Origin: an uncultured Gammaproteobacteria bacterium
GTDB lineage: Bacteria; Patescibacteriota; Microgenomatia; Levybacterales; UBA12049
Direction: 5' to 3'
Length of the DNA: 64,000 bases
NCBI GenBank assembly: GCA_964637955.1
Contig: CAZWXQ010000001.1
Span: forward strand, 118,993-182,992
Shown here: in pieces, positions 1 through 64,000 of the stretch
Position numbering within the stretch: the first letter of the stretch is position 1
How the letters are laid out: every line of letters begins with the position of its first letter
Made by a program: the position numbers and the translations under genes
Notes under the pieces: generated by a model
What the model was told of the DNA's origin: nothing
What the model saw: the letters and a program-made list of their open reading frames with translations, nothing else
Database searches by the model: none

Positions 1-9
1 AGAAAAGAA

Positions 10-1986
10 ATGAAATTTGAAGAAATTTCAAATAAAGCATTTGAAATCGGTAAAAATCTTGGAGGTAAATTTGTCACTTCGGGAGATCTTATAACTGCGT
101 ATCTGTTAACATTTGAGCCAGAAACTAAGCTTTTATTTGATAAAAAAATTCGAGAAGAAGATCTACTTAATATAAACAGATGGTCAAGAACTTGTGTTTC
201 TGAGGAACGGCCAAGAATTAGAAGAGCTAGGTTTGTTGGAGTAGGATTTGGAGAAGCACTTACTTATGGATGGACACCAGAAGCTAAGAAATATACTAAG
301 GATCACACTTTCTCGAGTATAAAAAAGAGAAGCCTTATCGAAGGCAGGGAGAAAGAATACAAACTGCTTTTGGATACAATGGAAAAGCCACAGAATAATA
401 ATGTTCTTTTGGTTGGAGAACTTGGAACTGGAAAAGATAATTTGGTTGAAAATTTTATTTATGAAAGCTATGAAGGAAAGCTTTTAAAATTAAATCACAG
501 GAGATTCCTCGAGATTATGGTTGGGGCATTCGTTGCAGGATCAACTAGTAGAGAAGATTTGGAAATCAGGCTTCAAGACATAATTGCGGAAGTAAAACAC
601 TCTGGAAATATCGTTTTATATATTCCGGAATTTCAAAACCTTATGGGTTCAAGCTCATACAATATTGATTTGTCCGGCGCTATCCTTCCATATCTTAGAG
701 ATGGAAATATGCCAATTATAGCCACGATGACCAACGGGGAATATAAGAGATTTTTTGAGAAAAATGCTCTTCGTGAAGTGTTCGAAGTGATAATGCTTGA
801 AGAACCAAGTTTTGCAGTAGCATTAAAGATGCTTTTTATGAAGACTGATGAAATAGAGCTTCAAAATAATGTAAACCTTAGTTTCGCAGCGGTGACATCA
901 GCAGTTAGATTAGCAGATAAATATGAGCCAAATTCTGTTTTGCCTGGTACTGCGGTGGACTTACTTAACGCAGCATCAAATACAGTAAAAATAAGTAGAG
1001 GAAAAAATGCAACAGTTCTCGAGGAGGATGTAGTAGCGACAGTTGAGCAAAAAAGTAAGATTCCTGTTGGAGCGCCTACTCATAAAGAAAAAATGATTCT
1101 TTTAAATCTTGAGAATGAAATGCACAAATATATTATTGGGCAAAATGAAGCAATCACAAAAGTTTCTGTAGCTCTTCGTAGGATCCGAGCTGGGTTAGCC
1201 CGCGAGAAGCCAATTTCATTTTTGTTCTTAGGTCCTACCGGTGTTGGAAAAACTGAAACTGCAAAAACACTAGCTAGGTTATATTTTGGAGGAGAAGCCC
1301 AAATTATACGACTAGATATGAGTGAGTATGGGACTTCTGATGGGCTCAATCGTCTAATTCAATCAGGAGCTGGAAGCTTTCTCGATAAAGTGGAAACTCA
1401 TCCATTTTCTCTGATTTTACTTGATGAGTTTGAAAAGGCAGATCCGAAGATCTTAAATTTATTCCTTCAGGTTTTGGATGATGGACGCATGACAGATTCG
1501 ATCGGTAAAACTGTTTCATTTAATAATACTATTATCATCTCCACAAGTAATGCAGGCTCTGAATATATAAGACAAAATGTAGATAATGAAAAAAATATTG
1601 AAAGTCAGGAACTTCTCGATTATCTTCAAAAGCAAGGAATCTATGCGCCTGAGCTTCTAAATAGATTTGATGATGTGGTAGTGTTTAATCCTCTAAATCA
1701 GGAAGAAATAGCCTCAGTCACAAGACTTGTTATGTCTGATATTACTTCAAAGCTAGCTGCTCAAGATATTAAATTAATAGTTACGAATGATGCTATAGCT
1801 AAGATTTCGAGAGATGGGTTTAATCATGAATTTGGTGCACGTCCGCTTAGGCGTTTTGTGCAAAATAATGTGGAGGATGTTATTGCCAAAATGGTTTTAT
1901 CTAGTGAGGTAAATAGAGGAGATGGTGTAGAGGTAAAAGTAGATTTAAATTCAAATCTTATAATTGAGAAAAAATCCTCAGTTTGA
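10..1986 (+). CDS. ClpC/ClpB-like AAA+ chaperone ATPase; Clp_N-like N-terminus; first nucleotide-binding module has degenerate Walker A (GELGTGKD), second module canonical (GPTGVGKTETAKTLA...LDMSEYG). Reading frame is open back to position 1, so the 5' end may lie outside the window
   Basis: Translated ORF shows Clp D2 signature motifs (GPTGVGKT Walker A, DEFEKA Walker B-like, sensor/arginine finger region NRFD) and a Clp N-domain-like start; no stop codon in frame between nt 1 and 10. Confidence 0.75.
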   Translation: MKFEEISNKAFEIGKNLGGKFVTSGDLITAYLLTFEPETKLLFDKKIREEDLLNINRWSRTCVSEERPRIRRARFVGVGFGEALTYGWTPEAKKYTKDHTFSSIKKRSLIEGREKEYKLLLDTMEKPQNNNVLLVGELGTGKDNLVENFIYESYEGKLLKLNHRRFLEIMVGAFVAGSTSREDLEIRLQDIIAEVKHSGNIVLYIPEFQNLMGSSSYNIDLSGAILPYLRDGNMPIIATMTNGEYKRFFEKNALREVFEVIMLEEPSFAVALKMLFMKTDEIELQNNVNLSFAAVTSAVRLADKYEPNSVLPGTAVDLLNAASNTVKISRGKNATVLEEDVVATVEQKSKIPVGAPTHKEKMILLNLENEMHKYIIGQNEAITKVSVALRRIRAGLAREKPISFLFLGPTGVGKTETAKTLARLYFGGEAQIIRLDMSEYGTSDGLNRLIQSGAGSFLDKVETHPFSLILLDEFEKADPKILNLFLQVLDDGRMTDSIGKTVSFNNTIIISTSNAGSEYIRQNVDNEKNIESQELLDYLQKQGIYAPELLNRFDDVVVFNPLNQEEIASVTRLVMSDITSKLAAQDIKLIVTNDAIAKISRDGFNHEFGARPLRRFVQNNVEDVIAKMVLSSEVNRGDGVEVKVDLNSNLIIEKKSSV

Positions 1987-2039
1987 ATTACCCAGTTTGA
2001 GCTGCCGAACGCCAGCTTTTGAGTTCGAATCTAATTCCC

Positions 2040-2075
2040 CTGAGAGTCCCGGTCTCGAACCATTTAATCATTATA
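2040..2075. repeat. 36-bp direct repeat copy 1 (ctgagagtcccggtctcgaaccatttaatcattata); candidate left att site of integrated element
   Basis: 35/36 nt identical to 16767-16802 in same orientation; lies in non-coding gap after clpC-like gene. Confidence 0.6.
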
Positions 2076-2079
2076 ACTT

Positions 2080-2142
2080 AAAGGGCAAGTTAGCTCCTTT
2101 TGGGCTTCTCACTTCTCCTCAAGCAACTCCCACTTGCCCTTT
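2080..2142. other. Long stem-loop: 11-bp perfect inverted repeat (aaagggcaagt / acttgcccttt) enclosing a 41-nt pyrimidine-rich loop, immediately downstream of repeat copy 1
   Basis: Read directly from sequence; arms at 2080-2090 and 2132-2142. Confidence 0.5.
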
Positions 2143-2221
2143 CTCAGATTGTATCAGTTTATGGCTAAATGAGACATGTAAGACATTTAAAAATAGTTTC
2201 TAAATCCTTTGAATTTGGTTA

Positions 2222-2256
2222 TTGACATATACCCTTATGGGGTATACGATATTGAA
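2222..2256 (+). promoter_or_regulatory. csoR promoter with embedded CsoR-type operator: -35 TTGACA (2222-2227), GC-tract palindrome TATACCC-N5-GGGTATA (2228-2246) overlapping spacer/-10 (TACGAT 2245-2250); start codon 7 nt after the -10 (leaderless-like)
   Basis: Palindrome matches the known CsoR operator architecture (e.g. B. subtilis copZA operator ATACCC...GGGGTAT); consensus -35 hexamer. Confidence 0.6.
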
Positions 2257-2529
2257 ATGAAAACACATTACGAAGATGCCAAAGAAAATGCGCAAAAAAG
2301 ATTAAACATCATTAAGGGTCAAATAGAAGGTCTTCAGAAGATGGTTGAGAATGATGAATATTGTATGGATTTATTAAACCAAAGCCTAGCAATACAGAAC
2401 TCCCTAAAAAGCTTAGATGCAGTTCTTTTTGAAAGACATCTTAAGACTCATGTTATGCATCAAATGCAAGAAGCCCCAGAAAAAGCCATAGAAGAAGTTT
2501 TAACTTTATTCAAAAAAGTAGATAAATAA
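2257..2529 (+). CDS. csoR: CsoR/RcnR-family copper-sensing transcriptional repressor (Cys-His-Cys ligand set present: YCMD...HLKTHV... )
   Basis: Protein aligns by eye to CsoR (RLxxIxGQIxGLQKMVENDxYCxDLLxQ). The true start is likely the ATG at 2257, because the upstream part of the 2209 ORF is the promoter/operator. Confidence 0.8.
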   Translation: MKTHYEDAKENAQKRLNIIKGQIEGLQKMVENDEYCMDLLNQSLAIQNSLKSLDAVLFERHLKTHVMHQMQEAPEKAIEEVLTLFKKVDK

Positions 2530-2539
2530 GGAAAATTAA

Positions 2540-4828
2540 ATGGAGACTCAAACATTTGATGTTATCGGAATGCACTGCGCTTCCTGCAGTAATATAATAA
2601 GTAAGAAGCTAAAAAAGCTCCCCGGAATTGAGTCGTGCGATGTAAATTTTGCTACAGAAAAAGCTAAAGTTAAGTTTGATTCATCCCAAGTCAATGAGGA
2701 TAAAATGAATTCTGAAATAAAGAAATTAGGATATGCATTCTCCTCTAAAGACCACACGATGATGAACTCAATGAGTGGAATGAAAAGAATGGATCATTCA
2801 CAGCATCTTGGCTTAAACCAATCTAAAGAAGCTAAGATAAAAGAGTTAAAAGAGATGATGAAAAAATTATTATTTGTTCTTCCTTTTACCGCAATTATTT
2901 TTACTTATATGATGTGGGAGATTTTAGCTAAGTTCATTCCTCAAATCCCGTCCTTAGATTTCTCAATGAGATATCTAAACACCTTCATGTTCTTGGTTAG
3001 TATTATCACTCTCTTCTGGGTAGGAAAGCCATTTATCGAAGGAGTTACTAGATTTATTAAATACAGAGCCGCAAATATGGATACGCTTATTGGAATCGGA
3101 ACTCTTACTGCATTTATTTATAGCAGCATCATTTTTCTTTTTCCTGAAGTAGCAACATTTATAAATGCTCCTGAATATGTGTATTTCGATGTCGTAATTG
3201 TAGTAATAGGATTTGTCACTTTAGGTAAATACTTGGAAACAAGATCCAAGATTAAAACTGGAGAAGCCATTGAAAAACTTATGGAGCTTGGAGCGAAAAC
3301 TGCAATTGTAAAAAGAGATGGGAAGGAATTAGAAATTCCTATTAATGAGGTGAAGATTGATGATGTTATTGTAGTAAAACCAGGTTCCAAAATCCCAACT
3401 GACGGAATAATTACAGAGGGAAAATCTAGTATTGATGAATCCATGATCAGTGGAGAGCCTATTCCTGTAGAGAAAAAAGAAGGAGACTTAGTAATCGGTG
3501 GAACGTTAAATAAACAAGGAGGGTTTCTATTTAAAGCAACCAAAGTTGGATCTGACACTATGCTTTCTCAGATCATAAAGATGGTCGAAGAGTCACAGAA
3601 TTCCAAAGCAGAAATTCAAAATTTAGCTGACAAGGTTTCATCATATTTTGTTCCAGTAGTTCTGGGTTTTGCCTTAGTAACCTTTTTTATTTGGATTACG
3701 GTTGGATTCCATTTTCTTGGTATGTCTCAAGCATTTTCTTATGGATTATTATCATTTGTAGGAATTCTAGTTATTGCATGCCCCTGTGCGCTTGGTCTTG
3801 CTATTCCAACTGCTTTAATTGTGGGTACTGGCAAAGGAGCACAGAATGGAATTCTCATTAAAAATGCAAATAGTCTTGAAAATCTTTATAAAGTTAAAAC
3901 TCTTGCTCTTGACAAGACTGGGACTATAACAAATGGAAAACCAGAAGTGACAGATGTAATTAGTCTAAGTAGCGATTATTCTGAAAAACAAATAATTGGC
4001 TTTAGCGCTAGTGTTGAAAGTTTTTCAAGTCATCCCCTAGCTATAGCTGTTATCGATAAAGCAAAAAAAGATAATGTCAAGCTTGTCAAAGCAGATGACT
4101 TCGAAGAAAAAGAAGGATCAGGAGTGAATGCAGTTATAGGTGGATATAAAGTTGAAATTAGAAAACCTAATTTAGAAGAATCAGAAAAATTATCAAGCTA
4201 TTTAAAGGATGGAAAGACAGTTATTTCAGTTGTGATTGAAAATGAATTAGTTGGCGCACTAGTAATTAACGATACAGTTAAAAGTAACGCAATTGAGTCA
4301 ATTAAAAAATTAAAAAAGATGGGAATAAAAACAGTGATGATTACAGGAGATAATAAAAAAGCTGCTGAGTATATTGGAGATAAAACGGGAATTGATAAAG
4401 TCATCTCTGAAGTCATCCCACAAGAAAAAGCAAAGATTATTGATGATTTAAAAGAGGATAATAATTCACTTGCTATGGCAGGAGATGGAATAAATGATGC
4501 ACCAGCGCTATCTCGTGCTGATGTTGGAATTGCTATGGCAACAGGAACAGACATTGCAATTGAGTCATCTGATATAGTTCTACTTAATGGTGATATTTCT
4601 AAAATTCCTCAAGCTTTTAAGCTTTCAAAGTTAACCATGAGAACAGTAAAGCAAAACTTATTCTGGGCATTTATTTATAACATAGTTGGTATTCCAATCG
4701 CAGCTGGAATCTTGTATCCTTTCTTCGGAATTGTTCTAAATCCAGTATTAGCTGGAATGGCTATGGCACTCTCATCCGTATCAGTTGTTGCAAATTCTTT
4801 ATTACTTAAAAGAGCAAAATTAGTATGA
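2540..4828 (+). CDS. copA: Copper-translocating P1B-type ATPase: N-terminal HMA domain (GMHCASC), CPC motif, DKTGT phosphorylation site, GDGINDAP
   Basis: All canonical P1B-ATPase motifs present in translation; SD-like aagga 8 nt upstream. Confidence 0.92.
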   Translation: METQTFDVIGMHCASCSNIISKKLKKLPGIESCDVNFATEKAKVKFDSSQVNEDKMNSEIKKLGYAFSSKDHTMMNSMSGMKRMDHSQHLGLNQSKEAKIKELKEMMKKLLFVLPFTAIIFTYMMWEILAKFIPQIPSLDFSMRYLNTFMFLVSIITLFWVGKPFIEGVTRFIKYRAANMDTLIGIGTLTAFIYSSIIFLFPEVATFINAPEYVYFDVVIVVIGFVTLGKYLETRSKIKTGEAIEKLMELGAKTAIVKRDGKELEIPINEVKIDDVIVVKPGSKIPTDGIITEGKSSIDESMISGEPIPVEKKEGDLVIGGTLNKQGGFLFKATKVGSDTMLSQIIKMVEESQNSKAEIQNLADKVSSYFVPVVLGFALVTFFIWITVGFHFLGMSQAFSYGLLSFVGILVIACPCALGLAIPTALIVGTGKGAQNGILIKNANSLENLYKVKTLALDKTGTITNGKPEVTDVISLSSDYSEKQIIGFSASVESFSSHPLAIAVIDKAKKDNVKLVKADDFEEKEGSGVNAVIGGYKVEIRKPNLEESEKLSSYLKDGKTVISVVIENELVGALVINDTVKSNAIESIKKLKKMGIKTVMITGDNKKAAEYIGDKTGIDKVISEVIPQEKAKIIDDLKEDNNSLAMAGDGINDAPALSRADVGIAMATGTDIAIESSDIVLLNGDISKIPQAFKLSKLTMRTVKQNLFWAFIYNIVGIPIAAGILYPFFGIVLNPVLAGMAMALSSVSVVANSLLLKRAKLV

Positions 4829-5853
4829 ATTTAGGATTAATATTCTTAACAGGTTTAACTATAGGAGGACTCACATGTCTAGCGGTTCAAGGTGGCCTTT
4901 TGGCTTCAGTTATCGCATCTAGAGAAAAAGAAGGTATCGAAAAAAAAGGAAAAGTTGATAGAATATTCCCAACTCTAGCTTTTCTTTTAGCCAAACTTTT
5001 TGCATATACTACGCTTGGCCTTGTTCTTGGAGCACTAGGATCATTTATAAGTTTAACATCTCAAGTTCAATCTTTTATTCAATTAATGGCTGGAGTTTAT
5101 ATGATAATAATTGCATTAAATTTACTTGATGTTCATCCGATTTTTCGTTATGCAGTAATCCAGCCACCTAGATTTTTAACTAAAAGAATAAGAAATCAAT
5201 CTAAAAGCTCTGATATATTTGCTCCGGCTATGTTGGGTTTAATGACCATATTTATTCCCTGTGGTACTACCCTTGCTATGGAAGCATTAGTCATAAGTAC
5301 TGCAAGCCCTATTAAGGGCGCATTGATAATGGCTACTTTTGTACTTGGGACATTTCCGATGTTTTTTGGAATTGGATATGTTACTTCTCTGCTTGGCGAA
5401 AAATTTAAAGACAATTTCTTAAGAATTGCAGCGGTATTATTATTTTTCTTAGGATTTCTATCAATATATGGCGGAATGGTGGCATTAGGTGTACCAATAT
5501 CAGTCTCTAAAGTTACAGCGTTATACAAAGTTAATTCTAATAATAGTTCTGGAAATATGTCTGTTGCTTATCCTCCTGTAAAAAATGGTTTTCAGGAAAT
5601 ATTAATTAATGTAAGTAGTAGTGGCTACACTCCGAATAATATAATTCTTAAGGCTGGTGTTCCCACCAAGCTAAATTTAAGGACCAGTAATGCGTATTCA
5701 TGTGCAATTGCATTTAGAATTCCATCTCTTAAGATGGGTGTTAATTTAAAACCTGACGGATTACAAACCTTAGAGCTGCCAAAGCTTGCTAAAGGTGACT
5801 ATTCATTTAATTGTTCTATGGGAATGTATACGGGGGTGATTAAAGTCTTATGA
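4825..5853 (+). CDS. Polytopic membrane protein (Cys-containing TM helices) with C-terminal cupredoxin_1-like putative Cu-binding domain (…KAGVPTKLNL…YSFNCSMGMYTGVIKV)
   Basis: Hydrophobic N-terminal two thirds; C-terminal ~100 aa resemble the Pfam Cupredoxin_1 pattern (C…CxMGM); start overlaps copA stop (ATGA coupling). Confidence 0.55.
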   Translation: MNLGLIFLTGLTIGGLTCLAVQGGLLASVIASREKEGIEKKGKVDRIFPTLAFLLAKLFAYTTLGLVLGALGSFISLTSQVQSFIQLMAGVYMIIIALNLLDVHPIFRYAVIQPPRFLTKRIRNQSKSSDIFAPAMLGLMTIFIPCGTTLAMEALVISTASPIKGALIMATFVLGTFPMFFGIGYVTSLLGEKFKDNFLRIAAVLLFFLGFLSIYGGMVALGVPISVSKVTALYKVNSNNSSGNMSVAYPPVKNGFQEILINVSSSGYTPNNIILKAGVPTKLNLRTSNAYSCAIAFRIPSLKMGVNLKPDGLQTLELPKLAKGDYSFNCSMGMYTGVIKVL

Positions 5854-6065
5854 AGAAAATAGTATTAGATATTCATGGAATGCACTGTAATAGTTGTGCT
5901 ATGAATATTGATTTTGATCTGGAAGATCTAGAAGGAATAAAAGAATCTAAAACAAGCTATGCAAAACAAAAATGTGAAGTAGAGTTTGATGAAGAGAACA
6001 TCTCTGAGAAAGAAATATTAAAGCAAATAAAGGAAACTGGATATGACGCTAGTTTAGCTAATTAA
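5850..6065 (+). CDS. copZ: CopZ-like heavy-metal-associated (HMA) copper chaperone, MHCNSC metal-binding motif
   Basis: 71-aa ORF with GMxCxxC ferredoxin-like HMA signature. Confidence 0.8.
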   Translation: MKKIVLDIHGMHCNSCAMNIDFDLEDLEGIKESKTSYAKQKCEVEFDEENISEKEILKQIKETGYDASLAN

Positions 6066-6067
6066 AC

Positions 6068-6583
6068 ATGAAAAGATTATTAGTAGTAATAGGTTCAATT
6101 ATATTTGTCATTCTAATTATTTTATTTGGATATAAGATCTACAGTAAAGTAACAGTTCCAAAGAAGGTCCACTATCACGCAGGTTTCATAGTTTTCAAAG
6201 ACAATAAGAAAATAAACTTCTCAGATTTTAAATATATGTATGAAAAGCCATGCACTATTAATGGAAAAGAGAATGAAGAAAGCGAAAATGAAAAATTAGA
6301 AAAAGCACATCTTCATGATAATGTTGGCGATGTCGTACATATTGAAAAATCTGGAGCTAAGTGGGGAGATTTATTTACAAATATTAAATATCCAATAGAT
6401 AAAGATGCAATTATTTATATAAACGGTAAGGAGATTAAAAACTTCCAAAAACTTTCCATTAAACCTTATGATTCCTTGGTTATGTTCATTGGGAGTAACA
6501 ATGTAAACGAGGATATAAAACAGGCACTTACGCAAAAATACATAGAAGAAATGGGAAGTAAGAGTAAAACTTGTGGTGACTAG
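6068..6583 (+). CDS. Membrane-anchored hypothetical protein with His-containing motifs (HYHAGF, HLHDNVGDVVH); part of copper cluster
   Basis: N-terminal TM helix, no recognisable family; operon position. Confidence 0.35.
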   Translation: MKRLLVVIGSIIFVILIILFGYKIYSKVTVPKKVHYHAGFIVFKDNKKINFSDFKYMYEKPCTINGKENEESENEKLEKAHLHDNVGDVVHIEKSGAKWGDLFTNIKYPIDKDAIIYINGKEIKNFQKLSIKPYDSLVMFIGSNNVNEDIKQALTQKYIEEMGSKSKTCGD

Positions 6584-6599
6584 TAAAGGAGGTGATTGA

Positions 6600-7046
6600 A
6601 TGAAAAAAGAATATTTATATGGATTAATAGGATTATTGGGAGGAATAATAATTGCATTTGTGTTTTCAGCGTCAATTGTTAAAAGCAATAATACAAATAT
6701 GATGAAAATGATGGGAATTTACGCCGTAAAAGATAATGATGATCAAGCGAATATGCCGGTTAAGCAGCACATGATGACTAGCGGAAATATGATGGGAAAT
6801 GATGAAGGCAATTCAATGACAATGAATGATATGGTTTCTGGATTAAATGGAAAAACAGGAGATGCTTTTGACAAGGCATTTATTGCAGAAATGATTCCAC
6901 ATCATCAAGGCGCAATTGATATGGCAAAACTTGTTGAAGAGAATGCAAAACATCAAGAGCTTAAAGATCTTGCTAAAGACATAATTACTGCACAGACAAA
7001 TGAAATTAAGCAGATGAGGCAGTGGCAAGCAGCTTGGGGATATTAA
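6600..7046 (+). CDS. DUF305-family protein with N-terminal TM helix and Met-rich (MMKMMG, MMTSGNMMGN, SMTMNDM) putative Cu(I)-binding region
   Basis: C-terminal half matches DUF305 signature (EMIPHHQGAIDMA...); Met-rich motifs typical of periplasmic copper binders; SD aaaggagg upstream. Confidence 0.6.
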   Translation: MKKEYLYGLIGLLGGIIIAFVFSASIVKSNNTNMMKMMGIYAVKDNDDQANMPVKQHMMTSGNMMGNDEGNSMTMNDMVSGLNGKTGDAFDKAFIAEMIPHHQGAIDMAKLVEENAKHQELKDLAKDIITAQTNEIKQMRQWQAAWGY

Positions 7047-7064
7047 TTCTTTTCTAGCAAATCT

Positions 7065-7090
7065 GAAGAAAGTTAAGATAATCTTCTTTT
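7065..7090. terminator. Weak bidirectional terminator-like hairpin (gaaga…tcttc) followed by T-run between convergent genes
   Basis: 5-bp stem plus tttt at 7088-7090 in the convergent gap 7047-7140; weak. Confidence 0.25.
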
Positions 7091-7140
7091 ACTTAAGTTT
7101 AATAGCAGTCTTAATGCTAACCTGTCATATAACTTGAATT

Positions 7141-7983
7141 CTACGACGCAGGATTTTCTAGGCTTTTAGAATACTTATTGAATCTGGTAAATTCAGTCGG
7201 ATTATAAGCATTATATATTTGTAAAAAGATTTGAAGTGTTGCGCAATAGCAAATATAGCTAACCGCTAAAATTCTCTCCGCGTCATCTGGTTTTGAATCA
7301 ATATCTAAAAAAGGCTCACGTGCTGATGCAGGGCCTCTCATATATCTTGTGAGTCCAGGCATCGTTGAATGAACTGAGTCAGAAAAATATGGATAAAATA
7401 ATGTATAAAACTTTTCCGCACTGTTATTTTCAGAAAATTTTCCAATTTTTTTAAGATGAGCGTCTATTGCGATTGTTCTGTCAAATAAAGTTGGTAGTTT
7501 GTTAACATTTTTATCTTTATATCGCTTTCTATCTTTGCTTAATAATTCAGAATTCTCTTTAATGAATATTTCCCAGTCGCCGGCTTTCTTAATTGTCCCA
7601 AATTCCATATTCCAAGTAGGATATTTATCCCAGAGTCTTTTGTGTCTTTTTGCAAATTCATTGGATTGCATGATTAGATCAGATAAAAACAATCTTGCTT
7701 TATCTTCGGATCTACTCGAATATATAAATCTTATATTTAGCCAAATTTCGAACTGCGATCTTAACAAGGATTCTCCTGGCTTTTCATAAGTAGGTGAAGA
7801 TCCCATGAGTTTTAAAATACTCTCCGAATAGCTTTGTGAGGCGCCCATCATAAAATATAAGATTCTTTTTCTTACTCTTACTCTTTTTAGATCTAAAGGG
7901 ATAGAGCTTATCTTTTTAAATCCATATACTAACGCCTCATGATATTCGTTAATTAATTCTTTTTGTTTTTCATTAAATTCCAT
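7141..7983 (-). CDS. Hypothetical protein (280 aa), no confident family assignment
   Basis: Long ORF with coding-like composition; first gene of phage-like module. Confidence 0.4.
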   Translation of the reverse strand: MEFNEKQKELINEYHEALVYGFKKISSIPLDLKRVRVRKRILYFMMGASQSYSESILKLMGSSPTYEKPGESLLRSQFEIWLNIRFIYSSRSEDKARLFLSDLIMQSNEFAKRHKRLWDKYPTWNMEFGTIKKAGDWEIFIKENSELLSKDRKRYKDKNVNKLPTLFDRTIAIDAHLKKIGKFSENNSAEKFYTLFYPYFSDSVHSTMPGLTRYMRGPASAREPFLDIDSKPDDAERILAVSYICYCATLQIFLQIYNAYNPTEFTRFNKYSKSLENPAS

Positions 7984-8050
7984 AATATTGCCAATGCAAA
8001 ATATAAATTTCTCGCCATAAAAAGTTCTCGTTATTTAATTGGTCTAATTT

Positions 8051-8278
8051 TTATCCTCTTGGTGGAAATGGATCATTTCCGTAAGTCCATTCAGTGCGAA
8101 ATTGACCACCTACTCCTTGAATTAGAATCTGTGATAAGGTTCCAGCAGGTAAACCACCAACATGTTGTTTTGCAGCTTTTATTGCTTCTGCCTGAGTAGA
8201 ATAAAAACCTTCATTGCAATGTTCGCATTGTACCTTCCATTGATTTCCATGGGATAAAACATATACTTTTTGTCTCAT
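8051..8278 (-). CDS. DUF2188-family small protein
   Basis: Matches DUF2188 pattern (…hGnqWkV…AeAikaAkq…G…ndpfP). Confidence 0.5.
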   Translation of the reverse strand: MRQKVYVLSHGNQWKVQCEHCNEGFYSTQAEAIKAAKQHVGGLPAGTLSQILIQGVGGQFRTEWTYGNDPFPPRG

Positions 8279-8340
8279 TTATTTCTCACCTCCTTTGACC
8301 CCCTCTAAGAGAAATATAAAAGAGAAGGGTACTTTTTGAA

Positions 8341-8592
8341 TTATGCATTTTTCTTCCTTCTGTTATAGGGAGACTTATTTGTGGGATGCAGAGAAAGATT
8401 TAACTCATGAGCTTTCGAATATATAGCATTTGGAGATCTTCCTAGCTCATAAGCAATTAAAGGAGTTGGTTTATTTCCTGTTATTGATTTTCTAAGCCTA
8501 GCTTCTTGTGAATCTGTCCACTGTTTGCCGTTATTTATTGGTGTTTTAGCCACTTTGATCACCTGCCTTATGAAATTTGCAATGAATAGCAA
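8341..8592 (-). CDS. Small hypothetical protein divergent from lexA (TTG start implied); possible HTH-like
   Basis: ORF only; start codon at 8590-8592 is TTG on minus strand; no internal Met. Confidence 0.3.
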   Translation of the reverse strand: MLFIANFIRQVIKVAKTPINNGKQWTDSQEARLRKSITGNKPTPLIAYELGRSPNAIYSKAHELNLSLHPTNKSPYNRRKKNA

Positions 8593-8643
8593 ATTTTCAT
8601 ATAATTAAGTTAATGTTCAGTATAGCACTATAATTTTGTGCTA
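8573..8643. promoter_or_regulatory. lexA-divergent control region with two palindromes: AAATTTGC-N8-GCAAATTT (8573-8596) and TAGCAC-tataatttt-GTGCTA (8623-8643, embracing a TATAAT hexamer)
   Basis: Inverted repeats read from sequence; positioned over candidate -10 elements of lexA promoter, consistent with autoregulatory operator. Confidence 0.4.
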
Positions 8644-8657
8644 GTCAATACTTATTT

Positions 8658-9263
8658 ATGCTAACACCACGACAAAAAGAAATTTTAGATTTTATTAAAG
8701 AATATGTAGCCAAAAATGGCTATGCTCCTACTCTTAGCGAAATCAAACAAAAATTTCAATTTCGATCAAATTCAGCTGCACATCAACATGTGGCAGCTCT
8801 TCAAAGAAAAGGATTTTTAAAAAAATTACCTTTCCAAACTAGATCTATTTCCTTATTTCAGGAGACAGATGCCATGAAGGAGATTCCCCTAGTAGGAAGA
8901 ATTGCCTTGGGAGAGCCAATAGAATCTTTTAATGCACAGGAAACAATAAACGTACCGGATATGCTGGTTTCAAAAAGCGGACAATATTATGCTTTAGAAG
9001 CAAGAGGCAACAGCATGAATGATGATGGAATTCTAAATGGCGATCTAATTATTGTTAGGCAAACTAGTTATGCTGAAAATGGAGATATAGTTGTTGCATT
9101 AGTTCCTGATGGTGGAGCAACCCTAAAAAGGTTTTATAATCTAGGTAATAAAATTGAACTGAGGCCTAAGTCTCTGGATTCAGAGTTTATGTCCAAATTT
9201 TATCCATATGGAGAAGTTGAGGTGCAAGGGATATTTTCTGGATTAATAAGGAGAGAATTATAA
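8658..9263 (+). CDS. lexA: LexA-family repressor (N-terminal winged HTH, C-terminal S24 peptidase with Ser in GNSM and Lys in LKRF); putative autocleavage site reads Leu-Gly (IALGEP) rather than canonical Ala-Gly
   Basis: Domain order and catalytic dyad motifs present in translation. Confidence 0.8.
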   Translation: MLTPRQKEILDFIKEYVAKNGYAPTLSEIKQKFQFRSNSAAHQHVAALQRKGFLKKLPFQTRSISLFQETDAMKEIPLVGRIALGEPIESFNAQETINVPDMLVSKSGQYYALEARGNSMNDDGILNGDLIIVRQTSYAENGDIVVALVPDGGATLKRFYNLGNKIELRPKSLDSEFMSKFYPYGEVEVQGIFSGLIRREL

Positions 9264-9919
9264 TGCCAAAATTAAATCAAGAATCTTCTTTGGTGATTAG
9301 CTACAGTAATTCAATTGAGATATTTCCACCCGAATTTTTTGATAACTTAACAGCAATTAATAAACAGATGGAACCCCTAATGGAATCCATACGCAAAATG
9401 AATGAGAGCACGTTATTTGTAATTCAGAAATCTTTTGAAGACATAGATAAGAATATAGGACAGATATTTGCAGTTCAGATGAAATTAGTAAATTTCGCAA
9501 ATATATTTATTAGACCTAGTTTCCCACCTTCACAAATTGTAGATGTTGAACCTACTGAGATTACTCCTTCGCTGCTTCCCACCTCGAGGGTTTTGGCTAT
9601 AGTAGGTAAATTCGAAAATTTTAACATTGGAATCTCTATAGAAGGGAAATTCTATTATGGAGAAAAGCAAATAATTGGATTAACTTTAGGATCAAATCAT
9701 GGGAAATTCTTAAAAATGCTCCTCGAGTCAGATTTTAATTATGTATCTGATGAATATGCATTAAGCATTTTAAATCCTTCAGATAAAGAAAAAGGTATAG
9801 GATTTATTAGAGACGACCTTATCAAGGTTCTAAGAAATAAAAATACCTTAAATGTGCAATTATTTAGAGACAGGAAGCAGGGATATCGACTTATTTCCAT
9901 ACAACCTTTAACCAATTAG
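9263..9919 (+). CDS. Hypothetical protein (218 aa) translationally coupled to lexA (ATAATG overlap); C-terminus has OmpR-like wHTH flavour (…GYRL)
   Basis: ORF with coupling; no confident homology. Confidence 0.35.
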   Translation: MPKLNQESSLVISYSNSIEIFPPEFFDNLTAINKQMEPLMESIRKMNESTLFVIQKSFEDIDKNIGQIFAVQMKLVNFANIFIRPSFPPSQIVDVEPTEITPSLLPTSRVLAIVGKFENFNIGISIEGKFYYGEKQIIGLTLGSNHGKFLKMLLESDFNYVSDEYALSILNPSDKEKGIGFIRDDLIKVLRNKNTLNVQLFRDRKQGYRLISIQPLTN

Positions 9920-9993
9920 CTCCTGATCTTTTCCTGGATTTTTCCTGACAATTTTCAGTTTTTAATCTTCCAAGATTATCCTATTCTCTAACT

Positions 9994-11349
9994 ATGGCAC
10001 AAGATTTGAAAATATCTCAAATAAAGATAAATGAACTTAACCCTGCTGAATATAACCCCAGGAAATGGGACGAAACCTCTATTGCTCAACTTACCGAAAG
10101 CATTAAGAGATTTGGATTTGTAGATCCCATAATCGTAAACGGCGCTGAGAGCAGGAGAAACGTGGTTATAGGCGGACATTTTCGTCTGAAAGTCGCAAGG
10201 GATCTAGGCTTTACGGAAATTCCAGTTGTATATATTAATATACCTGAAATTGAAAAAGAAAAAGAGTTAAATCTTCGTTTAAATAAAAACACAGGTGAGT
10301 GGGATTATGAATTACTTGCTTCATTTGATGAATCAATACTTAACGATATAGGTTTTAACTCTGAAGAATTAGATGAAATTTTCAATTTTGATGATAATCC
10401 AGATGAATTCGATTTACAAAAAGAGCTTCAGAAATTGCAGATTAATAAAATTGAGATACAAAAAGGTGATGTCTGGGCTTTAGGTGAAAGTAAGCTTATG
10501 TGTGGTGATTCGACTTTTGAACAGGATATCCTAAAACTCATGGATGGGGAGAAAGCAGCTATGTGTTTTACAGATCCACCTTATATATTAGATTACCTTC
10601 ATGGAAAAAAGAAAAACGGAAAACCGGCTACAGGATTTGGTGCAAAAAGAGACAGAAGATATCTTGAAACCGATGTTCTCCCATCAAATTTTACAGAGTT
10701 GTGGATGGCTAATATTGCAAAAATTCAGAATGAGCATTTTTCAATAATAGTTTATGAGAATTGGAAGAATATAAGAACCATTTGGGATGAGATGGAAAAG
10801 TATTGGAAAGTTAAAAATATGCTTGTTTGGCATTTACCTAATAGGCACCAGGGTTTCTCAGCTAAGTATAAGTTCTTTTCAAAGCATGATATAGCAATGG
10901 TGGGTGCATCGCCAAACACAGATGTTCAATTTAATGCAGATAATGAAAAAGATGGTTTGCAAGAAGAATATGAAACCGCGCTATATGCAATTTCTGGCAA
11001 ACCACATTGGGAAGGTTATCAAAGAGGAAGGAAAAATCAGCCAACAGATTTTATTGAATATGTTGCTTCGGACGAAAAGCATTCAGGGCAAGGAATTATT
11101 TTTGGAACAAAACCAATCGAGATATTAATCCCATATATAAAAATGTTAACTAAAAGAGGAGATTTGATAATTGAACCTTTTGGAGGATCAGGATCAACTT
11201 TGATAGCTTCAGAAAAGATGAAACGACGATGTTTCATTATGGAAAAATCTCCAGTATATGCTGAAGTGATTAAAAAGCGATGGGAAAACTTAACAGGTCA
11301 GAAAGGAGTGAGGATTGCATGTGGGATAAAATCGAAAAAAGACAATTAA
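9994..11349 (+). CDS. ParB-like nuclease domain fused to beta-class N6-adenine/N4-cytosine DNA methyltransferase (motif IV DPPY precedes motif I EPFGGSGST)
   Basis: N-terminal ParB/Srx-like motifs (…GGHFRLKVARDLG…); MTase motifs in beta-class order; typical phage/plasmid architecture. Confidence 0.8.
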   Translation: MAQDLKISQIKINELNPAEYNPRKWDETSIAQLTESIKRFGFVDPIIVNGAESRRNVVIGGHFRLKVARDLGFTEIPVVYINIPEIEKEKELNLRLNKNTGEWDYELLASFDESILNDIGFNSEELDEIFNFDDNPDEFDLQKELQKLQINKIEIQKGDVWALGESKLMCGDSTFEQDILKLMDGEKAAMCFTDPPYILDYLHGKKKNGKPATGFGAKRDRRYLETDVLPSNFTELWMANIAKIQNEHFSIIVYENWKNIRTIWDEMEKYWKVKNMLVWHLPNRHQGFSAKYKFFSKHDIAMVGASPNTDVQFNADNEKDGLQEEYETALYAISGKPHWEGYQRGRKNQPTDFIEYVASDEKHSGQGIIFGTKPIEILIPYIKMLTKRGDLIIEPFGGSGSTLIASEKMKRRCFIMEKSPVYAEVIKKRWENLTGQKGVRIACGIKSKKDN

Positions 11350-11744
11350 AAAATAAGCAGGAACTTCTTGAGCAACTTAAGAAAACACCAATAATCCAAA
11401 TAGCCTGTGGTAAATCAAATATAAGTCGTGCCACATACTATCGCTGGCGAAATGAAGATAAAGAGTTTGCTCAGAGCGCTGATAAGGCTATTGATGAAGG
11501 TTCAGCCTTAGTTAATGATATTGCTGAATCTCAATTATTGAATGCGATTAAACAGCAAAATTTAACTGCCATTATTTTCTGGTTGAAGCACCATCACGCA
11601 GCCTACGCCAACAAGATCGAGTTAACAGCAAGATTTAAAGCAGACGAGGAAATACTAACTCCTGAGCAGGAAAAGTTAGTGACTAGAGCACTAAAAATAG
11701 TATCTTTAATGCCTAAGGAGGATAAGGATGTTAACTCAAAATGA
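11319..11744 (+). CDS. Putative phage terminase small subunit (HTH-containing; …ISRATYYRWRNEDKEF…)
   Basis: Position immediately upstream of and overlapping terminase large subunit; RBS aaaggag 10 nt upstream of ATG at 11319; the 11280 start in ORF track overlaps MTase. Confidence 0.5.
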   Translation: MWDKIEKRQLKNKQELLEQLKKTPIIQIACGKSNISRATYYRWRNEDKEFAQSADKAIDEGSALVNDIAESQLLNAIKQQNLTAIIFWLKHHHAAYANKIELTARFKADEEILTPEQEKLVTRALKIVSLMPKEDKDVNSK

Positions 11745-13221
11745 GATTGAAGAATTAAAAAAGAAAAGATCTGTCAGAAGAGCAATTTCAAAAAGAAGTC
11801 ATTACTGGTTTTTTTCAATATATTTAAATCACTACATTAAATATCCATTTGCTCAGTTTCACATTGAAATGTTTCACTTAACGGAAAACGAGGCTTTAAG
11901 GTTGGCAGTTCTTGTTGCATTTAGAGGATCTGGAAAATCCACTCTAATAACTCTTTCCTATGTAATCTGGTCAATAATTGGAGTTCAAAACAAGAAGTTT
12001 GTTTTAGTATTAAGTCAGACTCAGGCTCAGGCGAAACTACATTTAGCCAACATAAAAAGAGAGCTTGAGAGCAACGATTTATTAAAAGCAGATATAGGAC
12101 CGTTTGAAGAAATAAGTGATGAATGGGGTTCAAATTCAATAGTAATTTCAAAATTTGGAGCAAGAATTACTGTTGCTTCAACAGAACAAAGCATAAGAGG
12201 ATTAAGACATGGACAACATCGACCAGATTTAGTGATTTGTGATGATGTTGAAGACTTAAATTCAGTAAAGACTAAAGAAGGAAGAGATAAAACTTTCCAA
12301 TGGCTTGCTGGAGAAGTTTTGCCAATTGGAGATCAAAACACAAAAATAGTAATAGTTGGAAATCTTCTTCATGAAGATAGTCTCTTAATGAAATTAGTTA
12401 ATGCTATAAAAAATGGAAAATTAAATGGAAAATATTTTTCTTATCCTCTACTTGATGATGAAAATAATATTACATGGCCAGAGAAGTTTAAATCAAAGAC
12501 TGATATCGAAAATTTAAGAACTTCTATAGGAACAGATAGCGCATGGTATAGGGAGTATTTGCTTAAAATAATTTCAGATGCTGATAGGCTTGTTCATCCT
12601 GAATGGATTCAATATTACAATGAGATTCCTTCTGAGGAAAATGGGCATTTTATGTATACAGCTACAGGAATTGATCTTGCTATTTCAGAGAAAGAATCAG
12701 CAGATTATACAGCTATGGTGTCGGCCAAAGTTTATGGAAGCGGAGAAAATTTAAAGGTTTACATACTCCCTAACCCTATAAATAAAAGAATGAGTTTTCC
12801 AGAAACATATGAAACGGCTAAAATGATTTCTAAGGAATTAGGAAATGGATATTATACAAAGTTATTTATTGAAGATGTTGGCTATCAAAGAGCTTTAATT
12901 CAGAATTTATCTAATAATAATATTCCTGCTGAAGGGGTTAAGGTTTCTGGTCAGGATAAAAGAAGTAGACTTGCATTAGTTACTCATTTGATAGAGCAAG
13001 GAAAAATTATATTTCCCGATCAAGATAGATGTAGAAATTTGATACTACAACTTACTGGTTTTGGATTAGAAAAACATGATGATCTTGCAGATGCATTTTC
13101 TCTTCTAATGTTAAAAATAATTGAGGAAGATTCAGGAAGTGTAGGCTTCTTCTTTATAGGTGGTTCAGATCTATCTAGTTTTTCAGACTACAGACCCTTG
13201 AGCTTCAATCAGCCATTTTAA
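11728..13221 (+). CDS. Phage terminase large subunit (Walker A RGSGKST, Walker B VICDDVED, C-terminal nuclease region)
   Basis: Motif content and size typical of Terminase_6-type TerL. Confidence 0.8.
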   Translation: MLTQNEIEELKKKRSVRRAISKRSHYWFFSIYLNHYIKYPFAQFHIEMFHLTENEALRLAVLVAFRGSGKSTLITLSYVIWSIIGVQNKKFVLVLSQTQAQAKLHLANIKRELESNDLLKADIGPFEEISDEWGSNSIVISKFGARITVASTEQSIRGLRHGQHRPDLVICDDVEDLNSVKTKEGRDKTFQWLAGEVLPIGDQNTKIVIVGNLLHEDSLLMKLVNAIKNGKLNGKYFSYPLLDDENNITWPEKFKSKTDIENLRTSIGTDSAWYREYLLKIISDADRLVHPEWIQYYNEIPSEENGHFMYTATGIDLAISEKESADYTAMVSAKVYGSGENLKVYILPNPINKRMSFPETYETAKMISKELGNGYYTKLFIEDVGYQRALIQNLSNNNIPAEGVKVSGQDKRSRLALVTHLIEQGKIIFPDQDRCRNLILQLTGFGLEKHDDLADAFSLLMLKIIEEDSGSVGFFFIGGSDLSSFSDYRPLSFNQPF

Positions 13222-13424
13222 AAAAGATCAGATAGTTGAACTTTAAGAGCTTTGGAAATTTTATCAATTGTTTGAACCGGCGGATTACTTATACCCCTTT
13301 CGATTCTGGAAATTGTAGTATAGTGCAGGCCAACTCTATCAGCTAATTCTTCTTGTGACATTTTCTTGTCTCTCCTAGCTTTTCTAATTCTTTTACCTAG
13401 TTTTTCGTTAACTTTATATTTCAC
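13218..13424 (-). CDS. XRE-family HTH transcriptional regulator (Cro/CI-like)
   Basis: …MSQEELADRVGLHYTTISRIERG… canonical HTH_XRE. Confidence 0.8.
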   Translation of the reverse strand: MKYKVNEKLGKRIRKARRDKKMSQEELADRVGLHYTTISRIERGISNPPVQTIDKISKALKVQLSDLF

Positions 13425-13465
13425 TTATTAGTTATAAATTAATGAAAAACAGAAAGTTTGAGTAT

Positions 13466-13557
13466 AGCGTCAGACGCTTTATTTAGCCTTGACTTTATGC
13501 TTAAATATAAGTAATATGCCTTACGTAAGCACGAAATTAATAGAAAGGAGGTGAATT
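13466..13557. promoter_or_regulatory. Divergent control region: 13-bp palindrome AGCGTCaGACGCT (13466-13478), -35 TTGACT (13489-13494) / -10 TAATAT (13512-13517), 10-bp perfect palindrome CTTACGTAAG (13520-13529), RBS aaaggagg (13545-13552)
   Basis: Read from sequence between xre (minus) and ltp-like (plus). Confidence 0.5.
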
Positions 13558-14052
13558 ATGAACTGGATTAAAAAACATAAAATAGTGTCAGGAATTATTG
13601 GAGTTGTCGCATTTTTTATAATAGTTGGAGCTTTAGGTTCAAGCAGTACAACAACTAAATCAGAATCAACTAACTCTACTTCTGTCAAAAGTCAATCAAA
13701 TAATGCTGAACCAACAGCAACAATTGAAAACAAGCAGCCCAATGTTCCAGCGGAATATAAATCAGCACTCAAGAAAGCAACTAGCTATGCGACTATAATG
13801 CATATGTCAAAAAGAGGTGTATATGACCAGTTAGTCTCAGACTATGGTGAAAAGTTTTCGCCAGAAGCTGCACAGTATGCAATTGATAATGTGAAAGCTG
13901 ATTGGAATGCAAATGCTTTAGCTAAAGCAAAGAGCTATCAAGAGCAACAGAGTATGTCACCTGCTGCCATTCAAAATCAATTAATATCTGATTACGGTGA
14001 AAAGTTCACGCAAGCGGAAGCAGATTATGCTATTCAACACCTAAGTAAATAG
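13558..14052 (+). CDS. Ltp-family (host cell surface-exposed lipoprotein-like) protein with N-terminal TM anchor and two tandem Ltp repeats (…QLVSDYGEKFSPEAAQYAI… / …QLISDYGEKFTQAEADYAI…); candidate superinfection-exclusion protein
   Basis: Tandem repeat with conserved D-Y/F-G-E-K-F…A-x-YA motif characteristic of the Ltp superinfection-exclusion family; low-complexity linker. Confidence 0.6.
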   Translation: MNWIKKHKIVSGIIGVVAFFIIVGALGSSSTTTKSESTNSTSVKSQSNNAEPTATIENKQPNVPAEYKSALKKATSYATIMHMSKRGVYDQLVSDYGEKFSPEAAQYAIDNVKADWNANALAKAKSYQEQQSMSPAAIQNQLISDYGEKFTQAEADYAIQHLSK

Positions 14053-14325
14053 CGGGAGTTAGTAGTAGCTAAGCGGTGAAGCAAGAACAAGAAAAACATT
14101 CGATATTAAAATCGCATGTTTTTCTTTGGATTAAATATAGTATTTTAAGCCTAGACTTAATCAAAATCCTGCGGTACTGTGTACTCAAATGAATACAGAG
14201 GCAGGAATACTTAAGCTAATAACTAGATGCGAGAATTACTTCTATAAGTACCTCTTAACACAAGATAAATCATACATAGACAAATACTTTAAAACTTCAA
14301 GTCAACTCAAAAGAAAGGTTAAGAA

Positions 14326-15618
14326 ATGGAAAATGAAATAAAAGCACCCATAGATTACTGTTTGTATGCTCGAAAATCTACAGAAGATGATGAAAGACAA
14401 GCAATGAGTATAGATTCTCAAATTAAAGAGATGTCTGAAATGGCTTTAAAGGAAGAGATATTCATAAAAGAAATCCGACAAGAAAAGCATTCAGCGAAAA
14501 TGTCAGGGCAAAGGCCTGTTTTTAATCAGCTATTAGCAGATATAAAAAGTGGTATGTTTAGGGGAATATTAACTTGGGCGCCTGACAGGTTAAGCAGAAA
14601 TGCAGGAGATTTAGGCGTGCTTGTAGATTTAATGGATCATGGCAAGTTAACTAATATTAAAACATATACTCAGGCCTTCACAAATAGTCCTAGCGATAAG
14701 TTTTTACTCATGATTCTTTGCTCTCAAGCAAAACTCGAAAATGATCAGAAAGGAATAAATGTTAAAAGAGGGATAAGAGCCAAATGTCAGATGGGATGGA
14801 GACCTGGTGTTCCGCCAACAGGTTATTTTAATAGAACAATGAATGGGGTTAAAGATATAATCCCCGATCCTCAACGAGCTCCATTTATAACCGAAATGTT
14901 TCAAAGAGTTGCCGATGGACAAAGTGGTTGGGATATAAAAAGATGGTTTGATAAATCTGGAATGACTACTAGATCTGGAAAAAAAGTTTACTTAGGCAAT
15001 TTATATCTTATGCTGAAAAATTCATTTTATTATGGAGAATTTGAATACCCTATTAATAGTGGTAATTGGTATAAGGGAAAACATAAACCATTAATAACAA
15101 AAATTCTATTTGATAAAGTACAAAATCAGCTTATTACTTCAACTAAATCAGATTGGGGCAGTAATATTGCTCCATTCAAAGGATTATTTAGATGCGGAAC
15201 ATGTGGGAAAAAACTAATTGGCGAAGAAAAAATCAGAAAAAGAAAATGGGGAGCCCCCATAAGACATGTTTATTACCACTGTGCCCGAAACCTTAGTGAT
15301 TGCTCAGAGCCATATATAAGTGAGGAAAAATTAATAAAACAAATTCTTAGATATATTAATTTCATGAGTATCGCGCATCCTAATTTCCTCAAGCTAACAG
15401 ACCCTTTACATATAAGTTTGTTGTCATATAGCTTAATTAGAAATGAAGTACTTTATGAGCAAGATATTAATCCAAATGATCAAAAATCCGATCCGGTAAA
15501 TTTTAGTAGATATATTCTGAATAAAGGGTCCGTTGATGAAAAAAGAGACTTAGTTATGTCTTTAGGGAAGCAGATGTATATTAAAAATAAGTATTTGGTT
15601 TCCTCTGTATCTGAATAA
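14326..15618 (+). CDS. Large serine recombinase (resolvase catalytic domain YARKSTEDDERQ…, recombinase domain, zinc beta-ribbon CGTCGKK…HVYYHCAR)
   Basis: Domain organisation from translation. Confidence 0.85.
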   Translation: MENEIKAPIDYCLYARKSTEDDERQAMSIDSQIKEMSEMALKEEIFIKEIRQEKHSAKMSGQRPVFNQLLADIKSGMFRGILTWAPDRLSRNAGDLGVLVDLMDHGKLTNIKTYTQAFTNSPSDKFLLMILCSQAKLENDQKGINVKRGIRAKCQMGWRPGVPPTGYFNRTMNGVKDIIPDPQRAPFITEMFQRVADGQSGWDIKRWFDKSGMTTRSGKKVYLGNLYLMLKNSFYYGEFEYPINSGNWYKGKHKPLITKILFDKVQNQLITSTKSDWGSNIAPFKGLFRCGTCGKKLIGEEKIRKRKWGAPIRHVYYHCARNLSDCSEPYISEEKLIKQILRYINFMSIAHPNFLKLTDPLHISLLSYSLIRNEVLYEQDINPNDQKSDPVNFSRYILNKGSVDEKRDLVMSLGKQMYIKNKYLVSSVSE

Positions 15619-15684
15619 TTCATAAAATATTATCCTTAATTTGCCTCAATTCAATCTATAGGATAAAATGCTGCATATAAATTT

Positions 15685-16710
15685 ATGAATCATTTTGAAA
15701 GCAGCAATCTGGATAAAATTTTCTATCTTAATCCCAGTAAAAATCATTTAATAGGATCAAGAGAGTCGACCGTACTTGAATTTAAGGAAAATTTTTCTTT
15801 TGCAAATCTAGCGGATTACGCTAAAGTAATGGCTTCTTTTGCAAACAAAGATGGAGGCTATATAGTTTTTGGTTTAGAAGATAATCCTAGAAAGATTGTT
15901 GGAATCGATAGGAATACTTTCGATACTATTGATCAAGCCAAATTAACTGAGGGATTAAATGATATATTTCAGCCTGCAATGGAATGGGATATTGCAGTTC
16001 ATGATTGGAATGGATTTTCATTTGGAATAATTTATGTATTTAAGACTGTTCAAAAGCCTATCATTGCAAGAAAAAATTATGGTTCCGAAATTAAGGAAGG
16101 TGAAATTTATTATAGATATAGAGCTAGATCGGAGAAAATTAAATATTCTGAGTTGCGTCATTTACTTGATGAGCAAAAGGAGTTGACCAATGAAGCATGG
16201 AGAAAAGTTATAGAAAAGGCTTCATCGATCGATCCTAGAAATGTAGCTATGTTAGATACGATAACAGGTGAATTAACAGGAGATGGAGGAACAGTAGTAA
16301 TAGATGAGTCATTAATATCTAAATTGAAATTTATAAGGGATGGAGATTTTAATCAAAAAGATGGTGCTCCAACTCTTAAGCTTATAGGTGATCTTCAGGC
16401 TGTTCCTGTAGCAGCTGTAAAGAGTAAAAAAGTACTTATTGGGGAAGATATTTATAAATTTAGAGCTTCGCAGGTTGCAAAAGAAGTTCAGTCAGGTATA
16501 GCTAAAAATTTTAGTATTCAGCTACATACTAAGGCATGGAAAATGTATGAATCGAGACCTAAAGAGAAAAATTCGGGTTTTAAAAATGAATTTTCAGAAT
16601 TAAAGCAAGCCGAAAACGATTATCGATATTCTCAAGCATGGATCGATTTTCTGATAAATAAATTAAAAACTGATCAGGAATATCAAAAATTATTAGATTT
16701 CAAAATATAA
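15685..16710 (+). CDS. AlbA_2 (Schlafen-like putative DNA-binding, PF04326-like) domain protein (…EsTvLEFKEnfS…FANkDGGYIVFGLEDNpRKIVGI…)
   Basis: N-terminal motif set matches AlbA_2 domain; C-terminal region unassigned. Confidence 0.6.
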   Translation: MNHFESSNLDKIFYLNPSKNHLIGSRESTVLEFKENFSFANLADYAKVMASFANKDGGYIVFGLEDNPRKIVGIDRNTFDTIDQAKLTEGLNDIFQPAMEWDIAVHDWNGFSFGIIYVFKTVQKPIIARKNYGSEIKEGEIYYRYRARSEKIKYSELRHLLDEQKELTNEAWRKVIEKASSIDPRNVAMLDTITGELTGDGGTVVIDESLISKLKFIRDGDFNQKDGAPTLKLIGDLQAVPVAAVKSKKVLIGEDIYKFRASQVAKEVQSGIAKNFSIQLHTKAWKMYESRPKEKNSGFKNEFSELKQAENDYRYSQAWIDFLINKLKTDQEYQKLLDFKI

Positions 16711-16766
16711 TTTAAATTTTAGAGAGCTGAATGGCGAGGGTACGGTGGGGCGATAGTAATAGTGTG

Positions 16767-16802
16767 CTGAGAGTACCGGTCTCGAACCATTTAATCATTA
16801 TA
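16767..16802. repeat. 36-bp direct repeat copy 2 (ctgagagtaccggtctcgaaccatttaatcattata); candidate right att site
   Basis: 35/36 identity with 2040-2075. Confidence 0.6.
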
Positions 16803-16941
16803 GCAGTGTCTCTTATAAAGGCTAAATAAGACAATTAATACAGTATTAAAAATAAAAAAATTTATTTAGGTTAGTAAAGAAATATATTTCAAAATAAGTC
16901 CTATAGTTTACATAATGATATTTTTTTGATATAATTAATAT

Positions 16942-17067
16942 ATGACAGAGCAACAACCATTTCTTAAAACAGCTGAAAAAGCACAAATGCTTCAGGATGC
17001 ACAACCAACGCCACTTGAAGTTGTTAGAAGATATGAAATTGATAGGGATAAAATAGCACAAGATTAG
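16942..17067 (+). CDS. Candidate small ORF (42 aa, MTEQQPFLKTAEKAQMLQDAQPTPLEVVRRYEIDRDKIAQD) with coding-like GC in an AT-rich gap; TATAAT 6 nt upstream (leaderless-like)
   Basis: ORF and local composition only. Confidence 0.2.
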   Translation: MTEQQPFLKTAEKAQMLQDAQPTPLEVVRRYEIDRDKIAQD

Positions 17068-17159
17068 ATAGATAATGGAGTTATCCCTGATATACTTGTC
17101 TCCAATGAACCAACTGATAAAATAGGCTAATAGCATCAAAGATAGATATTATTTTTGTA

Positions 17160-17570
17160 TTACATATCCCATTCTTCGTATCTTATTTCATCTAATGCAA
17201 CTAGATCTGGATGAGGTTTAGAGATTAATTTAACAATAATGCTTCCAGCAAGATCAAGAAAATCATCATCTTCTCTTGTTCCGTCAAGCATTTCAACAAA
17301 TATTCCTGAGTAAGAAAAAGCTGTTTCATGCATTTTTTTATGAAGTTCAGCGATTATTTTTACACATAATTCTTGGTAAGTTAATCCAGTTGCAAAAATT
17401 TCATCGCCAAGTATTTTAAACGCTGAAGACAGTAGTAAATTGGGTTCAAGTGTCGTAGGATTGATATATCGAGAATTTTTAAAAAATTCTATAGTCTCAA
17501 GAGTTAGAAAATCTGTACCTAGAAATGGTCTCTTTAAATCATTTAATTCTTCCGATTTTGCTATAGACAT
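17160..17570 (-). CDS. Hypothetical protein (136 aa)
   Basis: ORF; last gene of minus-strand operon 17160-22654. Confidence 0.4.
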   Translation of the reverse strand: MSIAKSEELNDLKRPFLGTDFLTLETIEFFKNSRYINPTTLEPNLLLSSAFKILGDEIFATGLTYQELCVKIIAELHKKMHETAFSYSGIFVEMLDGTREDDDFLDLAGSIIVKLISKPHPDLVALDEIRYEEWDM

Positions 17571-17576
17571 AGTATT

Positions 17577-18287
17577 TTATTTATTAATTTCTACTGCTGG
17601 TGTAATTCTAAAAGCTGCTCTTGCTCCTGCAAAAACAGGTGTTTCGAAAATTCTTGATCTTGCACTCTCTACAGGAGTTCCGCTTTTCATTACTTGTAAC
17701 CATTTAAATCTAAGCATTTCTTCTGGGGTGATAAAACCTCTAGGGTCAAGTTCCGTTGGATAGTGATGAACATCACCCATTGTTACATTTAAATCGATCA
17801 ATCTTGGAATTCTATTAAGTAATTTACCCTTGTTTGTTCTAAAATTATCAAATTCAAATGCAATTTTTCTTCCCTCAAGATCTTTCAACACAGCCCAATA
17901 TAATTGATCGAATTCATGAGTTGCGCCATCAGCAAGTTTTTTCCTCCCATCTTTTAAATAGCGTACTACTTGACCATCTCTATACATTTGAGGCCTAAAT
18001 TCTCTTCCAAAAATAATAGTGTCAGTTGGAATATGTTGAGGGGTAACTAGGAAAGCTTCGAAATCTCTTGCTGCGTTTTCTCCTAGTGTTTTCAATTTTG
18101 ATCCTAGCTCTGGATTGCTTATTAAATCTGATTGATCAGTATCTACAGCAAAATAAATATTTTGCTCGAGAATTGAAATAGGGCCATTGCCTGAGGAGCA
18201 ATCATCTTCAAAAGAATGACCATGCCATAATTCAGGTCCCGGTTCTATTCTAATATCTGGGTCAAATGGTCCGACTAATTCTCCCAT
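17577..18287 (-). CDS. Hypothetical protein (236 aa), Arg/Gly/Pro-rich composition atypical for this genome
   Basis: ORF; 6-nt gap to downstream gene, same strand. Confidence 0.4.
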   Translation of the reverse strand: MGELVGPFDPDIRIEPGPELWHGHSFEDDCSSGNGPISILEQNIYFAVDTDQSDLISNPELGSKLKTLGENAARDFEAFLVTPQHIPTDTIIFGREFRPQMYRDGQVVRYLKDGRKKLADGATHEFDQLYWAVLKDLEGRKIAFEFDNFRTNKGKLLNRIPRLIDLNVTMGDVHHYPTELDPRGFITPEEMLRFKWLQVMKSGTPVESARSRIFETPVFAGARAAFRITPAVEINK

Positions 18288-18332
18288 ATTAAATTATTTA
18301 TCCTTTAGATTCATATCAAATAAAATATAAAA

Positions 18333-19675
18333 TCAAGCCACTTGAGATACTCTTTTATTAAAATCAATAATATCTCCTTCTCTTGGAAGCGATATTCTTG
18401 CAATATCCAATTCTTCTTTAGCTCGACTAGCAAAAGCTTCGCGAGCAGTATCCTCTCCGTGTGTCAAAACTAACTCCCTAAAATGAACTGGTCCGTTTAC
18501 GGTATGTTCTAGCCAATGCATTAAATCATCTTGATCAGCATGTGCGCTTAATCCTCCTGCTTGGAATACAGTAGCTTTAACAGGTATATCTTCTCCATAA
18601 AGTCGAACTGATTTTTGCCTTCTAGAAGTCTACGACTCGGAGTTCCTGCAGCTGCAAACCCAGCTAGCATGATTCTAGTTTTTTTATCAGGCAATTCTCT
18701 TGCAGCATGTCCAACAATTCTTCCTCCATTCATCATGCCTGATCCAGCGATAATTACTCGGGGACCATGCTTAGGAAGTCTGGACTTCTTAACATTTTTA
18801 TTATCTGTATCAATAAGTTCTTTGAATTTTAATGGATGCTTTTGCTCTTGAATCCTTGGGCTTAGTAGTCTTGGATTGCTGCGATATACCTCTGTAACTG
18901 CACTTGCCATTGGACTATCTAAAATTACTGGTGGAACCCTAACGCCTCTTTCGGATAAAGTCTTAAAGATATCTATAATCTTTTGAGTTCTGTCAATGCT
19001 AAATGCTGCAATTAATCCAGGCCCTTTTAGGCCATCTATAAACTCAAATATAACTTCTTCCATATCTTCATCTGAATGACTCCTGTCTCCATAAGTACTT
19101 TCCATAGTTATAATATCTGCAGAATCAATCGGCGTTGCTGGTCTTAATATGCTTGAATGCGGATTTCCTATATCCCCACTAAACACATAAGTTTGTCCGT
19201 CACTGTCCTTAACTGCCACACTTGCAGATCCTAAGATATGACCTGCATCTTTTAAAGTAACTTTTGCTCCCCCAATTTCTACTTGAGAATCATAAGGTAA
19301 TACTTGAACTCTACTCAAAACCTCTTTCACGCTGCCAGGTGGATATAAGCGAGGTGAGAGTTTTTTTGCATTATTAAGTGCGATTTTACCAATCTCAAGT
19401 GTTGGACCTGTCATGTATATTGGAACTTCAGGTATTTGAGGATGAGCTAAAAAAGGGAGTCTGCCAATATGATCTGCATGAGCATGAGTAATAAATACAC
19501 CGGCTAATTCTGAAAAATCAGTATTATCCTGACTTTGATTACGTGCATCTTGATTTCCGTGCCCTTGAAAAGCGCCATAATCTACCAGTACTTTTTTTCC
19601 ACTTCTTAAGCTCAGTAAATTTCCCGAACCTGTTACTTCACCCCCTGCTGCACCTAATAATTCTAAACTTGCCAT
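18333..19675 (-). pseudogene. beta-CASP family MBL-fold nuclease (HAHADH, ESTYGDR, C-terminal …SAHADQDDL…LTHGE motifs) interrupted by a frameshift near a T5/A5 homopolymer at 18613-18617
   Basis: The N-terminal 375-aa ORF (18548-19675) ends in out-of-frame residues. The adjacent frame, open from about 18640, encodes the conserved beta-CASP C-terminus and runs on into ORF 18333-18521. Confidence 0.7.
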
Positions 19676-19678
19676 AAA

Positions 19679-22654
19679 TTACCTTATTTCTATATGTCTT
19701 GTAAGGATGTCATTTCTGATTTGATGAATTTTTTTATTTATGGCACTTGTTGGAACTAGTAAAGAATCTGTTGCAGGATCAAAATTAGGACTATCATAAA
19801 ATCCTTCTTCATTTAAGGACTTTTGACTAAAAGATCCACCTTTTGGAGAAATTCTATCAAGCGCGTCAGCATTATAATGCAATATTTTAACTGGCCTGTT
19901 TGGTTCAATCATTACTGCCATTCCACCAGTTACAGCCTGATAACCTAGACCCATTTCAAATGATGATTGTTTTGCTAAAGCAGGTGCAACTGCCATAAGT
20001 TTATGTTGATGAAGTAAAGCTTGAAAATGATGCCAATGTGCAAATAAAGCAATATTTATTTGTTCTGCAGTTAATCCTAAACCTCTTAATAAGTCTATTG
20101 CTTGGTAGACCGGCATGCCAGGAGTTGCCCCCTTGCCACCTTTACCTAAAATTTTATGTTGTCCTGCAACTAGAATTTCACCTACTTTATCTAATGCTAA
20201 ATGTGAATCAAGAAAATCTCCTTCACGTGTTAGAATTCTCTCTGATATAGATACCCTAGGATCATTTCGGTCAACTCCGTACCAATCCCTGAATGACATA
20301 TCTGTTTCTCTTACACCATTTATTCCTGTTTTGTCATAACTACTCCCATCAAACTCGTGATTTCCAACTGCACCAACTATCTTTTCAATAAGTCCTTGAA
20401 TCTGTCTGTGCGAAAGATCAGAAGTGGTACCTTTTAGGACTGCATCAAACATGTCAAATTGATCAGGAACTCTATGTAGACCTAATGCAGGGGCTTCATT
20501 CATGAACTTAGAATAAACTGTTGCCCCGTGAGTTAAATCTCCAAGAGGCATCAATCTTACATGTCCTCTATTTGGTAGGTCTTTAACAACATGTCTAACC
20601 CAGTGAATTCCTCTTCTAAAATCTGTAGTGGGTGAACCAATTTGCCAATCATTTAATGTAGCATAAATCGTTGTTTCTGGAACTGATTCGGATAAAGCTA
20701 ATAATTTTTCGTCAAAAAAACTAACCTCCATTACACCATCCTTAAGAGAAGTCATAATAGCTCCTGGCTCTGAAGGGCGTCCTCTTGTATAAAGTGCTCT
20801 CATTGCTGGGTTTTTACCCGATTGTGCATACATTCCCTGCTGATCTATAACATCTCTACTACTAACCATTCCGGGTAAATCCATAATGGCTCCGTGTCTT
20901 GTTGCAGTTATTATCCCTTCATAATTTCCCGTTCCTACTAATAGATCGGGCACAAGCTCTCCATTAATTACCAATTCTTTAGAAATCATCGTTGGAATTC
21001 TCATGATTTCTTGATGAATAGTTGGGCCATCCATTTTAAATCTATTTCTTACCCACTGAGTAACTTCTGAATCTTTTTTACTTTGCATGCTTATATTTGC
21101 TCCATCAGTAACGGTAAAACTATCCCTTAACCACGGCCCGGGGATATTGTTAACATCTACAATTTGTTGAAATGCTGCAGGAACTATCTCTGCTGGAATG
21201 AAAGCTTCATCTTCTTCATGTGCTTCCCATGCTATACTTAACGCTTGATGTGCTTCCCAAAGCATAAGATACTCTTCCATTCTGATTCCCCCTTTAGTAA
21301 AAGCTTCTACTTCATCAGCAGACTTAAGTCCTCTGCCGTTTCTTAGCATGTATTCAAAAACTACATCATGCTCAAATATTTTATGCATCGGATATTCTCT
21401 ACTTGATTCAATCTTATGAATATCTTCAAAAGTCATATAGCTTCCTTTCTCAGAATCTCTTAATGGATTCGCAGCACTTCTAATTACTTTAACTGCTTCA
21501 ATTGCGCCATCTCTAATATGATTTCTATCGTTAACGCCCATCACGTATATAATTGGAACTCCAATTTCCCTAAGCATTTCGATAAGCTCTTTTGAGGCTC
21601 TAAATTGATCTTCTGAGCTGGAAAGAGAAAGACCTACAGTCGCATCTACGTTTGTATGCTTATGGGTGCCTTCTACAATATTTCCAACTACGATAGCGTC
21701 TGGTCTTTCTTTTTCTGGTAATTCCTTTACTGTTTCAATAACTTGTTTTACGAATCTTGAGTCACTTACTGAGGATCCAGTAATAATCCCATCAAGCCAA
21801 AGTGTTCTATTTTTTTTGCTTGATTTTATCTCTACATCAGGTACTCTGAATCTATCTCTTGATGCATCTTGAGCTGTAATCACATCATCCCAAGATTCAA
21901 TTGGTTTATGAGATGTGCTAAGCGCATCGCTTGAAGCAAATACACCTTTTAGCTCCCAGAAGCCCAACGCATGTCTCTTTTTACCTATAGATGTTAATTT
22001 AATTGTTCCTTTTGCGGTTGTTCTAATATATCCAGTTTCATCAAATGAGCTTATTATTTGAGTAACTAAATCTAATGGTATTTCTCTAAATCTTTCGGAA
22101 ACTGCATCTTTGATTTCATCTGCCGTTTTCGCACCTGAACTCAATTGGTCTTTTATAACAGATCCTACTTTATTGTATATATCCGGAGGAACTATATTTA
22201 TGAGTTCTGCATTTATTCTTGTTTTATCTATAGCTTGATCTTCACCCTCGTGTAAATCATGTTCCTGAGTGCTAGTTCTGATCAAATCAAGCGCAGCATC
22301 AAATGTAGAATTCGAGTCAGATTCTAAAGATTCTTGAGGCATTGAGCCATCAGGTTCAGGGGTTGAAACTGATGGCTCCTCAGTAATTAAAGGTAATTCA
22401 ATTTGTTCTCCTTCGATTATAATCTGTTCAGGATCACCTAAGATTTGACCTTCTAAAACAACTTGAGTAAATGCTGGAAACATTAAATCTGCACCTTCTA
22501 AAGATTCACCAAGCATTAAATATAGGGGATCTGGGTTTAGAGCTAATGGACTTAACATGCTTGAGTCATCGATACCAGTGGTGATTTCAACGGGTGGGGA
22601 AGATGGTATAGTTGCTAAAATTGGATCAATATTGCCTTTATCTCTTTCAGTCAT
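19679..22654 (-). CDS. Large (991 aa) protein with acidic low-complexity N-terminus and two calcineurin-like metallophosphoesterase-like modules (module 2: GDLTHG … GNHEFDG … FAHWHH; module 1 degenerate: DGIITGS … GNIVEG … GVNDRNH)
   Basis: MPP signature motifs read from translation; no family-level match recognised. Confidence 0.5.
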   Translation of the reverse strand: MTERDKGNIDPILATIPSSPPVEITTGIDDSSMLSPLALNPDPLYLMLGESLEGADLMFPAFTQVVLEGQILGDPEQIIIEGEQIELPLITEEPSVSTPEPDGSMPQESLESDSNSTFDAALDLIRTSTQEHDLHEGEDQAIDKTRINAELINIVPPDIYNKVGSVIKDQLSSGAKTADEIKDAVSERFREIPLDLVTQIISSFDETGYIRTTAKGTIKLTSIGKKRHALGFWELKGVFASSDALSTSHKPIESWDDVITAQDASRDRFRVPDVEIKSSKKNRTLWLDGIITGSSVSDSRFVKQVIETVKELPEKERPDAIVVGNIVEGTHKHTNVDATVGLSLSSSEDQFRASKELIEMLREIGVPIIYVMGVNDRNHIRDGAIEAVKVIRSAANPLRDSEKGSYMTFEDIHKIESSREYPMHKIFEHDVVFEYMLRNGRGLKSADEVEAFTKGGIRMEEYLMLWEAHQALSIAWEAHEEDEAFIPAEIVPAAFQQIVDVNNIPGPWLRDSFTVTDGANISMQSKKDSEVTQWVRNRFKMDGPTIHQEIMRIPTMISKELVINGELVPDLLVGTGNYEGIITATRHGAIMDLPGMVSSRDVIDQQGMYAQSGKNPAMRALYTRGRPSEPGAIMTSLKDGVMEVSFFDEKLLALSESVPETTIYATLNDWQIGSPTTDFRRGIHWVRHVVKDLPNRGHVRLMPLGDLTHGATVYSKFMNEAPALGLHRVPDQFDMFDAVLKGTTSDLSHRQIQGLIEKIVGAVGNHEFDGSSYDKTGINGVRETDMSFRDWYGVDRNDPRVSISERILTREGDFLDSHLALDKVGEILVAGQHKILGKGGKGATPGMPVYQAIDLLRGLGLTAEQINIALFAHWHHFQALLHQHKLMAVAPALAKQSSFEMGLGYQAVTGGMAVMIEPNRPVKILHYNADALDRISPKGGSFSQKSLNEEGFYDSPNFDPATDSLLVPTSAINKKIHQIRNDILTRHIEIR

Positions 22655-22866
22655 TATTTATTTGTGTATATATATATTTCATACAATTTACTTACTTTCT
22701 TTTTACCTAATTCTTACAATTAGTATTGTGATAATATGGTTCCAGTAAGTTAACAAGCAAATATACTACGAGACATATTTATCTTAAGAACATATTTAGA
22801 TTGATATATCAAGCTAAATTAAGGTAATAATATAAATATATATGTATATATATAAATTAATATTTT

Positions 22867-23850
22867 ATGGAAATTAGAAATTTACAGAAGACTGGAGGAG
22901 CAAGTTATACAATAATACTTCCTAAGGACTGGGTTAAATCGCTTAATTTAAATGAAAAAGATAAGGTTGAAATTTTTAAGCAAAAGAAAGACCAATTAGC
23001 AATTAGACCTCAAAGAGAAAAGAGAGAACTGTCTTCAACTATCTACGTAGATTCTTATTCTAAAGAAAGAATTTTAAGAGAAATAATTGCATTATATTTA
23101 TCAGGTGTTATGGAAATTAATGTCAGGAGTCAAATGTATTCAAATGAACTAAGATCAACAATTAGAGAAGTTTCATATAAGTTAGCAGGTTTTGAAATAT
23201 TTGATACTACATCAAATAATCTAATACTTAAGAATGTTGCTGAAAATAGAATTTCAGTTGTTGAGTATATCGGTAAGATGATAAGAATTATCAATTCTAT
23301 GTACGCTGATATGGAGAATGTTCTTTTTGAAAATGATAAATTACTGGCAAAAGATATTATAGATAGAGACGTAGAGGTAGATAGAATCGAATTAATTACT
23401 ATACGTGAATTTAACATATTACTTAATTCCCTTTATCCGTCTGAAAATTCTGACATATTCCTTTTAGAAAAACATTATTATGAACACGTGGCAATAAGGC
23501 TTGAAAGAATTGCAGATCATATAGTTAGAATTGCGATGACTACACTTCAACTAAATAAATCTGAAAAAATTGTTTTAACTAAATCTGAAAAAGACAGAAT
23601 CAAGAGAGTGCATAGATACCTAGATCAAGCAAATCTTATAATTCAAAATCTGGATAGATTAAAAGCACACGATTTACTAGATGAATTAGACCATATAAAT
23701 AAGAACGCATTTATAAATAAAGAAATCTCAAAAAAATCATCTATTAATATATTGATTGAGGATAGTATTGAAAGGATAAGGAGCTATATATCAAATATTG
23801 CAGAAGAAACAATAAATTATGATTCAATTAAGAGAAGTATTGCTTATTAG
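22867..23850 (+). CDS. AbrB/MazE-type swapped-hairpin DNA-binding domain fused to PhoU-like domain (putative phosphate-responsive regulator)
   Basis: N-terminus …KTGGASYTIILPKDWVKSLNL… (SpoVT/AbrB-like); remainder shows PhoU-like repeated helical motifs (D.DVEVDRIE…, RLERIADHI…). Confidence 0.55.
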   Translation: MEIRNLQKTGGASYTIILPKDWVKSLNLNEKDKVEIFKQKKDQLAIRPQREKRELSSTIYVDSYSKERILREIIALYLSGVMEINVRSQMYSNELRSTIREVSYKLAGFEIFDTTSNNLILKNVAENRISVVEYIGKMIRIINSMYADMENVLFENDKLLAKDIIDRDVEVDRIELITIREFNILLNSLYPSENSDIFLLEKHYYEHVAIRLERIADHIVRIAMTTLQLNKSEKIVLTKSEKDRIKRVHRYLDQANLIIQNLDRLKAHDLLDELDHINKNAFINKEISKKSSINILIEDSIERIRSYISNIAEETINYDSIKRSIAY

Positions 23851-23986
23851 AAGCATTATTAGTTAACTTAATTAGTCGCATTACTTGAGTTGTGCGACTC
23901 CATTTTCTGGATAATTAAGTTTGACGAGAAAAGCATTAAGCTAATGTTAATTGTAATAGGATTTTAGTTTAGTTATAATCATTTTT

Positions 23987-24523
23987 ATGAAATGCCCCAA
24001 TTGTGATGGAAATCTAACGCCTAGAACTTTTAATAAAGTAAAAATTGAAGAATGCGAAAAATGTCATGGTCTGTGGTTTGACCATGATGAATTAAAACGA
24101 GCTAAGGATTCAGCCGATGCCGATCTAGCATGGCTTGATTTTGATATTTTTGAAGAAAAAGAAAATAAATACACAAAATCTGAATCACATAGGCATTGCC
24201 CCATTGATTCAACTAAGCTTGATAAGCTCACTTATTCTCATTCAAGTGTAAGTATTGATGCGTGTTCAGATTGTCATGGAATTTTCCTAGATAAAGATGA
24301 ATTTGACAAAATTATTAAGTTTCTTGAAGATGAAGTTGTAGAAAATACTTCTGGAGATTGGGCAAAAGAGGCACTTTCTCAATTCGGTGAAATTTTAGAT
24401 GCGGAAGATATGAAAGCATCAGAGTTTAAAGACCTGTTCACTATATTAAAGCTTGGAGAAACCAGACTCTCTGCAGAGCACGAAAAGATTACGGCAATTC
24501 TTACTTTCTTCCCAATAAGATAA
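23987..24523 (+). CDS. Protein with two zf-TFIIB-like zinc-ribbon modules (CPNC…CEKCHGLWFDHDEL; CP…CSDCHGIFLDKDEF)
   Basis: Paired CxxC…CxxCxGxWxD motifs. Confidence 0.55.
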   Translation: MKCPNCDGNLTPRTFNKVKIEECEKCHGLWFDHDELKRAKDSADADLAWLDFDIFEEKENKYTKSESHRHCPIDSTKLDKLTYSHSSVSIDACSDCHGIFLDKDEFDKIIKFLEDEVVENTSGDWAKEALSQFGEILDAEDMKASEFKDLFTILKLGETRLSAEHEKITAILTFFPIR

Positions 24524-24726
24524 ATTGATTTACTGCGTACCAGATGGAACCCGATTTATTCTTAGAAATCTATAAGCGCTTGCGCCGCTTGCTTCGTTTG
24601 GTGGTACTTCGTCGCTAAACTTTACTTGCTCCTCGCACCATTCCTTTCAGTCTTACTGCGTCGCTGCTGTGCCTTAGATGCACACCACTCCTTGACACAT
24701 TAATTTATTTATGTTCATAATAAGTT

Positions 24727-24954
24727 ATGGACAATAACACAGCACAAACACCAGCACCAGAAGCAGCGTCAGCAGCCCCAGCTGCAACACCTGCTCAGCC
24801 AGCGGCTCCTGTTGCTCCAGCCGGTACACCAGCACCTGCGGCAGCAAAGCCTGCAAAATCAATGAAGAAAATGATTATCACTGTTGTTCTAGTTCTTGCA
24901 ATTCTCGCAGTTCTAGGCGGCGTAGGTTATTTCCTCTTCACTACAATGATGTAA
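24727..24954 (+). CDS. Small Ala/Pro-rich protein with C-terminal TM helix; TTGACA-17/18-CATAAT promoter with ATG 5-6 nt downstream (leaderless-like)
   Basis: ORF plus promoter hexamers at ~24687-24716. Confidence 0.45.
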   Translation: MDNNTAQTPAPEAASAAPAATPAQPAAPVAPAGTPAPAAAKPAKSMKKMIITVVLVLAILAVLGGVGYFLFTTMM

Positions 24955-24965
24955 TCCGTTTAGGA

Positions 24966-25538
24966 TTAAAGTCTACCTGAAATTAAGTCTCTAACATTAT
25001 TAAATCTTTCTTCTTTTGTGCCACTTAGTAGCTCATAAGGAATTTTATATTTAGCAAAAAAATCTAGAAAACCTTGATGAACTTTATTTCTAGTAATTTC
25101 AGATTCTCTTCTTCCTAAGTTTGGTTCAAAGGGTACGCCCTCAGGGTCGAGTAACAATATTTGTTGATATGTAGGAAGCCAAAATTCTACATTTGCCAGT
25201 AATTCTTCTGCGCCTTCTATATCTCCAAATGCAAATAAATGAGCAGGTGAATCTAATACAGATCTGTCACAAATTATCACTTCAGGATTTTTCTCATTTG
25301 CAGATTGTTCTCTTGAGAGAATAATTCCCTGTAGTTCTTTCTGAATGGTTGGCGAAAAAATTAAGTGCTCAGGAAGATTTGGACGGGCTTCAAAATAAGG
25401 TCTTCCTGATTCTTCTATGAAAATTATATTTGGATTATCTAAGTAATGTTCTTTTAGTGCATTAAAAGTTGTGGTTTTCCCAGTACTTGCTGCCCCTACG
25501 AGTGCATATTTATTAAGCATTACTTTTTTTGGACTCAT
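24966..25538 (-). CDS. AAA_28/NadR-C-like P-loop ATPase/kinase (GAASTGKTT)
   Basis: Walker A and size/fold pattern similar to the NadR kinase-domain family. Confidence 0.5.
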   Translation of the reverse strand: MSPKKVMLNKYALVGAASTGKTTTFNALKEHYLDNPNIIFIEESGRPYFEARPNLPEHLIFSPTIQKELQGIILSREQSANEKNPEVIICDRSVLDSPAHLFAFGDIEGAEELLANVEFWLPTYQQILLLDPEGVPFEPNLGRRESEITRNKVHQGFLDFFAKYKIPYELLSGTKEERFNNVRDLISGRL

Positions 25539-25540
25539 AA

Positions 25541-27703
25541 TTATCTTCCAAATCTATTAGTTATATCCCTAAGTCTTTTTAATTTGTAAGTTGGTTTTGC
25601 TCCGTAAGGATCAATTTCTTCTTCAGTTATTAAAGCAGTTTTAAGCCCAAGAGCATTTCCTGCAATAATATCGTCTTCCTGTTTATCTCCTACATATAAT
25701 ACCCGATCAGAAGCTGCTATGCCCAGTAGCTCAAGTGCTTTTGCAATTGGTTCAGGATGAGGTTTTCTTCTATCAACGTTATCTCTAGTAATAATTACAT
25801 CAAAATATTTTTCAATATCATATCTTTTCAAACTTCTCATAAGAGAATTTATTCTGCGCGTAGTAACAATTCCCATTTTTTTACCTGATTTTTTGAGTGT
25901 CTCAAGCATTTCTACTGTATCTTCGGAGAGCGTAAAATAATGATCCAGAGTTCCAGAAACTTCTTTATTTACTGCCTCAATTTCTTCTTCGGTAATTGGA
26001 TTTTCAGAGCTTTTTTCAGAGTGCATTCTCGCCATAATTTTAACCATTTCTTTCCAATCACTTCTATTTCCAATTTCTATAATTTCTTCATCGCTGAAAA
26101 ATAGACCCATACGCAAGCTAATCTCTTTCATTCTTGCTGCTAGTTCTTCCTTATCTCCAAACTGGAGAGTGTTATCAAAGTCAAAAAGCACCGCATCAAT
26201 TGCATGCGCATCATCAAGAATTCCTCGTTCAACTTTCTGTCTGAGCTCCCGGTATCTTATAGCAGCTTCCTGGGCATTTTTTGGAGCATCGCCGACATAA
26301 TCTCTTGGTCTTAGGGTAAGTAGAGCCTGTCTTTTTTCGGGATCTTGAATTGTACTCATGACAAGATCTTGATACTGGGTTCTATTGAGACGTTTTCCTT
26401 GTGTTGCATCTTTTATTTGCATGTAACTCCCAGGATTTCCTTCCATCCTAAGCGCTAGTTGAATAGCTTCAGCAAAAATTTCATAATGTCTTTCTAATTC
26501 AGCTTCAGTAATTTCGGTATCAATTCTGACTTGCGCTAAGTCATCTGCAATATAAGCTAGTCCTGCTAGGCTCATTCCAAGCATTTCTCCATAGCCTCTT
26601 TCCCATGCATGATCATGAGAATCTCTTTCCAAATCAGTTTTAATCAGTCCATCAGCTGCGCCATTAATTAAATTTGAACTTTTGTCTAAAGTTCCTCTTC
26701 CTGTTTCGAATCTCCAGGGATTTGGGGCTTTATGTGCCATAACCGAAGAGCCGATCTGACCAGGTCGTGGTGCTAAAAATACATGATCTTGAAGGATATA
26801 AAGTCCTACATTTTCAGCAAGACTTACTGCGATTGTATTCATTGTTTTTATTTGATGAAGGAAATCTACAATATCAATATGATTATTGGTTTGATTTGTT
26901 GTCTCAAGATACGTAAATCCAAACCTTTCGACGAAATCTCTACTAAATGCTCTGTAGTCAAAGTCTGGTGCTAAAACTGAGATTGCATTGTTATTTCCAA
27001 CTGCTCCCGAAAATTTTGCCCCCAATCTAACTTTGCCCATTTCCTCTACTTCCTTCATCATTTTTTCTAAGTGCTCAGAAAATCTTTTTCCATAGGTGGT
27101 TGGAGAAGCAGCTTGATAATGAGTCCTTCCAAGAACGGGAGTATCTTTATGCTCCTCTGCAAGTAAAGCTAATCTATCCATGATTCCTACTGCTTGAGGT
27201 AACCACGCTTCATTTATAGCGTCTCGAAACATGAGGTTAAGTGCAACATTATTTATATCTTCAGAAGTAACTGCAAAATGAATCCATTCCTTCAGATGGC
27301 CATTTCCGCTAGCATCGAATAGCTCTCCTAAGTATAGTTCTACTGATTTAACATCATGTTCAGTTGGATACTTTCTCTGTTCTTCTTCTTGACCATCTTT
27401 TAATCTTCCAATATGGTCATACTCCGTGACAATTTTTGGATCAAATACATCTGGAGAAGTAAGTCCTCGAAGATTTGATTTAGTCATTTCATCTATTTCG
27501 GGTTTTCCTGGGAAATCACTTTCAGATAGCGCAATCAAAGCTTCAACTTCTATAATTGCTCTATATCGGTGGAACGCTCCTTCTGAAAGAATTGGAGCTA
27601 TCTCTCGGGTAAATGGAGCGTCTCTTCCATCAACTGTTGAGACCTGGTCGAGACTTCTGGTATAAATTTCTTCTCTCGCTCTCAGATCTTTCTCTGCTGA
27701 CAT
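25541..27703 (-). CDS. purB: Adenylosuccinate lyase (long E. coli-type PurB; signature GSSVMAHKAPNP) fused to C-terminal HAD-superfamily hydrolase domain (DFDNT … KPHPEP … GDKQEDD)
   Basis: N-terminal ~470 aa align by eye to E. coli PurB including HF(A/C)xTSEDINN and SSxMxxKxNP; C-terminal ~230 aa carry HAD motifs I-IV. Confidence 0.7.
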   Translation of the reverse strand: MSAEKDLRAREEIYTRSLDQVSTVDGRDAPFTREIAPILSEGAFHRYRAIIEVEALIALSESDFPGKPEIDEMTKSNLRGLTSPDVFDPKIVTEYDHIGRLKDGQEEEQRKYPTEHDVKSVELYLGELFDASGNGHLKEWIHFAVTSEDINNVALNLMFRDAINEAWLPQAVGIMDRLALLAEEHKDTPVLGRTHYQAASPTTYGKRFSEHLEKMMKEVEEMGKVRLGAKFSGAVGNNNAISVLAPDFDYRAFSRDFVERFGFTYLETTNQTNNHIDIVDFLHQIKTMNTIAVSLAENVGLYILQDHVFLAPRPGQIGSSVMAHKAPNPWRFETGRGTLDKSSNLINGAADGLIKTDLERDSHDHAWERGYGEMLGMSLAGLAYIADDLAQVRIDTEITEAELERHYEIFAEAIQLALRMEGNPGSYMQIKDATQGKRLNRTQYQDLVMSTIQDPEKRQALLTLRPRDYVGDAPKNAQEAAIRYRELRQKVERGILDDAHAIDAVLFDFDNTLQFGDKEELAARMKEISLRMGLFFSDEEIIEIGNRSDWKEMVKIMARMHSEKSSENPITEEEIEAVNKEVSGTLDHYFTLSEDTVEMLETLKKSGKKMGIVTTRRINSLMRSLKRYDIEKYFDVIITRDNVDRRKPHPEPIAKALELLGIAASDRVLYVGDKQEDDIIAGNALGLKTALITEEEIDPYGAKPTYKLKRLRDITNRFGR

Positions 27704-27760
27704 ATGAGGCGATTATATTGCTGCTCCAGTCCAAAGTCAACGAATCTCACTAGTATCGCC

Positions 27761-27799
27761 TTGAGGTTGACCTCGAATTCTGGTATACTTACATTCATT
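27761..27799 (+). promoter_or_regulatory. nusA promoter: TTGAGG(27761-66)-17-TATACT(27784-89) or TTGACC(27767-72)-17-TACATT(27790-95); ATG at 27800 only 4-10 nt downstream (leaderless-like)
   Basis: Hexamers and spacing read from sequence in the divergent gap purB/nusA. Confidence 0.45.
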
Positions 27800-29035
27800 A
27801 TGCCAGCAGTACAAAGAAGCGAATTCGCTTTAGCATTAAATCAGGTAGCAAATGAAAGAGGAATTGATCCTACAATCGTTCTTGAAACAGTTCAGAACGC
27901 GATTCTTGCGGCTTATAGAAAAGATCATCCTGAAAGTGAATTAGAAGAATATTCAGCAACTCTTGATCCAAATTCAGGTGAAGCACACATTTGGCATGAT
28001 GGAGAAGATGTAACTCCTCCAGGATTTGGAAGAATCGCAGCTCAAACCGCAAAGCAAGTAATTCTCCAGAAAATCCGCGAAAAGGAAAAAGAAGCCATAA
28101 TCACTGACTATAAAGTTAGAATTGGGACTATCGTAAATGGTATGGTTCTTAGATTTGCTGGACCAAATATTATAGTAGACATAGGAAAAGCTGAAGGGGT
28201 CATGCCTCCAAATGAGCAAATCTCAAATGAAAAGTATCATCTTAATCAAAGATTTTCAGTTTATCTAAAAGAAATTCATGAAGGACCAAAAGGCGAAGAA
28301 GTTTTAGTCTCTCGTGCTGATAATGGTCTTCTTGAAGGGTTACTTAAGCGTGAAGTTCCTGAAGTAGCACAAGGATCAGTTGAGATCAAATCTATTGAAA
28401 GAGAGCCTGGAAATAGAGCAAAGATTGCTGTTTCTTCAACTCAAGCAGGAATTGATCCGGTTGGAAGTTGTGTTGGTCAAAAAGGAGTACGTGTTCAGGC
28501 TATTATTGCTGAATTTAGTGGTATTGAAAAAATTGACATAATTCAGTGGCAAGAAAATCCAAAAGAATATGTAATTCAAGCTCTTTCACCAGCAAAAAAT
28601 ATAACAGTTGAAATAGATGAGAAAGAAAAAACAGCTTTTGTTAAAGTTCCTCAAGAAGAATTATCACTTGCGATTGGAAAAGATGGTCAAAATGTAAGAT
28701 TAGCCTCAAAGCTTACAGGATACAGAATTGAAATTGAAGGATCAGAAGAATTGGTTACTGAAACAGAGGATCATAAAGTAGAAGTTGTAGAGGCTAAAGA
28801 TGAGGTAGAAACACCAGAAGAAAAAATTGAAACTAGTGAAAGTGTTGAAACATCCGAAGATATTAAAACTTCAGAAGTAGTAACTCCGGAGGACGAAGCT
28901 ACAGCAGAAGCTGCAACGGAAATAGTTGAAGCTACAAAAGAATCAGAAGAAGCAGAAACTCCAGCTGAAATTGAAGAGGAAGAATCATTAAATAAACCTC
29001 TTGAGCCTGAAAATCCTGATACTGATGCTAAATAA
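27800..29035 (+). CDS. nusA: Transcription termination/antitermination factor NusA (NTD, S1, two KH) with acidic Glu-rich C-terminal tail
   Basis: KH motifs (GSCVGQKGVRVQAI…; AIGKDGQNVRLAS) and S1 region; the likely start is the ATG at 27800 (MPAVQRSEF…) rather than 27704. Confidence 0.85.
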   Translation: MPAVQRSEFALALNQVANERGIDPTIVLETVQNAILAAYRKDHPESELEEYSATLDPNSGEAHIWHDGEDVTPPGFGRIAAQTAKQVILQKIREKEKEAIITDYKVRIGTIVNGMVLRFAGPNIIVDIGKAEGVMPPNEQISNEKYHLNQRFSVYLKEIHEGPKGEEVLVSRADNGLLEGLLKREVPEVAQGSVEIKSIEREPGNRAKIAVSSTQAGIDPVGSCVGQKGVRVQAIIAEFSGIEKIDIIQWQENPKEYVIQALSPAKNITVEIDEKEKTAFVKVPQEELSLAIGKDGQNVRLASKLTGYRIEIEGSEELVTETEDHKVEVVEAKDEVETPEEKIETSESVETSEDIKTSEVVTPEDEATAEAATEIVEATKESEEAETPAEIEEEESLNKPLEPENPDTDAK

Positions 29036-29155
29036 TATGAATTTTCAATTTAAAATTTTAAATTTTTAATGAAATCCGAATGTTTAAATTTTTAAAGATT
29101 AATTAATTGGAAATTCAATGAAAATTGATAATTTAAGATTAAAAATTAAACATTT

Positions 29156-30616
29156 ATGGATAAAAACAAAACAATTGAACAATTCCCCCCTGTAGTAGCT
29201 GTACTTGGTCACGTTGATCATGGGAAAACCACGCTTTTAGATACAATCAGAAAAACTTCTATCGCCGATCGTGAGCATGGTGGAATCACCCAAAAAATTG
29301 GAGCATCATCTGTAGAAATTGATCATGAAGGTAAAAAAAGAAGAATTACTTTTATAGACACGCCAGGACATGAGGCTTTTGCAAAAATGAGAGGGCGTGG
29401 TGCCCAAGCTGCAGACATAGGACTTCTCATAGTTTCTGCAGTGGACGGCGTAATGCCTCAAACAAAGGAAAGTATTTCACTTCTTAAAGCCTCAGGTGTC
29501 CCATATATAGTAGTGCTAACCAAAATTGATTCTCCAGAAAAAAATCCTGAAAAAGCCAAAAAGCAATTGGCAGTTGAAGAAGTTATGATTGAGGGTTATG
29601 GTGGAGATGTGCCTGTAATCGAAATTTCAGCAAGAACTGGTGAAAACATAAAAGAGTTACTAGATTTGATTCTTCTTGTGAACGATTTACATCCAAAAGA
29701 AGCAGACGTAAATCTAGATTCGCCTCTTAAAGCAATTGTTATTGAATCCAAGCAAGATCCTAAGGCTGGGCCTAAGGCTAGTATAGTTATAAAAAATGGA
29801 AAACTAGCTGTAAGAGATGATATAACTACAGGAAAAGTGAGCGGTCGAGTTAGAAGTCTAATTGCTGATTCTGGAGTTCAGATTAAAGAAGCAGGCGTGG
29901 GTGAAGCTGTGGAAATATTAGGTTTTAATGAGGCTCCAAGCGTGGGTGATGTTGTCTACAAAGTCCCCTCCGACGCTAGAGCTATGGCGGGCAGGTCTGA
30001 GAGCGATCATAATGCTGTTAGCGAAGCTAAGGTTAAAGAAAAGCATGATGATGAGTCTATATCATTAATTTTGGTTGCTGACACTCTAGGCTCTCTTGAG
30101 GCAATTGTGGCTTCGCTTCCAGCAAAATTAAACATTATTTCTAAGAAAACAGGAGAAATTTCACTTGCAGACGTGCTTATGGCTAAATCCATAGGTGCAT
30201 TAGTTCTCGGTTTTAACATAAAAATTAAGCCTGAAGTAGCAAAGCTTGCATTAACTGAAAAAGTCTTAGTTAAGAACTACACAATTATCTATGAAATGCT
30301 TCAAGAAATTGAAGATGTAGTTGAAGGAAAACGCGTTTCGCTTCTCGAGGAAATATATGGTGTAGCTAAAATTCAAGCTTCATTTCCATTCGATAAGCAG
30401 ATTGTCATGGGTGTAAAGGTGCTTGAGGGTCGCGTGGCAAAAGGAGATAAGGTTAGGATAGAGCGTGGAGAAGAGATAATTGGCGAGGGTCATATAAATT
30501 CTGTTAGAGCTGGAAAAGATCAAACCTCAAAAGTAGAATCCCCAAATGAGGCAGGTATTATAGTAGGGCCTGCACTTGACTTTCAGGTAGGGGATATGGT
30601 AATATCCCATAGCTAA
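29156..30616 (+). CDS. infB: Translation initiation factor IF-2, short form (G domain GHVDHGKTTLLD…DTPGHEAF)
   Basis: GTPase motifs and domain order; follows nusA. Confidence 0.88.
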   Translation: MDKNKTIEQFPPVVAVLGHVDHGKTTLLDTIRKTSIADREHGGITQKIGASSVEIDHEGKKRRITFIDTPGHEAFAKMRGRGAQAADIGLLIVSAVDGVMPQTKESISLLKASGVPYIVVLTKIDSPEKNPEKAKKQLAVEEVMIEGYGGDVPVIEISARTGENIKELLDLILLVNDLHPKEADVNLDSPLKAIVIESKQDPKAGPKASIVIKNGKLAVRDDITTGKVSGRVRSLIADSGVQIKEAGVGEAVEILGFNEAPSVGDVVYKVPSDARAMAGRSESDHNAVSEAKVKEKHDDESISLILVADTLGSLEAIVASLPAKLNIISKKTGEISLADVLMAKSIGALVLGFNIKIKPEVAKLALTEKVLVKNYTIIYEMLQEIEDVVEGKRVSLLEEIYGVAKIQASFPFDKQIVMGVKVLEGRVAKGDKVRIERGEEIIGEGHINSVRAGKDQTSKVESPNEAGIIVGPALDFQVGDMVISHS

Positions 30617-30735
30617 TTGAGCCTATAGAATATAAATTCAAAATTCATAACTTAAAAGTCAAAAGTTCAATTCAAAACTTTTCAACTTTTTAATTTAAAT
30701 TTTGCATTTTTAATTTTAAATTCTAAATTTTTTAT

Positions 30736-31935
30736 ATGGATATTCAAAGATTAAAAGACATTTTTGAAAAAGCTGGCACATATGCTATTGTTGTGGGTCA
30801 AAACTACACAATAGACGAAATGGGCTCAGCCCTCTCTATTTATTTAACTCTTAAATCACTTGGTAAAGATGTAAGCGTGATTTCAGGAAAAGAACCACTT
30901 GTTGAAGTTTCAAATTTAGTTGGAATTGACAGCGTAAAATCAAGCTTTGAATCAGCTTCTGGAGATCTTATAGTTTCATTTCCATATCAACAGGATGAAA
31001 TTGGAAAAGTTTCATATACTCTTGAGGATGGTTTATTAAACATTATAGTAAAACCAAAAGACCAGCCTCTTTCATTCGGTGAAAAGGATGTTATTTTCAA
31101 AAGAAGTGGAAGTAATCCAGAAGTTATTATTACCGTTGGTGTTAAGAGAATATCAGAGCTTCAAACTTTCTTTGATGTTCAATCCCTTAAGGATACAACT
31201 ATTATAAATATAGATAGAGCAGGAAATAATGAAGGGTTTGGAGATGTAGTTATAGTTGGTCAGGGTGCTTCGTCTGTTTCTGAGCAAGTAGCAAACCTTA
31301 TGCTTTCACTAGGATACCCACTTGACGCAGATATTTCTCAAAACCTTATAGGTGGAATAGTAGCTTCAACTGGAAATTTCCAGAGTCCAAGAACAAGTTC
31401 GCTTGCATTTGAAATGGCTGGAATACTTCTTAGAAATGGTGCTAAAAGAGAAGCTTTAAGATCACAAAATCCAGGACAAACTAGAACTCCACAGCAGTTT
31501 GGATATAACATGACTGGAGATAATCAGCCACAAATCCCACCAATGCCATCAATGCCAGGTCTTCCACCTATGCCGAGACCACAAATGAATCAACCAAGAC
31601 AACAACAGGCAAGAGCCCAAATGCCGAGACCACAACGTGCTCCTATGCCAAGACCACAAATACCACCTATGCCTAGCTCACAGAGGAGTCCATTAGATGA
31701 CGATCAATTACCACCACCACCTATGCCAAGGTCTCAAAAAAGTCCAATAGATGATGATCAAATGTCACCTATGAGCCAAAATGATAAGATAAATCAAATT
31801 AACCAACAGCTCTCAAGTATGAGTGGAGACTATCAAAAAGAGGCAAAAATAGATGATGCACCAATTGACACCCCAGATGCGCCGCCAGATTGGCTCGCAC
31901 CAAAAATCTTCAAAGGATCTACAACAGTTGAGTAA
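30736..31935 (+). CDS. DHH/DHHA1-like (NrnA-like) protein with degenerate DHH catalytic motifs and a C-terminal Pro/Met/Gln-rich repeat tail (PPMPSMPGLPPMPRPQMNQPRQQQ…)
   Basis: Overall NrnA-like topology and DHHA1-like GGGH-equivalent region (IGGIVAS); canonical DHH/PDGD residues replaced (GQNYTIDEMGS). Confidence 0.45.
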   Translation: MDIQRLKDIFEKAGTYAIVVGQNYTIDEMGSALSIYLTLKSLGKDVSVISGKEPLVEVSNLVGIDSVKSSFESASGDLIVSFPYQQDEIGKVSYTLEDGLLNIIVKPKDQPLSFGEKDVIFKRSGSNPEVIITVGVKRISELQTFFDVQSLKDTTIINIDRAGNNEGFGDVVIVGQGASSVSEQVANLMLSLGYPLDADISQNLIGGIVASTGNFQSPRTSSLAFEMAGILLRNGAKREALRSQNPGQTRTPQQFGYNMTGDNQPQIPPMPSMPGLPPMPRPQMNQPRQQQARAQMPRPQRAPMPRPQIPPMPSSQRSPLDDDQLPPPPMPRSQKSPIDDDQMSPMSQNDKINQINQQLSSMSGDYQKEAKIDDAPIDTPDAPPDWLAPKIFKGSTTVE

Positions 31936-31940
31936 GTAAA

Positions 31941-32495
31941 ATGATAGATAGAGACACTTTTGCCTCAATGAGAAAGCTAGCGGAATATAGATCAGGGCGA
32001 GCTCCTATGGATCGAGATATTGAAATACCAATTAGATTGGCAAGTACTGCGAAGAGTTACTTAAGAGCTTATGGCAAGGTCACTGAAGAAGAGGGAAAAT
32101 CTGTTAGGATTGTTCACTTAACAGGGAGAGATCCTTTTGATAGGCTTATGCGATTTGTGTGGAGATTGAAAGATATTGAAGTAGAGGTTGATCCAGATTC
32201 AATGGATATTAGATCAATTGGAGATTTAAATCACGGACTTATTATTGAGGGTTATGAGCTGGTCGAAGTTGAATATTCTAATAGAAGTGGCTTTATGTCA
32301 CATAAGTTGCCAACTTTAGATTTACCAAGAGTTGCACGTTCCCAAAGATACCTGGAAATAGAGGTTGATCATGGTGCGGACAATCTAAATAGTACATTAG
32401 ATGCTTTGTGGGATTCTTTTCCTGCACGTGAAAGTTTATTTGAGATGGCACAAACAAAAAGCTTTATTTCTAGAAGTGAAGGGTTGTCTCTATAG
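31941..32495 (+). CDS. Hypothetical protein (184 aa)
   Basis: ORF only. Confidence 0.35.
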   Translation: MIDRDTFASMRKLAEYRSGRAPMDRDIEIPIRLASTAKSYLRAYGKVTEEEGKSVRIVHLTGRDPFDRLMRFVWRLKDIEVEVDPDSMDIRSIGDLNHGLIIEGYELVEVEYSNRSGFMSHKLPTLDLPRVARSQRYLEIEVDHGADNLNSTLDALWDSFPARESLFEMAQTKSFISRSEGLSL

Positions 32496-32582
32496 TTTAT
32501 TGTAATAAGTTCGGGGTTTTGATATAATACCTGAATACAAAAATTTTTAATTTGAAATTTTAAATTTTTAATTTAATAAGAT

Positions 32583-32852
32583 ATGCCTCTAAGTACAACA
32601 CAAAAACAAGAGATTATAGAGAAGTTCGCTATTGAAAAAGGCGATACTGGTAGTCCTGAGGTGCAAATTGCACTTCTTACTACAAGAATTGAAAAGCTCA
32701 CAGAGCATTTAAAAGCTCATGGTCATGATGTTCATAGTAGACGCGGATTATTAACTATGATTGCTAAGAGAAGAAGACTTATTAACTTTTTAACAAAAGT
32801 TGATAAGGCGCGTGCTGGTGACATTACTAAAAAAGTAGGATTGAAAGATTAA
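32583..32852 (+). CDS. rpsO: Ribosomal protein S15
   Basis: …GDTGSPEVQIALLTTRIEKLTEHLKAH…HSRRGLL…RRRLINFL… canonical S15. Confidence 0.9.
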   Translation: MPLSTTQKQEIIEKFAIEKGDTGSPEVQIALLTTRIEKLTEHLKAHGHDVHSRRGLLTMIAKRRRLINFLTKVDKARAGDITKKVGLKD

Positions 32853-32923
32853 GAAGAATAGATTAAAATAAACTTCATAGTCCTCGTATTTAGTAGTTGT
32901 GTGAGAGAGAATAAAATAAATAA

Positions 32924-35341
32924 ATGAAAAAAACCTCAGTAGAATTAGAGTTAGCCGGAAAAAAGTTAACATTTGAAACAGGCGAATTAGCAGTACAAGC
33001 TACAGCGTCTATTTTGGCGCGCCTTGGAGATACTGTGGTTCTAGTTACAGTTGTAGAAGGCGGAAAAACTGATCTCGATTACTTCCCACTTTCTATTGAA
33101 TATCAAGAAAGACTTTTTGCTGGTGGAAAAATAAAAGGTTCAAGATGGGTAAAAAGAGCTGGAAGACCAACAGATGAATCTATTTTAGCAGGAAGACTTA
33201 TCGACAGATCTGTAAGACCACTTTTTCCAAAGACATTTAAAAATGAAGTTCAGGTTATCGTAACTATTCTTTCTGTTGATGGAGAAAATCAGGCAGACAT
33301 TCTAGCTTTAAATGCAGTTTCTGCAGCGCTCGCAATTTCAAGAATTCCATGGAACGGTCCAATTGGTGCAACCAGAATGGGTTATTCTCTTGAAAAGCAG
33401 GAATTGATCGCAAATCCTACTCTTCCAGAAACACAGACTTCAGAGCTCGATATCGTTTTCTCTCAATCTGTTGATAAAACAGTTATGATTGAGGCTGGAG
33501 CAAATCAAGTTTCTGAGGATATCCTAAATGATGCTATAGCAAAGGCTCATATTGAAACTCAAGCAGTTATAAAAGGAATTGAAGAATTAGTTAAGAAAGT
33601 GGGACAGAAAAAAATTGAAGTAAGTGAAGATGCAAGTCTTCACGATGTTGTTGGTTTAATCGAAAAATCTTATAAATCAGAAGTTGAAGGACTAATTGAA
33701 AATCGCGTAAGTAAAGAAAGTGGTGGAGATGAAACTGGAGCTTTAGTAGATAAGATTTTTGAAGATGAAAAAGTAAGAGATCCAAAAACTGAAATTGATA
33801 AAAAGACAATCGGAGCTGCAATTGAAAAAGTAATGTTTAAAATCATAAGAACAAATGTTATTTCTAAGAAAAAAAGAGCAGATGGTAGAAAAATGGATGA
33901 AATCAGAGAAATTAATATGTCACTTGATCTTCTCCCAAGAACTCATGGATCTGCACTATTTCAGCGAGGAATCACCCAAGCTTTATCAGTAGTTACTCTT
34001 GGGAGTCCTAGAATGGGACAACTTCTTGAGTCAGCTGAAGGCGAAGAGGAAAAGAGATATATTCATCATTATTCAGGTCTTCCTTATTCATTTGGACAAG
34101 CAGGAAGAGTAAGTGGAGCTTCACGTAGAGAAATTGGTCATGGTGCGCTCGCAGAAAGAGCGCTTCTTGCAGTTATTCCTTCACAAGTAGATTTCCCTTA
34201 CACAATTCAAGTAGTTTCTGAAGTTTTGTCACAAAACGGATCTAGCTCTATGGCTTCAACTTGTGGATCAACTTTGGCTCTTATGGCTGCTGGAGTTCCA
34301 ATCAGAAAGCCAGTTGCTGGAATCTCAATCGGTATGATGTCGGACGAAAAAGATTATGAGCTTTTGACTGATATTATCGGACTTGAAGATTTTTCAGGTG
34401 ACATGGATTTCAAAGTTGCAGGAACAGACGCTGGTGTTACAGCAATTCAGCTGGATGTAAAAATCCCAGGACTTACTGATGAGCAGGTTAAAAATATTCT
34501 CGAAAGAGCAAAAACAGCAAGACTAGAAATTCTAGAAAAAATAAAAGCAATTATTCCTGAGCCTAGAAAACAGTTATCGACTTATGCTCCAAAGATAGAA
34601 AATGTACAGATTCCAGTTGATAAGATTGGTGAGCTCATCGGACCAGGTGGAAAGATGATTAAGCACATCATAGCTACAACTGGAGCTCAGGTAGATGTAG
34701 AAGATGATGGAATGGTTACTATTTCAGGCGTAGATCAAGAAGGTGTAACTAAAGCAACTGATTGGATTAAGAATATGATGAGAGAAGTAACACCTGGAGA
34801 AATTTTTGAAGATTGTGAAGTAAAGAGAATGCTCGCATTTGGAGCCTTCGTGGAATTCTTGCCAGGAAAAGAAGGAATGGTGCACGTTTCTCAAATGAGT
34901 AATGAGTACGTAAAAGATCCTTCAGACGTGATGAATATTGGTGACAAAGTAAAAGTAAGAGTAATGGAGATTGATGATCAAGGAAGAATAAATCTTTCTA
35001 TGAAATTTAATGAAGATGGAAGTATCCCGCCTGATGATAATAGAGGAAATAGAGGCGGTGGAGACAGAGGTCATCAAGGAGGAAATGGTGGAGGTTATAA
35101 TAGAGGTGGCGGAGATAGAGGCGGAAGCAGGCCTCCATATAATTCAAGACCATCTTATTCATCTAATTCAAATGGAACTCCAAGGCCTCCAATGAGAGGG
35201 CCAAGACATGATGATCCAACAGCAGGACCTGCAACTCCACATCCACTCGCAATGCAATTTAGAAGAGAGCGTGAAGAAAATTATAAAAGAGATAGAAGAC
35301 CAGGAAGTAGTCCTCGTCCTTACAAAAAAACCCACTATTAA
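32924..35341 (+). CDS. pnp: Polynucleotide phosphorylase (two RNase PH domains, KH, S1) with Gly/Arg-rich (RGG-like) C-terminal low-complexity extension
   Basis: Canonical PNPase motifs; C-terminal ~110 aa GNRGGGDRGHQGGNGGGYNRGGGDRGGSRPP…. Confidence 0.9.
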   Translation: MKKTSVELELAGKKLTFETGELAVQATASILARLGDTVVLVTVVEGGKTDLDYFPLSIEYQERLFAGGKIKGSRWVKRAGRPTDESILAGRLIDRSVRPLFPKTFKNEVQVIVTILSVDGENQADILALNAVSAALAISRIPWNGPIGATRMGYSLEKQELIANPTLPETQTSELDIVFSQSVDKTVMIEAGANQVSEDILNDAIAKAHIETQAVIKGIEELVKKVGQKKIEVSEDASLHDVVGLIEKSYKSEVEGLIENRVSKESGGDETGALVDKIFEDEKVRDPKTEIDKKTIGAAIEKVMFKIIRTNVISKKKRADGRKMDEIREINMSLDLLPRTHGSALFQRGITQALSVVTLGSPRMGQLLESAEGEEEKRYIHHYSGLPYSFGQAGRVSGASRREIGHGALAERALLAVIPSQVDFPYTIQVVSEVLSQNGSSSMASTCGSTLALMAAGVPIRKPVAGISIGMMSDEKDYELLTDIIGLEDFSGDMDFKVAGTDAGVTAIQLDVKIPGLTDEQVKNILERAKTARLEILEKIKAIIPEPRKQLSTYAPKIENVQIPVDKIGELIGPGGKMIKHIIATTGAQVDVEDDGMVTISGVDQEGVTKATDWIKNMMREVTPGEIFEDCEVKRMLAFGAFVEFLPGKEGMVHVSQMSNEYVKDPSDVMNIGDKVKVRVMEIDDQGRINLSMKFNEDGSIPPDDNRGNRGGGDRGHQGGNGGGYNRGGGDRGGSRPPYNSRPSYSSNSNGTPRPPMRGPRHDDPTAGPATPHPLAMQFRREREENYKRDRRPGSSPRPYKKTHY

Positions 35342-35421
35342 ATTAGTGATTAGTTGCTAGTGAATAGTGACTATTTTAAATTATTTTTAATACCAAGCTA
35401 TAATATCAATTATTTTGAATT

Positions 35422-35757
35422 TTAATCTCTTTGAGGCGTTCTATTTTCTAGTAATTGATCTCTTAGGTAAAGGACATGAATATCTACGGGTGTAGGAGTT
35501 AATTGCATAACAAAATTTTGTTTTCCTTCCTCAGAAATAGCCAGTTCAGGGTCAATCTGAGCAAGTAGTTCTATTCTTAATTTTGGAATAGTAGGGCATC
35601 CTTCTCTGCGTGCTTCTTGAGAAAAGGTGGAAACTCTTCCGCGTATTTGATCTTTATCAAGACCTTGGATGAGCACTGCTTCAATTAAATCTGAAGCTTT
35701 TTCGCCCTGAGGACATTTTACAGGGCATTCTTGACAAACATTAAGTTCTATCCTCAT
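35422..35757 (-). CDS. Hypothetical Cys-containing small protein (CQECPVKCPQGE…)
   Basis: ORF only. Confidence 0.3.
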   Translation of the reverse strand: MRIELNVCQECPVKCPQGEKASDLIEAVLIQGLDKDQIRGRVSTFSQEARREGCPTIPKLRIELLAQIDPELAISEEGKQNFVMQLTPTPVDIHVLYLRDQLLENRTPQRD

Positions 35758-35902
35758 TCAGGGATTGTAGCATAAATAATATACTATATCAAAATATATC
35801 ACTTATGAATATATGATAGCGTTATTTAATTCAATGGAATATGAATCGCTCTTTGATTGTTTTTAAAAAGATTTGCAAGGGTTTATAGCTTATAATTACC
35901 TA

Positions 35903-36574
35903 ATGAATGTATCGATTATAATTCGAGTAAAAAACGAAAAGGAAAATCTCGATAAACTTATAAAAATCTTAAAAGAACAAACATTTCAGGATTTTGAAGT
36001 AGTAATTGTTAATAATAATTCTTCAGACGGTTCAGATAAAGTTCCTTATGATTATTTTCCAAAAGAGAGAATTCAAATTGCTAATATTGATAGATTTACA
36101 TATTCCAAGGCATGCAATGAAGGGGTAAGAAAAGCCCGTGGAAAGTTTATTGTATTTCTTTCAGCGCATGCATATCCAATGACAAAAACATGGCTAGAAG
36201 ATGGTTTAAAAGACTTTAATGATAATAAAGTTGCTGCAGTTTTTGCATTTCCAGTCGCTGGAAGTGATGGAGGTGTCTGGGAAAAAATAAGTAGTATTCC
36301 AAATTACATTAAGAGAGGTGGATATATGGGAAATACAGATTCAATTATTAGACGCAATTTATGGGAAGAACATAAATTCGACGAAGAATTAATTAATGGC
36401 TCCGAAGATTACGAATGGTCATTATATTGGTCTAAGGAAGGCTGGAAAATAGTAAATGATCCCAAATTTAGAGTTTACCATTCTCATGGATTGAGCTTAA
36501 CTGAAATATTGAAACAACATAAAATGTGGAGTAAACAAAAAAAGGAAATAAATAATAAGTTTTTGATAAGATAA
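35903..36574 (+). CDS. Family 2 glycosyltransferase (…VSIIIRVKNEKENL…VVIVNNNSSDGSDKV…)
   Basis: GT2 N-terminal signature; start likely ATG 35903 (TATAAT at 35891-96). Confidence 0.6.
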   Translation: MNVSIIIRVKNEKENLDKLIKILKEQTFQDFEVVIVNNNSSDGSDKVPYDYFPKERIQIANIDRFTYSKACNEGVRKARGKFIVFLSAHAYPMTKTWLEDGLKDFNDNKVAAVFAFPVAGSDGGVWEKISSIPNYIKRGGYMGNTDSIIRRNLWEEHKFDEELINGSEDYEWSLYWSKEGWKIVNDPKFRVYHSHGLSLTEILKQHKMWSKQKKEINNKFLIR

Positions 36575-36578
36575 CGTT

Positions 36579-37571
36579 ATGGATCAACTAGTAGAAAAAC
36601 CTCAAGTGCCAGAGTTGGAACCGCTTCCTGCAAATTTAGATTTTCAAATATATTTTTCTCCTCATGGAACGCCTAAAGACTTTGAAGGTCTTCATGCGCT
36701 CATTGAAAATGCAGATATTTATATTCCTGAGGGATACGGATGGGATCTTGAGACATTAAATTTATTCAGAGAAGTATCTAAAGGGACAAAAACGATCGAC
36801 GACGCAAGAGAGTTAGGAGTTACTGACATGGGATTAGTTGAGCTCATTTCTCTTTACAATACAGGAAAACTTGTAACATTTATTGATCTACCAGGAGATA
36901 AGGTTGAGAGAGATCCACTCCTTTTGATGTCTGCTAGAAGCGTAGAAGATTTGTATGATAATGCAAGACATTATTTGCAAAAAAAAGGCTTAATGGATAG
37001 ATCAAGAGAAGAATACATGTTAAGTGTTCTAGATGAAAAAATCCGGATTGAACTAGGTAAAAATTCAGAATTAAAAGATAAACCACGAATTAATGTTTTA
37101 TTATCATTGGGCAGTTTTCATACTGGAATTTATCATGAATTAAAAAGACAAGGTAGAAATGTCAGTAGAACTTTAAATGGTGAGTTTGTTTATGGCCCCA
37201 TAGAAGAAGTAAAAAGGAGGTTTAGATTTGGAAAAGAGGTGAGCGAAGAGCTAATCGCACAGGCTTTTTTAGAGAACGTTTTCTACTCAGTTTTTAATTC
37301 CCGATTAAGTGATTTAACAGAAGAAACAAATAAGATATTGGAATTTGAAGGACTAGTGGCTAGATGCTTTAGTCAAGATGAAATAAATGATATTTTTAGA
37401 AATTTACCTTTACATGGTTGGGATTATTTTAAGGGATCATTTGAAAGTTATATCCAGTATTTATTAGAGAAAAAAGGAATTAAGATTCCTGAATCCGAAG
37501 AAGAGTTGAGTGAAATTATTAAGCAAAATCAAGTATCCAAACAAACGCCCAGAAAACAAATTAAGGAATGA
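36579..37571 (+). CDS. Hypothetical protein (330 aa)
   Basis: ORF only. Confidence 0.35.
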   Translation: MDQLVEKPQVPELEPLPANLDFQIYFSPHGTPKDFEGLHALIENADIYIPEGYGWDLETLNLFREVSKGTKTIDDARELGVTDMGLVELISLYNTGKLVTFIDLPGDKVERDPLLLMSARSVEDLYDNARHYLQKKGLMDRSREEYMLSVLDEKIRIELGKNSELKDKPRINVLLSLGSFHTGIYHELKRQGRNVSRTLNGEFVYGPIEEVKRRFRFGKEVSEELIAQAFLENVFYSVFNSRLSDLTEETNKILEFEGLVARCFSQDEINDIFRNLPLHGWDYFKGSFESYIQYLLEKKGIKIPESEEELSEIIKQNQVSKQTPRKQIKE

Positions 37572-37632
37572 AACAATTATCTACATTTTAGTAACTAGCG
37601 TTTGGTTAACCACCTTAATTGGTAAATAATAT

Positions 37633-38721
37633 TTGGTAAATGATAAGATAATATATATGGATAAAACTGCCCAAGGATTAGCCGCTGAGATCACAAAACT
37701 CGAACAGGAATTAGCCAGTAATAAGCTTCCTCCTGAGCTTCTTGAAAAAGGTCGAGGAATGATTGAAATTCTTAAAGTTTCACTTGCTCAGGGTGGAAAT
37801 TATGGAAATCTTGAGGGAGTAGCAAATTATATAGATGTAATTTCGGCAATTCCATTTGAAACTATGACACCTGATAACTCAGATTTAAATAATGCTAAAG
37901 AAATTCTTAACAAAAATCATTATGGACTTGCTACGGCTAAAGATAGAATTTTAGAATACCTGGCCTCAATTATGCTTAATATAAAAAATAATAATACATC
38001 AGTGACTCATGCTCCGATTCTTTGCTTAGTCGGGCTCGTAGGAACTGGAAAGACTACTCTTTCAAAGTCAGTGGCAGATGCGCTGGGACGTAAGTTTGAG
38101 CGTATTCCTCTTGGAGGAATGGGAGATGTAAGAGCAATAAGAGGTCAATCTCGAGTTTATCCAGACGCAGAACCTGGTCAAATCATAAAGAAAATAATTC
38201 ATGCTAAGAGTAAAAACTGTGTGATTCTTCTTGATGAATTAGATCGCGTAACTGACGCTGCACGTGCAGATATTATGGGTGCACTAGTTGAGCTTTTGGA
38301 TCCAGAGCAAAATATGGCTTTTACGGATCACTACGTAGATTTTCCGGTAGATTTAAGTAATGTTCTATTTATCGCAACAGCAAATAATACAACAAACATT
38401 TCGACAGCAGTTCTCGACCGTCTTGAGTTAATACAAATGCCTTCATATTCAGATGAGGAGAAAATGGTAATTGGCAAGAATTTTCTTCTTCCAAAAATCG
38501 CTGCATTTTCAGGATTGCAACCAAATACGCTTGCAGTTGATGATAGCGTTTGGCCACTTATAATTCGCCCTCTCGGATTTGACTCAGGTATTAGAAGTTT
38601 GGAGAGGACAATTGAAGGGATTTGTCGAAAGGTGGCAAGGCTTTTGGTCGAAGGCCAAATTCAGCAAGGTGCTATAATTACAATTAATTCACAGAATATA
38701 AAACAATTCATGCCCCAATGA
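37633..38721 (+). CDS. Lon-like AAA+ ATPase module only (Walker A GLVGTGKTT, LLDELDR, LDPEQN…DHYVDFPVDLSNVLFIATAN, LDRLELI); no LON N-domain and no S16 protease domain
   Basis: Strong motif-by-motif resemblance to the ATPase domain of LonA; ORF ends at 38721 and next gene is RNase J. Confidence 0.65.
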   Translation: MVNDKIIYMDKTAQGLAAEITKLEQELASNKLPPELLEKGRGMIEILKVSLAQGGNYGNLEGVANYIDVISAIPFETMTPDNSDLNNAKEILNKNHYGLATAKDRILEYLASIMLNIKNNNTSVTHAPILCLVGLVGTGKTTLSKSVADALGRKFERIPLGGMGDVRAIRGQSRVYPDAEPGQIIKKIIHAKSKNCVILLDELDRVTDAARADIMGALVELLDPEQNMAFTDHYVDFPVDLSNVLFIATANNTTNISTAVLDRLELIQMPSYSDEEKMVIGKNFLLPKIAAFSGLQPNTLAVDDSVWPLIIRPLGFDSGIRSLERTIEGICRKVARLLVEGQIQQGAIITINSQNIKQFMPQ

Positions 38722-38784
38722 TAAAATTTATTGGGATAATAATCCCAAAAGATTGGGAAGTGGGATTAAAACCCAAATAAAATA

Positions 38785-40461
38785 TTGAAAATAAAAATGA
38801 ATACAAATGATACATTAAAATACTTACCTCTTGGTGGCGTAACCGGCGTTACCAAAAACATGCATTTATATGAATATAACGACCAGATTCTAATTGTAGA
38901 TTGTGGAATTGGTTTTGCAGATGAAAATATGCTTGGAGTGGACCTTATGCTTCCAGATATTTCCTATTTACTTAAAAATCCTCAGAAAAAAATTGTCGGA
39001 ATAGCCATTACTCATGGACACGAAGATCACTTGGGTGCGCTTCCATATATTCTTCCCCAGCTTCCAGGAAAATTTGACGTTTTCGCGACGCCTCTTGCAG
39101 CAGGTTTTATAAATGAAAAATTAAAGGAATTTAATCTTAATTCAAAAGTAGTAAGTATTAATTTTGATCGCGATGTGCTTCTAGGACCTTTTATGATTTC
39201 ATTTATCAGAGTTACTCACTCGGTTCTAGATACTTCAAATATTTTTATAAAAACTCCGGTCGGAAATATTTATCATGGGTCTGATTTTAAATTTGATATG
39301 ACTCCATATGATGGTCATAAATCCGATTTTGCGAAGATTGTGCGCAAATCAGACGAAGGAATAATGTGTCTTATGTCAGACTGTTTGGGCGCTGAGAGAG
39401 TAGGATTTACTCCAACAGAACTTCCAATTGGAGACAAGATTTATGAAGAAATGAAAAGCACTACAGGTAAGTTTATAGTTACTACTTACTCTTCAAACAT
39501 AAATAGACTTAATCAAATTCTAGACGGCGCAAAAGCTCTAAATAGGAGGATATGCTTTGTAGGCAGGTCACTTATAAAAGCAAAAGATGTTGCAGTTTCC
39601 CTAGGTTACATGAAGATAGATAAGAATATGGAAATTGAACTGCACGATGTTAGAAATTATAACGATAAACAGGTAGTTCTAATAGTCGCAGGAAGTCAGG
39701 GTCAGGAGAATTCTGCCTTAAGTAGAATTGCTCATGGAGATCATAGAGATATAAGAGTAAATCCAAATGACACCATTCTTTTTTCTTCAGATCCTATTCC
39801 GGGAAATGAAATTGCAGTAAATTCTCTGATAGATGATATAGCTAAAGCTGGAGCGAGAGTGCTTTATTCAACAGTTTCAAATAACCTTCATGTTTCAGGT
39901 CATGGCCCACAGGGAGATTTGTCACTTCTTATGAGTTTGGTTCGACCTAAAAAGGTTTTGCCGATTGGGGGAACTTATAAGCATATGGTGGCATATAAAA
40001 ATCTAGCAAAGAAAAATGGATTTGAGAATAAAGATATACTTTTGCCTGATGATGGTCAGGAAGTTGTATTTACTAAGGCTGGAGATGCAAGGTTGGGAAA
40101 GAAGATCGCTCTTCAAAATATTTATGTAGATCAAGTTTCAGGTGAAGAAGTAGACACTTTTGTTCTTAGAGATCGTGAGAAGATTTCTAAAGAAGGTGTG
40201 GTTATTGTAATGTGCGAAGTTGATACATTTGGAGGATTGGTCGATAAACCAAATATAATAGTTCGAGGATTTTCTGGTGCAGAAGTTCCTGAAATAGTGA
40301 ATGGACTTGCGGCTGAAATAAAAAATAACATTAAGCCAAAAAATACAAAAGTTAATGATTGGGCATATGTAAGAAAGTCTATTGGAAATATATCCGAGCG
40401 CTATCTCGGCAAGAAAATGAAACGACATCCTCTAGTTCTTCCCGTAGTTATTGAGGTTTAA
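38785..40461 (+). CDS. rnj: Ribonuclease J (MBL + beta-CASP + C-terminal domain; HGHEDHLGALPYI)
   Basis: N-terminal …LPLGGVTGVTKNMHLYEY…; canonical RNase J motifs. Confidence 0.85.
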   Translation: MKIKMNTNDTLKYLPLGGVTGVTKNMHLYEYNDQILIVDCGIGFADENMLGVDLMLPDISYLLKNPQKKIVGIAITHGHEDHLGALPYILPQLPGKFDVFATPLAAGFINEKLKEFNLNSKVVSINFDRDVLLGPFMISFIRVTHSVLDTSNIFIKTPVGNIYHGSDFKFDMTPYDGHKSDFAKIVRKSDEGIMCLMSDCLGAERVGFTPTELPIGDKIYEEMKSTTGKFIVTTYSSNINRLNQILDGAKALNRRICFVGRSLIKAKDVAVSLGYMKIDKNMEIELHDVRNYNDKQVVLIVAGSQGQENSALSRIAHGDHRDIRVNPNDTILFSSDPIPGNEIAVNSLIDDIAKAGARVLYSTVSNNLHVSGHGPQGDLSLLMSLVRPKKVLPIGGTYKHMVAYKNLAKKNGFENKDILLPDDGQEVVFTKAGDARLGKKIALQNIYVDQVSGEEVDTFVLRDREKISKEGVVIVMCEVDTFGGLVDKPNIIVRGFSGAEVPEIVNGLAAEIKNNIKPKNTKVNDWAYVRKSIGNISERYLGKKMKRHPLVLPVVIEV

Positions 40462-42110
40462 TTTTTTAATTTTATTGATGAGATTATTTCGTCAAGCTTA
40501 GATACATCAGCTTCAGAAAGTCTGTCATAGATTATCTCCATGGCAAAATCGTCTTTCACGATATAAATTCTTTTTTTTGAGGTTGCAAATTCTTTATCAA
40601 TAATATACATGCGATAGCCATTAATGTCTTTTATGTCGGTTACCTTAGAGTAATATGGATCATTTAATAATTCGTCAATGTCTTTTTTTGAATCAATATA
40701 ATAAGCTTCATCCCAATAATCAAAGTCATCATAAAATTGATCGTAGGTAGATGTTTCAATAGTTCCATCAACTTCTATGTTTGAGCTTATCTTACCATCA
40801 AGTAAAAATCCTATTTTTTTATTTCCATCTATGTCAGTAGATTCATCAACATCTGCCCCGTCGGGATAATTTATTGAGAAATATTTATTTTCAAACGTTC
40901 TGGGTTCAAGATTTTTATTTTTACTTATGGATATTGTTGGAATTAGACTAACTAAAACATTTTGTCCATTTTCATTGTAGTGATCAAGGATAAGTGAATA
41001 AATAGCATCATCCGCTTTTATCATTATTGATAAATTGTTAAAATTATCCTGGGTTCTGTAATCATTTCTGTTAAAAAGCAGATATTCCTCACCGGATGAC
41101 AATTTGCCTTCTTTTATTTTTGTAACTTTTATATCATTAACCTCATCTTCAAATGACTCCTTATTTAATGGAAAAGATTTTGTTTTATTGAATCTTTCCA
41201 GTACGTAATTATATTGATTAGAATTTTCTCTAGAGTCCCTTCTTATATAGATAATATTTAATTTTCTTTCTTTCGATTTCTCGATTAGATAATCTTCCTC
41301 AATTTCTTTTTTTGTGGGTTTTAATTCTGAAACGTATTCATTTTCCAATTTTTGCCAATTTGATGGATACTTGAAGCTAATTCCTAATGATTTTCCTTCA
41401 AAAGTTGCCCAATTAGAAGTTGAAATAGTACTGATCTTGCTGATCTCTGGTGTTTTTGGTTTTTTGATTTGATAAATGATTTCAGGAAGGATAAAAATTC
41501 CCGATAAAGAAACTATGAATATTAATATTAATATTAATTCAATTATTATCCAAATCGGAACTTTTCTTTTTTTCTCATTTGAATTATTTATTATTCTTTG
41601 ACTTTCGATAGCAGCGTTACTAGTCGGTTGAAGGGGACTAGCTGCTGTATTTGTTTCTAGCTGTGTATTTTGGTTATCTACTGATTTTTCTTTGAATAAA
41701 TGTTTGAGTAATATAGTGCCTATGATTAAGTTAAATCCCGTCGCCCAAATAGGGCCAGCTATAAATCCTCCAAATCCTGCAAATTCGCAACCAGAATTAC
41801 TAAAGGCATTACATAAATATGAATCTAGAGTTCCAAATAATAAAGCAAAAACAAAATATATAAATAAATAAAGAAATTGCAGTAATATAAGTGAAACAAA
41901 TATTCTTATTGTGAATTTTTTAAAAATTGCGAGGGTTATTGCGATAGTTAGTGCTCCAATAATGGGAATGTTTAATATTCCTGCATATAGAATATATTCA
42001 ATATCATTTTTTTTGTTAAATTTGGGTAATAGTATTAATAATCCGAGCGTAATTGGTACCCACTGTGTATAAATTGGAGCAAAAATTAAGAGATAAAGAT
42101 TATCAAGCAT
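40458..42110 (-). CDS. Polytopic membrane protein with large extracytoplasmic C-terminal domain, hypothetical
   Basis: Multiple hydrophobic helices in N-terminal 200 aa. Confidence 0.45.
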   Translation of the reverse strand: MLDNLYLLIFAPIYTQWVPITLGLLILLPKFNKKNDIEYILYAGILNIPIIGALTIAITLAIFKKFTIRIFVSLILLQFLYLFIYFVFALLFGTLDSYLCNAFSNSGCEFAGFGGFIAGPIWATGFNLIIGTILLKHLFKEKSVDNQNTQLETNTAASPLQPTSNAAIESQRIINNSNEKKRKVPIWIIIELILILIFIVSLSGIFILPEIIYQIKKPKTPEISKISTISTSNWATFEGKSLGISFKYPSNWQKLENEYVSELKPTKKEIEEDYLIEKSKERKLNIIYIRRDSRENSNQYNYVLERFNKTKSFPLNKESFEDEVNDIKVTKIKEGKLSSGEEYLLFNRNDYRTQDNFNNLSIMIKADDAIYSLILDHYNENGQNVLVSLIPTISISKNKNLEPRTFENKYFSINYPDGADVDESTDIDGNKKIGFLLDGKISSNIEVDGTIETSTYDQFYDDFDYWDEAYYIDSKKDIDELLNDPYYSKVTDIKDINGYRMYIIDKEFATSKKRIYIVKDDFAMEIIYDRLSEADVSKLDEIISSIKLKN

Positions 42111-42321
42111 TTATATAATATTCACATTTAAAATTTATGATGTCAATTTATAGATAGTGGGTTCTCGATAAGATTCAGATCTTAAATTTTGAGATTGCTG
42201 CTTTTCAAATTTTACATTCATTTTTAGAGTCTTATGGAAAAGATATATAATCCAAAACTATTTTCTAGAGAATAGTATCTTAAAATTGACAAAATTTGCT
42301 AACCCTTCGGTCTTTCCGCAA

Positions 42322-43500
42322 TTATTGAGGTCTAGTTAGGTGGGTTTCGAAAAATCCTACTCCAGTAAAATTTCTTCCAAAAATTGTGCCATTAAATGCA
42401 CTTGAAGCCTCAGTAAATCTAGGTCCGATTGGCAGTTGAAAGATTTGATTATCAGAATTTGTCTTTCCGTTTGAAGTTAGAAAAGTCTGATTATTTAGAT
42501 TAAGATTTAGATTCCAGTTATTTGGAAAATTAGTACTGCCATAATTATTAATATTTAAATTTCCAACATTTCCACATCTGTTATTTCCGTTTGGATTTCT
42601 TTTTACCCAATATGAATATTTGGGTCCTGAGTCATAAATTTGAGTTACAAAGCCAACTGCATGATCAGGATTTGATCTACTAAACAAATTATCAGTTTCC
42701 GTAAAGTGCATATTAGTCCAGTAGTGTCCTTTCCAATCAGGGGGCGGTGAAGAATTAAACCATTGGTGGTCAATCCAAGCTTTTCCGGATTTGATTTCTA
42801 ATACGCTGCCGTTTATGTCTGTAATTTTTCCTGAAATATCAAGATCAGGAATGCTGTAGTAAAAAGTATCATTAGGCTTAAATACTGAAATTTTCCCTAT
42901 GCAACTACCATTTTCTTCTCCCCAAAGTAATGGCTTAGAAACACCTGTTGTTGGGGCAGTTCTTTCTTTCAGGACTAAATTAAATGTTCCAATTTCTGGA
43001 GTTCTACCATTTAATTTAAAAATACGTTTCCTATCACTATCTTGTGGCATTTCCTGAAGAATCATGTATCTGTCGCTATTTTCATAATTTAAAAATAAAT
43101 ATTTATTATTTTTTAAATAACTGGTTATTTTCCCATTTGAGTTAGTATTTTCCGCAAATGTTGAATTAGTTTTATCATTCCTACTGCTAAGTAAGTAAAA
43201 ATTTCCTAAAATTCTTGAAAACGAAATTACGTAATCTAATTGCTTATTTTCGCTGGTGTTTGTGATTAGATTTAAGTACCACCATTCAGAATTATAAGAA
43301 GGATGCGCATTATAATCTCGGGGGAAAGAGATTAAAGCTGAAGCGCTGGATCTGTTTACGTAAAGCTGAATTTTTGGAATTAAATTTGCCAGAACGATTA
43401 GTATTAATGCGCTTAAAAGTAAGAAGAATAGAGCCCATTTATTTTTTTGATGTGATTTAGACATATATTTGATGATAAACAATATCTTAATCGATATCAA
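42322..43500 (-). CDS. Secreted AttH/CrtC-like lipocalin-domain protein (…HPSYNSEWWYLNLI…)
   Basis: N-terminal signal/TM; EWWY motif region characteristic of the AttH/CrtC N-terminal domain family. Confidence 0.45.
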   Translation of the reverse strand: MISIKILFIIKYMSKSHQKNKWALFFLLLSALILIVLANLIPKIQLYVNRSSASALISFPRDYNAHPSYNSEWWYLNLITNTSENKQLDYVISFSRILGNFYLLSSRNDKTNSTFAENTNSNGKITSYLKNNKYLFLNYENSDRYMILQEMPQDSDRKRIFKLNGRTPEIGTFNLVLKERTAPTTGVSKPLLWGEENGSCIGKISVFKPNDTFYYSIPDLDISGKITDINGSVLEIKSGKAWIDHQWFNSSPPPDWKGHYWTNMHFTETDNLFSRSNPDHAVGFVTQIYDSGPKYSYWVKRNPNGNNRCGNVGNLNINNYGSTNFPNNWNLNLNLNNQTFLTSNGKTNSDNQIFQLPIGPRFTEASSAFNGTIFGRNFTGVGFFETHLTRPQ

Positions 43501-43532
43501 ATATCTGTCAATTTTGTTTATTTTATTGAAGT

Positions 43533-44021
43533 TTAATTGCTAAGTTGAAGAGGGATTATTACTTTATCAATCTCGCTTCCATCTTTGGCGCTGTATTGAA
43601 AGACTTCAAGAGTTCCTTCAGTTTGATCTGAAGTAAATGCAATAGCTTTCTCAAAAGGTCCAAATTGGCCTGCTTCTGGGGCATTCGCAATGGTACTTGT
43701 TTCTATAAGTATGTTTCCATTTGAATCTATTAATCTAAGAGTCACACTGTTTTCGAAAGTCCTTGCATTCCCTTTTATTACAAATCCCGATTTAACATTG
43801 TCTCCCATGAGAGGAGATAATACTTCAATATTCTTAGAAGCAGATGGTGTAATGGAGCTACGAGTTTCAATATCGCTTGATGCGATTGAGACGGTAGGAT
43901 ATGGGGTAGTTGCTGCAAGTTGATTTTTTAGATCATTTGGAGATAAGTTACGTGCTACAAAAATCATAAAAATGGCAGCAGGAATAAGGATCAGAAGTAG
44001 AATTAATACATCTTTTCTCAA
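43533..44021 (-). CDS. Secreted Gmad2 immunoglobulin-like domain protein
   Basis: …IKGNARTFENSVTLRLIDSNGNIL…EVFQYSAKDGS… matches the Gmad2 pattern. Confidence 0.5.
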   Translation of the reverse strand: MRKDVLILLLILIPAAIFMIFVARNLSPNDLKNQLAATTPYPTVSIASSDIETRSSITPSASKNIEVLSPLMGDNVKSGFVIKGNARTFENSVTLRLIDSNGNILIETSTIANAPEAGQFGPFEKAIAFTSDQTEGTLEVFQYSAKDGSEIDKVIIPLQLSN

Positions 44022-44066
44022 AGCCTAAATATGTTAGCATTTAAGCTTATAGAAAGTCAAACTAGC

Positions 44067-44309
44067 TTATTTTGTCTGCCTTATTGGGATGCTTTTGAAT
44101 GTAAAAAGGTTTACGAGTCGCATCCTGAAGTTTTTTGGGAGTCTTATTTTTGTGGAGTTTGAAAGGATCATATAAATACAAAACGCCATTGCAAAATTAA
44201 GTAACACAGGACCAAGTTCCAATGGATGCGTGATGGCATATCTAATTTGTGCGATTGAAGTAATCGAAAATAAAAATAGAATTGTAAGTAATACTGATAA
44301 AATTTTCAT
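44067..44309 (-). CDS. Small membrane protein, hypothetical
   Basis: ORF with two hydrophobic segments. Confidence 0.3.
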   Translation of the reverse strand: MKILSVLLTILFLFSITSIAQIRYAITHPLELGPVLLNFAMAFCIYMILSNSTKIRLPKNFRMRLVNLFTFKSIPIRQTK

Positions 44310-44371
44310 AGAATTAATATATAACTTAAGGGTTAAAAATTCTTAGCAAAAAAGTAGTAATTTTGTAAGAG

Positions 44372-45049
44372 TTATTGGCAGTTGAATTGTTGCAAACAGG
44401 CTGATTTGGCAGCTCCTGTGAGCGAATTACAAATTTTGCATTCCTGAGAGTTATCTGTAGAATTTGCAGAACTTGTAGGCGCAGTAGTAGTTTTTGTCAT
44501 AGCGTCAGTTGGCGCTGTGTTCCCAAAGCTGGTGAATTTAATTGTAGTAGGTGGAGTGAAAAGCTTGGCGTCCTCCGTCCAAGTTACACATTTAAAGTCC
44601 ATTTCTTTTTCGGGATCAAATGTATTAAATGATTCATTTTCTTGCATTTTTGAAGCAAAATCATTTACATTCATAACCATTTTTATTCCCATTGGGATAG
44701 AATCGCCCCACATATAAAATGTATCGCCTGTCCTGATCATATGAGCTACTGTTTCTTTGTTGTTAACAGTCGTTGAGATATCAGCGCGCGCGTTTTCTCC
44801 GGAAGTGTAGACTGTTCCGTTAGTATTTCCTTTTTCATTTTCAGTCGAGAATGTGCATTTTGATTTTTCACCCTTTGTTAAAAGTGCAGTTATAGAGTTT
44901 GCCATCGCATTATTTGGTGTAGGAGTGACTTGTTCTGCAACTGTGGTTACTTTATTTTTTGGTTGGGATTGGGAGTAAAGAAAAGCACCAGCTGCACCTA
45001 GTAAGATTAATACTCCCACAACTAATGCTATTATGGCCTGTTTAGTCAT
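44372..45049 (-). CDS. Secreted hypothetical protein with Cys-rich C-terminus
   Basis: N-terminal TM/signal, ORF. Confidence 0.4.
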   Translation of the reverse strand: MTKQAIIALVVGVLILLGAAGAFLYSQSQPKNKVTTVAEQVTPTPNNAMANSITALLTKGEKSKCTFSTENEKGNTNGTVYTSGENARADISTTVNNKETVAHMIRTGDTFYMWGDSIPMGIKMVMNVNDFASKMQENESFNTFDPEKEMDFKCVTWTEDAKLFTPPTTIKFTSFGNTAPTDAMTKTTTAPTSSANSTDNSQECKICNSLTGAAKSACLQQFNCQ

Positions 45050-45114
45050 AGGCGTATTCTACCTCAACCTGCATAAAAGTCAATAGAAAATTATATGTTA
45101 TTTATTATTAATCA

Positions 45115-45597
45115 ATGGATTCTGCGACTGAAACATTTACTGGAGAAAAAGAGATTGATGTTAGGCCTAAAGTTCAAATTGAATTCTTCGGATTTAGCCA
45201 TAATCCATTAAACTTAGATGTAGTACCGTATTTACGAAGCACATTTGAAGATCATTTAGCAAAATCACCAAATACTACTCTTTTTTTTGAAAGCGCTGAA
45301 GGTACACAGGAGGATTCTGATTTTCAAAACGAAGTTATAGAAAAATATGGGTTTAGAGCATTGCTTATATCAAGTTTAATTAATCAGAACGATGATGATA
45401 TTAGGTTGATTGGAAGTCCCGAGAACGTACAGAGGAGAATAAATGAAATTGAGACATCTATTATGAGCGGTGAACTAAGAATTGATCTTCTTCCTCTTCA
45501 AGATCTTCAAATGTATTTAATATATAGAGATCGATCAGTTAAAAGAGCTATACCCTTTTTCATTTCAAAGAGAAGCGCATTCTCCAGACGTGATTAG
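45115..45597 (+). CDS. Hypothetical protein (160 aa)
   Basis: ORF. Confidence 0.35.
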   Translation: MDSATETFTGEKEIDVRPKVQIEFFGFSHNPLNLDVVPYLRSTFEDHLAKSPNTTLFFESAEGTQEDSDFQNEVIEKYGFRALLISSLINQNDDDIRLIGSPENVQRRINEIETSIMSGELRIDLLPLQDLQMYLIYRDRSVKRAIPFFISKRSAFSRRD

Positions 45598-46144
45598 GAA
45601 AGCGCGAGGTCTTCGTCCGGAAGCTAACAGAATGTTTTCGGTTGCAGATGCTGCATGGCAGGAGGGTAGATTTGAAGTATTTAAAAAACTTGCTGATTCT
45701 TACCATAAATTATCAGTTGCAGGAGGTAGATACAGAGAAGAAGAAGCTGCTGAAATGCTTAAGAAAAAAACTAATAAATTAATGATGTCGACTGACGGTG
45801 GATCAATTTTTGTATTAATGGGTAGAAATCACTCAAGCATACTTGATCCACTAAGAAAAAAATTTAAAAAAGGGACTGTAGATTTCAAAGTATCAGGTGG
45901 TCTATCGGATTCTCTTGATAGATTAACGCCTATGCAGAGATATTTATCTATGGTAATTTTATTTAAGCTTGAGGATGAATATAACGTGCAGGAGAAAACT
46001 TTAGAATTTGGAAACAAGTTTACGGTAACTCAGGTTAAAATTGAAGAAATTGTTGCCAATTTAAAAGAAGAAGAAATTAAAGATTTATGCGAAACACAAG
46101 TTGAACTTCTTAAATTTATTAGAGAAAAAGGCTTAAACGCATGA
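45590..46144 (+). CDS. Hypothetical protein (184 aa); GTG start overlapping upstream ORF by 8 nt
   Basis: ORF. Confidence 0.35.
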   Translation: MIRKARGLRPEANRMFSVADAAWQEGRFEVFKKLADSYHKLSVAGGRYREEEAAEMLKKKTNKLMMSTDGGSIFVLMGRNHSSILDPLRKKFKKGTVDFKVSGGLSDSLDRLTPMQRYLSMVILFKLEDEYNVQEKTLEFGNKFTVTQVKIEEIVANLKEEEIKDLCETQVELLKFIREKGLNA

Positions 46145-46569
46145 AAAAAAGAGAGTCCGTAGGTAGATGCCCACTCGCTCTCTTTCTCTGCCAGCACTCA
46201 CGTCACCATCTCAATGCTTCGGATCCACAAATATTTTGCATCTCGACGGACCATCTCGTCCTTTTGTCATAACGCGGCATACTTTTACCCAGAGAAGTGA
46301 CTTCCGAGGAAGCCATCCTTAGCGGTATGCCCAGCTCTTGTTTGCCCTGCCATAGCGTACTACTTCAAACAACCTAAAGCTTAAATGCGCTAGGGGATTC
46401 CAAAACCCTTCGAAGAAAGATTTCGATTACCCCCATGCGGAGTCTATAAAGATTAGTCCGTTTAGATTGGATTGTCAATTAGTTCAAAGTATATCTCAAT
46501 ATTTCTTTTGACTTTATAAATAAAAATATCTATCTTGCATTTTTGTTCTCTTCAAATTATTATTAGGAC
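46145..46569. ncRNA. GC-rich (~50%) ORF-free block in an AT-rich genome; candidate structured ncRNA gene (tmRNA- or RNase P RNA-sized); strand and identity unresolved
   Basis: No ORF >=60 aa on either strand over ~425 bp; abundant local and long-range complementarity (e.g. AGAGAG…CUCUCU, GUAGGUAGAUGC…GCAUCU, GGAC…GUCC); minus-strand 5' segment GGGGGUAAUCGAAAUC…UUCGAAGGGUUUUGGAAUCCC is reminiscent of a tmRNA tRNA-like domain. Confidence 0.3.
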
Positions 46570-47013
46570 ATGAAAATCACTAGTCCTGCCTTTGAAGATA
46601 GCGACATGATTCCTGCTACATATACATGTGATTCAGATAACGTTAATCCCCCTCTTTTAATTTCAGATGTTCCAGAAGGGACTAAAAGCTTGGCTCTTAT
46701 TATGGATGACCCTGATGCGCCAGGTGAAGCATTCACTCATTGGATTATGTGGAATATTCCACCAGATACTACTAGGATTGAAGAAAATGATTGGGTAGAT
46801 GGAGCAGAACAAGGTATGAATGATGGTGGAGATTTAGGATACACAGGTCCATGTCCGCCGGAAGGAATTCATCATTATTATTTTAGGCTTTATGCTCTAG
46901 ATTCAGTGTTAGATTTACAAGGAGAAGTAACGCGAATGGATTTGGAAATGCAAATTAGTAGCCACATGATTGATGAAGCAGAGCTCATTGGTCTTTATAA
47001 ACTTCAATCATAG
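46570..47013 (+). CDS. YbhB/YbcL-family PEBP (Raf kinase inhibitor-like) protein
   Basis: …DDPDAPG…THW…GYTGPCPP…HHYYFRLYALD… PEBP signature. Confidence 0.8.
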   Translation: MKITSPAFEDSDMIPATYTCDSDNVNPPLLISDVPEGTKSLALIMDDPDAPGEAFTHWIMWNIPPDTTRIEENDWVDGAEQGMNDGGDLGYTGPCPPEGIHHYYFRLYALDSVLDLQGEVTRMDLEMQISSHMIDEAELIGLYKLQS

Positions 47014-47074
47014 CTCCACATCATTATCCTATAGCTTTAATTTTGCTTCAAAATAGAGTATAATTCCCCAGATT

Positions 47075-48667
47075 ATGGAAAGAAAAGCAGCTCATGGTTA
47101 CACTCCGGGTTTAGATGCGCAGCTGGATTCGGACAGAGGATTCAGCGTGAATATAGAAGTAGAGTTATTAGCAAATGAAAGGCAAACGCTTTTTATGCTT
47201 GGTCAAGGCAATAGCTTAAATTTTGTATCAGGCCAGCTTGGTGTCGAGGTTGGCAATCTCAAAACAAATTTGAAAACAATGAGAAGTCGTTTAGGAGTAA
47301 ATACAAATCTTGGAGCTTTGAGAATGGCGATGCAGCAGAGAATTTTAAGTGCTCAAGAGATTTTGCCTGATGATTATACCGATGATAATTTTAGATATTT
47401 AACCCCTGAACAATTAGATGCTCTGAATAATTATTACGATAATCATGATCTGAAAAGCGATGAGGAGATTGCGGCTAAACTAGGTTTATCTGCGGAGGAT
47501 TTTCTTCAAGATCTTTATAGAGGTTTTGGTGTAATTAATGCAAAGACTATTTTAAACGCTGCAGTCATGATTCAAGCTCAAAGAGATAGATTAATTCCTG
47601 CATCTGATCCTGTTTCTGAGAATGAAGAAATTGGTCAGCTAAGCCCCGATTCACCTCGAGTTAGAGAAGTAAAAAGATCGATTAGCCCTAGAGAGCTTGA
47701 GGTATTTACACTTAAGGCAAAAGGATTAATAAATAAGGAAATAGCTGCATCGATGGGTGTCTCTGAGCAAACAGTTAAGAATCATGCAGCTTCTGCATTT
47801 GTTAAGCTAGGTGTTCAGTCCTCAGGGGAAGCGATAAGGCAAATTATTGGTATTGGGCTTATAGATATATCTGAATTATTGCCAGCAGAATTTGATCCTT
47901 CTGTGATGGGAGAAGTGTCAGATAAAGAAGCTGAGATTATAAAACATTTAGGGACTTCTGGGGATTCAAATGTCGCTATCGCTTTGAGGGTTGGCTCGAA
48001 TGAGAACACTGTTGGAAGTCGAATTTCAAAATCCATGAAAAAAACAGGCACTGTCAGTCGAGAGCAAATTATGGTTTTTTATCTCGGTGCAAAAAAGATA
48101 AAAGAAGAACAGGCTGTAGAGATGGGGGTAGATCCTGAATCCGTAGATCCTTTTGACTGGAGAAGAGAAGATCAGGAATATGAAATGCCATCATTGTCAC
48201 CCAGAGAGCTAGATGTTCTACGGGCTGTAAGTAGAGGTTTATCGAATGCTGAAATTGCAGGATTTTTGGGAAAATCTGAATATATGGTAAAGGTACAGAT
48301 GAGCTCTATTTTATATAAGTTAGATGCTAGGAATAGAGTAGTAGCAGTTAAGAAAGCAATTGATTTGAAGTTAGTTGACATAGGGGAAATTACAAGTGAT
48401 GAATTGGAACTAATTAATTCTCTTTCAAATAGGGAGAAAGAATTACTAGAATTAATAGCTTCAAGTGGACTTTCGAATAAAGAGCTTGCTCAACACTTGG
48501 GTATCTCAAAGTATACAGTTAACTGTCATATGTTGACCTTGTTGGGCAAGTTAGATGTAGCTAGTAGAGTTGAAGCAATGACTTTATGGATAAAAGCAAA
48601 TAGAATAATCGATTCGACTTCTGAAGCTGAACAAGATGTGGTTTATTCTTCAGAAGCAGTTATTTAG
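47075..48667 (+). CDS. Protein composed of six tandem LuxR/GerE-type HTH modules (three canonical, three degenerate)
   Basis: Repeated …SPRELEVLxLxAxGLSNKEIAxxLGxSExTVKxHxxxxxxKLxVxxRxxA… units at ~aa 30, 105, 200, 280, 370, 440. Confidence 0.6.
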   Translation: MERKAAHGYTPGLDAQLDSDRGFSVNIEVELLANERQTLFMLGQGNSLNFVSGQLGVEVGNLKTNLKTMRSRLGVNTNLGALRMAMQQRILSAQEILPDDYTDDNFRYLTPEQLDALNNYYDNHDLKSDEEIAAKLGLSAEDFLQDLYRGFGVINAKTILNAAVMIQAQRDRLIPASDPVSENEEIGQLSPDSPRVREVKRSISPRELEVFTLKAKGLINKEIAASMGVSEQTVKNHAASAFVKLGVQSSGEAIRQIIGIGLIDISELLPAEFDPSVMGEVSDKEAEIIKHLGTSGDSNVAIALRVGSNENTVGSRISKSMKKTGTVSREQIMVFYLGAKKIKEEQAVEMGVDPESVDPFDWRREDQEYEMPSLSPRELDVLRAVSRGLSNAEIAGFLGKSEYMVKVQMSSILYKLDARNRVVAVKKAIDLKLVDIGEITSDELELINSLSNREKELLELIASSGLSNKELAQHLGISKYTVNCHMLTLLGKLDVASRVEAMTLWIKANRIIDSTSEAEQDVVYSSEAVI

Positions 48668-49261
48668 CTAGTTTTCTAAGCTTTTCCAGAGAATTCTACT
48701 CGCTACAGTTCTATAAGGAGACCATTTACTGGAAATCAAAATCAACTCTTCTTTTTTGGGCTTTGGGCCCAAATTATAGATTTTTATCATTGCATTCTGA
48801 AGTCCTAAGTCTCCTGCAGAAAAGACATCGGGACGTGCGAGTGTAAACATCAAATACATTTCTGCGGTCCACTGACCTATGCCTTTAAGCTTGACTAATT
48901 CTAGGATCACTTCTTCATCTTTCATTTTGTCGAGTTTGTTAAGATTGATTTGTTTATCAACCACAGCACCCGCAATTCCTTTTATATATTTAATTTTAGA
49001 AAAAGAAATTCCACATTCTCTTATTTTCTGATCATCAAGTTTTAATATTGCTTCAGGGCTAATTTGCTCATCTTTAAAAAGTTTTTTAAATCTCTTGAAG
49101 ATAGTGTCAGAAGCCTTGATAGATAATTGCTGGGAAATAATGGATTCTGCTAAATCTAAGAAGTAGTCTTCGGATTTTCCTGGTTCATCAAGTTTGATCT
49201 TGACCGCTACAGCGTAAAGAACCGGATCCACATTTTTAAAATGTTTTAAGGCGTCTTCCAT
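48668..49261 (-). CDS. HhH-GPD base-excision DNA glycosylase (AlkA/3-methyladenine glycosylase II-like)
   Basis: …LKGIGQWTAEMYLMF…RPDVFSAGDLGLQNAM…. Confidence 0.7.
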   Translation of the reverse strand: MEDALKHFKNVDPVLYAVAVKIKLDEPGKSEDYFLDLAESIISQQLSIKASDTIFKRFKKLFKDEQISPEAILKLDDQKIRECGISFSKIKYIKGIAGAVVDKQINLNKLDKMKDEEVILELVKLKGIGQWTAEMYLMFTLARPDVFSAGDLGLQNAMIKIYNLGPKPKKEELILISSKWSPYRTVASRILWKSLEN

Positions 49262-49350
49262 AAGTAAGTTATTATATCACTTAGCCTCGCAAGGCCAGGC
49301 CTTGCGAGGCTAAAGCTGGTTGACTTAAATGGTGATTTTATATATAATTC

Positions 49351-49866
49351 GTGCCTATGACAGTTAAAGCAGAGATTTTAACGCCTCAATTTGATTCTTA
49401 TGTCGGAGATTTTAATAGATTTCCAGGTAGATCAGTGAGGCTTCATTCAGAGCCAAAAAATCATTTGGTGTATTGGTTGGATTACGAGGATGAAGATCAA
49501 AGAAGAAAGTTTGAAGTTCCAAATAAATTTGATGTAATCTCTTCCAGATCAAGTTGGGGAGATCCGGAAGCTGATGTTAATTCAGTTTCTGGACGCGCAA
49601 CTGAAGTGATTATTGTCAGTGGAAATGAATTGTCTCTTCAAATTCAAAGGTGGTATAGAGGTGAAGCTCAAAATACTCAGCAAAGACCTTTAACTGGTGA
49701 TGGAATTAATAATGATTTACTTATAGTAAGATTTCCGTTACCAAACAATAGAGATGTACAGGCGTTATTAAGATGGGAAAGAGATACGATTACCAAAAGA
49801 TTGCAGAATGTTGCTCAGGGTGCTGTTGAAAGAGTTTTATTAGTAGGCGCTCCTGCGGCTAGATAA
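49351..49866 (+). CDS. Hypothetical protein (171 aa)
   Basis: ORF. Confidence 0.35.
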   Translation: MPMTVKAEILTPQFDSYVGDFNRFPGRSVRLHSEPKNHLVYWLDYEDEDQRRKFEVPNKFDVISSRSSWGDPEADVNSVSGRATEVIIVSGNELSLQIQRWYRGEAQNTQQRPLTGDGINNDLLIVRFPLPNNRDVQALLRWERDTITKRLQNVAQGAVERVLLVGAPAAR

Positions 49867-49868
49867 AT

Positions 49869-51161
49869 TTATTTTTCGATTAATTTATAACCCCGTGTTT
49901 TTACTGTCACGATTTCATAATTTTTCTTTTGACTATTCATTTTTGCTCTAAGTCTAGCGATAAGTCTATCTATTGCCCAGTCTGTAACTCCAATTTCTTC
50001 AGCTTCTGGCCATACTGCTTCGATTATCGCTTCTCTTTCGCAGATTTCATTTTTGTTTGCTTCCAAGAAATTTAATAGTAAAAGTTCTTTTTTGCTCAGT
50101 TCTGAAGCATTCTTTTCTTTTTTCCTTTCTTCGCTTTTTGATTTAACGAAGTGCTCAAATATTGGATTAAATATCTTGTTTGTTTTTTGTTCAAAAAATC
50201 CTGTATTTATAAGATAATCTGCATTTTTAATTTCTTCAGCGATAAGTTTTTCCCGACCTGCTACCTTTATGAGTATTTCCTGCTCTTTTGGACTTAGGCT
50301 TTCCCAAAGTTCTTCTGACTGGAGAGAAATTCTCTCATCATTTTTTAGAAAATCAAAAAGTTCCGTTTCGTCTATGGGTTTTGATTGTTCTCCGATTGCA
50401 ATCAATGCAAATAGTAGATATTGAGTATGACCATCCACATATTTAAGAAGCTCCTGAGTAAGCCCAGGTTTTAGACTAAGATGGCTTTCATTTACACTTG
50501 ATTCAAAAATTATTTTAGTATCCTGTTTTTCTGCCGGTTTTATATAGTGGTTATCTGCGAATACAGAAACTGATTGCTTGGTAAACACTTCAGGGACCAG
50601 ATAATCTAGAGTTCTGTCACTAGTAAAAACATAAGAAAGTTTTCTGTGAGTCGCGTCGATGAGGCCTTGGAAATTGGCAAAAAAGTCATGAGTAGTAGCA
50701 TCTTTTATTCGGTCAAATCTGAGGAAGAAGATTGTCGGTAGATAACCTTTTTCAGTAATAAAGACCAGACTTTTTCTAAGATTCTCTATAGTTAAAAATA
50801 AGTCCTGAGATTGGATAGAATCTAAGAAATATTCTTCAACTTGTTTTTGAATTTCCAGTGGAAGATTTGAATTTTCAACACTGTCAGAAATTCTTTTAAA
50901 AGTAAGAACCCAAAATGGGTAAATTTCTCGTTCTACCAGATCATTTAAATCAACAGGGATAAAGAAATGCTTTTCTGACTTGAGATATTTTTCATTTATT
51001 CCGGGATGGTATAAAAAGTAGCGCAGGAAATTACTTATTCCTACTCTTTTCATTCCAGTAAGAACTACATTTCGCCTATTATTAATCGCGCTTGCGAGCT
51101 TTTTTGTTTCGTCTTTTCTGAAATCAAAAGGATAATTTACTTCAATAACATGAGAATTCAT
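49869..51161 (-). CDS. Transcriptional regulator: N-terminal NTPase-like domain + C-terminal OmpR/PhoB-type winged-helix DNA-binding domain
   Basis: C-terminus …EREAIIEAVWPEAEEIGVTDWAIDRLIARLRAKM…VKTRGYKLIE matches Trans_reg_C. Confidence 0.5.
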   Translation of the reverse strand: MNSHVIEVNYPFDFRKDETKKLASAINNRRNVVLTGMKRVGISNFLRYFLYHPGINEKYLKSEKHFFIPVDLNDLVEREIYPFWVLTFKRISDSVENSNLPLEIQKQVEEYFLDSIQSQDLFLTIENLRKSLVFITEKGYLPTIFFLRFDRIKDATTHDFFANFQGLIDATHRKLSYVFTSDRTLDYLVPEVFTKQSVSVFADNHYIKPAEKQDTKIIFESSVNESHLSLKPGLTQELLKYVDGHTQYLLFALIAIGEQSKPIDETELFDFLKNDERISLQSEELWESLSPKEQEILIKVAGREKLIAEEIKNADYLINTGFFEQKTNKIFNPIFEHFVKSKSEERKKEKNASELSKKELLLLNFLEANKNEICEREAIIEAVWPEAEEIGVTDWAIDRLIARLRAKMNSQKKNYEIVTVKTRGYKLIEK

Positions 51162-51439
51162 CCCGTTAGAGACAGCGAGCGTTTTAATCTGTTTTTGAGA
51201 TATCTTTTACCCATACCGGATTTGAGATATTTTTCTCGCGTCGTTGCATCCTCCTCATGCAAGCTTGCTTCATAGTATATCAATTTAAATTGACCTCTTC
51301 CTTTTGTGTATGTTGATCGATCATTTTGATGTTCATTAAAACGCTTGCGTAAATCATTAGTATATCCCGTATACCATTTATTGCTTTTCAAACTTTGTAA
51401 AACGTAAACATAATAAAAGCGGTCTCTAACGGGATTCAT
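51158..51439 (-). CDS. GIY-YIG nuclease-family small protein (UPF0213-like)
   Basis: YYVYVLQS…WYTGYTNDLRKRFNEH. Confidence 0.65.
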   Translation of the reverse strand: MNPVRDRFYYVYVLQSLKSNKWYTGYTNDLRKRFNEHQNDRSTYTKGRGQFKLIYYEASLHEEDATTREKYLKSGMGKRYLKNRLKRSLSLTG

Positions 51440-51557
51440 TCCGTAATTTTAAAGTTTTATATGCAAATAATCAAATCTGACAGGTGTCAGAAATCTGTCA
51501 GGAAAAAATTCAAACTCCGTCAAGCCTTTAATTACTTGTTGAGTTAATATATTTTTC

Positions 51558-51857
51558 ATGAAATCAGAGCGAGGAGATTTAAGAGATCATGAATCTGTAA
51601 GAATTCATATGGGAGACAGAAGAGAAGATGGTACTTACAGAATTTTAAGATTGGAAGGAAGAACTTCCAGAGGGGTAATTGACGGCGCTACTTCTAGGCG
51701 AATGGAAAAATTTGAATCTGCACAAAATGGTGGAGGAGCAACCAGTGATGCTAGTATGCATAGGTTGTCACCTGATAGTTTTTATCAGCCAGTTGAAGCA
51801 AATTTAACAGGCGGAATAATCTTTAACGGCCTTTCCGAAGGAGGACTTAAAGCTTAA
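51558..51857 (+). CDS. Hypothetical protein (99 aa)
   Basis: ORF. Confidence 0.3.
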   Translation: MKSERGDLRDHESVRIHMGDRREDGTYRILRLEGRTSRGVIDGATSRRMEKFESAQNGGGATSDASMHRLSPDSFYQPVEANLTGGIIFNGLSEGGLKA

Positions 51858-51860
51858 TTT

Positions 51861-53120
51861 ATGGCTCAGTCTGAAGCTCTTCAAGTTACACAAGATGTTG
51901 GTTTTGATGCCTCAGTGGCAAGAGATTTTTTTACCCATGACTTATCTCCAGCTTTACCAACTTTACAAGGAGAAACTTTGATAGATGCAGCTATAATGGA
52001 TACATATATGTCAAGTGATGAAATCAGGGAATCAGAAATTAATATTCCAGTTGAAGATTTAGCCGATCATTACGCTGAAGTTGTAGTTGGTCCTGCTGCT
52101 GTTGCAGGCTTAATAACAATGCTTGAGGGTTATCAGGGAAGAGAAAGTATTACTCCTGATGAGATAGCAGTTTTAAAAATTCAAATAGATAATGTCGCTA
52201 AAAGGGCTGCGGAAAGTGGATTTAGAATGGAGGGAATTGGGGGTAAAAGAAGAGCGAATGTTAAGACATCCGTAGATGGTTTTGAAGGACAGAAAGAAGG
52301 AAGAAAAAATAAAGATGAAGCCGTAGAGCATTTGGATGGTGAACATGCTCCAGAAAAAGAGGAAGAAGGAATACCGACTGTAAATGTAAGTTCCTTTATG
52401 GATGTAGTTGAGGGAACAAAATTTCTCGCTAATAGAAGAAAAAGAGCTATTTCTGTTCTTGCAGGAATTGAGGGTGGTAAAATTCAAAAACCTCCAAGCG
52501 AGGATGATTGGCATTATACTGATATTTTTGCAGCGGGCACCAGAATGAAAGATATATTAACTCCTGAAATGACATTCGATGAAAAAATAGATGCCATGAT
52601 TACTGCATATGGTAAGCAAGATTCTCCATGGGAGGTAGAAATGAGAATTCTTGGAGGTGAAAAGAGAAAAAGAAATCATGATTATATTGAAAGAGCGAAG
52701 GCAAAAGGGATTACGGTACTCGAGCTTGAAGATGGAGATTGCGCACCTATGCTTGAAGCACTTCTTTCAGATAGGCCAATTTTCTCTGCAGGAAGCGGTG
52801 GAAAGGAAGAGGTTAGAATTGCGGCAGTAGCTGCATATATGGCTAGAGCTTTTTGGAACGGAGAAAATATTCGAGTCGACAAAGATAATAATGTTATAGC
52901 TAGGGAAGGAAGAGTCTTTGCAGATTCAGATATAGTAACAGGAGATAGAGATAGAGCATTTATTGTGGCAGCGGGAATAACAGGCGAAGATTTTCTTGGT
53001 TTAAAACCGATTGAGCTGCAAGCTTCTGATGATGGCGCTGGAGATGTATGGAAAGTGCATTTATTTAAAGCTACTAGTAATTCAAATAGACATGATGATT
53101 TAAGTGTAGCTTCTATTTAA
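51861..53120 (+). CDS. Divergent GlpX-like (class II fructose-1,6-bisphosphatase superfamily) protein
   Basis: C-terminal third resembles GlpX (…ITVLELEDGDCA…SAGSGGKEEVRIAAVAAYMA…IVTGDRDRAFIVAAGITGEDFLGL… vs GlpX …VRVFAIPDGDVA…GIGGAPEGVVSA…IVTGADRERDLFFCATGITKGELL…). Confidence 0.4.
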   Translation: MAQSEALQVTQDVGFDASVARDFFTHDLSPALPTLQGETLIDAAIMDTYMSSDEIRESEINIPVEDLADHYAEVVVGPAAVAGLITMLEGYQGRESITPDEIAVLKIQIDNVAKRAAESGFRMEGIGGKRRANVKTSVDGFEGQKEGRKNKDEAVEHLDGEHAPEKEEEGIPTVNVSSFMDVVEGTKFLANRRKRAISVLAGIEGGKIQKPPSEDDWHYTDIFAAGTRMKDILTPEMTFDEKIDAMITAYGKQDSPWEVEMRILGGEKRKRNHDYIERAKAKGITVLELEDGDCAPMLEALLSDRPIFSAGSGGKEEVRIAAVAAYMARAFWNGENIRVDKDNNVIAREGRVFADSDIVTGDRDRAFIVAAGITGEDFLGLKPIELQASDDGAGDVWKVHLFKATSNSNRHDDLSVASI

Positions 53121-53162
53121 CCTTCCTTGTAGTCTTCTGATTCAATGCTATAATAGTAAAAT

Positions 53163-55253
53163 ATGGCTAAGCGTGGTCGTTACGGTAAACGCGGAAAATT
53201 TAAGTTTAAGCTTAAATCTAAAACAATCTACAACATTTTTGGAATAGGCTCTATTGGATTTGGAGTTCTAATATTTCTTTCTTTCATAGCAAACGGTCCT
53301 TCTATGGAATTTCTCAATACCTGGATCAGGCAGTATTTTGGTTGGCTATCATTTTTCTTGCCTTTAGTATTTATTCTATTTGGTTTTCTATTTTTTAAGT
53401 CAAAGCTTGCTTTATCTAAGCCAAATGTATTTGCAGGGTTTGCGATACTTTATTTCTCAGCAGTTATAATGTTTCGCTCTGGTTATATCGGACAAATGAT
53501 GTTCGCAAACATAGCTGAGGTAGTTACTCCGGTTGGAACATTTCTGGTTTTCTTAACAGGTGTTTTCATCGGACTAATTATTCTTTTTGATACTTCAGTT
53601 GATGAAATTCTTAAGGGATTGTCCGTAACCAAGAAAACTGGCGGAAAGCTTCTTCCCGTAAATGCTTTAAAGAAAAAACCTGACGCTCTTTCTGGGAAGC
53701 CAATGACTATAAAAGGTGATGTTCAAATAAATAAAGGACCTGCGATTGTCTCAAATACAGTTAAGAAAGATGAAAATATGATTTCAGAAAAGCTTGTTAG
53801 CAACACATTATCATCAGGACTTATATGGGAATATCCTCCGCTTGATCTTCTTTCTGATGATGAGGGAGGAAAAGCTGATCGTGGAGACGTAAAAGCGACA
53901 GCTGCAAAAATTGAAGAAACACTTCAGAGTTTTGGCATTATAGCAAAAGTTGTTGAGGTAAATCTCGGACCTGCCGTTACTCAGTACGCTTTAGAAATCG
54001 CACTTGGAACTAAAGTTTCAAAAATTACTTCCCTGGCAAATGACCTTGCATTAAATACGCAGGCTCCTACTGGTCAGATCCGTATTGAGGCTCCAATTCC
54101 TGGAAGAAATCTTGTAGGTATTGAAATACCGAATAAAAGCTTACAGATGGTTACTCTTCGAACCATGCTTTCAAGTGAGGTTATGCGAAAAAATAAATCT
54201 AAGCTTGCTGTTTCAATGGGACTTGATGTTAGTGGAAATCCTGTAATTGCAGATATCGGCAAAATGCCTCATGTTCTTGTAGCAGGAACCACAGGTTCTG
54301 GAAAATCAGTTTTGGTTAACTCATTCATCAATTCGATATTGTTTAGAGCTTCTCCTGAAGAGGTAAAGTTAATCATGGTCGATCCAAAACGCGTTGAGTT
54401 AACTGGTTATAATGGAATTCCTCATCTAATGGTGCCTGTTATTGTGGAAGTGGAGAAAATTCTCTCAGCGCTCAAGTGGGCAACAAATGAGATGGATCGC
54501 AGATATAAGACTTTTGCTGAACGTGGAGTAAGAAATATTGATGGTTATAACGAGCTTGCCGGATTTCAGGCTCTTCCATATATTGTAATCTTTATTGACG
54601 AGTTAGCTGATCTTATGATGTTTGCGCCTGTGGAGGTGGAAGACACGATTGCTAGATTAGCTCAAATGGCTCGTGCGACAGGAATTCATTTGGTAATAGC
54701 GACTCAAAGACCATCTGTGGATGTTATTACAGGTTTAATTAAAGCAAATGTTCCAGCTAGAATCGCATTCAACGTGTCCAGTATGATTGACTCACGTGTT
54801 ATTATAGACGGACCAGGTGCTGAGAAGCTACTTGGTCGAGGAGACATGCTTTATACTCCGCCGGACATGGCAAAGCCAACTCGTATTCAGGGAGCTTACG
54901 TTTCTGATAAAGAAGTAAAAGCATTAGTTTCCTATCTTAAAGAAAAATCACCAGCAGTAGAATATACAGAGGAAATTCTTGCTACTCCATATACGCCTAA
55001 AGGATCCGGTGGCGGTGGAGGCGGAGGTGATTCTAAGGATCCAGTTTTTGCAGAAGCTGTAAGAGTTATTTGTGAATACGATAAAGCGTCAGCATCACTT
55101 TTACAGAGAAGGCTTTCTATTGGCTACTCAAGAGCTGCTAGGATACTAGATCAACTTGAGGAGCAGGGAATTGTGGGAAGAGCAGAAGGAAGTAAACCAA
55201 GAGACGTTCTTATCAAGGATCCATCGCAGATTTTAGGCGAGCAATCTGAGTAA
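53163..55253 (+). CDS. ftsK: FtsK/SpoIIIE DNA translocase (4 N-terminal TM helices, motor domain, gamma wHTH)
   Basis: Walker A GTTGSGKSV, …LLQRRLSIGYSRAARILDQLE… gamma domain. Confidence 0.88.
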   Translation: MAKRGRYGKRGKFKFKLKSKTIYNIFGIGSIGFGVLIFLSFIANGPSMEFLNTWIRQYFGWLSFFLPLVFILFGFLFFKSKLALSKPNVFAGFAILYFSAVIMFRSGYIGQMMFANIAEVVTPVGTFLVFLTGVFIGLIILFDTSVDEILKGLSVTKKTGGKLLPVNALKKKPDALSGKPMTIKGDVQINKGPAIVSNTVKKDENMISEKLVSNTLSSGLIWEYPPLDLLSDDEGGKADRGDVKATAAKIEETLQSFGIIAKVVEVNLGPAVTQYALEIALGTKVSKITSLANDLALNTQAPTGQIRIEAPIPGRNLVGIEIPNKSLQMVTLRTMLSSEVMRKNKSKLAVSMGLDVSGNPVIADIGKMPHVLVAGTTGSGKSVLVNSFINSILFRASPEEVKLIMVDPKRVELTGYNGIPHLMVPVIVEVEKILSALKWATNEMDRRYKTFAERGVRNIDGYNELAGFQALPYIVIFIDELADLMMFAPVEVEDTIARLAQMARATGIHLVIATQRPSVDVITGLIKANVPARIAFNVSSMIDSRVIIDGPGAEKLLGRGDMLYTPPDMAKPTRIQGAYVSDKEVKALVSYLKEKSPAVEYTEEILATPYTPKGSGGGGGGGDSKDPVFAEAVRVICEYDKASASLLQRRLSIGYSRAARILDQLEEQGIVGRAEGSKPRDVLIKDPSQILGEQSE

Positions 55254-55282
55254 TTATTTATTATTATTTATGGGAGTAAAAT

Positions 55283-55921
55283 ATGAAAACAATAGGTCAA
55301 GAATTTGCTGAAGAAAGAAAAATACAAGGTAAAACAATTGAAGAGGTTTCAAAAGCCACAAAGATAAAGGAAGAGTTTTTAAGAGCAATTGAAAAAGGAG
55401 ACTTTAAAGCACTACCATCCCCAACTTACTCTTATGGTTTTGTAAGAAATTATGCCAAGTATTTGGGTCTTCCGGTTGAGAAAAGCTTGGCAATTTACAG
55501 GCGCGAGTATGATGTAAAGAAGAATGTAGAGGTTTTACCAAAGGGTTTTTCAAATCCAAAAGAATACACGCCGCCCAAATTTAGACTTGGTCGTTCAATA
55601 GCAGTACTTAGTGTATTTTTTGTTTTAATTGCAGGGTTTTTGGTTTTTCAGTATAGAGCTGCAGTATTTAATCCAGGTCTTAGCATAGATTCTCCGAAAG
55701 AAAATGAAACGTTAAAATCGTTAGTTGTTGATGTTCGAGGTAAGACTGATTCTGCTTCAACCCTTCAAATAGATGGCAAGGAAGTTCCCGTTAATTCTGA
55801 TGGGACATTTGCGAAAAAAATTACTGTTTTTCCAGGTGAAAGTGTAATTTCTTTTAGAGTAGAAAATAAGTTTGGAAGAATCACTACGGTTGAGCGAAAA
55901 GTTGTTATAAGATCGAACTAG
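55283..55921 (+). CDS. RodZ-like protein (XRE-type HTH, TM helix, C-terminal DUF4115-like domain)
   Basis: Architecture and N-terminal HTH_25-like motif. Confidence 0.55.
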   Translation: MKTIGQEFAEERKIQGKTIEEVSKATKIKEEFLRAIEKGDFKALPSPTYSYGFVRNYAKYLGLPVEKSLAIYRREYDVKKNVEVLPKGFSNPKEYTPPKFRLGRSIAVLSVFFVLIAGFLVFQYRAAVFNPGLSIDSPKENETLKSLVVDVRGKTDSASTLQIDGKEVPVNSDGTFAKKITVFPGESVISFRVENKFGRITTVERKVVIRSN

Positions 55922-56048
55922 ATTTATATACTTTGCTAATATTGACTGCTCGGTCACTATAGTATAGATTAATAATACGATTGTTGTTTGATGAGCTTGG
56001 TTTGTTAAGGATAAAAATATCCTTCGATACGCTCAGGATAACATTGCG

Positions 56049-56333
56049 ATGTTTATGTACGATCCTGCCCAAATACTACTATTTATCGTAATTATTGTTC
56101 TAACAATATTTCTAGTGATTTTAGGAATTCAAGTTTCTCTCATACTTAAAGATCTTCGAAAAACCATAGCTAAAACCAATAAAATTCTTGATGATACGCA
56201 AGAAATGACAACTGCAGTAAAGGATCCTGTCGTGGGCTTATCAGGAGCAATCATGGGTATAAAAACCGGAAGTACTCTTCTTAGCATAATGAATAGATTT
56301 ACTTCAAAGGAGGAAAAGCATCATGGGAAATAA
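56049..56333 (+). CDS. DUF948-like small membrane protein
   Basis: N-terminal TM + coiled-coil; pairs with YtxH-like gene. Confidence 0.4.
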   Translation: MFMYDPAQILLFIVIIVLTIFLVILGIQVSLILKDLRKTIAKTNKILDDTQEMTTAVKDPVVGLSGAIMGIKTGSTLLSIMNRFTSKEEKHHGK

Positions 56334-56670
56334 TAACGGAAGATTTTCTGATGGGTTTTTGATGGGGGCAATCATTGGTGGAGCGGCTGTGTTTTTGCTT
56401 GGAACTGAAAAAGGGAATAAAGTTCTAAAGCTAATGCTAGAAGAAGGTCGAGCAGGGTTTTCGGAGCTTATGGATGAAATCGATGAGTATAAAGGTAAAG
56501 CCCAAGACATCATGGAATTAGTTGAAGATGAAGAAGTAGATGACATTGATGAGGCGATCGAAGGTGAAGGGTCTACAGAACAGACTTCTGAAGCTCCAAA
56601 AAAAGCAGATAGTTCACATGAGTCTAAAAATGGCTCATCTTCCAAAAGATTCTTTAAAAAGGGTAAGTAA
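56323..56670 (+). CDS. YtxH-like protein
   Basis: …GFLMGAIIGGAAVFLLGTEKG… typical YtxH N-terminus. Confidence 0.5.
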   Translation: MGNNNGRFSDGFLMGAIIGGAAVFLLGTEKGNKVLKLMLEEGRAGFSELMDEIDEYKGKAQDIMELVEDEEVDDIDEAIEGEGSTEQTSEAPKKADSSHESKNGSSSKRFFKKGK

Positions 56671-56678
56671 ATTACTAA

Positions 56679-57212
56679 TTAAGATTGTTTTCTTTTGATG
56701 AATGATTCAAGTACTTCGTCTGCGACTTTTAGCATTTGTTCCTTTGGAGCGATATATGGGTCATAATTTTCTTCATTAACTATACTTTCAACTTCCTTAG
56801 GATCTTTCAGTAAAGCTTGAGTAATTACTTGAACGGGATTTCCATTTGAATCAGTCGCCAGAGCTTTAACATCTTCTTGCATGCCAAAGTCAACCAACTC
56901 CCAATTTTTCACCTTTTCAAATTCTTCTTCAGTAAGATCCCAAATAGTTCCATAAGTAACTGCACCTACCTTTTGTCTAGAAGTATAAAGTTTGAAATTT
57001 TCTCCGAATCCGGCTTTTATAATCGCTCTTGGAGATCTGTCAAAAGGATGAATGATTTCGTCTCTAATTTGATTTATGTCTTGAATGCATAGCTCATATC
57101 CCAGTAGCTTTCCAGGTACACCTTTAAGATTATTGTTGCCCACCATATGAGCCATCATGTCCAAATCTTTATTTGTTCCGAATCCGAAATATTTAATAAT
57201 TTTAATTGCCAT
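56679..57212 (-). CDS. Gamma-glutamyl cyclotransferase (AIG2/GGCT)-like protein
   Basis: N-terminal YFGFGTN motif (YGSN-type). Confidence 0.4.
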   Translation of the reverse strand: MAIKIIKYFGFGTNKDLDMMAHMVGNNNLKGVPGKLLGYELCIQDINQIRDEIIHPFDRSPRAIIKAGFGENFKLYTSRQKVGAVTYGTIWDLTEEEFEKVKNWELVDFGMQEDVKALATDSNGNPVQVITQALLKDPKEVESIVNEENYDPYIAPKEQMLKVADEVLESFIKRKQS

Positions 57213-57289
57213 GCATAAATATAGAGTAGGTTAATTAATTTTTAATTGCAATATTTGCTTACAAAATATTTTAATGATACGATTTTTTT

Positions 57290-59038
57290 ATGAGCGAGAC
57301 ATCAGGTTCCGGAGTAAATTTTGTTCGTCAAAGCCCTGATTTGGTTGGTCCCGTTGAACAGCTCCCCAAGGGGGCTGTTTCTAGAGAGCTTGGAAAAATA
57401 ACTCACCGGGAAATTCTTGCAGCTTCGGAAAGACCTTTAGAAAAAGGTGGCACACGTATATTTTTACAGGTAAATGCTAAGGATGATAGGAGTAAGGATG
57501 CAACTGATTTGGGTGCTTTGGTTCCCGAATCAGCACAAATGGTACAAGATGGAGCTAAGGAGTCTCTAGATAAAATATTGGCAGGGATTCCTGAAGGTGA
57601 GAGAAAAGACGTAAAAATAGTTGTAATTGCTGGAGACCATACACTAGAGACTCCGGGAGGATTAAAAAGTCCCCATAAGAGAGCAGTTGAATCTGGAGAA
57701 AGAGTAATTACTGGACTTAGAAGTTCATTGTTTGAGCATCATCTTTTGGAAGAACAACTATTAAATAATTCAGCGGAGTCTGGTGCAGGTGGAAAACCTA
57801 TTGAAGTTACAGGCCTTCGGGACTTAGCCATGTTTGAGTCTCCGGAGTTTGTAAAGTTTATGACAGATAAATATGGAACTGATGGGACTGCATTATGGGA
57901 GGCATATGAAGCAGATGCCGACAAAGAAACAAGAATAGCAATGGGAGTAGAGGGTCCGGATGAAATAGCAGAAAGAGTAAATTACACAGTTTCGCTTCAA
58001 GCTCAGTTAGCAAAAGAATTCCATGAGCATAATCCGGGACAGAGGCTAATTGTTTGGGCAGTAGGATCTTATGATTCACTAAGTCCTTACATAAAAAGAA
58101 ATGTTCAAGGTGTAGATCCAGCAAAAAACTATCTAGGAATGGATAAGAGTGGAGGAATAGCTCTGGATATAGCTCCGGACGGCGGAATTTCTACCACTAT
58201 CCAAGGAAAAAAGTTGCCCATAAAATCTGTATTACCAAAAATCCCGGAAAATCCCGAAAAATTTCCAATTATTACTTCACAAGACATAAAGCTTGATCCA
58301 CCTGCAAATGGTACAACAATAGTTTTTCAAAGACATGCTAAATACCAACGAGAAGATGGTCCAGGTGTAGGAAGCTTAGTAGAAGGAGCATATGAAGAGC
58401 AGAGAGATTTAGTTCAAGGTATGGTGGGAAATTTATTTGATTCACTGGGAGATGATGCTGGTAAAACTGACTTTTTAGTATTAGGAAGCGATACTTTTTA
58501 CCGTGGTGGAGGACAAAGAAGTATGGAAACTGCTGCTGCGGCGCTTGAGGGGATTAGCATAGAAATAGAAAGTAGAGGTTTGAAATCAGTTATTTTAAAT
58601 AATCAAGAAGACGGCAAACCGAGACCCACGCCAAGTTTAAGAGAGCCTAATATGTTTACGGAGGCACCTGATTTTGTAAAGTTTATGGAAGAAAAATATC
58701 CTAAAGATTTTTGGAAATTCTACGAAGAAGATATTGAAAAAGAAATAAGAGAAAGTGTAGGAGCAGAAGGCCCTATTGAGCTTGGAGATAGGCTCGCAAA
58801 ATATGAAAGAGCTCTTGAGAGGTACTCCCGGTTTTACCACAAGAGCTACCCAGGGAGAAGGCTTGTCATTTGGGCAGCAACCCATTATGACACTATTAGC
58901 CCATATGTAAAAAATCATGTAATGAAAAAATCTGGGATACAACCAGTAGATTATGGAGGAGGAATTTCAATAAATATAGACTCTGAAGGAAGATCGAAGA
59001 CTAGTGTTGCGGGAGTAGATTACTTCTTACCTTCTTGA
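57290..59038 (+). CDS. Hypothetical 582-aa protein built from two homologous ~290-aa halves (internal duplication)
   Basis: Half 1 …SPEFVKFMTDKYGTDGTALWEAYEADADKETRIAMGVEGPDEIAERV…RLIVWAVGSYDSLSPYIKRNV… aligns to half 2 …APDFVKFMEEKYPKDFWKFYEEDIEKEIRESVGAEGPIELGDRL…RLVIWAATHYDTISPYVKNHV…. Confidence 0.5.
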   Translation: MSETSGSGVNFVRQSPDLVGPVEQLPKGAVSRELGKITHREILAASERPLEKGGTRIFLQVNAKDDRSKDATDLGALVPESAQMVQDGAKESLDKILAGIPEGERKDVKIVVIAGDHTLETPGGLKSPHKRAVESGERVITGLRSSLFEHHLLEEQLLNNSAESGAGGKPIEVTGLRDLAMFESPEFVKFMTDKYGTDGTALWEAYEADADKETRIAMGVEGPDEIAERVNYTVSLQAQLAKEFHEHNPGQRLIVWAVGSYDSLSPYIKRNVQGVDPAKNYLGMDKSGGIALDIAPDGGISTTIQGKKLPIKSVLPKIPENPEKFPIITSQDIKLDPPANGTTIVFQRHAKYQREDGPGVGSLVEGAYEEQRDLVQGMVGNLFDSLGDDAGKTDFLVLGSDTFYRGGGQRSMETAAAALEGISIEIESRGLKSVILNNQEDGKPRPTPSLREPNMFTEAPDFVKFMEEKYPKDFWKFYEEDIEKEIRESVGAEGPIELGDRLAKYERALERYSRFYHKSYPGRRLVIWAATHYDTISPYVKNHVMKKSGIQPVDYGGGISINIDSEGRSKTSVAGVDYFLPS

Positions 59039-59586
59039 TATTTTTTGAGGAGAAAATCTGTGGCTTCTTGAACAGACTTAAATTCTGGAACACCTTTTTT
59101 CTTCCACTGCCTAATCCAATTTCTGTGCCATAAAACTCCAGAGAGCCTTTCCATAGTTGCACCTCCATCGTAATTTTCTTTTTCTCTGGTGGCAATATAT
59201 CTTTTATGAGTACTCCAGTTAGGAAGGACTATGGCATCTGGTGGAAGAAAATTGTTGGAAGCGCCTATCACCCAAAGTCCAAGAGATTTGGCCTGAATTG
59301 TAATTACATCGCTTCTTTGGTCAATGGTATCAATAACTCCACCGCCCCAAGTCCACCATTCACCTTTAGGATGAGCATTTGTTTTTTCCCAAAGAGTGTC
59401 ACCATCTATCCAATGTTTTTCTTTTTGTCTTTCAAGAAAATAGCTTTTTCCTGCCCCAGATGGAGCCATAATGAAATAACCTTGTGTATGTTTAATACTG
59501 TCCTTAATGAATGATTCGTATATATCTGTTCCATCAGAGAAGGCCAGGGGAGTCTTAAAATCCATTGTACCAAAGTGTACTGGCAT
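59020..59586 (-). CDS. Small P-loop NTPase/kinase-like protein (APSGAGKS)
   Basis: Walker A motif; convergent 19-nt overlap with upstream gene. Confidence 0.4.
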   Translation of the reverse strand: MPVHFGTMDFKTPLAFSDGTDIYESFIKDSIKHTQGYFIMAPSGAGKSYFLERQKEKHWIDGDTLWEKTNAHPKGEWWTWGGGVIDTIDQRSDVITIQAKSLGLWVIGASNNFLPPDAIVLPNWSTHKRYIATREKENYDGGATMERLSGVLWHRNWIRQWKKKGVPEFKSVQEATDFLLKKYQEGKK

Positions 59587-59671
59587 AAAGTAAATATAAC
59601 TTTTTTATTTAGGGAAAGCAATAATTATAGTCCGTATTTTTCGATATTGAACTTTTCTTCCAAAAGATTCT

Positions 59672-60562
59672 TCAAAAAGAAGTAATTTCGTCCAAAGGTT
59701 TTGTGTAATCTATAAATGCGGCAGAGCTTGTATTGAAATTGCTTATAGGTAAGACTTGTTTTCCAGGATAAACATATTTACGGAAAAAATCAGTTCCTTT
59801 TTGAAGAGTTACGCCTGAATGCGAATCTTCTTCGAAAAGAATTACTTGTTTTCCTTTACCTTCAGATTGTAAATACACAGCTTCTTCCTCTGACATCATA
59901 GGTCTAGCATCATTCTTTTTACTTCTTGAAAACCTTACAACATAAAGACTTGAGTCTTTGCGTTTGGTAATATCGGCATGTCTTAAAAATACATCCATTC
60001 CTGCAGCTGTAGCGCCTTGTCCTAAGGCAATTAGCATTAAGGAATCTTGTGGAAATCTAAATGCAAGGTTCATTGCCGTTTGGTAAGAATATTGCGGATC
60101 AGTCCCTATCCAGGTCGCTCGGTCATCTTTTTGATGTATGTCCCAAGCAAGTTCTTCGGGTGTAAGTGAAGATTTATATTTTTCAGCTTCGACAATTGCT
60201 TTCTCATAATCTTTCCTGTATGCAGCAAGTCCAATTCCTATTGCTCCCCGTACTCTTTCTACCTGTCCGGCGTGAGGATTTTCTACATTTTGATCTATGA
60301 TTCCTCTAATTAATACTTGCGGTAAAATAGCAATGCTTTTTAAATTACCAGCTCTATCAGGAGCTTTAATAGCTGAAATAAGGCTATCAATCGCAGATTC
60401 GGTAGTGCCATCAAATACCATCTCAGAACTTAGGTCTTCAAAGTTTGGTCTTGGAATTTGATCTAAAAACTGTTCATATGGAGAAATATGTAATTTACCG
60501 GTTCTAATTCTTTCACTAAACTGCTGAAATAATAAATCGTCGTTTACTGTTGCTTCACCCAT
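59672..60562 (-). CDS. Phosphoribosyltransferase-like domain protein (…VILFEEDSHSGVTL… PRPP-binding-like motif)
   Basis: Type I PRT hydrophobic-acidic-…-G-T motif near C-terminus; weak. Confidence 0.3.
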   Translation of the reverse strand: MGEATVNDDLLFQQFSERIRTGKLHISPYEQFLDQIPRPNFEDLSSEMVFDGTTESAIDSLISAIKAPDRAGNLKSIAILPQVLIRGIIDQNVENPHAGQVERVRGAIGIGLAAYRKDYEKAIVEAEKYKSSLTPEELAWDIHQKDDRATWIGTDPQYSYQTAMNLAFRFPQDSLMLIALGQGATAAGMDVFLRHADITKRKDSSLYVVRFSRSKKNDARPMMSEEEAVYLQSEGKGKQVILFEEDSHSGVTLQKGTDFFRKYVYPGKQVLPISNFNTSSAAFIDYTKPLDEITSF

Positions 60563-60650
60563 GAAATAATTATATCCAAAATTTTTAAATAAATGCTAAA
60601 TTCTTTACTCTATTTGTTTATTTCCTAGCAATTTAATATAATGCCTGCCT

Positions 60651-61340
60651 ATGGGTGAAGTATTGGCTCCTATTGACTTAGAGATGCAGCTTCATGCTGC
60701 TTTTTTAGAGCTTGAAATAACTCCTGAGCAAAAGACTTTAGCACTTGAGCTCCTTGCTCCACTAAAAGAAAAAGATGAAATTCATCGTGCGCATTATGAG
60801 CACAGTATAAGAGTAGGACTTTTAGCAAAAAGAATTGGTGGATACTTGAACTTAGATCAAAAAGCTTTGTTTTTTGCGGGAATTTTTCATGACTTGGGAA
60901 AAAGTGAGATTGATGATTCTCTTTTGGGAAAGACTGAAGCCTGGACAGAAGAAGATTATAGACAAATTCAAGAGCATCCAGTGATTGGCCACAAAATGCT
61001 TAAAGGAAAATTTGATTTTTCTGCAGATATAATCGTAAGACATCATAGGCATCAAGAAAAAAGATATCCAAAAAGATTACCAAAATATTTACATAATTAT
61101 TCTGCTGAGACGAAAGCCGAGATAGATGAATATGCAAGAATCCTTGCACTCGCAGACGTTTATGATGCACTTCATCGGGTGAATAGTAAATTTGGAGAAT
61201 TGAAAAGACTAAGCGATCAAGAAATATATGAGCAAATGATGATTCTTAATCCTGATAGAGTTGATCTCGTGCGTGAGCTTTATAGTGCGGGGATTTTCAT
61301 AAATTCAGATAGACTGAATCAACAAGCAGCTACTTTATAG
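60651..61340 (+). CDS. HD-domain phosphohydrolase with HD-GYP-like arrangement (H…HD…H…HHRH…RYP; GYP degenerate)
   Basis: …HSIRVG…IFHDLGK…RHHRHQEKRYP…. Confidence 0.55.
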   Translation: MGEVLAPIDLEMQLHAAFLELEITPEQKTLALELLAPLKEKDEIHRAHYEHSIRVGLLAKRIGGYLNLDQKALFFAGIFHDLGKSEIDDSLLGKTEAWTEEDYRQIQEHPVIGHKMLKGKFDFSADIIVRHHRHQEKRYPKRLPKYLHNYSAETKAEIDEYARILALADVYDALHRVNSKFGELKRLSDQEIYEQMMILNPDRVDLVRELYSAGIFINSDRLNQQAATL

Positions 61341-62291
61341 TCCATATTTTGAGATATTTGATTCGTGTTCGTCGAGAGTTTTGCCGTAATGATTTATCCC
61401 GTTTCCGTCAGTGATGTAGAAAAGATAATCTGTTTTTGAAGGATTAATAGCAGCTCTAATGCTCTCGATTCCAGGATTGCTTATGGGCGCTGGTGGAAGA
61501 CCCGCGACTTTATAAGTGTTATATGGAGAATTGATTTGTTTATCATCATTGGTTAGGCCTTGTTTCCACCATCTTTTTTCTGCTTTTTGATAGCCTAGGA
61601 TGTATTGAAGAGTGGCGTCGATATCAAGTTTCATTCCGATTCCAAGTCTGTTATTAATTACGCTTGATACGATAGGCCTGTCTTCGTCGTGTCTTGCCTC
61701 GCGTTCAATTAGAGATGCCAAAGTTACGATCTGAGTTTTTGTAAGTTTAGTTTTACTTGTATCAAGAGTCGCATACTTAGAATCGAAGTTATCTCGCATA
61801 GTTTTAACGATCATATCTATGTCAGCATCTTTCGGGAATGAATAAGTATCAGGGAATAAATATCCTTCGTTTTTTTCTAGCTCCGCATTCCAGCTCTCAT
61901 CATAATTCGGCATTTTATTTTCCAAAGTTTCAGCTATTTCTGCTGCACGCTGTCCTTCAGGAACAGTTACCCAAAGATCTTGTGTTCCGTGGGTAAACTC
62001 TGTGGCAATTTCAGCAGCTGACATATTCGGGATAAGTCTAAATTCTCCGGCCTGAATTTTACTATCTATCCCCATCTTTTTAGTTAAAAGAAAGAATGCA
62101 ACTTGGTCTTTAATAAGTCCCTGTTCTTTTAGGTTTTTGGAGACTGCTCGAATTCCCTGACCTGGCTGAATCACAAAAATTACAGGCTTATTATTATTTT
62201 TATTTACCGCAGATGTTCCATTGATCCACCAAGCTAGGGCAATTACAAAGAGAACAAGAAGAATTGCGACTGTGATGTAGATTCTCTTCAT
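61335..62291 (-). CDS. mltG: MltG/YceG-family endolytic murein transglycosylase
   Basis: N-terminal TM + YceG-like domain motifs. Confidence 0.7.
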   Translation of the reverse strand: MKRIYITVAILLVLFVIALAWWINGTSAVNKNNNKPVIFVIQPGQGIRAVSKNLKEQGLIKDQVAFFLLTKKMGIDSKIQAGEFRLIPNMSAAEIATEFTHGTQDLWVTVPEGQRAAEIAETLENKMPNYDESWNAELEKNEGYLFPDTYSFPKDADIDMIVKTMRDNFDSKYATLDTSKTKLTKTQIVTLASLIEREARHDEDRPIVSSVINNRLGIGMKLDIDATLQYILGYQKAEKRWWKQGLTNDDKQINSPYNTYKVAGLPPAPISNPGIESIRAAINPSKTDYLFYITDGNGINHYGKTLDEHESNISKYGL

Positions 62292-63562
62292 CGAATTGTT
62301 ACAAAAGGGAAATTCTCAATTGAGTCTTTTCCTTCCTTAAGATTATACACAGAATCAGAGTAAAATGTACAGATCGGTTCGTTCTTTACTACCTTTTCGC
62401 CAAGTTTCTTCCGAAGATAAATTCCAGCGGTTTTCATATCAGGAGCACCAAGAACTCTGGTAAGTTTTGATAAGTTTTTTATTTCAAACTCCATAACTTC
62501 GCCGCTTCCATGAGCTACGAAGTCAAAAGTATGTTTTCCAGGCTTTAGATCACTACTAGTTATTTTTGGATTCCCACCTTGGGCGTCAATAATTTCTTTA
62601 AATTTCGAAAGTGCTTCTCCAGATTTTAATATGTCCATTGCCCAGTTAAATCCATTTTTATGTTGATTCCTTACCTTTTCTCTGAGGGTCTTAGAACTGT
62701 CTGCGAGGCACAGTTCAAGAAGTGTTCCTGCCAAATTTATACTCCGAGCTTCCAGATCAAGGGCTCTGTTTGGATCTTGTTCAAGAACTAGCAGAGATTC
62801 TTTTGTTTCAAGAACTGGCCCAAGACCTCGTCCTGCTGGTTCTTCAGTTTTATGTACTAAGACTTCAATTTTTACCCCAAACTTTTTTGCCAAATTTTCA
62901 AATTTCCTCTTGAGAAGTTTTGCATCTGCTAAAGAGTGAACTTTGACAGTTTTTCCATAAGGAAGATCGATTACGACGTGAGTGCTCCCAAATGCGACTT
63001 TCTTAGCCATTATGGAAATTAAAATCTTGTCATATGATTCATATAGAAGTGCTTCTTCAACTTTTATAATAATGTCGTCAGCAGGAGCTATATTAAAACT
63101 TCCGCCCCAAACAATGCAGCCATTTGTTTTTTTAACGGTCGAGTAAATTTGTTCTTTGGTTAGATTTACCGGAGCCAAAACTTCAAAATCATCTGCTGTT
63201 CCTCCAGGTGTAGTTATAGCGCGCGATGAGCTTTTGGGAATTTTAAAGCCAGCAGCTGCTATGATTGGCACTACGATCATAGTAGTTCTTGTTCCAGGAA
63301 CACCTCCTATTGAGTGCTTGTCGGCTACGATTCCAGAAAACTCCAATTTTTCTCCTGTCTCAACCATTGCCTTCGTAAGAAAGTATATTTCTTCATCGGA
63401 AAAGCCTTTTGAAATTCCTGAGGCAGCAAAATAAGTCGTTAATATATCCCCAAGTTTTTTTTGGGAAATTTGATCCATGATGGCATAAATTTCTTTATAC
63501 TTTAGTTTTCGGCCAACCAGTTTGTCTTTTATAGCGCTTCTGGCTAAATCTTTTTCATCCAT
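62288..63562 (-). CDS. Thymidine/AMP phosphorylase-family (glycosyltransferase family 3) nucleoside phosphorylase
   Basis: …DKHSIGGVPGTRTT… signature. Confidence 0.75.
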   Translation of the reverse strand: MDEKDLARSAIKDKLVGRKLKYKEIYAIMDQISQKKLGDILTTYFAASGISKGFSDEEIYFLTKAMVETGEKLEFSGIVADKHSIGGVPGTRTTMIVVPIIAAAGFKIPKSSSRAITTPGGTADDFEVLAPVNLTKEQIYSTVKKTNGCIVWGGSFNIAPADDIIIKVEEALLYESYDKILISIMAKKVAFGSTHVVIDLPYGKTVKVHSLADAKLLKRKFENLAKKFGVKIEVLVHKTEEPAGRGLGPVLETKESLLVLEQDPNRALDLEARSINLAGTLLELCLADSSKTLREKVRNQHKNGFNWAMDILKSGEALSKFKEIIDAQGGNPKITSSDLKPGKHTFDFVAHGSGEVMEFEIKNLSKLTRVLGAPDMKTAGIYLRKKLGEKVVKNEPICTFYSDSVYNLKEGKDSIENFPFVTIR

Positions 63563-63571
63563 CCCGTTTAG

Positions 63572-63591
63572 AAGCAGATCGCGATCTGCTT
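63572..63591. promoter_or_regulatory. 20-bp perfect palindrome AAGCAGATCGCGATCTGCTT, 10 nt upstream of phosphorylase start codon
   Basis: Read from sequence. Confidence 0.4.
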
Positions 63592-63815
63592 GTCTCCTAA
63601 TTTATTGTTTTGTTATTATCATAGATTATCATTTTTCATTGCATATTAATTGTGATCGCGGCTTCTAACGGGATCCATTTTTAACTTGATCAAATGCTCT
63701 CGCCACAGTGTTTTTTATAAGGTTTAGTAAAAAATAAAAAAATCCAGTTAAAAATCTATGAATTTTTGACCAAAAAACGTAAATATATTTTTGAGTATCA
63801 GTTCTTTCCATAATT

Positions 63816-64000
63816 TCAGAGTTCTTGAATCCTTGCTTTCAAAATCAGCCTTTTCCAGATAGTTCCTGGAGGAGTACAAGTAATAATTGTTATAAAACTA
63901 TCAGTAAAATTTTGTGCAAGAACAGATGTGTCTCCAGGATCTACCACAGTGACGCTTTCGATTTTATATCTATGTGTTTCATTTTTTATATTTACCAAGA
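63816..64000 (-). CDS. Sortase C-terminal fragment (…ITIITCTPPGT…R…); gene continues beyond window end
   Basis: TLxTC active-site Cys motif and downstream Arg. Confidence 0.5.
   Translation of the reverse strand, partial: LVNIKNETHRYKIESVTVVDPGDTSVLAQNFTDSFITIITCTPPGTIWKRLILKARIQEL

What the first reader, a model, noticed from the sequence alone, without database searches (positions are those of the whole stretch)
2040..16802. 14.8-kb region bounded by near-perfect 36-bp direct repeats: candidate integrated element carrying copper resistance plus a phage-like module
Two copies of ctgagagt(c/a)ccggtctcgaaccatttaatcattata (35/36 identical, same orientation) lie at 2040-2075 and 16767-16802. 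Between them sit csoR-copA-cupredoxin membrane protein-copZ-DUF305, then the LexA-like repressor, ParB-MTase, terS/terL, XRE, Ltp, a large serine recombinase and an AlbA_2 protein. That content is typical of mobile DNA, and the repeats would be the att core. Caveat: the only recombinase seen is a serine type, and those normally leave a 2-bp crossover rather than long direct repeats. The repeats could therefore reflect another mechanism, a lost tyrosine integrase, or nested elements.
Basis: seen in the sequence. Interest (0 to 1): 0.75.

Follow-up and report, generated by a model that had tools for sequence, protein, structure and literature searches.

The report
Stacked serine-recombinase island with tRNA-mimic ends
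The two 36-base repeats are real and mark the left ends of two mobile units stacked inside a 22-kb island of an ultra-small (CPR) bacterium; the first unit belongs to a widespread, apparently undescribed family of capsid-less elements that carry a serine integrase and phage packaging genes and normally insert beside tRNA genes.

Summary
In detail: 35/36-identical direct repeats lie at 2040-2075 and 16767-16802, and the gene content is as described.

- **Empty site.** Two relatives (ClpC 86% and 77% identical) have ClpC followed within about 50 nt by the zinc-ribbon gene that sits at 23987 here. The insertion is therefore about 22 kb (about 1987 to 23940). The right repeat is an internal junction, not the island edge.
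- **Family.** The bounded 14.7 kb is one complete unit of a recurrent Patescibacteria element: LexA-like, about 200-aa protein, ParB-methylase, TerS, TerL, XRE, cargo, large serine recombinase, cargo. In all 38 metagenome loci with a tRNA within 6 kb right of the recombinase, that tRNA is on the opposite strand. None of 63 has a tRNA within 3 kb on the left.
- **The 36-mer.** It begins at an invariant CTG and matches, in register, the 3' end of tRNA-Gln. It is the best-kept part of a left-end module of about 110 nt that also holds an operator- and promoter-like block. This module recurs at element ends in other genomes.
- **Recombinase.** The serine recombinase is the cognate integrase. No tyrosine integrase is needed.
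- **Best model.** Unit E1 integrated into the left-end site of a resident, recombinase-less unit E2.

The parts
10..1986 (+). Host clpC, 3' part. The full protein is 786 aa; the window cuts off the first 128 aa. It is the left host flank of the island.
   Evidence: Pfam AAA_2/ClpB_D2-small. The 100% match P0122 is 786 aa, and homologues are named ClpC/ClpA across Microgenomates. It is syntenic in the empty-site loci L104 and L105.
1987..2039 (+). Left arm of the left junction. This is island DNA, not host. It contains a CCGAACGCCAGCTTTTG block (2005-2021) that is homologous to sequence inside the right ends of related elements. It also contains GTTCGA (2023-2028), which mirrors TCGAAC (2055-2060) around TG 2041-2042.
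   Evidence: Absent from the empty sites L104 and L105. The CCGAAC block also occurs in L020 and L009 upstream of their right junctions. A 6-mer dyad at this spacing occurs at about 3e-4 of random centres.
2040..2075 (+). Left copy of the 36-bp repeat. It consists of the invariant CTG (putative crossover region) plus a tRNA-Gln-3'-end-mimic half-site, and is the start of left-end module U' of unit E1.
   Evidence: It aligns in register with the tRNA-Gln 3' ends of relatives (C1 T2 G3 ... T16 C17 G18 A19 A20 C21 C22).
2076..2160 (+). Unique insert of about 85 nt that forms an 11-bp-stem hairpin. It interrupts the left copy of U'.
   Evidence: Alignment A4. No other copy in the window or in 107 loci, and predicted fold energy -18.7 kcal/mol.
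2161..2206 (+). Left copy of the GGCTAAA/(T)GAGACA operator-like block of U'.
   Evidence: Motif and nhmmer hits. 36/53 identity to the right copy.
2257..7046 (+). Copper-resistance cargo: csoR (promoter TTGACA-17-TACGAT at 2222-2250, overlapping an ATACCC-N5-GGGTAT palindrome), copA 2540-4828, DsbD_2-cupredoxin 4825-5853, copZ 5850-6065, a 171-aa protein, and DUF305 6600-7046.
   Evidence: Pfam and promoter scan. Homologous copper cargo occurs in L012/L013, L090 and L076.
7141..8592 (-). Leftward genes: DUF5677 (7141-7983), DUF2188 (8051-8278) and an 83-aa protein (8341-8592). The DUF2188 gene divergent from the LexA-like gene is conserved in L017.
   Evidence: Pfam. L017 gene table.
8658..13424 (+). 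Conserved core module: LexA-like repressor 8658-9263, p218 9263-9919, ParB_N-DNA methylase 9994-11349, TerS about 11319-11744, TerL 11728-13221, and XRE 13218-13424 (minus strand).
   Evidence: Pfam and PHROGs. The same order occurs in L006, L007, L009, L013, L017 and many metagenome loci, at 45-77% identity. ParB-MTase plus TerS lie upstream of the recombinase in 27 of 41 loci with at least 5 kb of left flank.
13558..14052 (+). Ltp superinfection-exclusion lipoprotein, in the cargo slot between XRE and the recombinase.
   Evidence: Pfam Lipoprotein_Ltp 1.6e-46. phrog_4980 1.3e-59.
14326..15618 (+). Large serine recombinase (430 aa), the element's integrase.
   Evidence: Resolvase, Recombinase and Zn_ribbon_recom domains. 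phrog_95 integrase 2.8e-62. The YARKSS catalytic motif is invariant in 30 homologues. Thousands of 60-79% identical homologues exist, and all those that carry a name are from Patescibacteria.
15685..16710 (+). AlbA_2 (Schlafen-like) protein, in the cargo slot after the recombinase. It is a candidate defence gene.
   Evidence: Pfam. PADLOC candidates PDC-S19 and PDC-S50. In relatives this slot holds R-M systems, or a helicase plus SIR2, and an AlbA_2 homologue in L066.
16716..16766 (+). Right arm ('P arm') of E1, with GAGGGTACGGT at 16736-16746.
   Evidence: Conserved in L020, L009, L012 and L017, and as a second subtype in L030, L032, L033 and L026. It always ends at G|CTG.
16767..16802 (+). 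Right copy of the 36-bp repeat. It is the start of left-end module U' of the second unit (E2), joined to E1's right arm.
   Evidence: The same P-arm|CTG|U' junction is seen in L020, L030 and L033.
16803..17067 (+). Remainder of U' of E2: the GGCTAAA/AGACA block (16818-16857), a promoter-like site at 16907-16935 (11/12 match, with TG), and a 41-aa ORF at 16942-17067.
17160..23940 (.). Rest of the island, unit E2, which has no recombinase. It holds a five-gene minus-strand operon of 136, 236, 62, 375 (beta-CASP) and 991 aa (17160-22654), then a MazE-PhoU fusion at 22867-23850 (+). The right boundary is near 23940.
   Evidence: Absent between ClpC and the zinc-ribbon gene in L104 and L105. Pfam. 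No PADLOC hits.
23950..24523 (+). Host DNA resumes with the promoter region and the Zn_ribbon_TFIIB gene (23987-24523). AAA_28, adenylosuccinate lyase-HAD, nusA and infB follow.
   Evidence: Alignment with the empty sites. Synteny at 66-91% identity. Pfam.

Best explanation
The window carries an island of about 22 kb inserted between host clpC and a zinc-ribbon gene. The island is a stack of at least two units of one family of integrative elements found in Patescibacteria.

**Unit E1 (2040-16766) is complete.** From left to right it has:
- a left-end module U' (CTG, a 33-nt half-site that imitates the 3' end of tRNA-Gln, then an operator- and promoter-like block);
- copper-resistance cargo;
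- a conserved core (LexA-like repressor, p218, ParB-methylase, TerS, TerL, XRE);
- Ltp cargo;
- a large serine recombinase;
- AlbA_2 cargo;
- a conserved right arm.

**How the repeats arose (inferred).** Relatives of this recombinase join their right arm to the 3' end of a tRNA gene at an invariant CTG. Here the right arm is instead joined to the U' module of a second unit, E2, which has no recombinase. The most likely history is that E1's recombinase recombined E1's attP with the attB-like site formed by the left end of resident E2. That site is usable because U' mimics the tRNA target. The two 36-mers are therefore the recombinase-recognised half-sites of two related left ends. Their near-identity reflects target recognition, not a 36-bp crossover.

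**Shown**
- the repeat itself;
- the empty site;
- the family architecture;
- the tRNA association and its strand bias;
- the junction register.

**Inferred**
- the crossover at TG of CTG;
- the order of events;
- that TerS and TerL serve packaging into capsids of a helper phage;
- that the LexA-like and XRE proteins control induction through the GAGACA boxes.
For: **Empty sites.** L104 and L105 have clpC followed within about 50 nt by the zinc-ribbon gene, then AAA_28, ASL-HAD, nusA and infB. They contain no 36-mer, no U' and no island genes.

**Family architecture.** The same architecture occurs in L006, L007, L009, L012/L013, L017, L020 and dozens of the loci L024-L103.

**tRNA association.**
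- 31 of 61 loci with at least 1 kb of right flank have a minus-strand tRNA within 3 kb right of the recombinase.
- The first tRNA within 6 kb on the right is on the minus strand in 38 of 38 loci.
- 0 of 63 loci have a tRNA within 3 kb on the left.

**Junction alignment.** The conserved right arm is followed by the invariant CTG, then either tRNA-Gln (L009, L012, L017, L032, L026) or U' (window, L020, L030, L033). TCGAACC sits in the same register in both.

**U' is element-borne and a left end.**
- A profile search finds U' only on the recombinase strand.
- It lies left of recombinase units that end at a tRNA in L044, L026, L058, L038 and L042. It also lies left of the recombinase in L078 and L047, whose right ends were not resolved.
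- Its first bases match the 3' end of the tRNA at the other end of the unit: TGTGAGCC in L044, TGGCAG in L038, CGGA in L058.

**Stacking recurs in the family.**
- In L026 the U' is preceded by another right arm.
- In L033 a duplicated right arm flanks a 1-kb cassette.

**E1 is a single unit.** There is no internal U' or right-arm copy between 2207 and 16715.

**The recombinase looks intact.** All three domains and the catalytic motif are present.

**Precedent.** Tandem arrays of integrative elements are an established phenomenon (PMC7192596; tycheposons, bioRxiv 10.1101/2020.12.28.424599).
Against: - No tRNA gene exists anywhere in the window or in the empty sites. How the first unit reached the clpC/zinc-ribbon intergenic region is therefore unexplained.
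- E2 has no recognisable right arm and none of the family core genes. That it is a family member rests only on its U' module.
- Canonical large serine recombinases do not recombine attP with attL. They need P-type spacing on both attP half-sites. Here U' has the spacing of the tRNA (B') half-site, so the proposed reaction is non-canonical.
- Identity falls from 35/36 to 36/53 right at the end of the 36-mer. That would also fit a crossover or a gene-conversion boundary at that point.
- The left arm (1987-2039) carries a block homologous to element-internal sequence, so a third, mostly deleted unit may be involved.
- No excised circle or E1-less variant appeared in the two samples that hold this genome.
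Confidence: 0.6

Rival explanations
1. Classical single insertion. The 36-mer is the attP/attB identity segment, and crossover occurs within it or at its right edge. The DNA to the right of 16802 was simply the target: an older, unrelated island that happened to carry a pseudo-tRNA secondary attB. It is not a second unit of the same family.
For: - Sharp repeat boundaries, and the drop in identity after position 36.
- L042 shows an exact 21-bp repeat equal to the 3' end of tRNA-Gln(ttg) at both ends of a 3.4-kb recombinase unit. Long identity segments therefore do occur in this family.
- E2 has no family core genes.
Against: - The sequence right of the 36-mer (the GGCTAAA block) is conserved in other genomes, where it lies at the left ends of recombinase units. 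It also lies at E1's own left end.
- In the junction alignment, homology between tRNA-type and U'-type junctions switches at the CTG at the left edge of the 36-mer, not at its right edge.
Confidence: 0.2
2. The repeats are two copies of a portable regulatory module (promoter and operator cassette U'). They were spread by homologous recombination or duplication, and have no role as recombination sites in this locus. The island was assembled elsewhere and acquired in one piece.
For: - U' contains GAGACA/TGTCTC boxes and is followed by promoter-like sites and varied downstream genes.
- There is no sign of current mobility.
- Tetranucleotide composition of the island lies within the host range.
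Against: - The right arm joins U' precisely at the same CTG in the window and three other genomes (L020, L030, L033). That position is equivalent to the one where relatives join a tRNA.
- U' matches the tRNA 3' end in register.
- There is dyad symmetry around TG 2041-2042.
Confidence: 0.1
3. A tyrosine integrase, now lost or acting in trans, created the 36-bp repeats, and the serine recombinase is unrelated to them.
For: Repeats of 36 bp are typical of tyrosine-integrase elements at tRNA genes (general knowledge).
Against: - No tyrosine recombinase was found among the Pfam-scanned ORFs from 1 to 37.6 kb, nor in the gene tables of the related loci that were fetched with Pfam annotation.
- The serine recombinase keeps a fixed position and orientation relative to the conserved right arm and the tRNA in dozens of loci.
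Confidence: 0.03
4. The phage-like module is just a decayed prophage remnant. The association with the repeats and the copper genes is fortuitous.
For: Only TerS and TerL of the virion genes are present. There are no portal, capsid, tail or lysis genes.
Against: - The same capsid-less set, with intact ORFs, recurs in 27 of 41 loci across many hosts and tRNA targets. The proteins are 45-77% identical.
- Close TerL relatives in IMG/VR contigs are likewise followed by R-M cargo, not structural genes.
- Random decay would not give one conserved architecture.
Confidence: 0.07

Closest known systems
SCC elements of staphylococci (SCCmec, ACME, composite islands) moved by the Ccr large serine recombinases (from my own knowledge, not tested here)
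   Same: - Cargo islands moved by large serine recombinases.
- They insert at the 3' end of a conserved gene.
- They are flanked by direct repeats longer than 2 bp, because the integration-site sequence is present at both ends.
- They are often stacked in tandem, with internal repeats, and include recombinase-less units.
   Different: - The target here is a tRNA 3' end or a mimic of it, not rlmH.
- The elements carry TerS, TerL and a ParB-methylase.
- The host is Patescibacteria.
- The recombinase is a distinct family of about 430 aa.
Tycheposons of Prochlorococcus (bioRxiv 10.1101/2020.12.28.424599)
   Same: - Small cargo-carrying integrative elements at tRNA genes in streamlined genomes.
- Successive integrations push older elements inward.
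- Partial tRNAs and tandem junctions are present.
- Some members resemble phage satellites and carry terS.
- A minority use a large serine recombinase.
   Different: - Most tycheposons use tyrosine recombinases and carry replication modules.
- Here the recombinase is always the serine type, both terminase subunits are present, and no replication gene was recognised.
Phage satellites (PICI-like elements)
   Same: - Size of about 6-15 kb.
- Integrase, repressor(s) and a terminase small subunit.
- No capsid, tail or lysis genes.
- Accessory and defence cargo.
   Different: - TerL and ParB-methylase are also present.
- No primase or replication-initiator module was found.
- The integrase is a serine recombinase.
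- The helper phage is unknown, and induction cannot be tested here.
Tandem arrays of integrative genetic elements at one attB (PMC7192596)
   Same: A second element integrates into an att site that was regenerated at the end of a resident one, giving internal repeats and hybrid islands.
   Different: This is described mainly for tyrosine integrases, which need only core identity. For a large serine recombinase it requires the tRNA-mimic end proposed here.
Filamentous phage phiRSM, whose resolvase-like serine recombinase integrates at a tRNA-Ser gene. The reference title is cited in PMC7192596; the tRNA-Ser target is from my own knowledge.
   Same: A serine recombinase that uses the 3' end of a tRNA gene as attB.
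   Different: It is a small serine recombinase of an inovirus, with unrelated gene content.

Membership tests
Large serine recombinase (serine integrase) | N-terminal resolvase catalytic domain with the serine nucleophile | tested here: met
   PF00239 3.9e-20. The Y-A-R-K-S-S motif is invariant in 30 homologues.
Large serine recombinase (serine integrase) | Recombinase domain plus zinc-ribbon domain C-terminal to the catalytic domain | tested here: met
   PF07508 3.4e-12 and PF13408 8.2e-09. phrog_95 integrase.
Large serine recombinase (serine integrase) | att sites with imperfect dyad symmetry around a 2-bp crossover, and attP and attB half-sites that differ in motif spacing | tested here: inconclusive
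   The left junction has GTTCGA/TCGAAC symmetric about TG 2041-2042, and CTG is invariant at all junctions. However, U' has the spacing of the tRNA half-site, and no P/P' symmetry was seen.
Large serine recombinase (serine integrase) | Recombination directionality factor that controls excision | not tested
   No candidate was identified. Small ORFs (for example 14189-14341) were not examined.
Integrative genetic element / genomic island | Present in one genome and precisely absent from the orthologous site of relatives | tested here: met
   L104 and L105 join clpC to the zinc-ribbon gene across about 50 nt. The absent segment is the whole 22 kb, not the 14.7 kb alone.
Integrative genetic element / genomic island | Integrase gene near one end, and direct repeats at the ends | tested here: met
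   The recombinase ends 1.15 kb from the right junction. The repeats are at 2040 and 16767.
tRNA-targeting integrative element | Integrated at a tRNA gene, with a partial tRNA copy at the far end | tested here: not met
   There is no tRNA in the window. The 36-mer only mimics a tRNA-Gln 3' end. The feature is met in relatives (L042 has an exact 21-bp tRNA fragment).
Phage satellite (PICI-like) | Integrase, master repressor and packaging-redirection gene (terS), with no virion structural or lysis genes | tested here: met
   No structural genes appear in any related locus that was examined.
Phage satellite (PICI-like) | Own replication module (primase or replication initiator, plus an origin) | tested here: not met
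   No primase, helicase or replication-initiator domain occurs in E1. p218 remains unassigned.
Phage satellite (PICI-like) | Induction and packaging by a helper phage | not testable with these tools
   This needs a culture or virome read data.
Intact or defective prophage | Portal, capsid, tail and lysis genes, or their remnants | tested here: not met
   Only TerS and TerL are present. The architecture is conserved rather than randomly decayed.
CsoR-CopA-CopZ copper efflux operon | CsoR-type repressor, P1B-type ATPase with an HMA domain, and an HMA chaperone | tested here: met
   PF02583, PF00122 + PF00702 + PF00403, and PF00403. A palindrome ATACCC-N5-GGGTAT lies in the promoter.

The most novel reading that the evidence does not exclude
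Patescibacteria harbour a large, so far undescribed family of capsid-less elements mobilised by a serine recombinase and carrying both terminase subunits. Different recombinase clades have diversified to target the 3' ends of different tRNA genes. Each element carries at its left end a mimic of its tRNA target. Every integration therefore regenerates a landing pad, so units stack into defence and metal-resistance islands. This would be an integron-like accretion mechanism run by a large serine recombinase in organisms with genomes of about 1 Mb.
Probability: 0.35. Interest if true: 0.8.

Novelty: new variant of a known kind. Interest (0 to 1): 0.6.

Why it matters
CPR (Patescibacteria) bacteria have tiny genomes, and little is known about how they gain accessory genes.

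This locus leads to a recurrent, compact vehicle of 6-15 kb. It carries copper resistance, restriction-modification systems, candidate defence genes and superinfection exclusion. It sits at tRNA genes in many lineages.

If the tRNA-mimic 'landing pad' reading holds, it would do three things:
- explain how long direct repeats and stacked islands arise with a serine integrase;
- add tRNA genes to the known target range of large serine recombinases;
- supply a set of short (about 430 aa) integrases with predictable, natural attB sites, which are of practical interest for genome engineering.

The paired TerS/TerL/ParB-methylase module without any capsid genes also points to an unexplored satellite-helper relationship among CPR phages.

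Tried and rejected
- **Structured RNA or tRNA at the repeats.** ARAGORN found no tRNA or tmRNA in the window. Rfam found nothing at gathering thresholds, and nothing meaningful in permissive scans of the junctions. The TGTCTC/GAGACA hairpin shows no compensatory changes in alignment A4.
- **Exact-pattern scans.** The 34-mer and 27-mer gave 0 hits in viral, GTDB-genome and metagenome collections. Two U' patterns gave 0 hits in viral contigs. The 36-mer is therefore not a dispersed repeat in these collections. Its copy number in the rest of the source genome could not be checked.
- **The only GTDB relative of ClpC (L003, 49% identical)** was too distant to define the site.
- **Long direct repeats around related elements.** None of 16 bp or more was found in L009, L012, L013, L017 or L020. 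A targeted search using the sequence at the tRNA end found only L042.
- **Composition.** GC content and tetranucleotide distance of E1, E2 and the copper block lie within the range of host segments. GC skew only follows gene orientation.
- **Evidence of excision or an E1-less variant.** Only the integrated arrangement was found in the assemblies that hold this genome.
- **Function of p218.**
  - The AlphaFold model was unusable (pLDDT 35).
  - A profile search against the PDB found nothing.
  - Pfam gave only weak Trans_reg_C/HTH_11 hints.
- **clpC as cargo of an upstream unit.** This was considered because of a PADLOC DolB hit and rejected. It is the conserved 786-aa housekeeping ClpC, with conserved synteny.
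- **Right end of E2.** No right arm or tRNA remnant was found between 22.6 and 25 kb.

Full report
**1. Observation**

The 36-mer CTGAGAGT(C/A)CCGGTCTCGAACCATTTAATCATTATA occurs twice in the window, at 2040-2075 and 16767-16802. Both copies are on the + strand and they differ by one mismatch. No other copy exists even when 3 mismatches are allowed, and shuffled sequence gave none.

The 40 nt upstream of the two copies are unrelated (10/40 identical). Downstream, the left copy has a unique hairpin insert of about 85 nt (2076-2160). After that insert the two copies align again at 36/53 identity, against 35/36 in the core (Fisher p = 8e-4).

- csoR, copA, DsbD_2-cupredoxin, copZ, a 171-aa protein and DUF305;
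- DUF5677, DUF2188 and an 83-aa protein on the minus strand;
- LexA-like, p218, ParB_N-methylase, TerS, TerL and XRE;
- Ltp, a 430-aa large serine recombinase (LSR), and AlbA_2.

Independent Logan assemblies from two samples reproduce the left junction, the interior and the right junction (L005, L004, L107).

**2. The host and the empty site**

Named homologues of the LSR and of ClpC come from Patescibacteria: Woesebacteria, Levybacteria and 'Patescibacteria group'. ClpC is a 786-aa housekeeping protein, and the window cuts off its first 128 residues.

Two relatives supply the empty site. L104 has ClpC 86% identical, and L105 has ClpC 77% identical. In both:
- clpC is followed after about 50 nt by a Zn_ribbon_TFIIB gene;
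- nusA, infB, S15 and PNPase follow; in L104 AAA_28 and adenylosuccinate lyase-HAD lie between the zinc-ribbon gene and nusA, whereas L105 has a single 271-aa gene there.

This is the order found in the window from 23987 onward, with L104 matching throughout, at 66-91% protein identity.

The relatives hold no 36-mer, no related motif and no island gene. The zinc-ribbon gene's promoter region aligns with window 23950-23986.

The window therefore carries an insertion of about 22 kb, running from just after the clpC stop (1986) to about 23940. The 36-bp repeats bound only its first 14.7 kb.

**3. A recurrent element family**

Contexts of LSR homologues (48-79% identical) were examined in about 100 loci. 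They show one architecture:
- often DUF2188 on the minus strand and a LexA-like gene;
- a protein of about 200 aa, ParB-methylase, TerS, TerL and XRE;
- a cargo slot, the LSR, and a second cargo slot.

Cargo includes:
- copper operons (L012/L013, L090, L076);
- type I, II and ISP restriction-modification systems;
- a helicase with SIR2;
- AlbA_2 (L066);
- a methyltransferase.

None of the loci has portal, capsid, tail or lysis genes. IMG/VR contigs with the closest TerL show R-M cargo after TerL.

ParB-methylase plus TerS lie upstream of the LSR in 27 of 41 loci with at least 5 kb of left flank.

**4. Target: tRNA 3' ends**

Counts from the metagenome loci:

| Measure | Result |
|---|---|
| Minus-strand tRNA within 3 kb right of the LSR (loci with at least 1 kb of right flank) | 31 of 61 |
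| First tRNA within 6 kb on the right is on the minus strand | 38 of 38 |
| Any tRNA within 3 kb on the left | 0 of 63 |

The tRNAs are Gln(CTG/TTG), Asn, Ser(GCT/GGA/CGA), Trp, Lys, Glu and Ala.

In the clade closest to the window's LSR, a conserved right arm (for example GAATCATGAGGGTACGGT, about 20 nt, then G) is joined at an invariant CTG to the 3' end of tRNA-Gln. This is seen in L009, L012, L017, L032 and L026.

In the window, L020, L030 and L033 the same arm is joined at the same CTG to a different partner. That partner is the 36-mer or its homologue, followed by a block rich in GGCTAAA and (T)GAGACA and by promoter-like sequence. I call this partner U'.

The 36-mer aligns in register with the tRNA-Gln 3' end: CTG at positions 1-3, GG at 12-13 and TCGAACC at 16-22. 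It imitates the discriminator base, acceptor strand and T arm. No complete tRNA can be folded, and Rfam finds nothing.

**5. U' is the left end of the elements**

A profile of U' hits only the LSR strand. U' is seen in three positions:

- **After a right arm**: window, L020, L030 and L033. In L041 it lies 1.5 kb right of the LSR, after a terminator-like hairpin rather than a recognisable right arm.
- **To the left of LSR units**:
  - L044: a host terminator, then U', then the unit, then tRNA-Lys.
  - L058: the unit ends at tRNA-Ser.
  - L038: the unit ends at tRNA-Trp.
  - L026: U' is preceded by another right arm, and the unit ends at tRNA-Gln.
  - L042: an exact 21-bp tRNA-Gln(ttg) 3' fragment lies at the left end with a U'-like block about 210 nt inside it, and the unit ends at tRNA-Gln.
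  - L078 and L047: U' lies about 1 kb left of the LSR, but their right ends were not resolved.
- **Alone**: once in L017, 6 kb beyond its tRNA.

The first bases of U' match the 3' end of the tRNA at the other end of the unit: TGTGAGCC in L044, TGGCAG in L038 and CGGA in L058. After these bases U' diverges into a mimic. Nearly the same mimic travels with elements that sit at different tRNAs (L038 and L042), so U' is element-borne.

Stacking recurs in the family. It is seen in L026, and in L033 a duplicated right arm of about 100 nt encloses a 1-kb cassette.

Inside the window's E1 there is no further U' or right-arm copy. The stretch 2040-16766 is therefore a single unit.

**6. Interpretation**

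The left repeat is the start of E1's own left end. The right repeat is the start of the left end of a second, LSR-less unit (E2, 16767 to about 23940), fused to E1's right arm.

The left junction has GTTCGA (2023-2028) and TCGAAC (2055-2060) placed symmetrically about TG 2041-2042. It thus has an attB-like shape. The right junction has right arm + CTG + tRNA-like half-site, which is an attR-like shape.

The simplest history is that E1's attP recombined, at the TG of CTG, with the attB-like site at the left end of resident E2. The near-identity of the two 36-mers would then reflect what the recombinase recognises, and flanking DNA was free to differ.

This reconciles long direct repeats with a serine recombinase. 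It parallels SCC composite islands (from my own knowledge) and the tandem arrays described for integrative elements (PMC7192596) and for tycheposons.

The following remain inferred, not shown:
- the crossover position;
- the order of events;
- whether E2 once had a recombinase;
- how the first unit entered a site without a tRNA;
- the role of TerS, TerL and ParB-methylase. Packaging into a helper phage's capsids is the obvious guess. The conservation of intact genes argues against mere decay.

**7. Rivals**

- **Classical attL/attR reading**, with the crossover at the right edge of the 36-mer. It is not excluded (0.2). The single mismatch at repeat position 9 makes it testable in read data.
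- **Portable promoter cassette** spread by homologous recombination (0.1).
- **Random prophage remnant** (0.07).
- **Lost tyrosine integrase** (0.03).

The last three fit the junction register and the family-wide pattern poorly.

**8. Novelty**

Full-text searches found no description of LSR/terminase elements in Patescibacteria. Papers on horizontal transfer in CPR bacteria and on their prophages describe other things.

As a single locus this is a genomic island of a familiar kind. As a family it looks like a new variant, with four distinguishing features:
- a serine integrase;
- tRNA 3' targets;
- a tRNA-mimic left end;
- both terminase subunits with no capsid genes.

My literature access is partial, so prior description cannot be ruled out.

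Noticed in passing
window 17160-22654 (minus strand): Five-gene operon inside the island: proteins of 991 aa (weak Metallophos hit), 375 aa (beta-CASP/metallo-beta-lactamase, with a weak precomputed Anti-Pycsar_Apyc1 hit), 62 aa, 236 aa and 136 aa. It has no PADLOC match and is absent from the empty-site relatives. It may be an unknown defence or anti-defence system.
   Followed up: partly
window 22867-23850: A MazE_antitoxin-PhoU fusion protein (327 aa) is the last gene of the inserted block. It is followed by a terminator-like hairpin.
   Followed up: no
L033 about 6700-6830 and 7735-7852: The right arm of about 100 nt is duplicated. Both copies end at ...GGAATCTGTG|CTG, and they enclose a methyltransferase-like cassette of about 1 kb. 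The cassette's left end looks like a U' that lacks the T-arm mimic. This would be a recombinase-less mini-unit.
   Followed up: partly
L042 8776-8796 and 12129-12149: An exact 21-bp direct repeat equal to the 3' end of tRNA-Gln(ttg) flanks a 3.4-kb recombinase unit. A second, Trp-type tRNA mimic and a GAGACA block lie about 210 nt inside the left repeat. This suggests a change of target.
   Followed up: partly
L044 1125-2450 and 7602-8969: Two paralogous large serine recombinases (44% identical) lie in one unit, between a U' module and tRNA-Lys. The first starts about 100 nt after U'.
   Followed up: no
L017 20165-20300: A U' module with no right arm beside it lies 6 kb to the right of the occupied tRNA-Gln. 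Between them are the host-like genes DAGK, PAP2 and Lon. It may be the left end of another unit that lies outside the fetched stretch.
   Followed up: no
window 16907-17067: A near-consensus promoter (TTTACA-17-TATAAT with TG) ends 6 nt before a 41-aa ORF, which would give an almost leaderless transcript. The ORF has no family match.
   Followed up: partly
U' in L020, L030, L033, L044 and both window copies: An open frame runs through U' and gives similar peptides (..GLEP..RLNETNETL*). This is probably a by-product of DNA conservation, but it was not excluded as a small protein.
   Followed up: no
window 9263-9919 (p218) and orthologues: This core gene of the family evolves fast: only 38 cluster representatives were found among 1.84 billion proteins. 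Its C-terminal 100 aa or so are conserved and give only weak Trans_reg_C/HTH_11 hints. The AlphaFold model was unusable.
   Followed up: yes
window 23910-23935 versus 1958-1986: The words ATAATT, AGTTTGA and GAGAAAA at the right island boundary also occur at the 3' end of clpC, in a different order. This may be chance in AT-rich DNA, or a trace of the original insertion.
   Followed up: no
window 24729-24953: A small Ala/Pro-rich ORF with a hydrophobic tail lies between the zinc-ribbon gene and AAA_28. It probably corresponds to the 72-aa gene called at the same place in L104.
   Followed up: no

What the first reader, a model, noticed from the sequence alone, without database searches (positions are those of the whole stretch)
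7141..16710. Phage-like module with terminase small+large subunits but no capsid, portal or tail genes: satellite-like or defective prophage
DUF2188, the LexA-like repressor, ParB-N6/N4 methyltransferase, TerS, TerL, XRE repressor with palindromic operators, Ltp-like superinfection exclusion protein, large serine recombinase and AlbA_2 protein sit in 9.5 kb with no recognisable virion structural genes. This resembles phage-inducible chromosomal island / satellite logic (packaging hijack plus immunity) or a heavily decayed prophage. In a small AT-rich (possibly CPR-like) genome either would be little-studied.
Basis: partly seen in the sequence, partly recalled or inferred. Interest (0 to 1): 0.6.

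Follow-up and report, generated by a model that had tools for sequence, protein, structure and literature searches.

The report
Capsid-less terminase island in CPR bacterium
A 14.7-kb mobile island in a Levybacteria-like (CPR) genome carries an intact phage DNA-packaging enzyme but no virus-shell genes, and because the same gene set recurs in dozens of CPR genomes it is probably an undescribed kind of phage-hijacking satellite that also carries copper-resistance and defence genes.

Summary

It is not a decayed prophage. About 65 loci from CPR/Patescibacteria genomes and IMG/VR contigs share the same ordered core: an unknown protein, a ParB-methyltransferase, TerS, TerL and a large serine recombinase (LSR). 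Most also carry a LexA-like or XRE repressor and an Ltp/DUF4352 surface protein. Cargo varies between loci: copper resistance, efflux pumps, restriction and other defence systems.

- TerL keeps all catalytic motifs and is under strong purifying selection (dN/dS 0.01-0.06).
- The nearest true phages have TerL only 23-37% identical to the window TerL, and in them a portal gene follows TerL directly. No family locus has a portal.
- In the window, a 36-nt direct repeat (2040/16767) bounds a 14.7-kb element that includes the copper operon. It lies inside a 25.7-kb insertion that breaks a conserved ClpB-NusA neighbourhood.

Best reading (inferred, about 0.55): a helper-dependent satellite that supplies its own complete terminase. 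I found no description of such a family. The helper phage, excision and packaging remain undemonstrated.

The parts
2040..2075 (.). Left copy of the 36-nt direct repeat (putative attL), 54 nt after the ClpB stop codon
   Evidence: 35/36 identical to 16767-16802. These are the only two copies in the window even when 12 mismatches are allowed. The sequence on either side of each copy is unrelated.
2209..7046 (+). Cargo: a copper-resistance module. CsoR 2209-2529, CopA P-type ATPase 2540-4828, DsbD_2/cupredoxin 4825-5853, HMA chaperone 5850-6065, unknown 6068-6583, DUF305 6600-7046.
   Evidence: Pfam. The module lies inside the direct repeats. CsoR, CopA, DsbD or DUF305 homologues lie next to the same core (between TerL and the LSR position, or just past the LSR) in L009, L012, L024, L031, L064 and L065.
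7141..7983 (-). DUF5677 protein. An accessory gene, with no counterpart in the other family loci.
   Evidence: Pfam 2e-9. It joins no cluster with other loci.
8051..8278 (-). DUF2188 small protein. It recurs next to the LexA-like gene in other family members.
   Evidence: Pfam 8e-8. PADLOC candidate PDC-S16, 8e-12. Cluster C40 in L013, L029 and L030.
8341..8592 (-). Small protein of 70-83 aa, transcribed divergently from the LexA-like gene. Possibly a regulator.
   Evidence: phrog_323, 2e-7. Homologues beside LexA in L008, L012 and L033.
8573..8643 (.). Divergent promoter region with two palindromes: AAATTTGCAAT/ATAGCAAATTT over the -35 box, and TAGCAC-N9-GTGCTA. These are candidate operators.
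   Evidence: Function not tested.
8658..9263 (+). LexA-type repressor (winged HTH plus S24 self-cleaving peptidase). It is the first gene of the packaging operon.
   Evidence: Pfam. The Ser and Lys of the S24 dyad are conserved, but the cleavage-site dipeptide is Leu-Gly rather than Ala/Cys-Gly. A LexA-like gene adjoins the core in 13 family loci.
9263..9919 (+). Unknown 218-aa protein. Its start codon overlaps the LexA stop codon. Its position matches the unknown proteins C8 and C48 of other members.
   Evidence: No hit in Pfam, PHROGs or PADLOC. The only homologue is in L008. The AlphaFold model is unusable, pLDDT 38.
9994..11349 (+). ParB-N domain fused to an N6/N4 DNA methyltransferase (core gene)
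   Evidence: Pfam and PHROGs. Present in 67 of 71 loci, directly upstream of TerS. dN/dS 0.03-0.05.
11280..11744 (+). TerS-like small terminase subunit (core gene). It probably starts at 11319. It overlaps ParB-MTase and TerL.
   Evidence: PHROG TerS families 3e-8 to 1e-4, and PF13022. In 54 loci it is always immediately 5' of TerL. dN/dS 0.02-0.10. Fold search was uninformative.
11728..13221 (+). TerL large terminase subunit, intact (core gene)
   Evidence: phrog_38 3e-79 and Terminase_6C. PDB profile hits to T7 maturase B and to a chain the depositors named 'Terminase, large subunit' (8dgc), about 1e-5. Invariant G67-S68-K70-T72, D172-D173/E175, D316, D451-D452-D455. dN/dS 0.012-0.055.
13218..13424 (-). 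XRE/Cro-CI type HTH regulator, convergent with TerL
   Evidence: Pfam HTH_3, 9e-19. At the same position in 20 family loci.
13558..14052 (+). Membrane-anchored protein with two Ltp repeats, of the superinfection-exclusion type. A hairpin follows at 14089-14126.
   Evidence: Pfam 2e-46 and phrog_4980 1e-59. In 15 other loci a DUF4352 surface protein occupies this position. Hairpin.
14326..15618 (+). Large serine recombinase (core gene), the presumed integrase/excisionase
   Evidence: Resolvase, Recombinase and Zn_ribbon_recom. Best PDB match is SPbeta SprA/YokA, 1e-10. An LSR lies downstream of TerL on the same strand in 47 of 65 loci.
15685..16710 (+). AlbA_2/Schlafen-like protein. Accessory, possibly a defence gene.
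   Evidence: Pfam 4e-18. PADLOC candidates PDC-S19 (1e-15) and PDC-S50.
16767..16802 (.). Right copy of the 36-nt direct repeat (putative attR)
   Evidence: One short-read contig of the same strain ends at 16813.

Best explanation
Window 2040-16802 is an intact integrated member of a widespread element family that I could not find described in the literature. The hosts are CPR/Patescibacteria.

The conserved core of the family is an unknown protein, a ParB-methyltransferase, TerS, TerL and a large serine recombinase (LSR). Most members also have a LexA-like and/or XRE repressor and an Ltp or DUF4352 surface protein. Cargo is variable.

Shown here:
- The architecture is recurrent.
- The genes are intact and under purifying selection.
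- Virion genes are absent, and replication genes are absent from the conserved core.
- The element sits as an insertion, flanked by direct repeats.

Inferred mechanism:
1. The LSR integrated the element at its att site. Here that site is intergenic, just after clpB. In other members it is often the 3' end of a tRNA gene, most often tRNA-Ser.
2. The LexA-type repressor keeps the operon LexA-u218-ParB/MTase-TerS-TerL silent.
3. DNA damage or helper-phage induction derepresses the operon.
4. The element's own TerS recognises a pac-type site on element DNA.
5. Its own TerL cuts there and docks on the portal of procapsids made by a co-resident helper phage. Element DNA is then packaged by the headful mechanism. 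The substrate would be concatemers, or the chromosome in situ in the manner of lateral transduction, which would also carry flanking DNA.
6. In a new cell the LSR integrates the DNA.
7. The Ltp-type surface protein and the defence or metal-resistance cargo benefit the host and exclude competing phages.

In short, it works like a phage satellite that brings the whole packaging motor but no shell.
For: - Recurrence: 31 loci from genome assemblies and about 38 IMG/VR loci in which TerL is at least 40% identical all show the same gene order.
- LSR linkage: 47 of 65 loci have the LSR downstream on the same strand, and in 22 it begins within about 220 nt of the TerL stop codon.
- Family size: more than 150 clusters at the 50% identity level score better than 1e-95, and 533 score 1e-30 or better. 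At least 120 clusters at the 90% level are 61% or more identical to the window TerL.
- Function retained: the catalytic residues are invariant, and dN/dS is 0.012-0.055.
- No virion genes: none were detected by Pfam or PHROGs in the window. No PHROG family matched by two or more of 144 non-redundant accessory proteins of the family is annotated as a head or tail protein. A portal profile finds a portal next to TerL in 9 of the 13 more distantly related loci (L039, L076-L079, L081, L084-L086), but a portal in no family locus. Positive control: the proteins tested from L076 and L039 (the ORFs following TerL) hit PHROG portal, head-morphogenesis, major-head (L076) and head-protease (L039) families.
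- Mobility: the 36-nt direct repeat. ClpB and NusA are adjacent in 13 related loci but 25.7 kb apart here. Direct repeats of 19-26 nt bracket the elements in L020, L029 and L033, and two of them overlap tRNA 3' ends. In 12 loci a tRNA gene faces the LSR.
- Size: the repeat-bounded elements are 9.6-17 kb, which is the size range of known satellites.
- Cargo is of the kind satellites and islands carry: MmeI-type and type-I-like restriction systems, RelA/SpoT, PLD-SNF2, copper resistance, efflux pumps.
- The last 22 residues of TerL are the least conserved part (0.23 against 0.45-0.80 elsewhere). Five loci carry two intact tandem TerL genes; in the one pair I aligned (L046) they differ mostly at that tail. 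This would fit adaptation to different helper portals.
Against: - No helper phage was identified.
- No excised circle, attP junction, empty site with the same flanks, or capsid-protected DNA was observed.
- The closest TerL in an isolated phage is 29% identical or less. There is therefore no sign of a shared packaging specificity with any known phage.
- The TerS assignment rests on modest profile scores, and the fold search was uninformative.
- A 36-nt repeat is longer than the short common cores I recall for characterised LSR att sites (from memory; not checked here).
- The cleavage site of the window's LexA-like protein is Leu-Gly, not Ala/Cys-Gly, so SOS induction of this copy is uncertain.
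- The island's right-hand 10.9 kb (16803-27703) is unexplained.
- Because the PHROG sweep only reports the top families, a single structural gene in an individual locus cannot be excluded.
Confidence: 0.55

Rival explanations
1. Defence or cargo island in which the terminase module acts against phages. TerS and TerL would compete for, or mis-cut, the DNA or procapsids of infecting phages (packaging interference). The island itself would move only rarely, through the LSR together with natural transformation or another vehicle.
For: The cargo is dominated by defence and exclusion genes: Ltp/DUF4352, restriction systems, RelA/SpoT, AlbA_2. There is no replication module in the core. Known satellites also interfere with helper packaging (abstract of 10.1101/2024.04.22.590561, PMC9618062).
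Against: PADLOC has no model that matches TerS or TerL. A complete, strongly constrained ATPase-plus-nuclease motor with a cognate TerS is more than interference needs. The tight operon linkage of TerL to the integrase suggests that packaging and integration serve one life cycle. This reading overlaps the best explanation rather than excluding it.
Confidence: 0.2
2. Split or domesticated virus-like system, similar to a gene transfer agent. Head and tail genes at another chromosomal locus would supply the particles, and this locus would supply the packaging enzyme.
For: TerL is complete and strongly conserved. No structural genes lie within 10 kb in any locus, so if particles exist they are encoded elsewhere.
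Against: The module is not at a fixed chromosomal position. It is flanked by an LSR, direct repeats, tRNA genes and different cargo in each genome. It breaks a conserved ClpB-NusA neighbourhood. It also occurs in several copies per genome. These are features of a mobile parasite, not of a vertically inherited domesticated locus.
Confidence: 0.08
3. Heavily decayed (defective) prophage. A deletion would have removed everything from the portal gene through the lysis genes.
For: A phage with the same ParB-MTase, TerS, TerL order followed by portal and head genes exists (L039), as do phages with TerL followed directly by a portal (e.g. L076). The module therefore has a phage origin.
Against: The identical 'deletion' would have to be present in about 65 loci across several CPR phyla. 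All core genes are intact and dN/dS is about 0.01-0.06 although dS exceeds 1. The family's TerL proteins are a median 48% identical to one another. Against the TerL of true phages the median is 22% and the maximum 35%.
Confidence: 0.03
4. An autonomous small virus of a new kind, whose capsid and portal are hidden among the unknown ORFs.
For: One unknown protein (u218, C8 or C48) always precedes the ParB-MTase gene. Its fold could not be predicted.
Against: Terminase-driven packaging needs a portal and an HK97-type shell. Minimal members have only one unknown ORF of 130-270 aa, and that ORF is not conserved across the family.
Confidence: 0.04

Closest known systems
Capsid-forming PICIs (cf-PICIs)
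   Same: They are chromosomal islands that carry both terS and terL. Their TerL proteins form lineages well separated from phage TerL, and the authors interpret them as neither recent phage derivatives nor degraded prophages.
   Different: cf-PICIs also encode capsid, protease, portal, head-tail connectors and HNH, and they steal only tails. Per SatelliteFinder their core set, shared with PICI, also includes an integrase, a regulator and a primase-replicase. Here there are no head genes at all, the integrase is an LSR, there is no primase, and a ParB-methyltransferase takes the place of HNH.
Classical PICIs/SaPIs and the minimalist PICMIs, VEIMEs and PICI-like tycheposons
   Same: They are small integrative islands with a repressor, a packaging-redirecting TerS and accessory or defence cargo, and they lack most or all virion genes. 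PICMIs and VEIMEs are reported to package concatemers.
   Different: According to the papers consulted, these carry TerS (or a capsid-related gene) and the helper's TerL is presumed to complement them. Integrases in PICI and tycheposons are tyrosine recombinases (from memory for PICI; 910 of 937 tycheposons). Here a complete TerS-plus-TerL holoenzyme is core and the recombinase is an LSR. None of those families is reported from CPR.
PLEs of Vibrio cholerae
   Same: They are satellites that integrate with a large serine recombinase, lack structural genes and manipulate the helper's packaging.
   Different: PLEs replicate with their own replication functions and use the terminase of phage ICP1. 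I found no sequence relationship. The core here is ParB-MTase, TerS and TerL.
LSR prophages and their remnants (SPbeta SprA; the B. subtilis skin element)
   Same: The LSR's closest solved relative is SPbeta SprA/YokA. From my own knowledge, the skin element is an LSR-excised remnant that contains terminase genes.
   Different: Those are single-lineage defective or complete prophages. This is a recurrent, selected, capsid-less architecture.
Phage packaging modules with ParB-MTase, TerS, TerL and portal (for example IMG/VR contig L039)
   Same: The first three genes are in the same order, which points to the probable evolutionary source of the core.
   Different: In the phage, portal, head-morphogenesis and protease genes follow TerL. 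In the family, the LSR or an XRE-plus-cargo segment follows TerL. L039 TerL is 23% identical to the window's.

Membership tests
Tailed-phage prophage (complete or defective) | Portal protein gene, normally adjacent to terL | tested here: not met
   No portal by Pfam or PHROGs in the window. A jackhmmer portal profile hits 9 of the 13 more distantly related loci but no portal in any family locus or in the window.
Tailed-phage prophage (complete or defective) | Major capsid, tail and lysis genes | tested here: not met
   None in the element or its flanks. No PHROG family shared by two or more of 144 accessory proteins of the family is annotated as head or tail. Single occurrences in other loci are not excluded.
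Terminase large subunit (TerL) | N-terminal ASCE ATPase with Walker A and B motifs, plus a C-terminal RNase-H-like nuclease with acidic residues | tested here: met
   phrog_38 3e-79 and Terminase_6C 7e-8. G67-S68-K70-T72, D172-D173-E175, D316 and D451/452/455 are invariant in 12 diverse members. PDB profile hits to T7 maturase B and to a chain named 'Terminase, large subunit' (8dgc).
Terminase small subunit (TerS) | Small DNA-binding (HTH) protein encoded immediately 5' of terL, with a TerS-type oligomerisation fold | tested here: inconclusive
   Four PHROG TerS families score 3e-8 to 1e-4, and PF13022 scores 28.2 bits against a cut-off of 27.9. The position and the overlap with terL are conserved in 54 loci. 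The single-sequence model is all-helical with pLDDT 70, but Foldseek found no significant match.
Large serine recombinase | Resolvase catalytic domain with the active-site Ser, plus a Recombinase domain and a zinc-ribbon domain | tested here: met
   All three Pfam domains are present. The motif YARKST lies near the N-terminus. SPbeta SprA is the best PDB match.
Large serine recombinase | Recombination between attP and attB with a short central crossover | not testable with these tools
   Only direct repeats were seen: 36 nt here, 19-26 nt in L020, L029 and L033. No attP or attB junction was recovered.
PICI / SaPI | Tyrosine integrase at one end | tested here: not met
   The only recombinase is an LSR. 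The same holds across the family.
PICI / SaPI | Primase-replicase module | tested here: not met
   None in the window. It is not among the conserved clusters. A single primase hit occurs among 144 accessory proteins.
cf-PICI | Own capsid, protease, portal, head-tail connectors and HNH, together with terS and terL | tested here: not met
   terS and terL are present. All head genes and HNH are absent from the window.
Phage satellite (functional class) | Helper-phage-dependent encapsidation and transfer | not testable with these tools
   This needs virome read mapping or experiments. Only indirect genomic evidence is available.
LexA/S24 self-cleaving repressor | Winged HTH plus an S24 domain with a Ser-Lys dyad and an Ala/Cys-Gly cleavage site | tested here: inconclusive
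   Both domains are present. The Ser (GNSM) and Lys (TLKR) align with E. coli S119 and K156. The cleavage dipeptide is Leu-Gly in the window, whereas most of the 13 relatives have Ala-Gly or Cys-Gly.
CPR 'ParB-MTase / TerS / TerL / LSR' element family (defined here) | Ordered core of ParB-MTase, TerS, TerL, then an LSR on the same strand, with no virion genes in between | tested here: met
   The window has this order, with XRE and Ltp lying between TerL and the LSR, as in at least 20 other members.

The most novel reading that the evidence does not exclude
CPR bacteria host a phylum-spanning class of phage satellites that use a previously unrecognised piracy strategy. They carry no shell, no tail and no replication genes. 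They do carry the entire DNA-packaging holoenzyme: TerS plus TerL, sometimes two TerLs with different tails that may dock on the portal. This is co-transcribed with a ParB-methyltransferase and a large serine integrase. With it they load themselves, and possibly neighbouring chromosome, into procapsids of unrelated helper phages. That would make them a main vehicle for exchanging defence systems and metal-resistance genes among these ultra-small, episymbiotic bacteria.
Probability: 0.4. Interest if true: 0.85.

Novelty: new variant of a known kind. Interest (0 to 1): 0.72.

Why it matters
- Very little is known about mobile elements and horizontal gene transfer in CPR/Patescibacteria, a large fraction of bacterial diversity with tiny genomes. 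My searches found no paper that reports a phage satellite from them (the only two papers holding both 'Patescibacteria' and 'phage satellite' use each term in passing).
- This family is abundant, with hundreds of clusters in public data. It is found in Microgenomates, Parcubacteria and Saccharibacteria lineages.
- It repeatedly carries restriction and other defence systems, efflux pumps and copper resistance. It is therefore a plausible major gene shuttle in these bacteria.
- A satellite that brings a complete terminase but no capsid would fill a gap between TerS-only PICIs and capsid-forming cf-PICIs. It also raises a testable question: how can a foreign TerL dock on a helper's portal?
- In practice, virus-detection pipelines already file these elements as viral contigs (IMG/VR), apparently because of TerL. 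This inflates counts of CPR 'phages'.
- The LSRs, together with their tRNA-linked att sites, are new candidates for genome-integration tools.

Tried and rejected
- RNA genes at the att site: ARAGORN and Rfam found no tRNA or other RNA gene at the 36-nt repeat.
- Scan of the JGI metagenome collection for the att core: no match, so no attB or attP was recovered.
- Exact-protein look-ups of the flanking genes returned only short contigs of the same strain. One of them stops at 16813, but none shows an empty site.
- The right-flank gene u236 has no homologue at all, so the empty-site test through it failed. The ClpB route worked instead.
- Direct terminal repeats, which would indicate circular contigs, were sought among the IMG/VR family contigs. 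None were found.
- u218 has no Pfam, PHROG or PADLOC hit. jackhmmer links it only to L008, and its AlphaFold model has pLDDT 38, so no fold search was run.
- The TerS model (pLDDT 70) gave no significant Foldseek match in PDB or BFVD.
- PADLOC gave no defence-system assignment for TerS or TerL.
- Ten literature searches and the papers read turned up no description of this architecture.
- Host LexA was considered and rejected: a LexA-like gene travels with the core in 13 loci that have different surroundings.
- A copper operon belonging to the host was considered and judged unlikely. It lies inside the direct repeats and inside the ClpB-NusA insertion, and copper genes accompany the core elsewhere.

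Full report
**1.

- 7141-7983(-): DUF5677.
- 8051-8278(-): DUF2188.
- 8341-8592(-): a small protein, possibly a regulator.
- 8658-9263(+): a full LexA-type repressor with an HTH and an S24 peptidase domain.
- 9263-9919(+): an unknown 218-aa protein.
- 9994-11349(+): a ParB-N/N6-N4 methyltransferase fusion.
- 11280-11744(+): a TerS-like protein.
- 11728-13221(+): TerL (phrog_38, 3e-79).
- 13218-13424(-): an XRE regulator.
- 13558-14052(+): a protein with two Ltp repeats.
- 14326-15618(+): a large serine recombinase (LSR).
- 15685-16710(+): an AlbA_2 protein.

No portal, capsid, tail or lysis gene is present in the region. None is in the left flank (ClpB and a copper operon) or the right flank (orphan genes, a split beta-CASP gene, a metallophosphatase). 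The remaining 36 kb of the window is housekeeping: NusA, IF-2, PNPase, RNase J, FtsK and YceG. The host is a CPR bacterium. The best named matches to its PNPase are Levybacteria/Levyibacteriota and 'Patescibacteria group' at 72-75% identity.

**2. The element is larger than flagged, and it is an insertion**

A 36-nt direct repeat, 35/36 identical, lies at 2040-2075 and 16767-16802. These are the only two copies in the window even when 12 mismatches are allowed. The repeat brackets 14.7 kb that includes the CsoR-CopA-DsbD-HMA-DUF305 copper module as well as the phage-like genes.

In 13 related metagenome loci, ClpB is followed directly by NusA, with a gap of 9 to about 1,400 nt. In the window ClpB ends at 1986 and NusA starts at 27704. 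The whole 25.7-kb interval is therefore inserted or variable DNA. The repeat-bounded element occupies its left 14.7 kb. The right 10.9 kb holds orphan genes and no recombinase, and I cannot explain it.

No tRNA or Rfam RNA lies at the repeat.

**3. It belongs to a large, conserved family and is not a one-off remnant**

The window TerL has thousands of homologues. The top 120 clusters at the 90% identity level are 61-79% identical to it, and many sit on contigs of 0.1-0.9 Mb. An exhaustive search of 1.84 billion cluster representatives gives 533 hits at 1e-30 or better.

I fetched 31 loci from genome assemblies and about 50 from IMG/VR. Every locus in which TerL is at least 40% identical has the same order:
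- a LexA-like gene, with or without DUF2188 and the small protein, in some members;
- an unknown protein (u218, C8 or C48);
- the ParB-methyltransferase, often followed by a second methyltransferase;
- TerS;
- TerL;
- optionally an XRE regulator on the opposite strand, an Ltp or DUF4352 surface protein, and cargo;
- the LSR.

Of 65 loci with TerL, 47 have the LSR downstream on the same strand. The gap runs from -24 to 8,300 nt, and in 22 loci it is within about 220 nt. Three more loci have the LSR at the other end in the opposite orientation. Most of the rest are truncated contigs.

Named hosts include Levyibacteriota, Woesebacteria, Shapirobacteria, Roizmanbacteria, Moraniibacteriota, Paceibacterota, Falkowbacteria and Saccharibacteria. 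Some assembly titles say 'uncultured Gammaproteobacteria'. Proteins at least 90% identical to those occur in Patescibacteria MAGs, so I doubt those labels.

**4. The terminase is functional**

Across 12 members that are 48-77% identical to the window TerL, these residues are invariant: Walker A (G67-S68-K70-T72), Walker B (D172-D173, E175) and the nuclease acidic residues (D316, D451, D452, D455).

Nei-Gojobori dN/dS values for close pairs:

| Gene | dN/dS |
|---|---|
| TerL | 0.012-0.055 |
| TerS | 0.02-0.10 |
| ParB-MTase | 0.03-0.05 |
| LSR | 0.017-0.048 |

Synonymous sites are near saturation (dS about 1-2), so these values are approximate. This is incompatible with a decaying prophage.

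**5. Virion genes are absent across the family, and the methods would have found them**

The nearest true phages in the same scans have TerL 23-37% identical to the window's (L076, L077, L039 and others). In L076 and L039, the ORFs following TerL hit PHROG portal and head-morphogenesis families, plus a major head protein in L076 and a head protease in L039. L039 even has the order ParB-MTase, TerS, TerL, portal, which points to the evolutionary source of the core.

A jackhmmer portal profile recovers a portal next to TerL in 9 of the 13 more distantly related loci. It finds a portal in no family locus and none in the window. The only family-locus hit is a 159-aa minus-strand fragment in L073.

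I also swept 144 non-redundant accessory proteins of at least 200 aa from family loci against PHROGs. No family matched by two or more of them is annotated as a head or tail protein. Because only the top 25 families are listed, single occurrences cannot be excluded.

Family TerLs are a median 48% identical to each other. Against the phage TerLs the median is 22% and the maximum 35%. The best TerL from an isolated phage is 29% identical or less.

**6. Other family features**

- *Integration sites.* L020, L029 and L033 have direct repeats of 24, 19 and 26 nt that bracket 9.6-17 kb around the core. The right-hand repeats of L020 and L029 overlap the 3' ends of tRNA-Ser and tRNA-Gln. In 12 loci a tRNA gene whose 3' end faces the LSR lies 116-1,624 nt after it, and in eight of these it is tRNA-Ser.
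- *Cargo.* Copper resistance occurs in at least seven loci including the window. Other cargo includes MarR/MFS and ABC efflux systems, type-I-like and MmeI-type restriction-modification systems, a PLD-SNF2 protein with an Eco57I-type methylase, a RelA/SpoT-domain protein and DinG-like helicases.
- *Replication.* No replication module is part of the core.
- *Copy number.* Several genomes or contigs carry two elements.
- *TerL tail.* The last 22 residues of TerL are by far the least conserved (0.23 against 0.45-0.80 elsewhere). Five loci carry two intact tandem TerL paralogues; in the one pair I aligned (L046) they differ mainly in that tail.
- *Modularity.* Highly similar ParB-MTase genes (about 70-78% identical to the window's) pair with TerLs only 50-55% identical to it, and the reverse also occurs. 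The modules therefore recombine.

**7. How it most likely works**

The following is shown: an intact, selected terminase holoenzyme with a ParB-methyltransferase and an LSR, in a repeat-bounded insertion without virion or replication genes.

The following is inferred. The LexA-type repressor heads the operon. Its stop codon overlaps the u218 start codon, and promoter-like hexamers with palindromes lie at 8573-8643. It would keep the packaging genes off until DNA damage or helper-phage induction. TerS would then bind a pac-type site on the element. TerL would cut there and dock on procapsids made by a co-resident helper phage, and packaging would proceed by the headful mechanism. The LSR would integrate the DNA in the next cell. 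The Ltp protein and the other cargo would benefit the host.

Because the core has no replicon, the packaging substrate is probably one of two things. It may be concatemers made by helper functions, as reported for PICMIs and VEIMEs. Or it may be the chromosome in situ, as in lateral transduction.

One caveat applies to this copy. The LexA-like cleavage dipeptide is Leu-Gly, whereas most relatives have Ala-Gly or Cys-Gly.

**8. Comparison with known systems**

- cf-PICIs carry terS and terL, but together with capsid, protease, portal, connectors and HNH.
- According to the papers consulted, classical PICIs, PICMIs, VEIMEs and PICI-like tycheposons carry TerS or a capsid-related gene, not a complete TerS-plus-TerL pair.
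- PLEs share the LSR but nothing else.
- The LSR's closest solved relative is SPbeta SprA.

Ten full-text searches found no description of this architecture and no paper that reports a CPR phage satellite. I therefore classify it as a new variant of a known kind (a phage satellite or integrative mobile element). The functional claim is untested.

**9. Verdict**

- 'Decayed prophage' is rejected.
- 'Satellite-like' is the best reading, at about 0.55. The main rival is an island whose terminase serves phage interference rather than its own transfer, at about 0.2.
- Interest is 0.72. This is a widespread, apparently undescribed element class in a poorly understood part of the bacterial tree, and it can be tested directly with existing virome and long-read data.

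Noticed in passing
window 16803-27703: The right-hand 10.9 kb of the ClpB-NusA insertion lies outside the 36-nt repeats and holds no recombinase. It contains orphan genes (the 236-aa protein at 17577-18287 has no homologue in 5.8 billion proteins), a beta-CASP/RMMBL gene that appears split (18333-18521 and 18548-19675), a 991-aa metallophosphatase-like protein, a MazE-PhoU fusion and an adenylosuccinate-lyase-HAD fusion. It may be the remains of earlier insertions at the same hotspot.
   Followed up: partly
window 1990-2075 and 16767-16802 (minus strand): T-loop-like motifs (GGTTCGAGACC, GATTCGAACTC) lie in and beside the 36-nt repeat. ARAGORN and Rfam find no tRNA. Because other family members integrate next to tRNA-Ser or tRNA-Gln, these may be scars of a tRNA 3' end.
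   Followed up: partly
L043, L044, L046, L047, L049 (for example L046:2405-3982 and 3933-5564): Two intact TerL genes lie in tandem within one element. In the one pair I aligned (L046), both keep the Walker and nuclease motifs and they differ most in the C-terminal tail.
   Followed up: partly
proteins P0270, P0272, P0273, P0274, P0280: Some family TerL representatives are 680-720 aa long. By eye, their extra C-terminal segment of about 220 aa resembles a second terminase-type nuclease domain (D...E/D...D motifs). Their genomic context was not examined.
   Followed up: no
L073:7781-8260 (-): A 159-aa ORF immediately after TerL, on the opposite strand, matches the portal/head-morphogenesis profile (E = 4e-18) but has no Pfam hit. 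It is the only trace of a head-related sequence in any family locus.
   Followed up: partly
L024 and L028 (contig CAYRKM010000001.1); IMG/VR contigs 3300032737_000190, 3300014205_009253, 3300033402_000781: Two family elements lie on the same contig, about 14 kb apart on CAYRKM010000001.1 and roughly 5-37 kb apart on the three IMG/VR contigs, which suggests repeated insertion near one another.
   Followed up: no
Genome contigs record titles of L008, L010, L012, L013, L015-L019, L021, L023, L024, L028, L031: Assemblies labelled 'uncultured Gammaproteobacteria', 'Pseudomonadales', 'Eubacteriales' or 'Bacteriovorax' carry the element. A TerL at least 90% identical to one of them occurs in Patescibacteria MAGs, so these taxonomic labels look unreliable.
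   Followed up: partly
window 8658-9263: The LexA-like repressor has Leu-Gly where most of the 13 related copies, and E. coli LexA, have Ala-Gly or Cys-Gly. The Ser-Lys dyad is intact. Self-cleavage may be impaired in this copy.
   Followed up: partly
window 47075-48667: A 530-aa protein with three GerE/LuxR-type HTH domains in tandem, which is an unusual architecture for a regulator.
   Followed up: no
window 57836-57874 / 58661-58699 and 29040-29075 / 32542-32577: Two further direct repeats. One is 39 nt (82% identical), inside the 582-aa ORF at 57290-59038. The other is an AT-rich 36-mer (89% identical) in the intergenic regions before the IF-2 and PNPase genes.
   Followed up: no

What the first reader, a model, noticed from the sequence alone, without database searches (positions are those of the whole stretch)
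24966..27703. Adenylosuccinate lyase fused to a HAD phosphatase domain, adjacent to an AAA_28 (NadR-kinase-like) ATPase
A 720-aa ORF: the first ~470 aa are an E. coli-type PurB (with MAHK instead of MPHK in the signature loop), and the last ~230 aa carry all four HAD motifs (DFDNT, T, KPHPEP, GDKQEDD). PurB is normally a stand-alone enzyme. A fused phosphatase could dephosphorylate the AMP/AICAR product or act in a salvage variant, consistent with reduced purine biosynthesis in small genomes. The neighbouring NRK/NadR-like P-loop gene also points to nucleotide or nucleoside salvage.
Basis: partly seen in the sequence, partly recalled or inferred. Interest (0 to 1): 0.5.

Follow-up and report, generated by a model that had tools for sequence, protein, structure and literature searches.

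The report
Adenylosuccinate lyase–phosphatase fusion with kinase partner
A real, conserved gene in tiny-genome (Saccharibacteria-like) bacteria joins the last enzyme of AMP synthesis to a phosphatase and is co-transcribed with a small nucleoside-kinase-like gene. The same lyase–phosphatase pairing has arisen independently several times in reduced-genome bacteria and archaea, which points to an uncharacterised purine-salvage module.

Summary
Window 25541-27703 (-) is one uninterrupted 720-aa ORF: an E. coli-type adenylosuccinate lyase (Lyase_1 + ASL_C, residues 1-484) joined by a confidently modelled helix to a complete HAD-IA phosphatase (498-720). A 190-aa AAA_28 gene follows after 2 nt. It is not an artefact: about 40 protein clusters share the architecture down to 39% identity, 24 GTDB species genomes carry it, and an independent assembly encodes the identical protein.

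New findings:
- The AAA_28 gene lies directly downstream in 16 of 21 informative loci. It has a nucleoside/nucleotide-kinase fold.
- The lyase belongs to a distinct clade, called PurB* here. Its catalytic residues are intact, but its 5'-phosphate/ribose pocket is rebuilt (Y16→E/D/H, S340→H, I305→W, and in the window's branch N90→E and Q334→E).
- PurB* is tied to a HAD phosphatase in at least three independent fusions, involving two different HAD subfamilies. One is a PurB*–PurA–HAD triple fusion. There are also HAD|PurB*|PurA operons.

Best reading: a purine-salvage node on the IMP→AMP branch, coupled to nucleotide dephosphorylation and nucleoside rephosphorylation. The phosphatase substrate and the order of steps are inferred, not shown. 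It is a new variant of known enzymes, of moderate interest.

The parts
25541..27703 (-). Fusion gene, 720 aa: PurB*-type adenylosuccinate lyase + HAD-IA phosphatase (the stop codon is 25541-25543)
26252..27703 (-). Lyase domain (residues 1-484; Lyase_1 + ASL_C). Catalytic H195 (Ec H171), S319 (S295), K325, N328, Q271, H116/D117 and T146/S147 are conserved. The phosphate/ribose pocket is changed: D28 (Ec Y16), E115 (N90), W330 (I305), T334 (N309), E359 (Q334), H365 (S340).
   Evidence: ligand roles from PMC2917274
26702..26752 (-). Catalytic 'signature' loop GSSVMAHKAPNPWRFET. It has P→A and a 1-aa insertion relative to GSSTMPHKVNPIDFEN. It is the only low-confidence internal segment of the model (residues 322-325), as expected for the mobile loop.
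26200..26285 (-). Domain junction (residues ~473-501), a conserved helix plus 'RGxLDxxxxIDAVLFDFD'. There is no frame shift and no low-complexity linker.
25544..26212 (-). HAD-IA phosphatase domain, 'type A' (residues 498-720). Motif I is DFDNT (26168-26182), motif II VTTR, motif III RRKPHPEP, motif IV GDKQEDD. A helical C1-type cap lies between motifs I and II.
24966..25538 (-). AAA_28 P-loop protein (190 aa) with a nucleoside/nucleotide-kinase fold. Its ATG lies 2 nt after the fusion's stop codon, with GGAAGA upstream. It is a conserved operon partner.
27712..27740 (-). Promoter-like site TTGACT-17-TATAAT (11/12) directly upstream of the fusion's ATG (27703), in the divergent region shared with nusA. 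This is a consensus match only.

Best explanation
The locus is a two-gene purine-salvage operon of a reduced-genome (Patescibacteria/Saccharibacteria-like) bacterium.

Gene 1 encodes a genuine bifunctional protein. Its N-terminal domain is a diverged E. coli-type adenylosuccinate lyase (clade PurB*). It cleaves the N6-succinyl adduct made by adenylosuccinate synthetase (PurA), releasing fumarate and completing the IMP→adenine-nucleotide branch. Its rigidly attached C-terminal HAD-IA domain is a Mg-dependent phosphomonoesterase. This most likely removes the 5'-phosphate of the purine nucleotide handled by the lyase, namely the AMP product (AMP→adenosine).

Gene 2 (AAA_28) is a small nucleoside/nucleotide kinase that rephosphorylates nucleosides. 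Together, lyase, nucleotidase and kinase form an interconversion and homeostasis node between purine nucleotides and nucleosides.

What is shown: the architecture, its conservation, intact catalytic residues in both domains, the operon link to the kinase-fold protein, and the recurrent linkage of PurB* to HAD and to PurA.

What is inferred: the lyase substrate, the phosphatase substrate, the order of the two steps, the kinase substrate, and the presence of PurA elsewhere in this genome.
For: 1. Real fusion. The model has pLDDT 89 and pTM 0.84 with an ordered junction.

2. Lyase identity:
- ASL_C domain and a full-length PRK09285 alignment.
- Foldseek top hits are E. coli ADL 3GZH/2PTR/2PTQ, TMt 0.89-0.93.
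- H171, S295, H91, D92, K94, T122, S123, Q247, K301, N303, R335 and R344 are invariant in 39/39 fusion proteins.

3. Link to the IMP→AMP branch:
- HAD|PurB*|PurA operons in L025/L027, where PurA scores 520 bits against a cutoff of 402 and is not PurZ.
- PurA|PurB*|HAD in L083.
- PurA, PRPP synthetase and SNase near the N-fused P0041.
- A PurB*–PurA–HAD triple fusion (P0390) and a PurB*–PurA fusion (P0395).

4. Phosphatase coupling is selected for, not accidental:
- All four HAD motifs are invariant across the family.
- Two unrelated-looking HAD-IA subfamilies (A and B) are attached in C-terminal, N-terminal and triple-fusion forms.
- Every HAD-fused lyase has H340, and all but one have W305. 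All 121 ordinary PurB representatives have S340/I305 and no HAD.

5. Kinase partner:
- It lies directly downstream in 16/21 loci, with a -4 to +10 nt gap from plausible starts, while no other neighbour is conserved.
- A profile search hits the NadR RNK domain 1LW7 (2.6e-7) and thymidylate kinase.
- The model (pLDDT 86) matches deoxyadenosine kinase 2JAT, NadR and TMP kinases.
- Acidimicrobiales orthologs are paired with an inosine-uridine nucleoside hydrolase in 7/7 places.
Against: - The window's lyase domain scores below NCBIfam's adenylosuccinate-lyase equivalog cutoffs (329.7 vs 446; 186 vs 326).
- Residues that bind the AMP 5'-phosphate in solved PurBs (Tyr, Ser, Asn; PMC2917274) are replaced by Asp, His and Thr. 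Two further neutral residues near the ribose-phosphate become Glu. If the phosphatase simply acted on released AMP, it is not obvious why the lyase pocket should have changed.
- No purA was found in the 64-kb window or in any of the 24 fusion loci. Its presence in these genomes is therefore unverified.
- A nucleotidase plus a nucleoside kinase on the same substrate would form a futile cycle.
- No HAD family with a known substrate reaches its cutoff.
- No literature or experimental data were found.
Confidence: 0.5

Rival explanations
1. Reversed order with shifted specificity. The HAD domain first dephosphorylates adenylosuccinate. PurB* has lost 5'-phosphate recognition and cleaves the nucleoside succinyladenosine to adenosine + fumarate. 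The AAA_28 kinase then makes AMP from adenosine.
For: The pocket changes fall exactly on the 5'-phosphate ligands and track perfectly with HAD association. In the window's branch three neutral residues near the ribose-phosphate become acidic (Y16→D/E, N90→E, Q334→E), which should disfavour a phosphate dianion. A nucleoside kinase downstream would then be a productive next step and not a futile one.
Against: R15 and R344, the two arginines that bind the phosphate, are invariant, and a His is gained, so phosphate binding may persist in a new geometry. Type-B-linked PurB* still passes the PurB equivalog cutoff. The route would cost an extra ATP for no obvious gain over the canonical one. No structure with ligand is available.
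Confidence: 0.2
2. The lyase is an ordinary PurB, and the HAD domain has a role unrelated to the lyase's product. It could be a general housekeeping or 'damage-control' phosphatase, a pyrophosphatase (PpaX-like), or a non-catalytic or regulatory appendage.
For: The best HAD family matches are generic (CTE7, PpaX, phosphoglycolate phosphatase), all below cutoff. HAD-IA specificity cannot be read from sequence. HAD genes are common neighbours in small genomes; for example, L041 has a HAD gene upstream of a canonical PurB.
Against: Independent fusions in both orders, with two HAD subfamilies, and a PurB*–PurA–HAD triple fusion are hard to explain without functional coupling. Catalytic HAD motifs are invariant. 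Lyase phosphate-pocket changes co-vary with HAD linkage.
Confidence: 0.17
3. In the Saccharibacteria-type operon the AAA_28 P-loop protein functionally replaces PurA. It would activate a purine 6-oxo group (on IMP or inosine) for aspartate addition and so supply the lyase substrate.
For: Operon position: type-B lineages have PurA next to or fused with PurB*. Type-A lineages never do (0/24 loci) and instead have AAA_28 (16/21). None of the top 120 Saccharibacteria PurA clusters lies on a contig matching a fusion contig (a weak test).
Against: AAA_28 has a kinase-class fold (dNK/TMPK/RNK), not the PurA/SIMIBI-type ligase fold. At 190 aa it has no evident aspartate site. Acidimicrobiales with full purine pathways also carry it, next to a nucleoside hydrolase. 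PurA may simply lie elsewhere in the genome. The contig-length test only sees cluster representatives.
Confidence: 0.05
4. Artefact or misassignment: two genes joined by a sequencing or assembly error, or the N-domain is another fumarate-lyase family member (argininosuccinate lyase, CMLE, fumarase).
For: None beyond the sub-threshold PurB equivalog score.
Against: The same architecture appears in ~40 clusters and 24 species genomes, and in an independent assembly. The junction is conserved and ordered. The ASL_C domain is specific to E. coli-type PurB. Other lyase models score far lower, 58-68 bits against cutoffs of 356-595. The nearest structures are all ADLs.
Confidence: 0.02

Closest known systems
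E. coli-type adenylosuccinate lyase PurB (EC 4.3.2.2; PDB 2PTS/2PTQ/2PTR, 3GZH; NCBIfam NF006764/PRK09285)
   Same: Same fold (TMt 0.89-0.93, ~28-30% identity) and the same Lyase_1 + ASL_C domains. It keeps the catalytic His171/Ser295 pair and the base/succinyl-binding residues (H91, D92, T122, S123, Q247, K301, N303, R335). Relatives are clustered or fused with PurA.
   Different: It scores below the equivalog cutoff (330 vs 446). The catalytic loop has P→A and a 1-residue insertion. Phosphate-pocket residues Y16, N309 and S340 are replaced (D, T, H), with extra changes I305→W, N90→E and Q334→E. It carries a C-terminal HAD domain.
HAD-IA phosphatases (TIGR02253 'CTE7' subfamily, PpaX pyrophosphatase, phosphoglycolate phosphatase e.g. 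PDB 2NYV/2YY6, YjjG-type nucleotidases)
   Same: All four HAD motifs are present, with the DxD motif I typical of phosphatases and mutases. It has a helical C1 cap and the HAD_2/Hydrolase_like Pfam signatures.
   Different: It reaches no curated family cutoff (best 101 vs 170). Its cap sequence is distinctive ('FGDKEEL…NRSD…VSGTxDH'). It is covalently attached to a lyase. Its substrate is unknown.
NadR ribosylnicotinamide-kinase domain (PDB 1LW7, 8X7F) and deoxynucleoside/thymidylate kinases (2JAT, 4S35)
   Same: The AAA_28 partner shares the P-loop kinase fold, the Walker A motif, an acidic residue after strand 2 and a DR(S) motif. It aligns with the RNK domain over its full length.
   Different: It has no NMN-adenylyltransferase or HTH domains. 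The NadR model scores 19.9 against a cutoff of 341. Identity is only ~16-23%. The substrate is unknown.
Other purine-branch gene fusions found here: PurB–PurA (P0395, P0506), PurC–PurB (P0458), PurB*–PurA–HAD (P0390), HAD–PurB* (P0041, P0387)
   Same: They share the same logic of fusing enzymes that handle the same purine ribotide. P0390 contains all of the window protein's parts plus PurA.
   Different: The window's version lacks PurA, uses a different HAD subfamily (type A vs type B), and is paired with AAA_28 instead.
Eukaryotic HAD-superfamily purine 5'-nucleotidases (cN-II, ISN1) and the AMP/adenosine substrate cycle with adenosine kinase (from general knowledge)
   Same: This is a functional analogy: a nucleotidase and a nucleoside kinase acting around the IMP/AMP node to balance purine pools.
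   Different: There is no close sequence relationship (Pfam 5_nucleotid 21.9 bits, below its cutoff of 28.5). Those enzymes are free-standing and allosterically regulated.

Membership tests
Adenylosuccinate lyase, E. coli type (PurB) | Fumarate-lyase fold with the ASL_C C-terminal domain | tested here: met
   Pfam Lyase_1 101 bits and ASL_C 64 bits, both above cutoff. Foldseek TMt 0.89-0.93 to 3GZH/2PTR/2PTQ.
Adenylosuccinate lyase, E. coli type (PurB) | Catalytic acid His171 and catalytic Ser295 in the GSSxMPxKxNP loop | tested here: met
   H195 and S319 are present and invariant in 39/39 family members, as are K325 and N328. The loop itself is altered, though: MPHKVNP→MAHKAPNP, with a 1-aa insertion.
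Adenylosuccinate lyase, E. coli type (PurB) | Canonical 5'-phosphate ligands (Ec R15, Y16, N309, S340, R344; roles from SaPurB, PMC2917274) | tested here: not met
   R27 and R369 are kept. Y16→D28, N309→T334 and S340→H365. The Y16 and S340 replacements are clade-wide.
Adenylosuccinate lyase, E. coli type (PurB) | Score at or above the curated equivalog cutoff | tested here: not met
   NF006764 329.7 < 446; TIGR00928 186.3 < 326.2. Relatives L027 (477.7) and P0390 (544.1) do pass.
Adenylosuccinate lyase, E. coli type (PurB) | Works with adenylosuccinate synthetase (PurA) in the same genome | tested here: inconclusive
   PurA is adjacent or fused in relatives. None was found in the 64-kb window or in the 24 fusion loci. 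The rest of the genome is not available.
Adenylosuccinate lyase, E. coli type (PurB) | Cleaves adenylosuccinate and SAICAR to fumarate + AMP/AICAR | not testable with these tools
   This needs an enzyme assay or complementation.
HAD superfamily, subfamily IA phosphatase | Four catalytic motifs (DxD nucleophile/acid, S/T, K, DD) and a helical C1 cap between motifs I and II | tested here: met
   D508/D510, T614/T615, K647 and D673/D678 are invariant or nearly so. HAD_2 scores 110 bits. Helices 517-605 lie between motifs I and II in the model.
HAD superfamily, subfamily IA phosphatase | Assignment to a subfamily with known substrate (PpaX, PGP, YjjG, CTE7...) | tested here: not met
   All are below cutoff: CTE7 101/170, PpaX 92.5/218, PGP 68.7/180, YjjG 56.7/160.
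NadR / ribosylnicotinamide kinase (AAA_28) | AAA_28 P-loop kinase domain | tested here: met
   PF13521 70 bits. A profile search hits the 1LW7 RNK domain at 2.6e-7 over its full length. Fold matches to 8X7F/1LW7/2JAT.
NadR / ribosylnicotinamide kinase (AAA_28) | NadR architecture (HTH + NMN adenylyltransferase + RNK) or equivalog-level similarity | tested here: not met
   It is a single 190-aa domain. TIGR01526 scores 19.9 against a cutoff of 341. All 190 family members found are ~185-aa single-domain proteins.
Anti-phage defence systems (PADLOC) | Match to a known defence protein model | tested here: not met
   No hit for the fusion. There is only a marginal 14-bit P-loop hit for AAA_28.

The most novel reading that the evidence does not exclude
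PurB* would not be a conventional adenylosuccinate lyase. It would be a re-specified enzyme whose rebuilt, more acidic 5' pocket no longer accepts a 5'-phosphate. The attached HAD domain would first strip the phosphate, and the lyase would then act at the nucleoside level (succinyladenosine → adenosine + fumarate). The co-transcribed AAA_28 kinase would return the product to the nucleotide pool. This would be a previously undescribed 'nucleoside-level' branch of purine interconversion in CPR bacteria and DPANN archaea. In the most extreme version, the AAA_28 protein substitutes for PurA in lineages that lack it.
Probability: 0.2. Interest if true: 0.75.

Novelty: new variant of a known kind. 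Interest (0 to 1): 0.5.

Why it matters
CPR bacteria and DPANN archaea cannot make purines de novo and depend on what they take from their hosts. How they balance adenine and guanine nucleotides is largely inferred from annotation.

This analysis defines a distinct, uncharacterised clade of adenylosuccinate lyase whose phosphate pocket has co-evolved with an attached or adjacent phosphatase. That pairing was invented at least three times, and once together with PurA in a single 1219-aa polypeptide. In Saccharibacteria-type genomes it is paired with a dedicated small kinase.

If the coupling is catalytic, it would reveal either a built-in nucleotide/nucleoside valve or a new reaction order at the IMP→AMP branch. 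That could be a point of host dependence in epibiotic bacteria.

It also matters for annotation. These proteins are currently labelled variously 'adenylosuccinate lyase', 'lyase family protein' or 'HAD-IA family hydrolase', and metabolic reconstructions that count them as plain PurB may be wrong.

Tried and rejected
- **Frame error or artificial fusion:** rejected.
- **Other fumarate-lyase family:** rejected.
- **Defence system:** PADLOC gave nothing meaningful.
- **AAA_28 as a chance neighbour:** my first BLAST found it in only 3 of 24 loci. That was an artefact of low sensitivity. Clustering and an HMM raised it to 16 of 21.
- **PurZ-type (2-aminoadenine) pathway:** the PurA partners score 85-131 against a PurZ cutoff of 300, and they pass the PurA cutoffs.
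- **purA co-occurrence test:** I matched contig lengths between PurA hits and fusion hits and found no overlap. The column describes only each cluster's representative, so this test is weak and I do not rely on it.
- **Literature:** five searches and one supplement search found nothing on PurB-HAD fusions or on adenylosuccinate enzymes in Saccharibacteria/CPR/DPANN. The E. coli ADL structure papers (PMC4113493, PMC2795585) are not held, so ligand roles come from the S. aureus PurB paper and were mapped through conserved motifs.
- **RNA scans:** Rfam and tRNA scans of the window gave no hits.
- **Other pur genes in the window:** none found.
- **One HAD family for all architectures:** rejected. 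There are two subfamilies, no closer to each other than to a control HAD.
Full report
**What is in the window.** Coordinates 25541-27703 (minus strand) hold one uninterrupted 720-aa ORF. A 190-aa ORF follows on the same strand at 24966-25538. The ATG of the second gene lies 2 nt after the first gene's stop codon, with GGAAGA just upstream. Pfam finds Lyase_1 (119-338), ASL_C (358-470) and HAD_2 (505-691) in the large protein, and AAA_28 in the small one. NCBIfam's E. coli-type PurB model (PRK09285) aligns over residues 16-479 at 329.7 bits, below its equivalog cutoff of 446. HAD models such as CTE7, PpaX and phosphoglycolate phosphatase match residues ~500-715, all below their cutoffs. A near-consensus promoter-like site (TTGACT-17-TATAAT) abuts the start codon in the divergent region shared with nusA. 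The window is ~35% G+C.

**The fusion is real.** A search of 5.8 billion proteins returned about 41 clusters with the same Lyase_1 + ASL_C + HAD architecture at ~99% coverage and 39-66% identity. Several are labelled Saccharibacteria or Saccharimonadales. A scan of one genome per GTDB species found 24 loci encoding it, mostly Saccharibacteria MAGs. An independent short-read assembly (Logan SRR14271332) encodes the identical 720-aa protein followed by the AAA_28 gene. An AlphaFold model built from 26 family members has mean pLDDT 89.3 and pTM 0.84. The junction (residues 473-501) is a confident helix. The only poorly predicted internal stretch (322-325) is the catalytic loop, which is known to be mobile in PurB (PMC2917274). 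The junction sequence 'RGxLDxxxxIDAVLFDFD' is conserved.

**The N-domain is a PurB, but a special one.** Foldseek places the model on E. coli, Legionella, Salmonella and Plasmodium adenylosuccinate lyases at TMt 0.89-0.93. Other lyase-superfamily members score far lower. I confirmed E. coli numbering against PDB 2PTS, then aligned 39 fusion proteins with 79 ordinary E. coli-type PurBs.
- The catalytic and base/succinyl-binding residues are invariant in the fusion clade: H171, S295, S296, H91, D92, K94, E97, T122, S123, Q247, K301, N303, R335, R344 and R15.
- A set of residues that never vary in ordinary PurBs is replaced throughout the clade: Y16→E/D, N90→E, T246→N, I248→R, E249→N, D252→L/I, I305→W, Q334→E and S340→H. 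There is also a one-residue insertion after K301.
- In the window protein these positions are D28, E115, W330, T334 (for N309), E359 and H365.
- The S. aureus PurB-AMP structure paper lists the AMP phosphate ligands as Arg4, Tyr5, Asn276, Ser306 and Arg310, and places the ribose O2' contact at residue 67 (PMC2917274). Through the shared motifs (ERY/GRY, RHD/NHD, HKxNPxxxEN, RDxxxSxxxR) these correspond to E. coli R15, Y16, N309, S340, R344 and N90.

So the chemistry-performing residues are kept, while the 5'-phosphate/ribose pocket is rebuilt. I call this clade PurB*.

**PurB* is tied to PurA.**
- Two archaeal-context loci (neighbours SBDS and Rrp4) carry HAD | PurB* | PurA operons. Their PurA scores 520 bits against a cutoff of 402 and is not PurZ. 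Their PurB* scores 478 bits and passes the PurB equivalog cutoff.
- An unfused PurB* with the full window-type signature (P0040) lies in PurA | PurB* | HAD order.
- The N-terminally fused P0041 has PurA, PRPP synthetase and an SNase nuclease nearby.
- An exhaustive HMMER search of 1.84 billion representatives, followed by Pfam scans, revealed P0390. This is a 1219-aa PurB*–PurA–HAD triple fusion whose lyase part scores 544 bits. The same searches found the PurB–PurA fusions P0395 and P0506 and the PurC–PurB fusion P0458.

This anchors PurB* in the IMP→adenylosuccinate→AMP branch.

**The phosphatase link is recurrent and independent.**
- HAD domains occur C-terminal to PurB* (the window and many others), N-terminal (P0041, P0042, P0387, P0388, P0399), after PurA in the triple fusion, and as separate adjacent genes (L018, L025, L027, L083).
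- They fall into two HAD-IA subfamilies. Type A covers the window, all 24 GTDB fusion loci and split L018. Type B covers N-fusions, some C-fusions, the triple fusion and the separate genes. The two types are no more similar to each other than to an unrelated control HAD. That implies at least three independent fusion events.
- Across the 150 best representatives, every HAD-fused lyase has H340, and all but one have W305. All 121 ordinary PurBs have S340/I305 and no HAD.
- A distance tree places all HAD-associated lyases apart from canonical PurBs. Canonical PurBs from other Saccharibacteria (L041, L048) fall with the ordinary ones.

Changes in the lyase's phosphate pocket therefore co-vary with having a phosphatase partner.

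**The AAA_28 gene is a conserved partner.** My first BLAST suggested only 3 of 24 loci. Clustering and an HMM then showed a ~185-aa AAA_28 gene immediately downstream on the same strand in 16 of the 21 loci that have downstream sequence. The gap is -4 to +10 nt from plausible starts, and no other neighbour is conserved. The family has an invariant Walker A motif, an invariant Glu after strand 2, and DR(S) and RxE motifs. Its profile hits the ribosylnicotinamide-kinase domain of NadR (1LW7, 2.6e-7, full length) and thymidylate kinase. A confident model (pLDDT 86, pTM 0.81) matches deoxyadenosine kinase, NadR and thymidylate kinases. The family is small, with 190 proteins, all single-domain. In Acidimicrobiales its orthologs are convergent with, and overlap, an inosine-uridine nucleoside hydrolase gene in 7 of 7 places. 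PADLOC finds no defence association. It is not a NadR ortholog (19.9 bits against a cutoff of 341).

**How it most likely works.** What is shown is a conserved operon encoding a lyase-phosphatase fusion and a kinase-fold protein. The lyase is catalytically intact and belongs to a clade that works with PurA. The phosphatase is catalytically intact and has been selected repeatedly as a partner. What is inferred is the mechanism:
- The lyase cleaves adenylosuccinate.
- The HAD domain removes the 5'-phosphate of the purine nucleotide concerned, most simply AMP→adenosine.
- The kinase rephosphorylates nucleosides.

Together these give a valve between the nucleotide and nucleoside pools at the IMP/AMP node of a salvage-only organism.

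The main rival reverses the order, with the phosphatase acting first and PurB* acting on succinyladenosine. It explains why the phosphate pocket changed and why three acidic residues appear there. However, both phosphate-binding arginines are retained, and the route looks wasteful. A generic, uncoupled phosphatase is harder to reconcile with the repeated fusions.

The idea that AAA_28 replaces PurA rests only on operon position (PurA next to type-B lineages, AAA_28 next to type-A) and on a weak contig-length test. Its kinase-class fold argues against it.

**What remains open.** No purA was seen in the window or in any fusion locus. I could not scan the full genomes. No paper on this architecture, or on adenylosuccinate enzymes in CPR/DPANN, was found in the library. 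HAD and kinase substrates cannot be read from sequence.

**Verdict.** The object is a new variant of known enzymes: an uncharacterised PurB*–HAD bifunctional family with a dedicated kinase partner. It is of moderate interest, rising substantially if the remodelled pocket turns out to reflect a nucleoside-level reaction.

Noticed in passing
window 8658-16710: A run of mobile-element or prophage-like genes: a LexA-like repressor (8658-9263), a ParB-N-terminal + N6/N4 DNA methylase (9994-11349), a terminase large-subunit-like protein (11728-13221), a large serine recombinase (14326-15618) and a Schlafen/AlbA_2 protein (15685-16710). This may be an integrated element in a CPR-like genome.
   Followed up: no
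window 62288-63562 (-): A divergent member of the thymidine/pyrimidine-nucleoside/AMP phosphorylase family (Glycos_transf_3 + Glycos_trans_3N + PYNP_C, low scores). It is the kind of enzyme used in the archaeal/CPR AMP-degradation (pentose bisphosphate) route. It is another purine/nucleoside salvage gene but is 35 kb from the fusion.
   Followed up: no
window 1-64000: No tRNA, tmRNA, rRNA or any Rfam family reaches threshold in 64 kb. That is somewhat unusual for a compact bacterial genome.
   Followed up: partly
window 19679-22654 (-) and 22867-23850 (+): A 991-aa protein has only a weak C-terminal calcineurin-like phosphoesterase hit and a long acidic N-terminal region. Next to it is an unusual AbrB/MazE-type DNA-binding domain fused to a PhoU domain. 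Neither is conserved next to the fusion in other genomes.
   Followed up: no
window 29156-30616 (+) and 30736-31935 (+): The IF2-like gene after nusA encodes only 486 aa and starts directly at the GTPase domain, so it lacks the usual N-terminal region. The next gene (399 aa) has a very Pro/Gln/Met-rich repetitive C-terminal half and no Pfam hit.
   Followed up: no
window 47075-48667 (+): A 530-aa protein has three GerE/LuxR-type HTH stretches in one chain, an unusual repeated-HTH architecture.
   Followed up: no
window 27712-27740 (-): A near-perfect sigma-70-like promoter match ends only ~9 nt before the fusion gene's ATG. If it is functional, the mRNA would be leaderless or nearly so.
   Followed up: no
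L084-L090 (Acidimicrobiales contigs): The AAA_28 ortholog is always convergent with, and overlaps the 3' end of, an inosine-uridine-preferring nucleoside hydrolase gene. A D-Ala-D-Ala carboxypeptidase gene lies upstream.
   Followed up: partly
L025 6879-7961 (+); L082 3986-6034 (+): Genes of unknown function with no Pfam hit sit inside or beside the HAD/PurB*/PurA clusters: a 360-aa ORF between HAD and PurB* in L025, and a 682-aa ORF between the HAD–PurB* fusion and PurA in L082.
   Followed up: no
P0454 (956 aa), P0405 (777 aa): These PurB-like proteins have duplicated or permuted domain order, with ASL_C preceding a second Lyase_1. They are possibly tandem PurB duplications or assembly chimeras.
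   Followed up: no
L018 3045-3497 (-); L023 6888-7535 (-): In fusion loci that lack the AAA_28 gene, other nucleotide-related genes lie divergently upstream: a nucleoside 2-deoxyribosyltransferase-family protein in L018 and an AAA_33/zeta-toxin-type P-loop kinase in L023.
   Followed up: partly
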